In this document: positions 1 through 32,627 of the stretch, piece after piece
How the letters are laid out: each line of letters begins with the position of its first letter
Numbering within the stretch: the stretch's first letter is position 1
IMG/VR virus record: IMGVR_UViG_3300028393_000226
Coordinates: 1-32,627 of that record
Strand: one strand, 5' to 3'
Length of the DNA stretch: 32,627 nucleotides
Source of the DNA: a virus
Lineage: Duplodnaviria; Caudoviricetes
Notes under the pieces: generated by a model
The model's input: the letters and a program-made list of their open reading frames with translations, nothing else
The model's database searches: none
What the model was told of the DNA's origin: nothing
Made by a program: the position numbers and the translations under genes

Positions 1-1
1 G

Positions 2-1048
2 CACAATCAGGATCAGGCGTACATGAACGATATGAACCGTATCGCCATGCACGAAATGATTCTGTTCCAGCAGGGCAAGCGGTCAGATTTGCCATCCCAA
101 TCTGAGTTGACTGAGAAGACGAACCAGTTGTACTCGTTGAAAACTTTGACAAACTTGTTGTCTCCAACGTCTGTCCAGTACACGAACGATGTAAACTATT
201 ACCAGCAGTTGTATCGCAAGTATCAGACGATGTACCCAGATGGTAATGATGCGGATCAGAAGTTCCTTGAGGACAATCCTGATTACTTTGTCGTCATGGA
301 ACCGTTGTCGAAGAACCAGTTTGGTGCTACTGCTACTCAGCAGTCAGTGTCTAACATTAAGAAGTACAGTGATCTTGCTGCTATTGCTTCCGCATCTGGT
401 GATCCGAAAATGGTCGGTTGGTTGGCTAACTATGGGCAAGGGCCTTACGACCAAAAGAACTTCTCGTCGGCTTCTTACAACTGGCAGTTGACCCACTCTC
501 CTGTACCGGGTGGGACGAACTTCCGTACACAGAAGAACCCACAAGAGGTCATGCAGGACGCTCTGGTTAACCGTGGTTGGATTCGTTTCAATCAGGCCAT
601 GGACGAGATCACAGCCAACTATCAGGCCCGTGGTTTAAACACTGCTGATCCAGCAATCAACAAGGCCATGCTTAGTGGTGCTGTGGCGTTCTTGAACCAA
701 GACAAGTCCAATGCTGCTTGGTATGAAGAGTTTAAATCATCTGATCGTGCTCGCTTTGAGAAGCGTGCAGATTTCTTCCAGCAGGCTCTTGCTGACCCGG
801 CGTTCGGTGGTGATCACAAGGACGATCAGACGATTCAAGCGATTGGCTCGTTCTTGGATCTTCGTAGCCAAATGTCTAATGCTCTTAACGATGTCAAAGC
901 GAATGGTGGTTCTAATCGCCTTACGGCGAAGTCGAACTATCAGATGGCTCAAGACTACTTGCAGCAGATTGTGGCGTTGAAGAACCAGAACCTTGGGTTC
1001 TCTGAATGGTATGACCGATACTTTACTAACGATCCGGTGGTGCTCTGA
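2..1048 (+). CDS. Large internal virion (ejection) protein, C-terminal part, 5' truncated by the window edge
   Basis: The frame is open from position 2. The product is helical, Q/A/D/N-rich, and coupled by TGATG to further virion genes upstream of scaffold and capsid. Function is inferred from position. Confidence 0.6.
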   Translation, partial: HNQDQAYMNDMNRIAMHEMILFQQGKRSDLPSQSELTEKTNQLYSLKTLTNLLSPTSVQYTNDVNYYQQLYRKYQTMYPDGNDADQKFLEDNPDYFVVMEPLSKNQFGATATQQSVSNIKKYSDLAAIASASGDPKMVGWLANYGQGPYDQKNFSSASYNWQLTHSPVPGGTNFRTQKNPQEVMQDALVNRGWIRFNQAMDEITANYQARGLNTADPAINKAMLSGAVAFLNQDKSNAAWYEEFKSSDRARFEKRADFFQQALADPAFGGDHKDDQTIQAIGSFLDLRSQMSNALNDVKANGGSNRLTAKSNYQMAQDYLQQIVALKNQNLGFSEWYDRYFTNDPVVL

Positions 1049-1842
1049 TGGCAGGTGGCGATGGACAGGCTAGTTCGGCAACTGAGGCCGCTGACCAACA
1101 GCAGCAAAGCCAACAACAGCAGTCATCTTTTGCGTACAACGTTTACAACGGCTCAAGGGCTGACAACTTTTCTCCACGTAGCCGCCGAGAAGAACAACAT
1201 CACTGGAACGTCCGAGATGTATTCCAGACTGGTGCGGAGCACATGGCTGCGTTTTGGGACAACTGGAACGCGAACCCTGCATGGCGCACTAAGTTGATTT
1301 CTGGGTACATCGCTTTGGGTAACACCCCTTCAGATGCCCTTGATGGTTTTAAAATGTTTAAATTTTGGGACACGTTGGGACAGGCCTCTGGAGTGGCAAG
1401 TGAGTCTGGCAAGAAGATGACTCCTATGCAGATCCTTGCGTTTATGGCTGGAAAGAGTGGGGCATTGGCTGCTCAGCAAGCCAAGGCCAGTGCACAGTCT
1501 ATGGTCAAGGATGTAACCAATACGACGTACACGATTGAAGATCCTGCAACGGCTCTAGCGTTGACGCAAAGCGTTCTTACGGCTGCTCTGGGCCGTCAGG
1601 CTTCACCTGATGAGGTCAAGCGTTACACGTCGGCTATTCAGTCTTACGACAGGGCCAATCCGATCATTGACCATATCCATCAAGACGCTAACGGCAATCA
1701 GACAAAGACTACGACTGGTGGAGTATCCTCTACGGGCGAGCAGGCTCTGATCGCTAACACTGCAAACAACAGTGCTGAGGGTCAGGCGTACCAGACCAAT
1801 GGTGTGTTCGATCAGGCCATGAAGATTCTGTCGGGTCTGTAA
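1048..1842 (+). CDS. Putative internal virion protein
   Basis: 264 aa, overlaps both neighbours (TGATG, TAATG), Ala/Gln/Thr-rich. Confidence 0.55.
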   Translation: MAGGDGQASSATEAADQQQQSQQQQSSFAYNVYNGSRADNFSPRSRREEQHHWNVRDVFQTGAEHMAAFWDNWNANPAWRTKLISGYIALGNTPSDALDGFKMFKFWDTLGQASGVASESGKKMTPMQILAFMAGKSGALAAQQAKASAQSMVKDVTNTTYTIEDPATALALTQSVLTAALGRQASPDEVKRYTSAIQSYDRANPIIDHIHQDANGNQTKTTTGGVSSTGEQALIANTANNSAEGQAYQTNGVFDQAMKILSGL

Positions 1843-3329
1843 TGACAGCACCTAACGCTGGTGGCGGTTCCGTCCTACAGATCACCGATGATGCTCAAAA
1901 AGCACTAGACGCTGCTCGCGCCTACATTGGTATGTCGTATCAACCGAACCGGTGTTTACAGTTCATCCGTACCTGTTGGGGTGCAGCCGGGATGGGTGGT
2001 AATCCGAACACAAACATTTCGTTTGTTCCACCGGATCAAATGCACTCAGACATGATGCCCCCGTTGGGCGCTCCGGTCTGGTTCACGGGTGGTAAGAACG
2101 GTCACATTGCAATGGTCTCTAAGTATGTAGATGGCCAGCCCTACGTGATCACCACCGACTTTCCAACCATGGGCAAGATCGGCGAAGTCCCCTTGAAAGA
2201 TGTCATCCACTGGTTGGGCAACATGAAGTACCGGGGTTGGTCGTCAAGCATTAACAACAAAACAATTCTCAGGGGTGCCACGCACCCCGTTGGTGATGGA
2301 GGTGTCCCAGTGGCAGGTAACTCAACGAACTCCACGTCAACGACAAGTGGTGGTGTTAGTGGCGGTGGGACTCTAGGCTTTCAGGCTGCTGACGCTTCAG
2401 ATGTTTGGGATCACTTGCAGGCCGAGTTCGGTCTCACGTCGAACCTGTTGGGCCTTGATAAGACTGATCCGAAGAAGGGGTTCACTCTCACGGAAGCCTT
2501 CACCGCTATCCGCACTGGCGGAGACTATTACGTCAACGGTAAGAAGGTTAAGGGTACTGGTGCTGCGATCACAGACCCGATGCGTGCTGCGAACATTCTT
2601 GCTCAGACTGACTGGTTCAAAACTCACGGTGCTGATGTAACGAAGAATCTTGCAGCGGAAGCGAACGGTCTTGGAGCGTTTAAAGAGAACGTCGCTAAGA
2701 AGCAGGCTGAACTGAAGAATGCTTTTGCTTCTGCTGGTATCAAACTTGGCGACAAGGATCTGGCCAAACTTTCCCGTGATGCTTTCGTCTATGGCCTCAG
2801 TAATGAGCAGATCATGGACAGGGCTACTGCCACTAAGGGTGTTGGGTTCACGGGTGGTGGAACCATCGGTAACTCGCTCCAATACCTTGACGGTTTGGCT
2901 GAGCAGAACGGTGTGAAAATCTCTGGCGGTGATCGTCTCGCTTGGGAACGCGACCTTGCTAACGGAAACAAGACGACGCAGGATTACGAGAAGATGTTGC
3001 GTGACCATGCAGCCACTCAGTATTCAGTGTTCGCTGATCAGATCCGTGCCGGTCAGAACCTTCGTGATTTGACTAAGCCTTACCGTGACATGACAGCACA
3101 GTTGTTAGAGGTCAACCCTGATTCTGTGACATGGAACGATCCACTGTTTAAAGATGGGAAAGCATTCCAAACAGTTGATCCGAAAACTGGGCAGATGACG
3201 ACGAAGCCGTTGTGGCAGTACCGTCAAGAAATCATGAAGGATGCTCGCTGGCAGCGCACTGATAATGCGAAGCAGCAGTACACCGATTTCGGGTCTAGTG
3301 TTTTGAAGAAGTTCGGAGTGATGTCGTAA
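1842..3329 (+). CDS. Internal virion protein with N-terminal CHAP/NlpC-P60-like peptidoglycan hydrolase domain
   Basis: CLQFIRTCWG...PPLGAPVWFTGGKNGHIAM gives a Cys/His dyad pattern. A Ser/Thr/Gly linker and a long helical region follow. Confidence 0.65.
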   Translation: MTAPNAGGGSVLQITDDAQKALDAARAYIGMSYQPNRCLQFIRTCWGAAGMGGNPNTNISFVPPDQMHSDMMPPLGAPVWFTGGKNGHIAMVSKYVDGQPYVITTDFPTMGKIGEVPLKDVIHWLGNMKYRGWSSSINNKTILRGATHPVGDGGVPVAGNSTNSTSTTSGGVSGGGTLGFQAADASDVWDHLQAEFGLTSNLLGLDKTDPKKGFTLTEAFTAIRTGGDYYVNGKKVKGTGAAITDPMRAANILAQTDWFKTHGADVTKNLAAEANGLGAFKENVAKKQAELKNAFASAGIKLGDKDLAKLSRDAFVYGLSNEQIMDRATATKGVGFTGGGTIGNSLQYLDGLAEQNGVKISGGDRLAWERDLANGNKTTQDYEKMLRDHAATQYSVFADQIRAGQNLRDLTKPYRDMTAQLLEVNPDSVTWNDPLFKDGKAFQTVDPKTGQMTTKPLWQYRQEIMKDARWQRTDNAKQQYTDFGSSVLKKFGVMS

Positions 3330-4171
3330 TGGCAGACACGGCTACTCAAACTCTTATTGACTTGTTTAGATCGTATGGTCTTGCTGATCTAGCCCCGGCG
3401 ATCTTACAGATCGCAGCAGACACGACTCTTACTCAGGCTGAAGCGTTAGCGAAAGTTTACGAGACGCCCCAGTACAAGGCTCGCTTCCCAGCGATGGATC
3501 AGTACAGGAAGGATAAGACTCTTGGCATTCATAACGAGCAAGATTATATGCGTCAAGAAGAGTCTTATCTGAATGTTATGCGTGCAGCAGGTCTGCCCTC
3601 TGGGTTCTACGATTCACACGCAAACATCGGCCAGTGGATGGCAAACAGTGTCAGCCCCGATGAGATCGCTTCCCGTGTTCGACGAGCACAGCAAGTGCTC
3701 GATACTGCTGACCCTACGTTGATTAACACGGCTAAGAATTATTACGGTGTTGACCGTGACCACTTACTCGCACATGTTCTTGACCCGAATGCTGCTGCTC
3801 CCCTGATCGACAAGCAGATGCGTTCCGTTCAGGCTGGTGCTGCGGCTAGTCGTAACAACATGCAGTTGGATAAGGCTCAAGCCGAATCGTTGGCTACTGA
3901 TCCATACGCGAGTGGACTGTTCAACAATCCTTACAATCCGAATGCGATCAACGATGCTTTCGCTAAGGCGAACGCTATGTCCCAGCAGGACACTCGTCTC
4001 TCCGCGATTGAGGGCAAGTCGTACAACCAGAAGGACGCTATCGACGCGAACCTTCGCAACGATTTGACTAAGCAACTTGAATCTCAGAAGCGTGCTGAGC
4101 GTGAAGCCGCTCGTTTCTCTGGTAGTGCTGGGACGGCCTCTGGGTCGCTTGGTACTACCTCTGGCCTTTAG
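3329..4171 (+). CDS. Putative internal virion protein
   Basis: 280 aa, TAATG coupling, helical with a Gly/Ser-rich tail, lies directly before the scaffold gene. Confidence 0.55.
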   Translation: MADTATQTLIDLFRSYGLADLAPAILQIAADTTLTQAEALAKVYETPQYKARFPAMDQYRKDKTLGIHNEQDYMRQEESYLNVMRAAGLPSGFYDSHANIGQWMANSVSPDEIASRVRRAQQVLDTADPTLINTAKNYYGVDRDHLLAHVLDPNAAAPLIDKQMRSVQAGAAASRNNMQLDKAQAESLATDPYASGLFNNPYNPNAINDAFAKANAMSQQDTRLSAIEGKSYNQKDAIDANLRNDLTKQLESQKRAEREAARFSGSAGTASGSLGTTSGL

Positions 4172-4183
4172 GCCCCTTAGACA

Positions 4184-4266
4184 CCCTCTGATCGACCGGC
4201 CCAGAGTGGGATCAAAAGACCGGTAGTAGCAGCCCAAGTTCTCTTCCCCGAGGTTCTTGGTGGGCT
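4184..4266 (+). ncRNA. Candidate structured RNA (pseudoknot plus hairpin) in the scaffold/capsid leader
   Basis: Stem CTCTG 4186-90/CAGAG 4202-06. Loop ACCGG 4195-99 is complementary to CCGGT 4220-24. Second stem AGCCCA 4231-36/TGGGCT 4261-66. Confidence 0.45.
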
Positions 4267-4299
4267 ATGTAAACACAACACAAAGGGAGATAGCCAATC

Positions 4300-4815
4300 A
4301 TGGCTGAATACAACTGGCTCAACGACGATGACGATGATGACAACGAAGAAACTCGTCCGTCTAATTCTGATGCGTTACGTGAAGCCCGACGTGCAGCAAA
4401 GAGTAATGCTAAAGCAGCGAAGGCTGCTTCTGATGAACTCACTGCTTTGCGCAAGGAACTACACGAACGGAAGATCGCTGATGCCATTCGTGAAAAGGGT
4501 TTGAACCCGAAGATCGCTCGTCTAGCGAAAGACGTTCCCGCTGAGGAACTAGATGCTTTCTTAGATGATTTTGCAGATGTGTTTGGTGTCAGCGCCAGCA
4601 ATGAGAACGGTTCACAGGAGAACCCTGAGACTGCCATGGGCATGTCGTTGGACCCGAACCTTGCAGCATTGCAGCGTATCAGCGGTGGACAAGCAGCCCA
4701 GACTTCTTCGTCTACTAAGGCGGAAAACTTGGAGCAGCAAATCCTTGGAGCGACAAGCCCTGAAGAGTTGAACAGGCTTCTCTTCGGAAATGTTAACGGG
4801 CCAATGCTCCGTTAG
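4300..4815 (+). CDS. Capsid scaffolding protein
   Basis: Acidic N-terminus, coiled-coil, short C-terminal helix (SPEELNRLL), SD GGGAG, immediately upstream of the capsid gene. Confidence 0.8.
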   Translation: MAEYNWLNDDDDDDNEETRPSNSDALREARRAAKSNAKAAKAASDELTALRKELHERKIADAIREKGLNPKIARLAKDVPAEELDAFLDDFADVFGVSASNENGSQENPETAMGMSLDPNLAALQRISGGQAAQTSSSTKAENLEQQILGATSPEELNRLLFGNVNGPMLR

Positions 4816-4859
4816 CACTCTTTGATCCCACTCAAAATGAAAGGAGGTGTTGATCTCTT

Positions 4860-6020
4860 ATGGCAATTACTACCGCCTCTACATCGGGTTTCCCGATTGG
4901 TTCGCTTGGTGGTGCTGGTCTCGTCGGCCCCGCTTACGATCGCTATGTTGAGTTCGCTTTGCGTTCACAGCCACTGCTTCGTGGTCTCGCTGACAAGCGT
5001 CCAGTACAGCCCACTTCACCGGGTTCGTCTGTAGTCTTCAGCATCCATCAAGACATCGACGCGATTACGTCAGCCAACCTTACGGATGGTACTGACCTTT
5101 CCCCTGCAACCCTGAAGGGTCCAACGACGGTTACTGCTTCTCTTGCTGAGTACGGCAACGTTGTTTCGACCACTCGCCAGTTGGATGCGCTTTCGCTGTC
5201 TGACGTTGATCCTGCTGTCGCAAACATCATTGCGTTCAACATGGCTGATTCGCTGGACAAGATTGTGGCTACCAAGTTGGATGGTATTACCACCAACGTT
5301 ACCAACGTTGGTGGTTTTGCAACGGCTGCTGGTATCACTTCGGCTAACACCATGACTGGTGCAACCGTTCGTCGTGCAACCACTGGTCTCCGTGCCAACA
5401 ACGCGGTTCCGCGTTGGGGTCTGCTGTTCGGTGCTTACATTCACCCCGAGGTCGCTTACGATCTTCGTGCTGAATCAGGTACGAACAACTTTGAAGATAT
5501 CCGCAAGTACAACGATGACACTGTTGGGAACATTCTCACTGGTGTCACTGGTATTGTTCATGGCGCATACTTCATTGAGACGCCGCGTGTGACTAACGGT
5601 CTCACTGGTTCAACCCCGGCTACCCTGACTTCATCGTCTGGTACTTCGGGTACGAACGTGATCGGCTTCTCGGCCACTACGGGTGTTGGTGTCGGTATGA
5701 CCGTCACTGGTACTGGTGTACCTGCAAGCACCACGGTCACTGCTGTTACTTCTACGACGATCTCCCTGTCGGCTAACTTGACGACTGGTGCTACCGGTTC
5801 GTACACGTTCACCGCGACCCGTGTTTACAACACGTACGTTGTGGGCCAGCAGGCTCTTGCTGAGGCTACCGCTATCGAACCACACGTTGTCGTGGGTCCG
5901 GTTGTTGATGCTCTCATGCGTAACCGACCAATCGGTTGGTACGGCTTGATGGGTTGGACCTTGTACCGCCCACAGGCATCGTGGCTCATCCGTTCTACCT
6001 CTTCGGTACGTGGCGGCTGA
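4860..6020 (+). CDS. Major capsid protein (HK97 fold, N4-gp56-like) with an inserted Thr/Gly-rich beta domain
   Basis: Strong SD AAGGAGGT. Motifs LAEYGNVV, AYIHPEVAYDLR, FIETPR, GPVVDALMRNRPIGWYG. Confidence 0.9.
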   Translation: MAITTASTSGFPIGSLGGAGLVGPAYDRYVEFALRSQPLLRGLADKRPVQPTSPGSSVVFSIHQDIDAITSANLTDGTDLSPATLKGPTTVTASLAEYGNVVSTTRQLDALSLSDVDPAVANIIAFNMADSLDKIVATKLDGITTNVTNVGGFATAAGITSANTMTGATVRRATTGLRANNAVPRWGLLFGAYIHPEVAYDLRAESGTNNFEDIRKYNDDTVGNILTGVTGIVHGAYFIETPRVTNGLTGSTPATLTSSSGTSGTNVIGFSATTGVGVGMTVTGTGVPASTTVTAVTSTTISLSANLTTGATGSYTFTATRVYNTYVVGQQALAEATAIEPHVVVGPVVDALMRNRPIGWYGLMGWTLYRPQASWLIRSTSSVRGG

Positions 6021-6035
6021 TCCATTTGGATCACA

Positions 6036-6067
6036 TGGTGGGGGCTGGCTTTTGCTGGCCCCCACTA
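6036..6067 (+). terminator. GC-rich hairpin after the capsid gene (terminator or mRNA stabiliser, no U-tract)
   Basis: TGGTGGGGGCTGGC-TTTT-GCTGGCCCCCACTA. It is preceded by the palindrome TGATCCA-TT-TGGATCA (6018-6033) over the stop codon. Confidence 0.65.
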
Positions 6068-6092
6068 ACCATCCCCTTCTTGGAGTTTAAAC

Positions 6093-6224
6093 ATGTCTTT
6101 ACCTTTAACTGAAATTGGTTGGCAGGTCGTTGATCCTGACGGAAACGTTGTGGAATCAGGACCTTTGACGATTGCTCACATGACCGCTGAACTGGTCGAA
6201 CAAATTAACCCTGAAGGGAACTAA
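6093..6224 (+). CDS. Small hypothetical protein, 43 aa (not in the ORF track)
   Basis: GGAG-TTTAAAC-ATG start. MSLPLTEIGWQVVDPDGNVVESGPLTIAHMTAELVEQINPEGN, stop 2 nt before the next ATG. Confidence 0.7.
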   Translation: MSLPLTEIGWQVVDPDGNVVESGPLTIAHMTAELVEQINPEGN

Positions 6225-6226
6225 CA

Positions 6227-6658
6227 ATGGCTGCCATTGACGCTGCTCTCGTAAGTAAGATCCTGAATGCTACGTCACCTACTGGTACTGGTGGTGTCCC
6301 CGGTACGGCTTTGACTGCGCTTACTGCTGCGGCCATGAAGGTGCGTTTAAACTCAACATTGTCTACCGCGTCAGCGGCTGGTACTGAGATCACGGGTGCG
6401 GGTTACACCGCTGGTGGTCAGTCACTTTCCGCTGCAAGCGCGGCCTCTTCAGCCGGATCGAACGTGACGTTGCCTACTACGACAGCCTTGTCGTGGACGA
6501 ATGGTTCTGGTGGTCAGTGGTCAATCGTGTCTTTCGATCTGACTGATAGCACTGGTGTGCGTACTTGGTGGGGACCTTTCAATGGTCAGCCCGTTCTTGT
6601 TGCTAACGGTAATACGTTCCAGATCGCCGTGGGTGGCATCACCCTCCAACTTACCTAA
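6227..6658 (+). CDS. Minor structural/fibre-associated protein
   Basis: GTEITGAGY...W...LTDSTG...VANGNTFQIAVGGITLQL resembles small phage fibre-base proteins. Confidence 0.6.
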   Translation: MAAIDAALVSKILNATSPTGTGGVPGTALTALTAAAMKVRLNSTLSTASAAGTEITGAGYTAGGQSLSAASAASSAGSNVTLPTTTALSWTNGSGGQWSIVSFDLTDSTGVRTWWGPFNGQPVLVANGNTFQIAVGGITLQLT

Positions 6659-6671
6659 GAGGGGTTAAACC

Positions 6672-7205
6672 GTGCCCGGTTACGATTCACTCGTTAATTT
6701 CCCACCCATCGCGGGTGCTGTTACTGCAACCACAACCACGATCACGGACATCACCCCTGTTCCCGTCTACACGATTCCTGCTGGAACATTGACCGTTGGT
6801 TCTACGTATCGTGTCACCGCTTATGGTCGTTACACGACGGGTACGACGGCCACCAACCTAACTCTTGGCGTCTATTATGGTGGTACGTCGCTGTTGCTCG
6901 CTGGCATTGCAACCACAGCAATGACGATCAGCCAGACGAACGCTCCATGGCATTTGGAGTATCTGTTCACGGTTCGTAGCATCGGTACGGCTGGAACTGT
7001 ATATGGGCATGGGTGGGTTGACCTCGGAACATCGCTGACCGCTACGACGCACTATCCGATCCCATCTGTAACCAACGCAGCGATCTCAGTCGATACAACG
7101 GTGAATAAGACGATCAACATTGCTGCGACTCTTTCTCAGGTTACTGGTCCCGTAACGATCACATGTGATCATGTGTTGATCGAAAACCTTTCAACTTTGG
7201 CATAA
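6672..7205 (+). CDS. Thr-rich beta-sandwich structural protein
   Basis: GTG start with SD GAGGGG, alternating beta pattern, within the structural operon. Confidence 0.6.
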   Translation: MPGYDSLVNFPPIAGAVTATTTTITDITPVPVYTIPAGTLTVGSTYRVTAYGRYTTGTTATNLTLGVYYGGTSLLLAGIATTAMTISQTNAPWHLEYLFTVRSIGTAGTVYGHGWVDLGTSLTATTHYPIPSVTNAAISVDTTVNKTINIAATLSQVTGPVTITCDHVLIENLSTLA

Positions 7206-7208
7206 GCC

Positions 7209-10016
7209 GTGCCAGCGTTTACACCCACTAGGGGTGTTCCCGTTGGGTTGAAACCACCGTTCGGTCGGCCTAATCTTCCACAACCAGCCTCTCCAGTTAA
7301 ACTCGTCCAGTCTAATTCGGTTGGCTTTGACCAAGGTCCAAGTCCGACTTATTGGACTTCAATCTCGCTGCCGAAGCCGCCAACGGCGGGAAATCTGCTC
7401 GTCATTGTTGCAAGTTTGAACTACGGTTTTCCTACTCCAAGTGGTTGGACTACGGTCACAGCAAGCCAGTCAACGGTGCTTGCGAAAGTATCAGTGGGCG
7501 CTGCCGATCAGACGTTCACAGCCGTAACGGGGTATTTTACTGCTGCGCTTTCTTACGTCGAACTATCTGGCGTATCGCTTGCTGGGTTTTCTGTAGTTAA
7601 CTCAGGTGCCATTAACACGTTGACTGCTCCTGCGGGTAGTGTTGTTATTTCCGTTGTTGATTATCATGATGCGGCCGCTAGCGGGGGTCAGCCTCCGTAC
7701 CCCAGCGCGTATACGCCTGATGGGATGCTGTCACTTTATAAAGGCTGTTACTACGTTAATGGCATAGATAACGACGATTCGTACATAGCATCTGCCGGTA
7801 TCGCATTCCCCGACACCGCAACAACGTACTGGACTGGCGTTGGTGCCACGCGCACCTTGGCATCCACTGGCTCATGGACAGATGCTGGCCAGACTAATGG
7901 CCTGATCGCTTACTTCCCAGCGGGAACGAACAGCACAACGGTTAACGGTACTGCAACTGCGACAGGTGCCGGTGCTGCAACTAACAGCAACATCATCGTT
8001 AACCCGTCAGCACGATCAGTCGGTGCAGGATCAACTTCTCCTACGGGACAAGTTAACTTCGCTACCAACCCAAGCCTTGAGGCTGGTACTACGGGTTGGA
8101 CGTGGCAGCAACAAACCAATGGTGCTCCCGCAACTGTTAGCCAAGGTTCCACTCTTCCTGTTGATGGACAGTTCACTGCTGTAGCCAGCATCACTGGTAC
8201 TCAAACTATTGCCACTAACCATGGCATGAGTATCAACGGTGCTACTCCTGCTGGAACTATCGTTCCCGGTCTCCCGTACACGTTTAGCGTGTATGTGAAA
8301 CCTTCTCGAACGAACGTGTTCTTGATGGGTGTGGACTGGGTTGGTGCGGGTGCTTCCGCTACGTCCACGGCTACGACGGCTAATGCTGGCGTATGGACTC
8401 GTCTTACTGCATCGGGTACAGCACCTGCTGGTTCGACAAACATTAACGTCAACATTTGGACTAATACGGCTGGTGGTTCTGTCCTCTGGCAGAACCTTGA
8501 CACGATCACTTACGATGCGTTCCTCGTAGAACAATCAGCATCTCTGAATGCTTACCCGATCGGGACGAAACCTGTCCAAGGAACCCTTGGTAGTACGGCT
8601 ATTGGTGCTGGGTCTATCCCCACTGCGACTGGTTCTTCTGTCTCGGGTGGATCAACTGGTACAGCAACTGGTTTAGGCCAGATAACGGCTAACGCTACAA
8701 CGGGTTCCACGGGTTCTAGCGTGGGTGTAGGACTTGTTACTGGTAACACGGTAACGGTAGCGACAGCGACCTCCACAGGGGCTGGAACAGCCACCTCTGG
8801 GTCTGCATCTAACAGTGCTGCAACACTCATTGGTGCTGGTCTTGTTACTGCACTATCTACAGTGTCAGCGGCTGCACCCGGTACGGGTGCTGGTGTAGCA
8901 ACTGGTTTAAACAGTACGAGTGCTACAACTTCTGCGGTTGGTGCTGGTGTTGCTACCAGTGCAAGCCCACGAACGGTTGCTCCTGCTACATCGACTGGTG
9001 CTGGTGTTGCCAGCAACACGAACACTGTTACTTCTGCCACCGCTCTGGTGGTGGGTGCTGGGTCTGTCACTGCTAATACGAGCGGTTCTGCTTCTGGCAC
9101 ATCCACTGTCACTGGTGCAGGTACTGCTACTTCTAACGCGGTAACCGTCGCTGGTTCCACTGCATCAGGTAGTGGTGTTGTAACGGCTGCCAGTTCGATT
9201 GTTGTTCTTGGATCTGCCACTGTTGTTGGTGCTGGCTCGGCTAGTAACTCTTCAGTCGCGTTGCGGTCTACTGCTACCAGCACTGGTGCTGGTGTGGCTA
9301 CTGGACAGAACCTTAGTTCTGTTTATGGGGCTGCGATTGTTTCGGGTCTTGGTGTAGCCACTGCGACTGGGACAACAACACAGGCTGTAGCAACTAAGTA
9401 CATGTTCAGTGGGAGTCGGCAGTTCTTACAGGATCGTCTCTTCTTTAAGACTGGACCTGTCCACCAGTATTCGATCATTAAAAAGGGAACTGTTTACACG
9501 GAGAGTTCTTACCCAACGTCAGAAGATTATTCAACTGCTGACATGGTTTACCGGGGTGGGTTCACTTACGAAGTTTCCTACGATGAAGCACTCCGTTTAT
9601 ATGCTTCTGGTTACAGCGTGTCTGGCCTGTCTGCATTGCCAACGATAACGGGTACAGCATCTTCCAGTGGGTCTGGATCTATTTTGACCGGATCAACACT
9701 TGTTGCTTCTGGTTCTCTTACCGGGTCTGCATCTGTTTTGACCGGATCAACACTTGCTGCTTCTGGTTCTCTTACCGGATCTGGTGTCGCGGTTGCTATC
9801 GCTACCACGTCAACTCCGTCTGGCTCTTATACGTGGGGCACACCAGCAACGTGGGGCACTCCAACTACATGGGGTGGCTCATCTTCTGGTTCATCGTTTA
9901 CATGGAGCAGCCCTGCTACATGGGGCACTCCATCAACTTGGAGCAGTTCTTCGTCCAGTTCACCTTCTACATGGGCATCACCGTCTACGTGGGCATCACC
10001 AACAACATGGGGTTAA
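7209..10016 (+). CDS. Large fibre protein with CBM-like domain, Gly-Ala-Gly repeats and C-terminal Trp repeats
   Basis: NPSLEAGTTGW...YTFSVYVK...WTRLTASGTAPAG is a carbohydrate-binding-like module. GAGxAT repeats recur about every 17-20 aa, and the protein ends in TWxxPx repeats. Confidence 0.7.
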   Translation: MPAFTPTRGVPVGLKPPFGRPNLPQPASPVKLVQSNSVGFDQGPSPTYWTSISLPKPPTAGNLLVIVASLNYGFPTPSGWTTVTASQSTVLAKVSVGAADQTFTAVTGYFTAALSYVELSGVSLAGFSVVNSGAINTLTAPAGSVVISVVDYHDAAASGGQPPYPSAYTPDGMLSLYKGCYYVNGIDNDDSYIASAGIAFPDTATTYWTGVGATRTLASTGSWTDAGQTNGLIAYFPAGTNSTTVNGTATATGAGAATNSNIIVNPSARSVGAGSTSPTGQVNFATNPSLEAGTTGWTWQQQTNGAPATVSQGSTLPVDGQFTAVASITGTQTIATNHGMSINGATPAGTIVPGLPYTFSVYVKPSRTNVFLMGVDWVGAGASATSTATTANAGVWTRLTASGTAPAGSTNINVNIWTNTAGGSVLWQNLDTITYDAFLVEQSASLNAYPIGTKPVQGTLGSTAIGAGSIPTATGSSVSGGSTGTATGLGQITANATTGSTGSSVGVGLVTGNTVTVATATSTGAGTATSGSASNSAATLIGAGLVTALSTVSAAAPGTGAGVATGLNSTSATTSAVGAGVATSASPRTVAPATSTGAGVASNTNTVTSATALVVGAGSVTANTSGSASGTSTVTGAGTATSNAVTVAGSTASGSGVVTAASSIVVLGSATVVGAGSASNSSVALRSTATSTGAGVATGQNLSSVYGAAIVSGLGVATATGTTTQAVATKYMFSGSRQFLQDRLFFKTGPVHQYSIIKKGTVYTESSYPTSEDYSTADMVYRGGFTYEVSYDEALRLYASGYSVSGLSALPTITGTASSSGSGSILTGSTLVASGSLTGSASVLTGSTLAASGSLTGSGVAVAIATTSTPSGSYTWGTPATWGTPTTWGGSSSGSSFTWSSPATWGTPSTWSSSSSSSPSTWASPSTWASPTTWG
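9669..9776 (+). repeat. 54-bp tandem duplication in the fibre gene
   Basis: Units 9669-9722 and 9723-9776 encode GSGSILTGSTLVASGSLT and GSASVLTGSTLAASGSLT, with 3 nucleotide differences. Confidence 0.9.
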
Positions 10017-10019
10017 ACA

Positions 10020-11492
10020 ATGGCTTACCAACGTGTCACGTCAACCGACTCTTTCACCACTGGGGCAACTGCCGCGACGACAGTCATCAACGCTATCGAG
10101 GTTGGCGTAGAAGCCCTAGAGGCTGCTATTTCCCCCTCCACGACCTTTCCCAGCGCGACCACGACGGGTTACGGTTCAACATCTCTGACAGCCACAACTG
10201 CTGGTGCTCTGAGCATTGTTAACAATGCAACGTTTACAGCCTTGGACATTACCGGTCAGGTAACGATCCCCGGTGGTGTTACGGGTGTCACGTTCACGAA
10301 CTGTCGCATCACGGGTAGCGTCAATTATGGTTTGTATGTTTCGTCTACTGCCTCGGTGACACTCCAAAACTGTGAGATTACTGGACCAACAAACAACTAC
10401 AACGGTGCGGCTCTAGCCGGTGCTGGCAGTGGTGCCGTGGTAGTTAAGAACTGCAAGATTTGGGGTTACGAGGATGGCATCAAGCCATCTTCCAACTGGA
10501 CAATCCAAGACAATTACATTTACGACCTTGCCAATAACAACGTGCAAGTCCAGTCGATCTCTAACACGTCAGGCTCAACGTGGCGTTACGTGGTTGCTCC
10601 TACCGCTCTAGGTACAGCGATGCCATTCGCTGCCACGAACTCGGTTGTTGTCTCTGGTTGTACGGCAAGTGGTAACAATGGAACGTTTACAGTCACAGCA
10701 GTTGGTTCCAACTATTTTGAGGTAACAAACGCTTCTGGTGTAGCACAGGCTACGGCTGCCGGTTCTGCTGCTAACTCACACTGTGACGGCATCCAGATCC
10801 AGACTGGTGTCAGCAATGTCATCATTAACCACAATACGATCATCGCCCCAACCACCCTGCTGGGTGTCACGTCAGCGGTCTTCGTCTCCCCTGACATTGG
10901 ACCTGCCGGTCCCGGCCCTGTGACCATCCTGAACAACTACCTGTCAGGTGGTCCGTACACGCTGATCATCGTGGATGGCAACAACGGCCAGTACCACACC
11001 TCGGGCCTATCGGTCATCAACAATACGTTTGTCAACAACTCCATTAACGGTCCAACTCGTATCACTGAGCCAAGCCCATACTGGAACGCTTGGTACGGCA
11101 ACATTTACACTGACAAGACTCCTGTCAGCCCCGGTGTCCTGACCGCATTGCAGCAAACCTCGATCAGCGGTTGGTTGTCGCCAGCATTCAACGCATCGTT
11201 TACACCTAACTGGCGTGACGGTAGGACAACGAACGTTGGTGTGCTCACCGCTGCAATCACGATTAACGCACCAACGAGCAACCCCGGTTACACCTCAACG
11301 ATCCCTTCGGGTACGCAGATGACGTTCCTGCTGACGCAGGATGCAACGGGTGGTCGTGCTATTACGTGGAACGCAATTTTCTTACGCTCAACTTCTCTAG
11401 CCGCATCGGGCACAGCAAGTCAGCGTGCCTCCATCTCATTCGCTTGGGACGGCACCAACTGGGTTGAGACCGCTGTCTCACCATGGCACTAA
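10020..11492 (+). CDS. Right-handed beta-helix (pectate lyase-like) spike/depolymerase
   Basis: Repeats VTFTNCRI, VTLQNCEI, WTIQDNYIYD, HCDGIQI, IINHNTI, ILNNYL. The C-terminus has a LTQDATGGRAITW fibre domain. Confidence 0.75.
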   Translation: MAYQRVTSTDSFTTGATAATTVINAIEVGVEALEAAISPSTTFPSATTTGYGSTSLTATTAGALSIVNNATFTALDITGQVTIPGGVTGVTFTNCRITGSVNYGLYVSSTASVTLQNCEITGPTNNYNGAALAGAGSGAVVVKNCKIWGYEDGIKPSSNWTIQDNYIYDLANNNVQVQSISNTSGSTWRYVVAPTALGTAMPFAATNSVVVSGCTASGNNGTFTVTAVGSNYFEVTNASGVAQATAAGSAANSHCDGIQIQTGVSNVIINHNTIIAPTTLLGVTSAVFVSPDIGPAGPGPVTILNNYLSGGPYTLIIVDGNNGQYHTSGLSVINNTFVNNSINGPTRITEPSPYWNAWYGNIYTDKTPVSPGVLTALQQTSISGWLSPAFNASFTPNWRDGRTTNVGVLTAAITINAPTSNPGYTSTIPSGTQMTFLLTQDATGGRAITWNAIFLRSTSLAASGTASQRASISFAWDGTNWVETAVSPWH

Positions 11493-11506
11493 GGGGTAAT
11501 GTAAAC

Positions 11507-11848
11507 ATGGCGCTCGGTGATAATTGTAGAAGTGGATGCCTCACACGCGACCATGCAACGTGGGGTGAGTGTGCTCGTCACGCTTCTCTACGTGTTGGTT
11601 GGGCAGCATCAAGTAATGGTGGCTACTCGCTACGTGGGGAGAAGTTGCATGAGGCTGAACTGAACGCTTACGCACAGGCCCGACGTGACGGTTTGCAGCC
11701 TGCTGCTACCACGCAGAAAGCAGTGAACGAAGCGTACCGGGCTTCTGAGTTGATCGGTAAGCCTTACAACGCTGACACGATGCCACCTACTGCGGCTATC
11801 CCTAACCAGAGGACAGCGACCGTGGCCACTCAGGCAGGGATGCTATGA
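11507..11848 (+). CDS. Phage hypothetical protein with N-terminal CxxxC...H...C motif
   Basis: Start reassigned to ATG 11507 (GGGG-TAATGTAAAC-ATG). Motif CRSGCLTRDHATWGEC. ATGA overlap with the next gene. Confidence 0.7.
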   Translation: MALGDNCRSGCLTRDHATWGECARHASLRVGWAASSNGGYSLRGEKLHEAELNAYAQARRDGLQPAATTQKAVNEAYRASELIGKPYNADTMPPTAAIPNQRTATVATQAGML

Positions 11849-12720
11849 GTCTGAGCCTCACTGATCTGACTAATGCGATCACTCTTGAACTGTCTGGTTA
11901 CACCCAGACTCAGGAGCAGGCTTCGTACACTACGGCGGCTATCACTTCTTCAGCCACGTCGATCCCTGTAGCCGATGCGTCTAACTTCTCTCACGGTGTT
12001 GTAGAGATCGAAGACGAACTGGTGTACGTGACAACGATTGACAGGTCCAGCAACATTCTGACTGTTGCACCGTTTGGTCGTGGCTATGGTGGGACTACGG
12101 CTGTGGCTCACGCGATCAACGTGAAGGCTGTGAACTCTCCGCTGTTTCCCCGAGCGGCGATTAAACGAGCGATCAACGAAACAGTCAACGCTCTCTACCC
12201 TGACTTGTGGCAGGTGGCTAGTGCCACACAGGTCCTTATCGCAGGACAAACCTCGTACTCGTTAACCCCAACCCCACAGGTTGGGGACATCATGGATGTC
12301 TCGTACCGGAACCCTTACTCGCTTGAGTATGCACCGATCCGACGTTGGAAGTACGACAAGTATCAAGATCAAATCGTGATCTGGGATTCGTTACCGACCG
12401 GGTACACGGCATACATTTCTTACTCGTCTCCCCCATCAACGTTCGCTACTGATGCGTCCACAATCCTGTCCACAGGATTACCAGATTCTTGTTCTGATGT
12501 GATCCGCCTCGGTTCAATCATTCGTCTCTTGCCTTACGTGGAGATCCCGAACTCGGCAATCATCGCCGCTGATGCTTCTTTCGCTGCTAACGCTCGCATA
12601 TCTCAAACATCTGCTGCTGCCTTATCGAGGCAGTTGTATCAACAGTTCCGTATCCGCGTTCAAGAAGAGGCTGCTCGTTTAAACCAGCAGTATCCCGTCC
12701 GTGTCCACTACACCCGCTGA
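11845..12720 (+). CDS. Head-tail adaptor / tail tubular protein A-like
   Basis: Helical termini around a beta core (IKRAINETVNALYPDLW, GQTSYSL), an inserted RGYGGTTAVAH domain, and position before the tail fibre. Confidence 0.6.
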   Translation: MSLSLTDLTNAITLELSGYTQTQEQASYTTAAITSSATSIPVADASNFSHGVVEIEDELVYVTTIDRSSNILTVAPFGRGYGGTTAVAHAINVKAVNSPLFPRAAIKRAINETVNALYPDLWQVASATQVLIAGQTSYSLTPTPQVGDIMDVSYRNPYSLEYAPIRRWKYDKYQDQIVIWDSLPTGYTAYISYSSPPSTFATDASTILSTGLPDSCSDVIRLGSIIRLLPYVEIPNSAIIAADASFAANARISQTSAAALSRQLYQQFRIRVQEEAARLNQQYPVRVHYTR

Positions 12721-12727
12721 GGTTTAA

Positions 12728-14746
12728 ATGGCTGTCACCGCTCGCAACTATTCATCTGTCGCCGTAGCGACAACCCTATCCGCTGGCATCAACTCGTCAG
12801 TTACAGCATTCAATATTGCGGCGAACACCGGTTGGCCTGCTGCCCCGTTCATCGCTGTCCTAGATCCGAACACGGTCAACGAAGAGATCGTCCTCGTTAG
12901 TGCTGCGGCAGGTACATCGTGGTCATCTGTTACCCGTGGCTATGACTCGTCGGCTGCTGTCTCGCACAATGCGGGTGGAACCGTCCAACACATGGTGGTT
13001 GGTGTTGACTTTAGGGAGGCTCAAAACCATGCAGTCTCTTCGACCTCAAACGTACATAGCCTTGGCGTTGGTTCTGTTGTTGTTGGAACGACTGATAGTC
13101 AGACCCTCACAAATAAGACGTTAACTGCGCCTACGTTGAACTCTCCAACTTTTGGCACAGCCCTACCAACCGGAACAACCATCGGGCTTGGGGGCAGCGG
13201 CACCAATTCAGGAACGCTGTACCTTGATGGTGGAACTGCATCTGGTGGAGAAGAAGGCGTAACGCTATTAAAGAACGGCACGGCCAAATGGAAAATCTAC
13301 TCGCTTGATACGACACAACCGAACCTATATGTGCGCGATATCGCTAATGGCGTGCAGGCCATCACTGTTGTCCCCGGAGCGACGCCAGTCGTTGACATGC
13401 CTTCGATTACACAGGCTGGCGTACCTGTTGTAACAACCACGGGTACTGCAACACTAAGCAACAAGACGTTGACTTCACCGTCCATCAGTAACCCATCAGT
13501 ATCTGGCACGGCTACTGGTTCATTAACGAACCTTGCTTTGACTACGCCTGCAATCTCAGGTTCTGGTGGTGCTCTGACCTTGCCAGCAGGACCGGGCACA
13601 CTGTTCGCTACATCAAACTTTCAACGTAACAACTTCCTTGACAATCCTTGTTTCCTGATTAACCAGTTCGGCGGTAATCGTGGTGGTATTGGCGCTGCCC
13701 AATACAGAATGGATCGCTGGTACTACACACCCATTTCACCCGTTGGCAACACAGGTTTTGGCGGTAGTGGATTCTCCAATGGAGCCAGCACAGCATCAGG
13801 GTCATACGCATATTGGAATACTCCCGCTACGACCCTAGGCTCGGCTACTGCTGGATCTATGTATACCGTTGAACAGCGATTCGCTTTTGGAGATATCCCG
13901 TTTGCACTATCTGGCAAGCAGGTTACATTTTCTCTTTCTGCCGCAGTTGTTACTTCGTACAAACTGAACGTTCGCTGGGTTGTTAACTACGGGACGGGTG
14001 GTAGCCCTTCGGCTACTACGACCACATCGCTCGGATCGTTAACTTTCTCCACTGGATCGACGGGCACGTTTTCGCGTCAATCAGTCACAGCGACGCTACC
14101 TAGTTTTTCGGGAACGTGGGGATCTAATTCTGATGGTTACGTGTCACTGGTTCTTGAACAGGACTACACCAACGCCACATCAATGGGTGTGAATGTGGCC
14201 GATGCCCAACTGGAACTTGGCCCAGTTGCTACTGCGTTCATACCACCAGCATTTCATGATGATCTGCGACGGTGCCAAAAGTATTACAACATCTTTTCAT
14301 CATCTGGCGTCATGGCGTTTGAAGGATGGGTAAGCCAATATGTTGCATCAGCATCAGGCGCTGTGGTCCGAGCACCCATCAACTTCCCCACCACGATGAT
14401 TGGTACGCCAACACTTTCACACAACTTTGCTACTTTCACAACAGCGGCACCCACTGCGATAACACAAGTCGCAGTGTTTGGTCCCGCTGCGGGTGGATTA
14501 AGCCAGTATTGGACCGCAGGAACATTTACTTCTCTGGCTGCCACATACGTCTCTGGTCCGAGCATTACCAACTATCAGACAATAGTTCCCCTTGGTGTGA
14601 ACAAGATGCAACTCATTCTGAGTATTGCCTCACCGCAGGCAATCACCGTCTCAACTACTACTAACCCTGCCTACCCCAATGTTGGCCAAGGCGTGATGAT
14701 AGTCGCCGGTGCTAACTCGTTCATCGCCTTCTCGTCAGAGCCGTAA
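12728..14746 (+). CDS. Tail fibre / receptor-binding protein
   Basis: QTLTNKTLTAP and TLSNKTLTSP shaft repeats, NPCFLINQ...DRW, and AQLELGPVATAF...DLRRCQKYY. Confidence 0.8.
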   Translation: MAVTARNYSSVAVATTLSAGINSSVTAFNIAANTGWPAAPFIAVLDPNTVNEEIVLVSAAAGTSWSSVTRGYDSSAAVSHNAGGTVQHMVVGVDFREAQNHAVSSTSNVHSLGVGSVVVGTTDSQTLTNKTLTAPTLNSPTFGTALPTGTTIGLGGSGTNSGTLYLDGGTASGGEEGVTLLKNGTAKWKIYSLDTTQPNLYVRDIANGVQAITVVPGATPVVDMPSITQAGVPVVTTTGTATLSNKTLTSPSISNPSVSGTATGSLTNLALTTPAISGSGGALTLPAGPGTLFATSNFQRNNFLDNPCFLINQFGGNRGGIGAAQYRMDRWYYTPISPVGNTGFGGSGFSNGASTASGSYAYWNTPATTLGSATAGSMYTVEQRFAFGDIPFALSGKQVTFSLSAAVVTSYKLNVRWVVNYGTGGSPSATTTTSLGSLTFSTGSTGTFSRQSVTATLPSFSGTWGSNSDGYVSLVLEQDYTNATSMGVNVADAQLELGPVATAFIPPAFHDDLRRCQKYYNIFSSSGVMAFEGWVSQYVASASGAVVRAPINFPTTMIGTPTLSHNFATFTTAAPTAITQVAVFGPAAGGLSQYWTAGTFTSLAATYVSGPSITNYQTIVPLGVNKMQLILSIASPQAITVSTTTNPAYPNVGQGVMIVAGANSFIAFSSEP

Positions 14747-14749
14747 GCC

Positions 14750-15025
14750 ATGTATACGACTCCAACAATAATAAATGCACTCAATGATTACGGGGGTGTA
14801 CTCATTGTTCTCATTACCATCATCACGTCTTTCGCCGCTGCTGGACGCTACCTCGTTATGCGTCCACTTATGAGCGAGATTGAAAGACGCACATCACAGA
14901 TTCAACCAAACGCTAACGGCGGTCAATCACTAAAAGACCTACACGGTCGTGTGGACCGTATCGAACGCCAGTTAGACCTCGTAATCGAACACTTAATAAA
15001 GGATGAGGATGATCCCCAAGATTAA
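14750..15025 (+). CDS. Single-TM membrane protein with coiled-coil (holin-associated)
   Basis: Hydrophobic GVLIVLITIITSFAAAG followed by PNANGGQSLKDLHGRVDRIERQLD. Confidence 0.65.
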   Translation: MYTTPTIINALNDYGGVLIVLITIITSFAAAGRYLVMRPLMSEIERRTSQIQPNANGGQSLKDLHGRVDRIERQLDLVIEHLIKDEDDPQD

Positions 15026-15857
15026 AGCAGTAGCGTTTACATCCGGTACTGTGCTCGGCCTCGCAATCATCGGTGCTGTCCAATCAGCCGGTGCCACAGA
15101 CTCCGCTCCACTCCCCCCTGATACGAACCTTGAGACCGCTCCCGACGTGAGCGTCACCACGAACACGTCCGTGTACGTGCGGAACCCAACCTTGTCTCTT
15201 GTTACTTCCTCAGATAAGAGCGTTGTAACTGCTGGGTCAAAGATCACGTACACGTACACGTTGAAGAACACGGGCAACACGGATTACAGCAACATACGAA
15301 TCACTGATGACAAATGCTCACCGATCACTGGGCCTACTGGGAATGATGCTGACCCAAACTTGAACCAAGGAGAAGTGTGGGTTTACAAATGCAGCACGAC
15401 AGTCCTCAAGGACCAAACGAACGCCGCAACGGTGAAAGCCACTCCGGTCATATCGACTGCTGCCCCGAGTGCTTCGCCTACACCATCTGTGTCTCCAAGT
15501 GCCACTACTTCTCCTACACCAACCGTAATCAAAGACGGAACTTGGGCGGGTAATGCTCCAATCAACGTGGCCGGTGAGGGAATCCAATACCAGATCGGTC
15601 TGTCAGTTACGACTCTCGGTGGGAAGATCACGGGGATCACTGTTCCCACGTTCACTGCTGCTGATCCGACATCGAAGTCGATTGGCAAGTTTTATGTTTC
15701 AACAACTCCCAGCATGAACAATGCTGGCAATGGGACTTTGATCGACGAGGCTGTCGGCGGGTCCACCAGCAACGTAGCCACGGTCAGTGGTGCCACGTAC
15801 ACCAGTGCAGGCTTCCGGTCTGCTCTCCAATCCGCTCTCTCGCTTGCTTCTGCTTAG
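15003..15857 (+). CDS. Exported protein with Ig-like (DUF11-like) domain, Pro/Ser/Thr linker and FMN-binding (FMN_bind) domain
   Basis: Signal-like N-terminus, AGSKITYTYTLKNTGN Ig-like motif, and KDGTWAG...VTTLGGKITGI...TVSGATYTSAGFRSALQSAL. Confidence 0.8.
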   Translation: MRMIPKIKAVAFTSGTVLGLAIIGAVQSAGATDSAPLPPDTNLETAPDVSVTTNTSVYVRNPTLSLVTSSDKSVVTAGSKITYTYTLKNTGNTDYSNIRITDDKCSPITGPTGNDADPNLNQGEVWVYKCSTTVLKDQTNAATVKATPVISTAAPSASPTPSVSPSATTSPTPTVIKDGTWAGNAPINVAGEGIQYQIGLSVTTLGGKITGITVPTFTAADPTSKSIGKFYVSTTPSMNNAGNGTLIDEAVGGSTSNVATVSGATYTSAGFRSALQSALSLASA

Positions 15858-15868
15858 GAGATGTAAAC

Positions 15869-16102
15869 ATGTCACAATTTTGGGAATCCATTCCCGCACC
15901 GATCCGAACAATCATTAACGTCGTTGTGGGTGCAGCGTTCGCCGCTGCTGTCTCCTATGTGATTGGGAACATCTCAGGTGGAACGATCGACCTGAACGCT
16001 CTCGGTCAGGCTGTCCTCATTGCTGCGGGTACTGCTCTCGTCCGTGCTATTAATCCGGCTGACACTGCTTACGGTGTCGGTTCGAATCCTGAGGGCATCT
16101 GA
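15869..16102 (+). CDS. Holin
   Basis: 77 aa, two hydrophobic segments, RAINPAD..YG tail, TGATG-coupled to the endolysin. Confidence 0.75.
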   Translation: MSQFWESIPAPIRTIINVVVGAAFAAAVSYVIGNISGGTIDLNALGQAVLIAAGTALVRAINPADTAYGVGSNPEGI

Positions 16103-16881
16103 TGCCAGCGAGTATAAACGGGTGGGCTGTCCTGAATTGGGGAGATCCACGCCTGAAAGAGATCGTCGTACCGGGTACGAAGATTAAACTGTCTATGCGG
16201 AGTGTGGCGGCTCCTTTGTTCGCTGCGTTGGCTGCTGACTATCACAAGACTGTTGCCCCGCTGCGCCCTAAAGAAGTGTGGTCGCATGATTACCGTCCAG
16301 CGAGGGCTAGTGCATCGTGGTCGGATCATTCGTCTGGGACTGCCATTGACTGCAATAGCGCCCATGAGGGCGCTCAGGGACCGCATGGTGGTATGAGCAC
16401 TATGTCATCCGCTCAGATCGCAGCGTGTGTCGCATTGAAGAAGAAGTACAAAATCATTATTTGGGGTGGGGATAAGAGACGCGGTGGCGACTACGTTGCC
16501 AGTCGTAATTGGGACCCCATGCACTTCGCTTTGAAGCCGGGTACGAGCATCGCTCAGGTTGAAGCAGTCATCAAGGAACTCGGCATCCGTCCTGACGGGA
16601 CTGTTGCCCCTGCGTTTAAACCTGTCAAGGTTCCTACGAAGCCTTCAACGAAACCAGTCCACGTACCCACGATCCCGGTTTTCCCCGGCAAGTTCAGTGT
16701 TGGTACTAAGGGCGATCACGTTAAGGCAATCCAGAAGGGCCTAGGTCTCACACCTAGTGGCGTATTCGATCCGGCAACTGTTGTTGCTGTGAAGCGGTAT
16801 CAACGTTTACACATCTCATTGTGGCCTTTTGATGGTGTTGTTGGACCGAAGACGTATAAGGCTCTTGCTCGTCCCGTCTAG
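16102..16881 (+). CDS. Endolysin: M15-family Zn peptidase plus peptidoglycan-binding domain
   Basis: SINGW start, YRP...SDHSSGTAID and DPMHF, with C-terminal VKAIQKGLGL...DGVVGPKTY. Confidence 0.85.
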   Translation: MPASINGWAVLNWGDPRLKEIVVPGTKIKLSMRSVAAPLFAALAADYHKTVAPLRPKEVWSHDYRPARASASWSDHSSGTAIDCNSAHEGAQGPHGGMSTMSSAQIAACVALKKKYKIIIWGGDKRRGGDYVASRNWDPMHFALKPGTSIAQVEAVIKELGIRPDGTVAPAFKPVKVPTKPSTKPVHVPTIPVFPGKFSVGTKGDHVKAIQKGLGLTPSGVFDPATVVAVKRYQRLHISLWPFDGVVGPKTYKALARPV

Positions 16882-16894
16882 GAAGGACTAGCCC

Positions 16895-18814
16895 ATGGCT
16901 GGATTTGATATTACCGAAAGGCCGGTAATCAACCTTTCTACTGTGGTTGGTTCGGCCTACTTCCCGTCAGATGCCGCATGGGATTGTTCCATTGGTGGCT
17001 TGCCTTTCATGTTTGCTACGGATCAGACTCGGACGATGGACCGGGCCACGTCTCAGTTCCGTCGCCAACGTATCGACCAAGAACGTGACCCCGGTGAGAA
17101 CTCGCTAGATCAGGGTGTGTGGCTGAGGTCTGTTGCCTCTGGTCATTATGGTGCTGGTCAGCGTGCTGTGGAATCTTTGGAAGTTGATCCGAAGGTTGCC
17201 CGGTTCCGGTTCTACCGTTCAGCGAACGTTGATGTGTGGACTGCTGGATCGTTCACTCTTGCTAAGAGTGTTTCAACGTTGCGTTCTACGTCTGCTACTT
17301 CCCAGTATTCGGTGGGTATCGGTTCCACTAATGGTGTGTTACATGTAACGGATTCCAGCCTGTCTCAGGTGACTCCATCGGGAACGGTTAACGCTGTTTC
17401 TTTGACGGCTGCGACCGGTAACATCCTGTCACTCACCACTGATGGCACAAACTACTACGCTGCTACGGCAACCAACATTTGGAAAGGCACCTTGCCCACG
17501 GGTACGGGTGTGAAGATGTTGACTGCTGATTATGCGGCCACGTCTAGCAGGGCTTTGGTTCGCTGGGTTAAGCAACGTTTGATGACGTGTGTAAACAATT
17601 CTATTTACGAGTTGAACCCTTCATCAACCACACTGACTTCTGCTGGAACAGGGTGGGATCACCCGAACACTGCATGGGTATGGACAGGTATCGCTGATGG
17701 CCCCGGTGCCATCTACTTCTCTGGCTACGCCAATGACGTGTCGGCTATTTACCGGACAAGCATCACGTCTAGTGCTGGCACGGTCTCTCTAGCAGCCCCC
17801 GTGGTTATCGCTGAGATGCCCCGTGGTGAAAAGGTACTGAATATCTACTCGTACCTTGGCAATTATCTGGCTATTGCTACCAGTTCGGGTATTAGAGTAG
17901 CGGAAATCGCTGCTGATTCGACTATTACAGTAGGCCCAATCATCGTCTACACGGCTGGTGGAGCCTACGATTTCGTAGGCGTTGACCGTTACCTGTACGC
18001 AACTGGTGGTACAGATACGACTGCTCTGGATGGGTCCAGTGCTCCCGGTATCTACCGTATTGACTTGTCTGTGGACGTTGAGAAGTATCGGTACGCTTAC
18101 GCTCAAGAGGCTTACGGTTCTGGTAGCAGTGCTCCATCTTCTGTGACCTACTCAGGGTCTCAGGTGTATTACACGGTTCCCGGTTTCGGCCTGATCGCTC
18201 AACCTCAAACAGTTGCTTATGCAACTGACGGGTGGATTGAGTATGGACGTATCAACTATTCAACTCAAGAACTCAAAGCATGGCGGTCTATCGTTCTGCG
18301 TGCTGACGTACCCACGGGTACGACCATTGAGGTTCATGCGTCTACGACTGGTACGGGTAACCCGTCTACGTGGGTGAACATTGGCACGTTAACTTCATCG
18401 GCTACTGATGGTGAGTTCTCACTGTCTGCCCCTGCACCAAACCCGACGAGGGATCTGTACGTGGCTCTGCGTCTAACGGGTACTGGGTCTGCTCGGCCTA
18501 CTGTAAACGCGATGAGTGTGCGTGCGTATCCTGCGCCAAAGCGTACTCGGATCGTGCAGGTTCCTTTGCTGTGCTTCGACCATGAGCGTGACCGCAATGG
18601 CATGGTTCGTGGGTATGACGGTGGAGCGTGGGACAGGTTGTCTGCTCTGGAGTCTGCGGAGGATCTTGGCTCTGTGATTACGTGGCAGGACTATACGTCT
18701 GGTGAGAACCGTGCTGCTCTTATCGAGCAGTTGTCGTTTACACGTACTACTCCCCCGTCTCGGGAGAAGGACAATGTTGGTGGTGTGTTGATGGCAACGT
18801 TGCGGTTGCTCTAG
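16895..18814 (+). CDS. Tail nozzle / tubular protein B-like beta-propeller protein
   Basis: 639 aa, beta-rich with propeller-like repeats, last gene of the late operon. Function is inferred. Confidence 0.6.
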   Translation: MAGFDITERPVINLSTVVGSAYFPSDAAWDCSIGGLPFMFATDQTRTMDRATSQFRRQRIDQERDPGENSLDQGVWLRSVASGHYGAGQRAVESLEVDPKVARFRFYRSANVDVWTAGSFTLAKSVSTLRSTSATSQYSVGIGSTNGVLHVTDSSLSQVTPSGTVNAVSLTAATGNILSLTTDGTNYYAATATNIWKGTLPTGTGVKMLTADYAATSSRALVRWVKQRLMTCVNNSIYELNPSSTTLTSAGTGWDHPNTAWVWTGIADGPGAIYFSGYANDVSAIYRTSITSSAGTVSLAAPVVIAEMPRGEKVLNIYSYLGNYLAIATSSGIRVAEIAADSTITVGPIIVYTAGGAYDFVGVDRYLYATGGTDTTALDGSSAPGIYRIDLSVDVEKYRYAYAQEAYGSGSSAPSSVTYSGSQVYYTVPGFGLIAQPQTVAYATDGWIEYGRINYSTQELKAWRSIVLRADVPTGTTIEVHASTTGTGNPSTWVNIGTLTSSATDGEFSLSAPAPNPTRDLYVALRLTGTGSARPTVNAMSVRAYPAPKRTRIVQVPLLCFDHERDRNGMVRGYDGGAWDRLSALESAEDLGSVITWQDYTSGENRAALIEQLSFTRTTPPSREKDNVGGVLMATLRLL

Positions 18815-18816
18815 CA

Positions 18817-18856
18817 ATGCGACTTTTGGACGGTCTCTTATGCGACTTTTGGACGG
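18817..18856 (+). repeat. Perfect 17-bp direct repeat ATGCGACTTTTGGACGG x2
   Basis: Copies at 18817-18833 and 18840-18856, period 23 bp. Confidence 0.9.
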
Positions 18857-19041
18857 GTCATAACCGGCAGGTTCGTACTTATTAGTAGTGAATCAAGTCA
18901 GAATAGTGTGCTAAAATGTGAACATCGGCACCATTGTGCCTATTGTGTTGATATGTGCACAATCCCGAAACGGTAGCGTGAGACGGCCCGAAACAGGAAT
19001 ATCTACCCCGCTATTCCCGTTTAGCACCACACGCTCCATAG

Positions 19042-19081
19042 AACAACGAAACCCCCTCGGTGGATAAAACCACCGGGGGGG
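19042..19081 (-). terminator. Intrinsic terminator of the integrase transcript
   Basis: Minus strand CCCCCCCGGTGG-TTTTAT-CCACCGAGGGGG followed by TTTCGTTGTT. Confidence 0.75.
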
Positions 19082-19154
19082 CCTATTCGTGTCTCTACGG
19101 CCCCCTGAGGGGCCTTTAAATGCCATTGAGCGTCTAATGGTCGTGGTAACTGCC

Positions 19155-19370
19155 TTATGGTTGTGGGGGTAGTTCAATCTTGACGAACTCCTGTTTCCTC
19201 TTGCGTGTTTCTGGCCTGACACGGGCGAACGCTTCGTCCACAGGGACCGACGAGCGGCACCTACCGCACATGTCTACGACACCACCACGACCGTTGATGT
19301 CGATTACAACTGTGAATACGTTGTCTTCACGCTGGTCGATGTCACACACCAGCCGGTTTACAGTAGCCAT
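19155..19370 (-). CDS. Small protein resembling the Lsr2 N-terminal dimerisation domain
   Basis: MATVNRLVCDID...TVVIDINGRGGVVDMC parallels Lsr2 MAKKVTVTLVDDFD...TVEFGLDGVTYEIDLS. There is no C-terminal DNA-binding domain. Confidence 0.5.
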   Translation of the reverse strand: MATVNRLVCDIDQREDNVFTVVIDINGRGGVVDMCGRCRSSVPVDEAFARVRPETRKRKQEFVKIELPPQP

Positions 19371-19372
19371 TC

Positions 19373-20392
19373 TCATCTCGCAATCTCCACAACAGTGGCA
19401 TCTTCGTGACTCAACGATGGGAACATGACGTTCCCAGATATCATTTCATTCCTCTGCGTACGCTCAAGGCTAAGCCCAATGTAGCGTTCCGTTACCCGTG
19501 TGTCCTTGTGTCCTAACATTGAACTGACACGCATTAACGCTCCGTCGTATCCCTGATCACGGAGAGTATCGAAGAGTGCCCGACTCCCACTTCGTCTCAA
19601 TGTATGTTCGCCCTCGCCCAGAGGGTCGTAGCCCAACACAACCAGCGCCCTCTGAACGGATCGGTATGGGTGAGACACCTTCCGCGTCGGACGCAATGGT
19701 GCTAACTCACCTGACACTTCAATGCGATGGGTGACAGGGTTGTATCGTGTTGGGTTTGGAGCCTTTGATGGGATTAGATACCATTCGTGGCGTAAGTGTG
19801 GTGTGTTCTGGTTTGTCCTGTACCACCGGAAGTACCGTTCAAACTCAGCGGCCAACTCAAGTGATACCGGTAGCACATCTTCTTCTTGTGTCTTGTGCCT
19901 ATAGATATTCAATTCGTACCGCTCAAGGTTGAGAGCACTGATCTGCAAGGTAGCGATCTCTCCCCCTCGCAAGAACGTGTAGATCCCAAGAGCACACAGC
20001 ATCCGATCCCGTGGGTGTTTACACGCATCGAGTAGTGCTGGGAACTCAGCCAATGGCAGGCGCATCTTGTCTCGCCGTGGCACGGTCAGGTTGTTCCACC
20101 CAGCCGTGGGATCGAAGTCACGGGCCATGTAGTTCTCACGCCTACACCACTGGAAGAACGAGCGCAGGTTGCTGAGGTACAGGTTCCGTGTGCTGGCGAC
20201 CCATGTGGCTCGCCGGAACAGTCGGTCTATGTGTGATCCGGTGATGGCTGAGATGCGTACATCTCCCCACTCTTGTTGAGCAAGGTTCAACACTTGCATG
20301 TGGTTCTTGATTGTGGACTTTGATAACCCTCGGGCTGTCAGGTGTCCACGGTATTCGGCTTTCGCTTCGATCAGGTTCATTGCTCTGGGCAT
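19373..20392 (-). CDS. int: Tyrosine integrase
   Basis: Catalytic R (FLRGGE), K (RHKT), HxxR (HTLRR), H (LGH), Y (TERY). SD GAGGGAG before ATG 20392, alternative start 20422. Confidence 0.92.
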   Translation of the reverse strand: MPRAMNLIEAKAEYRGHLTARGLSKSTIKNHMQVLNLAQQEWGDVRISAITGSHIDRLFRRATWVASTRNLYLSNLRSFFQWCRRENYMARDFDPTAGWNNLTVPRRDKMRLPLAEFPALLDACKHPRDRMLCALGIYTFLRGGEIATLQISALNLERYELNIYRHKTQEEDVLPVSLELAAEFERYFRWYRTNQNTPHLRHEWYLIPSKAPNPTRYNPVTHRIEVSGELAPLRPTRKVSHPYRSVQRALVVLGYDPLGEGEHTLRRSGSRALFDTLRDQGYDGALMRVSSMLGHKDTRVTERYIGLSLERTQRNEMISGNVMFPSLSHEDATVVEIAR

Positions 20393-20427
20393 GTTCGCTC
20401 CCTCATAGGTAGATTGGAACATGACAC

Positions 20428-20472
20428 ACCTTACACTATGACCTGCACAACATGCAACAAGTGCATGTTGTG
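20428..20472 (-). promoter_or_regulatory. Candidate integrase promoter overlapped by an 11-bp inverted repeat
   Basis: Minus strand TTGCAT-N18-TAAGGT. Inverted repeat CACAACATGCA 20446-56 / TGCATGTTGTG 20462-72. Confidence 0.5.
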
Positions 20473-20479
20473 TTGGCTA

Positions 20480-20503
20480 GGGTTCAAGTCCCCCCCCGGA
20501 CAC
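20480..20503 (+). mobile_element. attP common core matching the 3' end of a tRNA (Leu-type)
   Basis: GGGTTCAAGTCCCCC-CCCGGAC-A-C gives a T-loop, T-stem 3' strand, acceptor 3' strand (pairs with 5' GTCCGGG) and discriminator. It lies next to the integrase. Confidence 0.8.
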
Positions 20504-20566
20504 GACCTGCGGGTTTGCAGGGTATTCCAAGGGATACTCAATTTTCGCTCATCTTGATCATTTTGT

Positions 20567-20605
20567 TTGACACATAACACGGACCTATGCCAAACTCTTG
20601 TCAAG
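20567..20605 (+). promoter_or_regulatory. Repressor promoter and possible operator
   Basis: TTGACA 20567-72, N18 with TGn, CAAACT 20591-96, followed by CTTGTCAAG. Confidence 0.55.
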
Positions 20606-20629
20606 TAACCACACGAGAGAAGGTGTTCC

Positions 20630-21085
20630 ATGGCTCCGCCAACGCTTGTACCAGACAAGACTACCCTCCAAAGGTGGCAGCGTGAAGGACTCACCCACGC
20701 TGAGATGGTCGCACGACATGAACAAGAAACCGGGATCAGGGTTTCACGGGCAAGTATCAGTGGAGCAATGGTCCGGTATGGACTGGCCGAGAACAAACCC
20801 CGCTACCGGAACTCTTTGCCATGGCGTGTAAGAGATGAACACGGCACGCATTATGCCGCCCGTATGTTGCGACTTTATGGTCGCAAAGAACAGACCCCTG
20901 ACAAGTTGAACATAGATGAATCGCAACGGCTGCGGTCATGGTTGGACATGTTGGAACGCGAACAAGCCGTCGTTGGATATGACCCTGATTCAGATGAAGG
21001 GTTCTACTACATCGACCAAGCATTGAAAGACAATGATGATCCAGCGCCTATTAGGCGCAGAAGGATTTACACAAATCCTCGCTAA
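20630..21085 (+). CDS. Immunity repressor, mycobacteriophage L5 gp71-like
   Basis: N-terminal HTH, then LPWRVRDEH...RMLR...RLRSWLDMLEREQAVVGYDP...GFYY. This parallels the recalled gp71 WPW...H...RLR...RLLSWWKMLRDDDLVLEFDP...GFRY. Confidence 0.75.
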   Translation: MAPPTLVPDKTTLQRWQREGLTHAEMVARHEQETGIRVSRASISGAMVRYGLAENKPRYRNSLPWRVRDEHGTHYAARMLRLYGRKEQTPDKLNIDESQRLRSWLDMLEREQAVVGYDPDSDEGFYYIDQALKDNDDPAPIRRRRIYTNPR

Positions 21086-21142
21086 GCAAACGCTGAGCGT
21101 TTGCCCAGCACCACTCCCGTGGTGCCTATACATCCATCCATT

Positions 21143-21174
21143 GGCAGCCCCTCAAAGGGCTGCCTTTGTGGTTT
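21143..21174 (+). terminator. Intrinsic terminator after the repressor
   Basis: GGCAGCCC-CTCAAA-GGGCTGCC-TTTGTGGTTT. Confidence 0.75.
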
Positions 21175-21314
21175 GATTCGCTACGCTCATAGTATAACAA
21201 TATAACACTGCCGATGCACAAGGGCTGAGCACACCTTCGGCGTGTCGTGTTCTTGTACATACAACATTTTTGTTTAAACAATGTCAAGAACATAAAGTTT
21301 TTATTGAGCAGCCC

Positions 21315-21353
21315 TTGCGCTTTTTCAGAGGCACATGTAACTTTAACCATATG
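21315..21353 (+). promoter_or_regulatory. SigA-type promoter for a leaderless transcript
   Basis: TTGCGC-N17-TAACTT-N7-ATG(21351), no SD. Confidence 0.6.
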
Positions 21354-21626
21354 AGCACACACACCAACGCAGTACAAGTGGCTGAAAGGCCCGGTATTAC
21401 TGCCCATCTGGATGATGAACACATCATCATATTTGCCGATGCACAAGCAGAATGGACTATCGAGGATTGGGCCATTGTTGCAATGGCAACCATGGGGATG
21501 CGATGGAACACCTACCCAGTACGCCACCTACTTCACGATTCAGGTGACGAGTGCTGGATTTTTTGTTTGCCTGTTAACAAACCAACACACTATGTCACAG
21601 GGGGTGAAGATGACCACGCTAACTGA
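21351..21626 (+). CDS. Hypothetical protein (first gene of the replication operon)
   Basis: Start reassigned to 21351. Acidic end overlaps the next gene's SD. Confidence 0.6.
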   Translation: MSTHTNAVQVAERPGITAHLDDEHIIIFADAQAEWTIEDWAIVAMATMGMRWNTYPVRHLLHDSGDECWIFCLPVNKPTHYVTGGEDDHAN

Positions 21627-22494
21627 ACTAACCGGAAAGCCATACCTTTCCTATTCCAGCCTCAACACGTACTTGAGTTGTGGTGAAAAGTACCGTCTTA
21701 CCAAGATCGAATCAATACCTCAGAAGCCAGCATTTTGGTTAGCCGGGGGAACAGCAGTTCACACAGGCACAGAGGTTTATGACCTTTGCCTAACAGTAGA
21801 TGGACTGTCGCACGAAGAAGCAGTAAAGGGTGCCATCAACGGGTTTACACACAAGTTCAATACTGAACTTGCACAACACCCAGACGAAGAATGGTCAGTG
21901 GGAGGACGTGCCACTAAAGCAAACCCTGACCGTGAGAACGAAGCATGGTGGCGAGAGAACGGCCCCTTGCAGGTAGAGAACTATGCGCTATGGCGTCAAG
22001 CCAACCCACAGTTCAGCATCTGGGTAGGACCACACGGACCTGCCATTGAATACCCGTTCACCACATCGTTCGCTGGTGATGACACACCATCCCACGGGTT
22101 CATCGACCGGATCTTTGAAGATCAGGTAGGCAACCTCACCGTCGTAGACATCAAGTCAGGGACACGCCAGCCAGCAGACGTAACACAGTTGGCCGTGTAC
22201 GCCACAGCAATCGAACACACCACAGGTATCCGACCACAGTTCGGCTCGTACTACATGACCCGTACCGCATACCTCACAGCGCCCATGGATTTAAACAGGT
22301 GGAACGCTGACATGCTCGGCCCATGGTTCCGCATCGCTAGGGAAGGGATCGAAGCAGGACGCTTCCTCCCCCGCCTATCCATGGACTGTGGATTCTGTTC
22401 AGTCCAATCTTTTTGTTACGCAAAGAACCCAGACATTTCTATCCCCACCAATATCAACCTAAGTCAAACCATCTCAGGAGGACACAATGGCTAG
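21610..22494 (+). CDS. Cas4/RecB-like PD-(D/E)XK exonuclease
   Basis: LSYSSLNTYLSC, GTAVH, GFIDRI, VVDIKSG, QLAVY, and C-terminal CGFCSVQSFC (4 Cys in total). Confidence 0.9.
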   Translation: MTTLTELTGKPYLSYSSLNTYLSCGEKYRLTKIESIPQKPAFWLAGGTAVHTGTEVYDLCLTVDGLSHEEAVKGAINGFTHKFNTELAQHPDEEWSVGGRATKANPDRENEAWWRENGPLQVENYALWRQANPQFSIWVGPHGPAIEYPFTTSFAGDDTPSHGFIDRIFEDQVGNLTVVDIKSGTRQPADVTQLAVYATAIEHTTGIRPQFGSYYMTRTAYLTAPMDLNRWNADMLGPWFRIAREGIEAGRFLPRLSMDCGFCSVQSFCYAKNPDISIPTNINLSQTISGGHNG

Positions 22495-22963
22495 TGAAAC
22501 CACCAAGATTCAGGTCAACTTCAAGACGGGACCGGGCCATGACGCAGCACTCATTAACGTGTACGCAGATAACGGGGATGACCTGCTTGTGCAACTCGAT
22601 GCTCTCACCGAGAACGTCGCCCACATCCTTGCTGTCAAGCAACTGTTACAGGCTGGAGGACACGTTGAGCAGACGATCGCCCTCGCTCCAAGCCAGCCAG
22701 AGCAGCCCTCCGCAACTCCCCCGTCCGTCGTGGTACATGGGAGCCAGCCGGGAACAGTAGAAACGTTGAACGATAGGTACGGCAACCGCTTTACCTACGG
22801 TTTAAACGATGCACCATCCCTGCCTGACGGTCGCGGTAAGTACGTCCGTAAGGACTGGACTAGTCAGCAGGGCAAGGCACTCAAGGCATGGGTGGACCCT
22901 GCTAAGGGACCGAAGCCCTTCGCTAAGGGTGAGCAAGAAGCAGAAATCGTATGGATTCGCTAG
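22487..22963 (+). CDS. Hypothetical replication/recombination-associated protein
   Basis: SD AGGAGG, two domains with a Pro/Gln linker, between the nuclease and helicase genes. Confidence 0.65.
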   Translation: MASETTKIQVNFKTGPGHDAALINVYADNGDDLLVQLDALTENVAHILAVKQLLQAGGHVEQTIALAPSQPEQPSATPPSVVVHGSQPGTVETLNDRYGNRFTYGLNDAPSLPDGRGKYVRKDWTSQQGKALKAWVDPAKGPKPFAKGEQEAEIVWIR

Positions 22964-23737
22964 ATGAGAACGCTCTCCCGACTCCCAGAAGAGAAGGGCG
23001 GGGCATCCATACCGGACGTGTTCGGGAGCCTAGCGGCATACCAAGCACACATTCGTCGCGGGGAAGTGACGATGATCGCAGCACCGCCGGGGGCAGGGAA
23101 GAGCGCACTAGCCCTGTCTCTGGCGCTGCGAGCGCAGTGTCCAACGTTGTACTTTTCCGCCGACTCTCACGCACGGACCATGAGGTTACGGACCCTCGCG
23201 GCCCTGACGGAGACGCCGCAGCATGAGGTTGCACGTTGGATGGAGACACGTCCTGAGTGGGTGACAGACACGCTCTCTTACGCGAACCATATTAAGTGGA
23301 ACTTTGATTCATCACCGGGCCTGCAAGACATCGAAGAAGAGATCGCTGTTTACAGGGAAGTGATGGGTGATGACCCACACCTCATCGTCATAGACAACCT
23401 GATCGACGTAGCGTTTATAGATGGTGACGAGTACCAGAGCCTGCGTTCCCTGCTACGGGAATTGAAAGGTTATGCAAGAGATACAGGGGCTGCGCTCTTA
23501 GCCCTGCACCACACCAGTGAAAGCACAGAAATGAATCCGTGCCCACCACGTAAAGCAATCCACGGCAAAGTCAACCAGACCCCAGCCATGATTCTTACGC
23601 TCGGTGTGACACCGGGACATATGCCAGTGGCTGTAGTCAAGAACCGTTACGGCCCAGCAGATCAGAGCGGTACGACCGCTCACTACCTCTCATTCGATCC
23701 AGCAAGTATGACAATTAAGGACAGTGGAGATGCCTAA
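22964..23737 (+). CDS. DnaB-like helicase (RecA-fold domain only)
   Basis: Walker A APPGAGKS, Walker B LIVIDNL, LHH, VKNRYGP. Confidence 0.88.
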   Translation: MRTLSRLPEEKGGASIPDVFGSLAAYQAHIRRGEVTMIAAPPGAGKSALALSLALRAQCPTLYFSADSHARTMRLRTLAALTETPQHEVARWMETRPEWVTDTLSYANHIKWNFDSSPGLQDIEEEIAVYREVMGDDPHLIVIDNLIDVAFIDGDEYQSLRSLLRELKGYARDTGAALLALHHTSESTEMNPCPPRKAIHGKVNQTPAMILTLGVTPGHMPVAVVKNRYGPADQSGTTAHYLSFDPASMTIKDSGDA

Positions 23738-24020
23738 CAAAATTGCAGGTGACTTCGGTCTCATGGATCTGGGTCTCCTAGTACGTCATGCAAACGATGA
23801 AGGTGTCGTCACCACTGGCACCGTGGGTTACATCTCATTCGATGTAAACGCTGATGTCAACGAACAGGTAACGATCATCCTCGATGTTGATGATTGGTAT
23901 CCGAACGATGAGGTTCGTTTACACCTGCACCCGTTCACGAAACTGGAAATCCTTGAGCCAGAAGAAGTTTACGTGGACGAACACCACCCATCAAACCCAG
24001 AAGCATTGGGTTGGGTATGA
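23730..24020 (+). CDS. Hypothetical protein
   Basis: Acidic ORF overlapping both neighbours. Confidence 0.6.
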   Translation: MPNKIAGDFGLMDLGLLVRHANDEGVVTTGTVGYISFDVNADVNEQVTIILDVDDWYPNDEVRLHLHPFTKLEILEPEEVYVDEHHPSNPEALGWV

Positions 24021-24367
24021 CAAACCCAGCCAAGCAGAAGGGCACAGCATGGGAGTCCACGTTAGTGCAAGCATTCCGTGACGAGTTCGGTAATTGTGAA
24101 CGGCTCGCACTTAACGGTGCCAACGATGAAGGTGACCTGTGGTTTACACACGACGGTCACTCGTTTGTTATCGAAGCGAAGAACGAGAGAGCCATCGACC
24201 TAGCACGGTACGTCACTGAGGCTGAGGCTGAAGCCGACAACTGGGCGAAGTCACGCAAGGCTAAGACTCCTTTCTGGGCAGCGATTGTGAAGCGTCGCAA
24301 TCATCGAGTCAGTAAGGCTTACGTGGTTATGACGGTAGACGAGTTCGTCCGGTTGGTGCGGAGGTGA
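24017..24367 (+). CDS. Holliday junction resolvase-like PD-(D/E)XK nuclease
   Basis: KQKGTAWE...DEGDL...VIEAKN...VKRR. Confidence 0.8.
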   Translation: MTNPAKQKGTAWESTLVQAFRDEFGNCERLALNGANDEGDLWFTHDGHSFVIEAKNERAIDLARYVTEAEAEADNWAKSRKAKTPFWAAIVKRRNHRVSKAYVVMTVDEFVRLVRR

Positions 24368-24370
24368 AAG

Positions 24371-24757
24371 ATGACATCGGTTCCACTCTGGCCCGTGCTG
24401 GAGCACTACGGCTGGCAACTACCAGCAGACCTAGAGCGTTGGCAGAGCGTGCGTTGTCACATACATGGAGAGTCACGCGCATCCTGTCGAGCGAACTCCG
24501 CACTAGGCTACGTCGCTTGCCTCGCATGTGGGTTTAAGGGTGACGCACTAGCAGTAATCATGCACTACGAGGGGGTTGAGTTTAAACGTGCTATCGCTAT
24601 CGCTGAGGGAATCGTTGGAGCAAGCAACGTTCACCTATCAAACAGCACTCATGGAAGCACCAGAGGCACTGGCGTATCTGGCGGGTCGCGGGATCGACGT
24701 AACGGTGGCCGCTACGTTCCGCCTCGGCTACGTGGCAGAGCCGGTTCTGGGGCATGA
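24371..24757 (+). CDS. Primase zinc-binding (CHC2) subunit
   Basis: CHIHGESRASC...CLACGFKGD, followed by a low-complexity tail that overlaps the next ORF. Confidence 0.85.
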   Translation: MTSVPLWPVLEHYGWQLPADLERWQSVRCHIHGESRASCRANSALGYVACLACGFKGDALAVIMHYEGVEFKRAIAIAEGIVGASNVHLSNSTHGSTRGTGVSGGSRDRRNGGRYVPPRLRGRAGSGA

Positions 24758-25208
24758 GCAGTATGTAAACAGGTTGTCAATCCCTTACGTCACACCGGCT
24801 GGTGTCATTGACATTAGGTTCCGCACGTTGGGTATGGACGATGGCCCGAAGTACATGTCACGCACAGGGGCAACGGGTCACCTGTTTAACGTGTCAGCGT
24901 TTGGTGAGGACTCCCCCATCATCGCTATCACAGAGGGCGAGATGGACACCATCGTCGCATCACAGGTTCTCCCATCCGTGGGAGTGCCGGGGGCTAACGC
25001 TTGGAAACCGTTCTATCACAGGGCATTTCAAGACTACGACCGTGTGTTCTTGTTGTGTGATGGAGACTCACCGGGTCGTGAGTGGGGTAAGCGGATCGCA
25101 TCAGAGATTGAAACAGCAGTACCAGTGTCCATGCCCGATGGCATGGATGTAAACGACTACATCCTCATGCACGGTGCTGAGGGTCTACGAAAGAAGGTTG
25201 GGCTATGA
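24588..25208 (+). CDS. Primase catalytic (Toprim) subunit
   Basis: YLAGRGI, RLSIPY, PKY, ITEGEMD, DGDSPG, DVND. GTG start after GAGGGGG...GTTTAAAC. Confidence 0.88.
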   Translation: MLSLSLRESLEQATFTYQTALMEAPEALAYLAGRGIDVTVAATFRLGYVAEPVLGHEQYVNRLSIPYVTPAGVIDIRFRTLGMDDGPKYMSRTGATGHLFNVSAFGEDSPIIAITEGEMDTIVASQVLPSVGVPGANAWKPFYHRAFQDYDRVFLLCDGDSPGREWGKRIASEIETAVPVSMPDGMDVNDYILMHGAEGLRKKVGL

Positions 25209-25387
25209 GTAGCGAAGTAACAGTTGTGCAGCGGGTGTCGATCCCTTTGAACGAGTTCACCACGTTGGAAGAAGTGCAATCGTTTGTGAGTGCAGCGTTG
25301 ACGATATTCGGTACAAACAATCCGAAGGTTGGCGCTGAGCAGCGTGGCTCTGAGGTCCAGTTGTATGCAACGGCTGACGTAGCATGA
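25205..25387 (+). CDS. Small hypothetical protein
   Basis: 60 aa with ATGA overlaps on both sides. Confidence 0.6.
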   Translation: MSSEVTVVQRVSIPLNEFTTLEEVQSFVSAALTIFGTNNPKVGAEQRGSEVQLYATADVA

Positions 25388-26145
25388 TCAAGATTTACAT
25401 CGCGGGGCCAATGCGTGGCCGACGTAACTTTAACCGTGAAGCATTTAAACAGGCAGAAGCGGAACTGGAGCGCACCCATCCAGATGCGATCGTTTACAAC
25501 CCATCACGGGTTGACTACTTACGCTTGGGTTACTGGTTGGAATCTGAGACCGGTGAACTTGAGGACGTACCCGAGTTCGATCTGCGTGAAGCCATGGCAA
25601 TGAACATGGATTGGATCTGCACGCACGCTACACATGTTTACATGATGCGCGAGTGGTGGGATTCAGAAGGAGCATCGGCTGAGTTTGAGTTGGCTAATGC
25701 TCTTGGCTTGACGGTCCTGTACGAAGAAGAAGATTTGGTTGCGTACATGGATACGTTCTTGTCTGAGCGAACTAACACGTTTGAATCGTACCTTCCTCAG
25801 TATGTGAAGGATGCCATCGAACCACAGTCAGAGGAGCCGTTTGAGAAGGCTGTTGCTCACACGTTTAAAGAAGCACAAGACATCTTGTTGAGGAAGCACC
25901 ATGATTACGGGCCGAAGAACATCAGTATGGCACCGGGTGGTCCTTTAAACGGTCTACGTGTACGCATGTGGGACAAGATCAGTCGGCTGTCTAACCTCAT
26001 GGACCGCAACACTGCGGCTAACTATGAGTCCCTTGAGGACACGCTCATTGACCTTGGGAACTATGCGCTGATTGGTGTGCTCGTACTAAGGCGTCAGTGG
26101 CCGATGGACTATTCGGAGTATGACCGAATCAACGGGGAAAAGTAA
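25384..26145 (+). CDS. DUF4406 (deoxyribosyltransferase-like) fused to Nmad1/DUF1599-like domain
   Basis: IYIAGPMRG...FN..AF...NPS...WWDSEGASAE. C-terminal KHHDYGPKNI...GLRVRMWDKISRLSNL...ESLEDTLIDLGNYALI. Confidence 0.75.
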   Translation: MIKIYIAGPMRGRRNFNREAFKQAEAELERTHPDAIVYNPSRVDYLRLGYWLESETGELEDVPEFDLREAMAMNMDWICTHATHVYMMREWWDSEGASAEFELANALGLTVLYEEEDLVAYMDTFLSERTNTFESYLPQYVKDAIEPQSEEPFEKAVAHTFKEAQDILLRKHHDYGPKNISMAPGGPLNGLRVRMWDKISRLSNLMDRNTAANYESLEDTLIDLGNYALIGVLVLRRQWPMDYSEYDRINGEK

Positions 26146-26147
26146 AC

Positions 26148-26891
26148 ATGACACAGCGTATTCTTGTTTTAGACATCGAGACCAGTCCAAACATTTGTTA
26201 CACATGGGGATTGTTTAAACAAGATATCAGCATTGGGCAGATCATCGAACCCACGCGAATGATTTGCTGGGCAGCGAAGTGGGTGGGCGAGAAGAAGGTC
26301 CACTTCGCATCAGACTTCCATGATGGAACGGACGAGATGCTTGGTCGTTTACACGACCTACTCTCCGAGGCCACGGCAGTGTGTCATTTCAACGGGACCA
26401 GTTTCGATATGCCCCACATCAAGCGAGAGTTCATCAAGCATGAGATGCCACCGCTACCACCCATCGTGGAGATAGACCTGTTGCGAGTGGTTAAGAAGAA
26501 CTTCCGTTTAACGTCCAACAAACTGGACTATGTGGCTCAGTATCTGGGCATCGGTGCGAAGGTATCTCACGCTGGATTCTCCCTGTGGAAACGCTACCTC
26601 GATGGTGATGAGCAAGCAGCCAACAAGATGAGGTCCTACAACAAGGGTGACGTGATCCTGACGGAGAAGGTTTACACACGCCTGCTCCCGTACATCACCA
26701 ACCACCCTTCGTATGCCCTGTCGGTGGACGAGAACATCCCCACTTGTAACCGTTGTGGTTCGTACAACCTCGTCAAGCGGGGCTACTCCTTCCTCACTAC
26801 GGGGAAGTATCAACGGTTCGTGTGCTCTGAGTGTGGTGGCTGGTCACGATCAGTGACCCGTGAGTCAGGTATCACGGTACGGGGTGTGTGA
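26148..26891 (+). CDS. DEDD 3'-5' exonuclease (RNase_H_2/YprB-like) with C-terminal Zn ribbon
   Basis: LDIET, FNGTSFD, IDL, YNKGDV, CNRCGS...CSECG. Confidence 0.85.
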   Translation: MTQRILVLDIETSPNICYTWGLFKQDISIGQIIEPTRMICWAAKWVGEKKVHFASDFHDGTDEMLGRLHDLLSEATAVCHFNGTSFDMPHIKREFIKHEMPPLPPIVEIDLLRVVKKNFRLTSNKLDYVAQYLGIGAKVSHAGFSLWKRYLDGDEQAANKMRSYNKGDVILTEKVYTRLLPYITNHPSYALSVDENIPTCNRCGSYNLVKRGYSFLTTGKYQRFVCSECGGWSRSVTRESGITVRGV

Positions 26892-27556
26892 TGGAGTTCA
26901 ACGAGGTTGAGTACCGAACTGCACGGTCCATGGCTGAGACACACTTCAAGAACAACAAGGGTTACATCGACAAAGACGAGATCCTTGGCGCGATCTTCGA
27001 GTGGATGTGTAAACACTATGATGGTGTGCTCGAACTCCGAGAGGTGGACGAGGGCAGCAAACTGTTACGGCAGGAGTTATACCGTGCAGGGCAACGGTTT
27101 ACATACGAGGAACGATTGCGTAAGACTGGTGCTGCGCATGGTGACTTGCACTACTACTCTCCCGGTCAGGTAGAGGAACTGTTGCCAGCATGTTGGGACT
27201 ATGACGACTGGTATCTGACTGCGGATAACCCGGCGTACGTTTCAACGTCCACTGGTGGTGATCCTGCTGAGGGTAACAACCGGGCAGCCATGCTCATCGA
27301 CGTTAAAACAGCACTCTGGTCATTGAAGCCAGAGGATGTAGCCATCTTGCACATGAAGTTTCGTGAGGGCTTAACGAATGAGGCTATCGGCGTGGAGTTG
27401 GGTGGCGTGACTGAGGCTGCTGCACGGCAGCGTGTGCAACGCACTGTGTCTAAGGTGGTGCGTGCTCTGGGTGGTGAGCCACCGTGGTGGGGTGGACCGG
27501 GTGCTCGTAAGGCTAGGACTAATGCGTCAGCCCAATCAGAATTGAGGGAGCAGTAA
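26891..27556 (+). CDS. Sigma-factor-like protein (region 4 HTH)
   Basis: ALWSLKPEDVAILHMKFREGLTNEAIGVELGGVTEAAARQRVQR. Confidence 0.75.
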   Translation: MEFNEVEYRTARSMAETHFKNNKGYIDKDEILGAIFEWMCKHYDGVLELREVDEGSKLLRQELYRAGQRFTYEERLRKTGAAHGDLHYYSPGQVEELLPACWDYDDWYLTADNPAYVSTSTGGDPAEGNNRAAMLIDVKTALWSLKPEDVAILHMKFREGLTNEAIGVELGGVTEAAARQRVQRTVSKVVRALGGEPPWWGGPGARKARTNASAQSELREQ

Positions 27557-27651
27557 TGTGTGATGCGTGTAAACGGTACGTTCAGATCATCGTCTTTAAG
27601 GGGCATAACTATTGCTCCGAGAACTGTCGCAAGAAACTACATGGTGAATAG
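27556..27651 (+). CDS. 31-aa Zn-finger microprotein (not in the ORF track)
   Basis: TAATG coupling, SD GAGGGAG. MCDACKRYVQIIVFKGHNYCSENCRKKLHGE, stop abuts the terminator. Confidence 0.65.
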   Translation: MCDACKRYVQIIVFKGHNYCSENCRKKLHGE

Positions 27652-27653
27652 GA

Positions 27654-27688
27654 AAGGCCCCGGCGATTGTGCCGGGGCCTTCTTGTTT
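27654..27688. terminator. Bidirectional terminator between convergent operons
   Basis: AAGGCCCCGGC-GATTGT-GCCGGGGCCTT-CTTGTTT. Confidence 0.85.
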
Positions 27689-27692
27689 ATAC

Positions 27693-28070
27693 CTATGGGA
27701 GCAAGCGGGAACAATCCCACCTGCCACCCGACCAGTGGTGAGCGCCACGTCCATGGTTCAAAGCGAACCAGAACCCCGCTGTCTGCACACTGGCAGGCCA
27801 TGTGTGAATGGGTGTCGGTCGGACATTGAGTTTGCGTGACAAACTCTTAGTCCATGTAGGGAGGAACTGATACAGCCCCTGAGCGTGGCTGTGCTTGTTC
27901 ACAACCGTAGGAATACCTTCACTCTCCCGTTTGACTACACACTTACGGAACTTCTCGTAGCGTGCGTCATAGTACGTGTTGTGTACACGTTTCCACGTTG
28001 GCACCACGTTGGGTTGTGTTGTGCCATGTAACGATACGGCCAGCACAGCCCCTGCAATTTGTTCAATCAT
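27693..28070 (-). CDS. Rpf/lysozyme-like transglycosylase
   Basis: CVVKRESEG...AQGLYQF...W...HHW...C, with a hydrophobic N-terminus. Confidence 0.75.
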   Translation of the reverse strand: MIEQIAGAVLAVSLHGTTQPNVVPTWKRVHNTYYDARYEKFRKCVVKRESEGIPTVVNKHSHAQGLYQFLPTWTKSLSRKLNVRPTPIHTWPASVQTAGFWFALNHGRGAHHWSGGRWDCSRLLP

Positions 28071-28402
28071 GCGTCCTCCAAGTCGGGGTGCAACACCCCG
28101 GTTACATCCTTGTTTACAACGTGCGCAAAGTAAGCCACCTCGCGTGCGTTTACACCAACAATCCTTTTTCCTACATCTCGTTCAGCCTCCCCTTTCGTTG
28201 CGTATGGACCCCATGCTGTGAAGTCAGGTTGGATGGTTGTGTCGTGTCGCTGAATAGCGATCCACCCGCCCCGACTCCACTTGATATCAACGAGTAGGTC
28301 CAGTAGTTCTTGTGCTAGATCGTCCACTGATTCATGCTCACGCTCTAGCAGAGCGATCACTGCTTTGAGTTCAGTTGGCCTATGTTTCATCGTTGTGCTC
28401 AT
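28067..28402 (-). CDS. Hypothetical protein
   Basis: 111 aa with a 4-nt overlap with the downstream gene. Confidence 0.65.
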   Translation of the reverse strand: MSTTMKHRPTELKAVIALLEREHESVDDLAQELLDLLVDIKWSRGGWIAIQRHDTTIQPDFTAWGPYATKGEAERDVGKRIVGVNAREVAYFAHVVNKDVTGVLHPDLEDA

Positions 28403-28508
28403 GCCTCTCGATGAACTGGCTAAGCGACGTAAAAGTCAGGAGTGTCACTATCAAGTGGATGGCAGAGAACATCGAAAGGAACAAGATCATCCATGCTATT
28501 GAGTCCAT
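28380..28508 (-). CDS. Possible 42-aa single-TM protein overlapping the WhiB 3' end
   Basis: SD GGGGGAG 4 nt before ATG. MDSIAWMILFLSMFSAIHLIVTLLTF. Confidence 0.45.
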   Translation of the reverse strand: MDSIAWMILFLSMFSAIHLIVTLLTFTSLSQFIERHEHNDET

Positions 28509-28869
28509 CGGACTCCCCCTTTGCTTGTGTTGTGTTTCGATTAAGGCGACGATAGAACACGGTGTGGATCTCATCGGGTGACGTGACTGTGATGCCCATC
28601 TTCCGGCGCATGGCATCCCGTTCATGTGGTGTCGTCCCACCCCACACGCCATGTAACTCATGGGCCAGCGCATACTCTTTGCACTCGTCAATGTACGAGC
28701 AGCCCTGACAGACACGTTTAAACATAGCGTTAACTGTGGCTGCCCCACCAGACGAGATGTTCTCTTCGGGATATCCGAAGCCGCCAACCGACGCACAATT
28801 TTGAGACCCATCGAACTTTGGCATGGCAACTAACTGACGTACCGAACCGAAATAGATTGCTGTTTGCAT
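28420..28869 (-). CDS. whiB: WhiB-family transcription factor
   Basis: C...KRVCQGCSYIDECKEYAL...HGVWGGTTPHER. Confidence 0.9.
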   Translation of the reverse strand: MQTAIYFGSVRQLVAMPKFDGSQNCASVGGFGYPEENISSGGAATVNAMFKRVCQGCSYIDECKEYALAHELHGVWGGTTPHERDAMRRKMGITVTSPDEIHTVFYRRLNRNTTQAKGESDGLNSMDDLVPFDVLCHPLDSDTPDFYVA

Positions 28870-28889
28870 ATGGCTCCCCCCCAAGGGAT

Positions 28890-29315
28890 CTAGTTAGGAA
28901 TAGTCCAATCACCTGAGGTGATTTGTTCCGTACCCAACGGAACATGTGGGTAGATGAACGCAATCGCTGGGATAGGTTCGTCCATCGTCTCCGTGTAAAC
29001 GCGGATGATGCGTGCTTTGTAACCGGCGTTCTCTTCCATGCTCACTATGCTGTGCATACGAGCATCAGGTTTCACCCACACCAGATCACCCTTGACCTCC
29101 GAGTACATGGTGTCCACCATCCACGGGTATGAGGCGTGACCGGGCCTGCCGTATAAGCCGTAGCCATAGACAGAACCCTTAACGTGAGACTCCACTGACC
29201 AGTAGCCAGAGTTGCTCTGCCCCGGTCGCAACGTGCCGTACACAAAGAACGCCACCGGGGTAGGTGATGAGTTCAGTAGGTGGTTCAGGTCATCGCGTGT
29301 TAAAACGTCAGCCAT
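28890..29315 (-). CDS. Gamma-glutamylcyclotransferase (AIG2-like)
   Basis: FFVYGTLRPGQSN, YP, VKGDL, E...GY, ITSGDW. Confidence 0.85.
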   Translation of the reverse strand: MADVLTRDDLNHLLNSSPTPVAFFVYGTLRPGQSNSGYWSVESHVKGSVYGYGLYGRPGHASYPWMVDTMYSEVKGDLVWVKPDARMHSIVSMEENAGYKARIIRVYTETMDEPIPAIAFIYPHVPLGTEQITSGDWTIPN

Positions 29316-29593
29316 TCGTCTCTCCCTTCACTGTATGCGCTTAGGTCTGCGGTGCCAGTGGCCGCGTAAGCGATCAAGAACTCTAGGTCTGGCATGTTTA
29401 CATCGAGCAACACTTCGGACCACACCCATGCTCGCCATGCGAGCGCGGCCTTAATGTTCTTCGCGTCCTCTTCGTCGAACTGTCGCTTGCTTAGGTTGCG
29501 TAGTAGTCGTTCGGGAGTGACACCGTGGTAAGTGCCACCCCCGTGGAACGCTAGTTTCCATTCGACGTAATCTTCAGTCGTCACAATTTGCAC
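29300..29593 (-). CDS. Hypothetical protein
   Basis: 97 aa, SD GAGGA, overlaps neighbours in the operon. Confidence 0.6.
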   Translation of the reverse strand: MQIVTTEDYVEWKLAFHGGGTYHGVTPERLLRNLSKRQFDEEDAKNIKAALAWRAWVWSEVLLDVNMPDLEFLIAYAATGTADLSAYSEGRDEWLTF

Positions 29594-29849
29594 CGTCCTC
29601 TTCTTCGCACATTTCTAACCACCGTCGTGCCCTGTGTAGGTCCATCATTGCATCGGTGATGAGTTGTGTCAACTTGATATGGTGCCCTAGCAGAGTGCGT
29701 AGGTTGTCTGCACACTTGTCGGCACGCTGAACCCATTCTTCGGGGTCACCGGGTGACAGTTGCATAGCCCATCCTCCCCCGTTGTTCTCGCCAATGGCAC
29801 GCACTGACAGTTGTGCTTCACGCATGACATCGAAACCATTCTTCGGCAT
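29574..29849 (-). CDS. Hypothetical protein
   Basis: AGGAG-GTTTAAAC-ATG start. Confidence 0.7.
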   Translation of the reverse strand: MPKNGFDVMREAQLSVRAIGENNGGGWAMQLSPGDPEEWVQRADKCADNLRTLLGHHIKLTQLITDAMMDLHRARRWLEMCEEEDGANCDD

Positions 29850-29851
29850 GT

Positions 29852-30148
29852 TTAAACCTCCTGTGTGATGGACTGTAGGTAGTAGTAGGCAACCATGTAA
29901 CGAGCGCGTTCAAACGTTGGCAGAAAGTCACCCGTCACCTTGACCGGCTCACCTGAACGGTGATCCCAGCCCACCCACACATGGTGACCACGGACACGCC
30001 TGACCGGGTATGTTTCAACACGTTCAATGCTGAACGTCGCGTTCAGCCCACGGTCCAGCCAGATGTATGAGCCAGACTTGACTCGCGTCCAACTCTGGGC
30101 ATGGCGCATGGCGTCAGCGGTGGCTTCTTCTCGCGTTAGTGTGGCCAT
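29852..30148 (-). CDS. Hypothetical protein
   Basis: AAGGA-GTTTAAAC-ATG start. Confidence 0.7.
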   Translation of the reverse strand: MATLTREEATADAMRHAQSWTRVKSGSYIWLDRGLNATFSIERVETYPVRRVRGHHVWVGWDHRSGEPVKVTGDFLPTFERARYMVAYYYLQSITQEV

Positions 30149-30150
30149 GT

Positions 30151-30414
30151 TTAAACTCCTTCGCCTAACTCAATAGACTGTCGGATGAACGTAGCCTCAC
30201 GTCCCCCACCGGGGGACCTGTGGTTCGGTGTGTAAACTTCGATCAAGCCACCTGCCGCGCCATTACGCCACTGGTACGACTCGGTACGGACAGAGATATA
30301 TATCTGCTCTCCCCGACTCATCGCCAGCGCGAGGTCAGCGATCAAGTAGGCAACCTCCCCCGGCTCGATAGAAATACGTGTCTCAGAGTCTGTTGGTTGA
30401 GTGAATAGTGTCAT
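30151..30414 (-). CDS. Hypothetical protein
   Basis: Start reassigned to 30414 (GGGAG-TTTTAAG-ATG), 1 nt after the GATase stop. Confidence 0.65.
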   Translation of the reverse strand: MTLFTQPTDSETRISIEPGEVAYLIADLALAMSRGEQIYISVRTESYQWRNGAAGGLIEVYTPNHRSPGGGREATFIRQSIELGEGV

Positions 30415-30415
30415 C

Positions 30416-31432
30416 TTAAAACTCCCATGCTCGGGTTCGGTTTGAGTTCTTGAGTGACATGTGCAGCATGTCGTCGTTGTCCCACGTCCAGTCGGGCCAC
30501 TGATCGGGATCATTCCCATACGGACCCATGTCCATGCTCACATCATGTAGCGATGCAGGTGCAGGTTCGACCTCATCCCACACTGACGTGTAAACGTTAG
30601 GGTCATACGCCTTGACCGGAGTCTTAACCTTGACGGCCTTAGCCTTGACCACAGACTTGCCCACGGCAGGCTTGCGCTTGCCCGTGCCTTGATCGGGAGC
30701 ATAACCAAAGTGGACACGCTTAGGTAGTGTAAACGTAGTCGTCTCCACTAGTCGGGTCCGTGTGAACTTGAGATATGTTCCCTCGCCCACGGTGTAGAGG
30801 GTGAACGGGATCATGCCAACGGCCTTCATAGCCTGTAGCAAGGCCATCTCAGTGCTGGCGAACACGGTGCTGCCCTTCTCAGTCATCGCCACGATAAGTG
30901 GTGATGCACTGCCCCGCGCTAGGTGCAGGACGGGGTGTTTGGCTTGCGTGTCGAACCATGCGACTGCGGCCCTACCGTCCAGCCGTTCCAGTTCCTTAGC
31001 CGGGTGAGTGCCCTTCATGTGGGCGTGACGGATGAGCGCGATGATCGACTCGGAATCAACCTGCCCGTGTCGTTTAAACGGTACGGTGGCAAAGATTTCG
31101 GAGTCGTTCGATATGTGCCCGTTATGCACGCCGATGAACCGGCCCGACTTGATCGGGTGATTATTCAGTTGGTTATCCGCGCTACCTTGCGTGGCATAGC
31201 GCGTGTGCAGGATAGCCATGACAGCACCCACGCCAGCGTTGGGATGGGCACTGCGGAATTGCTTTGCCCGTCCTGTCACCGTGTGATGTTCGATCTTGCC
31301 AGCCGTGGTCACCCACGCTGCACCGGTAGCGTCACCCCCGCGAGGGTCGATGCCGTTATGTAGTTCGCGCATGAGCCTAGCCGTATCGACTCGCTCGTTC
31401 CTTGCAATGATGTATCCAGCGATTCCACACAT
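30416..31432 (-). CDS. Class II (Ntn) glutamine amidotransferase
   Basis: MCGIAG, RGGDATG, HTRYATQG, NNHP, HNGHISN, VDSE. Confidence 0.92.
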   Translation of the reverse strand: MCGIAGYIIARNERVDTARLMRELHNGIDPRGGDATGAAWVTTAGKIEHHTVTGRAKQFRSAHPNAGVGAVMAILHTRYATQGSADNQLNNHPIKSGRFIGVHNGHISNDSEIFATVPFKRHGQVDSESIIALIRHAHMKGTHPAKELERLDGRAAVAWFDTQAKHPVLHLARGSASPLIVAMTEKGSTVFASTEMALLQAMKAVGMIPFTLYTVGEGTYLKFTRTRLVETTTFTLPKRVHFGYAPDQGTGKRKPAVGKSVVKAKAVKVKTPVKAYDPNVYTSVWDEVEPAPASLHDVSMDMGPYGNDPDQWPDWTWDNDDMLHMSLKNSNRTRAWEF

Positions 31433-31469
31433 GTGGCCTCACCGTCCTTTCGTTTGTTGTGTTGGGTCC

Positions 31470-31498
31470 AGTCTAGTGGCATGTTGTGATGATGTCAA
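31470..31498 (-). promoter_or_regulatory. Strong SigA-type early promoter
   Basis: Minus strand TTGACA-N17-TAGACT, followed by a CA-rich leader and SD GAAAGGA. Confidence 0.8.
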
Positions 31499-31499
31499 A

Positions 31500-32186
31500 T
31501 CAGATCAAGACGAGTTGATCGACGCCGACAATTTCGTCCTCAGTCCAGAGAACTAACTGACACGGGATGTTTAAACGTGAGATATGCGTCCAGAACTCGG
31601 CGGGTAGGACATCGGCAGCCGTAGCACAGGCCGTCCCATCCCCCACCGCGTGGCTATCGCCACAGTCACACTCCGGGTAGTCCCGTTGGTTTACACAGTC
31701 CTCGCATAGTTGCGCGTCCCGGTCCTCGTAATACCCATCGTTCCAGCATGATCGGCATTCACCCTCAGAGGGTTGATAGTTCGGGTCTAGGTAGTCGCCA
31801 CACTCGCAATACCACCCGCGAACATGTTCGGGCAGGTCTTCCACGTTGTCGGCAACAACAAGACCACTACGGAAGAACTCATTGTTTAAACATCCGACCG
31901 AACATGCTCCCAGCCCTCGCCGGTAGTTGTGGAACACCTGCCCCGGCAAGCCCTGCCCACGCCATAGGCACGCGATATCGTTGGCGTCAAAGTCTGCATT
32001 GATCATGCACGCGAGGACATCGGTCCACGTTATGCCGGTCACCCCGGTACGGGCTTGATCTATCACGGCCAGTAGTGCCACGTCGAAACAGTTACAACAC
32101 TCCCGACAGTTCCCACACGGGTCTTGATCGTGATACTGACCCTCGCATGGTGCGACATCGCACCCGCATGTGTTTACACACTCCAT
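31500..32186 (-). CDS. Cys-rich acidic hypothetical protein
   Basis: SD GAAAGGAG before ATG 32186. Multiple CxxC/CxC clusters. Confidence 0.7.
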   Translation of the reverse strand: MECVNTCGCDVAPCEGQYHDQDPCGNCRECCNCFDVALLAVIDQARTGVTGITWTDVLACMINADFDANDIACLWRGQGLPGQVFHNYRRGLGACSVGCLNNEFFRSGLVVADNVEDLPEHVRGWYCECGDYLDPNYQPSEGECRSCWNDGYYEDRDAQLCEDCVNQRDYPECDCGDSHAVGDGTACATAADVLPAEFWTHISRLNIPCQLVLWTEDEIVGVDQLVLI

Positions 32187-32217
32187 GACGTGCTCCTTTC
32201 GTTGGTTGATATGTGCG

Positions 32218-32264
32218 TGCCATGGTGGGGAGTCGAACCCCACCGGTGCCCACCGGGGCATGGC
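32218..32264 (-). ncRNA. tRNA-like mini-element (acceptor + T arm, no D or anticodon arm)
   Basis: GCCATG...GTGGGG-TTCGACT-CCCCAC-CATGGC-A, intergenic. Confidence 0.6.
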
Positions 32265-32272
32265 TGGCCGTG

Positions 32273-32422
32273 CTAGTCGTGGCCGGAGTCTAGGTAACAG
32301 TCCCGGCAGTGAGGCATCGTCACCCCTTCCCGTTCCACGTAGGCTTGATAGAACGCCGTAGCGTTGCACCAATAGCAGGGCAAGGATAGCACGGGCTTAT
32401 GTTGTGGCGTGTGTTGTGACAT
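32273..32422 (-). CDS. 49-aa Zn-finger protein
   Basis: CYWC...CRDC, purine-rich SD upstream of ATG 32422. Confidence 0.55.
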   Translation of the reverse strand: MSQHTPQHKPVLSLPCYWCNATAFYQAYVEREGVTMPHCRDCYLDSGHD

Positions 32423-32426
32423 CCCC

Positions 32427-32627
32427 TCATCCCTCCAAACCTTGCAGGCGGAGCAATTGCGACAGGCTAGGCGTAGGAGTCGGTAGACCCGCGAGGGAGA
32501 ACTCACCGGACAACATGGCCTCAAGGATGGAATCGACGCGCTGTGCCCGTAGGGATGAGGCTAGGTCACTCCCTAGCAGAACTGCCCCACCGTTGGCCAC
32601 GTCCCGGCCCTGTGCCACCATGTTCAC
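32427..32627 (-). CDS. 3' end of a gene truncated by the window edge
   Basis: The frame is open to the window end and stops 4 nt before the next start. Confidence 0.5.
   Translation of the reverse strand: MNMVAQGRDVANGGAVLLGSDLASSLRAQRVDSILEAMLSGEFSLAGLPTPTPSLSQLLRLQGLEG

What the first reader, a model, noticed from the sequence alone, without database searches (positions are those of the whole stretch)
633..32179. Genome-wide iterated octamer GT[GT]TA[AC]AC (GTTTAAAC family) selected at the DNA level
Seen: GTTTAAAC starts at 633, 6085, 6345, 8905, 12677, 16614, 21272, 22800, 24580, 26213, 28716, 29850, 30149, 31072, 31569 and 31884 (16 copies; under 1 expected at a roughly estimated 54% GC). 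GTTTACAC/GTGTAAAC starts at 7217, 9492, 11198, 16805, 17589, 18736, 20017, 21843, 23917, 24142, 26347, 26670, 27007, 27567, 28148, 28993, 30230, 30588, 30727, 31689 and 32172 (21 copies). About a dozen ATGTAAAC/GTTTACAT also occur. Copies sit inside genes on both strands and in different frames (RLN, GLN, FK, VYT, RLH, CKH), and force TTA/TTT/AAA codons that these genes otherwise disfavour. Inference: a dispersed DNA signal with core T[GT]TAAAC. It could be a stoperator-like network for the gp71-like repressor, sites for another DNA-binding protein, or a HIP1-like iterated palindrome maintained by a modification/repair process. I do not recognise this motif as described for such phages.
Basis: partly seen in the sequence, partly recalled or inferred. 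Interest (0 to 1): 0.9.

Follow-up and report, generated by a model that had tools for sequence, protein, structure and literature searches.

The report
Phage word tied to SprT-zinc-ribbon protein
This phage carries 69 copies of a seven-letter DNA word, far above chance. Across unrelated phages and plasmids the word tracks one small gene for a protease-like protein with a zinc-ribbon tail, so the copies are likely that protein's binding sites in an undescribed genome-wide control or protection system.

Summary
The window holds 69 distinct T[GT]TAAAC sites; 60 lie in genes, against 8-10 expected from codon shuffles. The unit is the asymmetric heptamer, not a GT[GT]TA[AC]AC palindrome family (GTGTACAC occurs once). 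It is not the gp71-like repressor's site, and none of 401 sampled actinobacterial genomes shows it. A complete copy of this phage encodes, 0.7 kb beyond the window, a first early gene for a SprT-like protein (protease motif lost) with a C-terminal zinc ribbon. That gene is in 7 of 7 motif-rich and 0 of 14 motif-free near-complete relatives. Searching with the ribbon alone found 78 further loci, 63 enriched for GT[T/G/C]TAAAC. Cultured carriers (Arthrobacter AZ, Microbacterium EH, Streptomyces, a cyanophage, plasmids) are enriched; carriers with an altered ribbon have no sites. The word sits upstream of the gene itself in 58 of 86 cases, and intragenic copies are conserved at synonymous positions. 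Binding is inferred, not shown. The most likely role is an autoregulated, non-polar operator/roadblock network; a DNA-tethered anti-defence role is the main rival. I found no description in print; three earlier notes of this scan agree.

The parts
190..32179 (.). Array of 69 distinct T[GT]TAAAC sites (16 of them the palindrome GTTTAAAC), both strands, 60 inside genes, densest in the early/replication arm
11500..11509 (+). Site TGTAAAC directly abutting an ATG start, behind a G-rich ribosome-binding-like run
   Evidence: 4 of 41 starts abut a site; about 0.05 expected from density alone
15862..15871 (+). Site TGTAAAC between AGGAG and the ATG of a small membrane-protein-like gene
29847..29857 (-). 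GTTTAAAC between CAGGAG and the ATG of an early gene
30146..30156 (-). GTTTAAAC between GAAGGA and the ATG of an early gene
32427..32627 (-). Cut 3' end of the amidoligase gene. The gene just upstream of it, about 730 bp beyond the window (G001 33528-34082; L086 12529-13083), is the candidate reader: 184 aa, SprT-like domain without HExxH plus C-terminal QTTRxxK-CxC...R-CP zinc ribbon
20630..21085 (+). gp71-like repressor (phrog_3929); considered and rejected as the reader of the motif
19373..20422 (-). Tyrosine integrase; context only (the phage appears temperate and has a separate repressor)

Best explanation
The T[GT]TAAAC copies are likely binding sites for this phage's own SprT-like/zinc-ribbon protein, encoded by the first early gene just beyond the window, which would repress its own and other early promoters and would sit on dozens of further sites inside genes as a non-polar roadblock or coat. 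Shown: enrichment; co-occurrence of gene and word across unrelated phages and plasmids; loss or change of the word when the ribbon's QxxR residues differ; position upstream of the gene; synonymous conservation of intragenic sites in a related clade. Inferred: direct binding by the beta-hairpin of the ribbon (about 0.85); autorepression (about 0.7); that the intragenic sites serve transcriptional silencing or timing rather than protection (about 0.55). In this phage the protease motif is gone, so occupancy rather than proteolysis would be the selected activity.
For: Gene in 7 of 7 motif-rich and 0 of 14 motif-free near-complete relatives, in three separate terminase lineages. Prospective search with the ribbon alone: 63 of 78 loci enriched at p<1e-3, reversed control words 0 of 78; loci from other scans 23 of 27 with the gene and 3 of 159 without. 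Cultured carriers: Caron 17, Liebe 17, Crosby 37 GTGTAAAC against 0.03-0.19 expected; Pan1, Adumb2043, VroomVroom and plasmid MGMAQ_p have 18-37 strand hits against control 0-2. Homologues with a divergent ribbon: CN1 1 site; Psa21-HRN, Dismas, Armstrong, phiAsp2 0. An RNTN-type ribbon goes with GTCTTAA instead. Site within 130 bp upstream of the gene in 58 of 86 (17.6 expected) and in 9 of 10 named QxxR carriers against 0 of 4 divergent ones. Site inside a -35/-10 spacer in 24 of 87 upstream regions against 102 of 1173 other sites. Same codon kept in 929 of 1006 motif positions against 549 expected. Several phages keep only the ~55-aa ribbon. Liebe (frameshift in this gene, clear plaques) versus Maureen (turbid), and no AZ repressor identified (bioRxiv 2025.05.26.655371, section 14).
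Against: No binding, expression or phenotype data for this phage. In G001 the nearest sites lie 248 and 284 bp upstream of the gene and not in a recognisable spacer. A strict promoter scan places 0 of 47 G001 octamers, 1 of 41 in G412 and none in five other genomes in a canonical spacer, so most sites are not promoter operators. 15 of 78 carrier loci miss p<1e-3; one 45-kb carrier has none and three are near their control. Nearly identical ribbons go with GTTTAAAC or GTCTAAAC, so there is no clean residue code. Loci are not independent: several clades are sampled many times. This phage has a separate gp71-like repressor, and carriers include integrase-less phages and plasmids, so immunity cannot be the general role. 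Liebe and Maureen differ at three other positions too.
Confidence: 0.5

Rival explanations
1. The same protein binds the same sites, but the point is protection of incoming DNA: the sites tag the element as self and tether a metalloprotease (or a passive coat) that removes or blocks host DNA-scanning defence proteins or protein-DNA adducts; the own-promoter site is only feedback.
For: First gene of the early operon next to the terminase. Density falls 18, 18, 11, 9, 7, 6, 8, 6, 2 per 5 kb from that end. 18-19 sites are spread over a 31-kb plasmid. Most sites are intragenic, non-polar and conserved. Site-dense phages also purge many restriction-like words; G001 has no AGCT, CCWGG, ATCGAT, CACGTG or GGTACC. 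Precedents: ArdC and ClpXP restriction alleviation (search listing and abstract starts only).
Against: Protease motif lost or whole domain deleted in the densest arrays (median about 1.8 sites/kb in 28 loci against 0.35 in 35 HExxH loci; confounded by clade). Continued restriction-site purging suggests that the system does not neutralise those enzymes. Liebe propagates with a frameshift in the gene.
Confidence: 0.3
2. The protein is specifically an immunity repressor of temperate phages (the missing AZ/EH repressor), with the protease domain as a built-in self-cleaving induction switch; sites in integrase-less phages and plasmids reflect carrier states or relics.
For: AZ and EH phages have integrases but no identified repressor. 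Clear-plaque Liebe carries the frameshift. The gene lies beside the integrase in KA2-1 and Mano. AZ sites directly follow a TAGACT -10-like hexamer.
Against: The densest arrays are in phages with no integrase cluster (G412 clade). This phage has a gp71-like repressor as well. Plasmids carry gene and sites. The protease motif is lost here.
Confidence: 0.1
3. A host protein reads the word and the SprT-ribbon protein is its partner, adaptor or protease, or merely travels with the same module.
For: Binding is untested; the true host is unknown; the word resembles recalled GntR/HutC (GT-N-TA-N-AC) and LacI half-site consensuses.
Against: The same word occurs in carriers infecting Actinomycetota, Proteobacteria and a cyanobacterium. 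Phages with a similar restriction-avoidance profile use three different words or none, tracking the gene allele. No sampled actinobacterial genome exceeds about 100 hits/Mb against about 1,400/Mb in G001.
Confidence: 0.06
4. HIP1-like or DUS-like accumulation by methylation-linked repair, gene conversion or uptake bias, with no bound phage protein.
For: Density (about 2 per kb), both strands, inside genes, turnover at long distance (278 of 661 kept at 50-70% protein identity).
Against: No methyltransferase seen. No host iteration. Placement upstream of one gene and dependence on its ribbon residues. One-mismatch neighbours only mildly depleted for GTTTACA (59 against 81) and not for GTTTAAA.
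Confidence: 0.04

Closest known systems
Operators and stoperators of Cluster A mycobacteriophages (L5 gp71, TipsytheTRex repressor; PMC9283540, passages read)
   Same: One phage protein, tens of dispersed sites, some in early promoters and some at gene starts.
   Different: There: 13-mers, asymmetric, oriented with transcription, in promoters or short intergenic gaps, read by an HTH plus Stoperator domain. Here: 7-8 bp, both orientations, 60 of 69 inside genes, candidate reader a SprT/zinc-ribbon protein, also in integrase-less phages and plasmids.
SprT-like protease of Arthrobacter cluster AZ and Microbacterium EH/EB phages (Lizalica gp46; bioRxiv 2025.05.26.655371, section 14 read; phrog_6361, PF10263)
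   Same: [quoted passage not shown]
   Different: It names no target word. The G001 protein lacks HExxH.
HIP1 of cyanobacteria; DUS/USS of Neisseria and Pasteurellaceae (features recalled; HIP1 search listing only)
   Same: Short word iterated at about 1-2 per kb, inside genes, both strands, shaping codon use.
   Different: Those are host-chromosome signatures tied to methylation or DNA uptake; this word is confined to mobile elements that carry one gene.
ArdC of plasmid R388 (PMC7213743, listing and abstract start only) and eukaryotic SPRTN
   Same: Metalloprotease-like domain joined to a DNA-binding domain on a mobile element, expressed early after entry.
   Different: ArdC is described as ssDNA-binding, and SPRTN as sequence-independent (recalled); neither has an iterated double-stranded site.
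IncP-1 KorA/KorB operator networks and phage P1 C1 operators (recalled, not looked up)
   Same: Autoregulated global regulator with dispersed operators on a mobile element.
   Different: HTH or ParB proteins, 12-17-bp sites, about 10-20 copies, no protease domain.

Membership tests
Cluster A stoperator system | 13-bp asymmetric site | tested here: not met
   Information is confined to 7-9 positions; flanks are flat; no longer repeated word found in the window.
Cluster A stoperator system | Orientation correlated with transcription | tested here: not met
   17 against 27 asymmetric sites by sense orientation, plus 16 palindromes; both orientations in Caron, Liebe and Crosby.
Cluster A stoperator system | Sites in promoters and short intergenic gaps | tested here: not met
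   60 of 69 inside genes; a minority abut starts (4 of 41 genes).
Cluster A stoperator system | Read by a gp71-type repressor | tested here: not met
   Repressor cluster present in 7 motif-free genomes and absent from 6 of 7 motif-rich ones.
Cluster A stoperator system | Bound protein halts transcription elongation | not testable with these tools
   Needs reporter or in vitro transcription assays.
HIP1 / DUS-type host repeats | Iterated throughout the host chromosome | tested here: inconclusive
   Not found in 401 sampled Actinomycetota genomes (highest about 100 hits/Mb), but the true host is unknown.
HIP1 / DUS-type host repeats | Cognate methyltransferase or uptake receptor | tested here: not met
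   None in window scans; the extra G001 ORFs were read by eye and only two were scanned.
SprT-like family (PF10263 / phrog_6361) | Sequence or fold homology | tested here: met
   phrog_6361 E 5e-10; Atlas features 0.96 and TM 0.74 to a PF10263 cluster; tblastn to annotated SprT-like proteases E to 7e-17. No direct Pfam hit for the G001 protein.
SprT-like family (PF10263 / phrog_6361) | HExxH zinc-protease motif | tested here: not met
   G001 has LAFACT where G460 and G431-433 have HELAH or HEVAH.
Autoregulated site-specific repressor | Cognate site in its own promoter | tested here: inconclusive
   Met across the family (58 of 86 upstream; 24 of 87 in a spacer); in G001 the sites lie 248-284 bp upstream with no clear spacer.
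Autoregulated site-specific repressor | Direct specific binding and repression | not testable with these tools
   No protein-DNA assay or model available.
Chi / KOPS-type polar motifs | Strong strand polarity | tested here: not met
   59 forward against 42 reverse in G001; many lineages use the palindrome.

The most novel reading that the evidence does not exclude
A widespread class of phage and plasmid proteins couples a sequence-specific zinc ribbon to a SPRTN-like protease and seeds its own genome with GT(T/G/C)TAAAC landing sites, so that the protease or a protein coat acts only on self-tagged DNA (clearing host defence or silencing proteins, or switching lysogeny). It would be a sequence-addressed self-marking system without DNA modification, and may supply the missing AZ/EH repressor.
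Probability: 0.35. Interest if true: 0.95.

Novelty: categorically new. Interest (0 to 1): 0.85.

Why it matters
It assigns a testable DNA target to a large uncharacterised family (1,692 clusters at 50% identity match the ribbon) that is now annotated only as 'SprT-like protease'. It shows selection on synonymous sites across phage genomes from several host phyla. It makes an open question directly testable in cultured phages: which protein controls lysogeny in AZ and EH phages, where no repressor has been identified. I rate it categorically new because the protein-site pair fails the tested defining features of stoperators, Chi and methylation-linked repeats. If the sites prove to be plain roadblock operators, it drops to a new variant of the stoperator kind.

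Tried and rejected
gp71-like repressor, WhiB, sigma-like protein, amidoligase and amidotransferase as reader: none tracks the word (amidoligase and amidotransferase are in motif-free G407 and absent from motif-rich G460). Host search through the attP-like 24-mer: two genome hits, neither enriched. Mild enrichment in a few actinobacterial genomes (G152, G362 and others) is sparse, about 10-20 hits/Mb, and looks unrelated. Megablast of 20 kb against cultured phages: no match. Capsid and integrase relatives were mostly motif-free in the stretches fetched, partly because these miss the early region. Read laying: no RNA holder listed; the 19.6-kb lay showed only 40 of about 3,170 differences; a 496-bp lay had none of 21 listed differences (23 counted) inside 4 sites, about 1.3 expected, so uninformative. 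No solved structure matches the ribbon by sequence (best E 0.5); Atlas features gave only generic small zinc-finger clusters; no informative domain fusion in 28 longer homologues. The gene picker ranked ORFs by cluster size instead of length (a bug); those maps served for orientation only, and one search failed on the same bug. The terminase tree is the quick search, not the careful one. CTCGAGC- and GCCGGCA-rich relatives and the 17-bp G407 repeat lack the gene and were set aside as separate phenomena. Literature searches that found no description of the word or its link to SprT; bioRxiv supplements were not seen and subscription journals are not covered.
Full report
Observation. The signal is the heptamer T[GT]TAAAC with a preference for G before and a purine after: 85 strand hits, 69 distinct sites. 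GTGTACAC occurs once, so the symmetric title consensus is wrong. 60 of the 69 sites lie in 43 gene models, against means of 7.7 and 9.6 (maxima 16 and 18) in 300 synonymous-codon shuffles of each kind. Orientation is not tied to transcription (17 against 27 asymmetric sites). Four of 41 gene starts abut a site.

Context. The window is 32.6 kb of a podovirus-like actinophage with capsid, integrase, gp71-like repressor, helicase, primase, sigma-like gene, WhiB and amidotransferase. Record G001 is a 44,389-bp copy at 99.9% identity whose ends overlap. It adds terminase, portal, amidoligase and a 184-aa first early gene, and has 85 sites falling from 18 to 2-8 per 5 kb away from the terminase-early junction. 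It entirely lacks AGCT, CCWGG, ATCGAT, CACGTG, CCCGGG, GGTACC, GGATCC and CTGCAG, which points to strong restriction pressure (inference). The host is unknown. In 401 Actinomycetota genomes drawn from a larger group, 15 of them unpublished, GTKTAAAC reached at most about 100 strand hits per Mb, against about 1,400 per Mb in G001.

Relatives. A terminase-alignment scan returned 80 loci. Many carry their own iterated word: GTTTAAAC, GTCTAAAC, GTGTAAAC or GTCTTAA, nearly exclusively per lineage. The two GTCTAAAC records I examined whole also avoid TTAA. I compared 44 records, 21 of them near-complete. The gp71-like repressor is in G001 and 7 motif-free genomes and absent from 6 of 7 motif-rich ones; WhiB and the sigma-like gene do not discriminate; amidoligase and amidotransferase are discordant in two genomes. 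One gene fits: the first early gene, SprT-like with a C-terminal zinc ribbon, or the ribbon alone. It is in 7 of 7 motif-rich and 0 of 14 motif-free near-complete genomes (one weak hit at E 0.48 not counted). These fall in three terminase lineages, with G460 nested among motif-free phages (quick tree). GTCTTAA phages carry a different allele with an RNTN ribbon and are scattered in the tree; G432 has GTCTTAA sites mostly in its early region and a few GTTTAAAC/GTCTAAAC sites mostly further out, as expected after an allele swap (inference).

Prospective test. A scan with the ribbon alignment confirmed 208 stretches and kept 80, with GC from 31 to 69%. Leaving out two copies of this phage, 63 of 78 are enriched for GT[T/G/C]TAAAC at p<1e-3 and 56 at p<1e-4; reversed control words score 0 of 78. 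Among loci of the other scans, 23 of 27 with the gene are enriched (the 4 misses are GTCTTAA-type) and 3 of 159 without it. These loci are not independent: several clades recur and a few loci repeat earlier ones. The family is in 164 cultured phage records and 74 plasmid records; I examined 18 named records. Caron, Liebe and Crosby have 17, 17 and 37 GTGTAAAC against 0.03-0.19 expected. Pan1, Adumb2043, VroomVroom, Persinger, Mano, MGMAQ_p and pUT1 have 8-37 strand hits against control 0-2; ep3, KA2-1 and Alexa are weaker (9 v 4, 16 v 5, 18 v 5). Five homologues whose ribbon lacks QxxR have 0-1 sites. Against the rule: 15 of 78 carrier loci miss the threshold, G474 has none in 45 kb, and G461, G470 and G473 are near control.

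Position and selection. A site lies within 130 bp upstream of the gene in 58 of 86 distinct cases (17.6 expected), and inside a TTGACA-like/TAnnnT spacer in 24 of 87 upstream regions against 102 of 1173 other sites. In G001 itself the nearest sites are 248 and 284 bp upstream, without a clear spacer, and a stricter scan finds almost no genome-wide sites in canonical spacers. In 854 orthologue pairs of the G412 clade, codons whose third base lies in a site are kept far more often than the same codons elsewhere (929 of 1006 against 549 at 70-85% identity; TTA 169 of 182 against 39%), and sites turn over at greater distance (278 of 661 kept; pairs not independent). For the window itself the one usable comparison was too small to tell.

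The protein. It matches phrog_6361 and SprT-like Atlas clusters but lacks HExxH. An AlphaFold2 model (mean pLDDT 82) ends in a beta-hairpin and short helix at residues 150-168, behind a low-confidence linker. The invariant Q, T, R, K and R residues lie at or on this hairpin; that they read DNA is inference. No solved structure matches by sequence; the fold search and the dimer prediction gave no result. The ribbon matches 1,692 clusters at 50% identity. Loci without the protease motif have denser arrays, though this is confounded by clade.

Mechanism. I put binding of the word by this protein at about 0.85. Sites in its own promoter point to autorepression, sites at ribosome-binding regions and early promoters to a regulon, and conserved intragenic sites to a non-polar roadblock or coat (0.5 for the whole chain). 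Protection of entering DNA by a tethered protease or coat is the main rival (0.3): the gene is first in the early operon, density falls from that end, and a plasmid is covered along its length. A pure immunity repressor (0.1), a host reader (0.06) and HIP1-like drive (0.04) fit worse.

What is in print. The AZ preprint (bioRxiv 2025.05.26.655371, section 14 and passages read, supplements not seen) predicts a DNA-binding domain in this protein, reports the Liebe/Maureen contrast and gives no target word. The Microbacterium survey (PMC7302621, passages read) has no occurrence of SprT, TAAAC or GTTTA in its main text and finds no EH repressor. Stoperator features come from PMC9283540 (passages). 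Six searches found no description of the word or the link. Three unchecked notes of this scan, found after my analysis, reach the same pairing in other genomes; they are not independent support.

Verdict. The signal is real and, in a related clade, under selection. It is tied to an undescribed protein-site pair spread over phages and plasmids of several phyla. Its function is inferred and can be tested directly in cultured phages. Interest 0.85.

Noticed in passing
window 20480-20503: 24 bp identical to the 3' end of a tRNA-Leu(GAG)-like gene, between integrase and repressor and flanked by GACCTGC repeats: a likely attP core. Exact matches in only two genome records, one titled Frankia alni MAG.
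   Followed up: partly
whole window and G001: Complete absence of AGCT, CCWGG and about ten 6-mers (ATCGAT, CACGTG, CCCGGG, GGTACC, GGATCC, CTGCAG, TCGCGA and others): heavy restriction-site purging in a phage that has an integrase.
   Followed up: partly
G407 (L240), 8900-17120: Seven copies of a 17-bp inverted repeat TGTTTCA-NNN-TGAAACA in the early region; it resembles the recalled parS consensus with one extra base. No SprT-ribbon gene.
   Followed up: no
G436, G435, G434, G437; G409, G442: Other iterated words in gene-less relatives: CTCGAGC (38 against 6.3 expected in G436) and GCCGGCA (61 against 9.5 in G409), spread genome-wide. Reader unknown.
   Followed up: no
Actinoplanes phage phiAsp2 (L381, L388-L390): Its divergent SprT homologue has no GTKTAAAC, but the genome carries about 13-17 copies of a TTGAC-ACTTCACA-GTCAA repeat, one directly upstream of that gene: possibly another specificity.
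   Followed up: no
G001 early region (L086 12500, 13135, 14975; window near 31450-31470): A repeated leader ACC[CA]AACACAACA...GAAGG precedes three early genes.
   Followed up: no
window 25384-26145: Fusion of DUF4406 (deoxyribosyltransferase-like) and nucleotide-modification-associated domain 1; holds 5 motif sites.
   Followed up: no
window 28890-32627 and L086 13164-14015: Gamma-glutamylcyclotransferase, glutamine amidotransferase and amidoligase cluster in the early region; the latter two are shared with the G412 clade and G407.
   Followed up: partly
L291 and L297, upstream of the SprT gene: GTTTGCAC occupies the promoter position that GTTTACAC holds in relatives: a possible specificity variant.
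   Followed up: no
protein P0175: The ribbon profile matches the C-terminus of a 292-aa terminase ATPase fragment; could be a fusion, an artefact or convergence.
   Followed up: no
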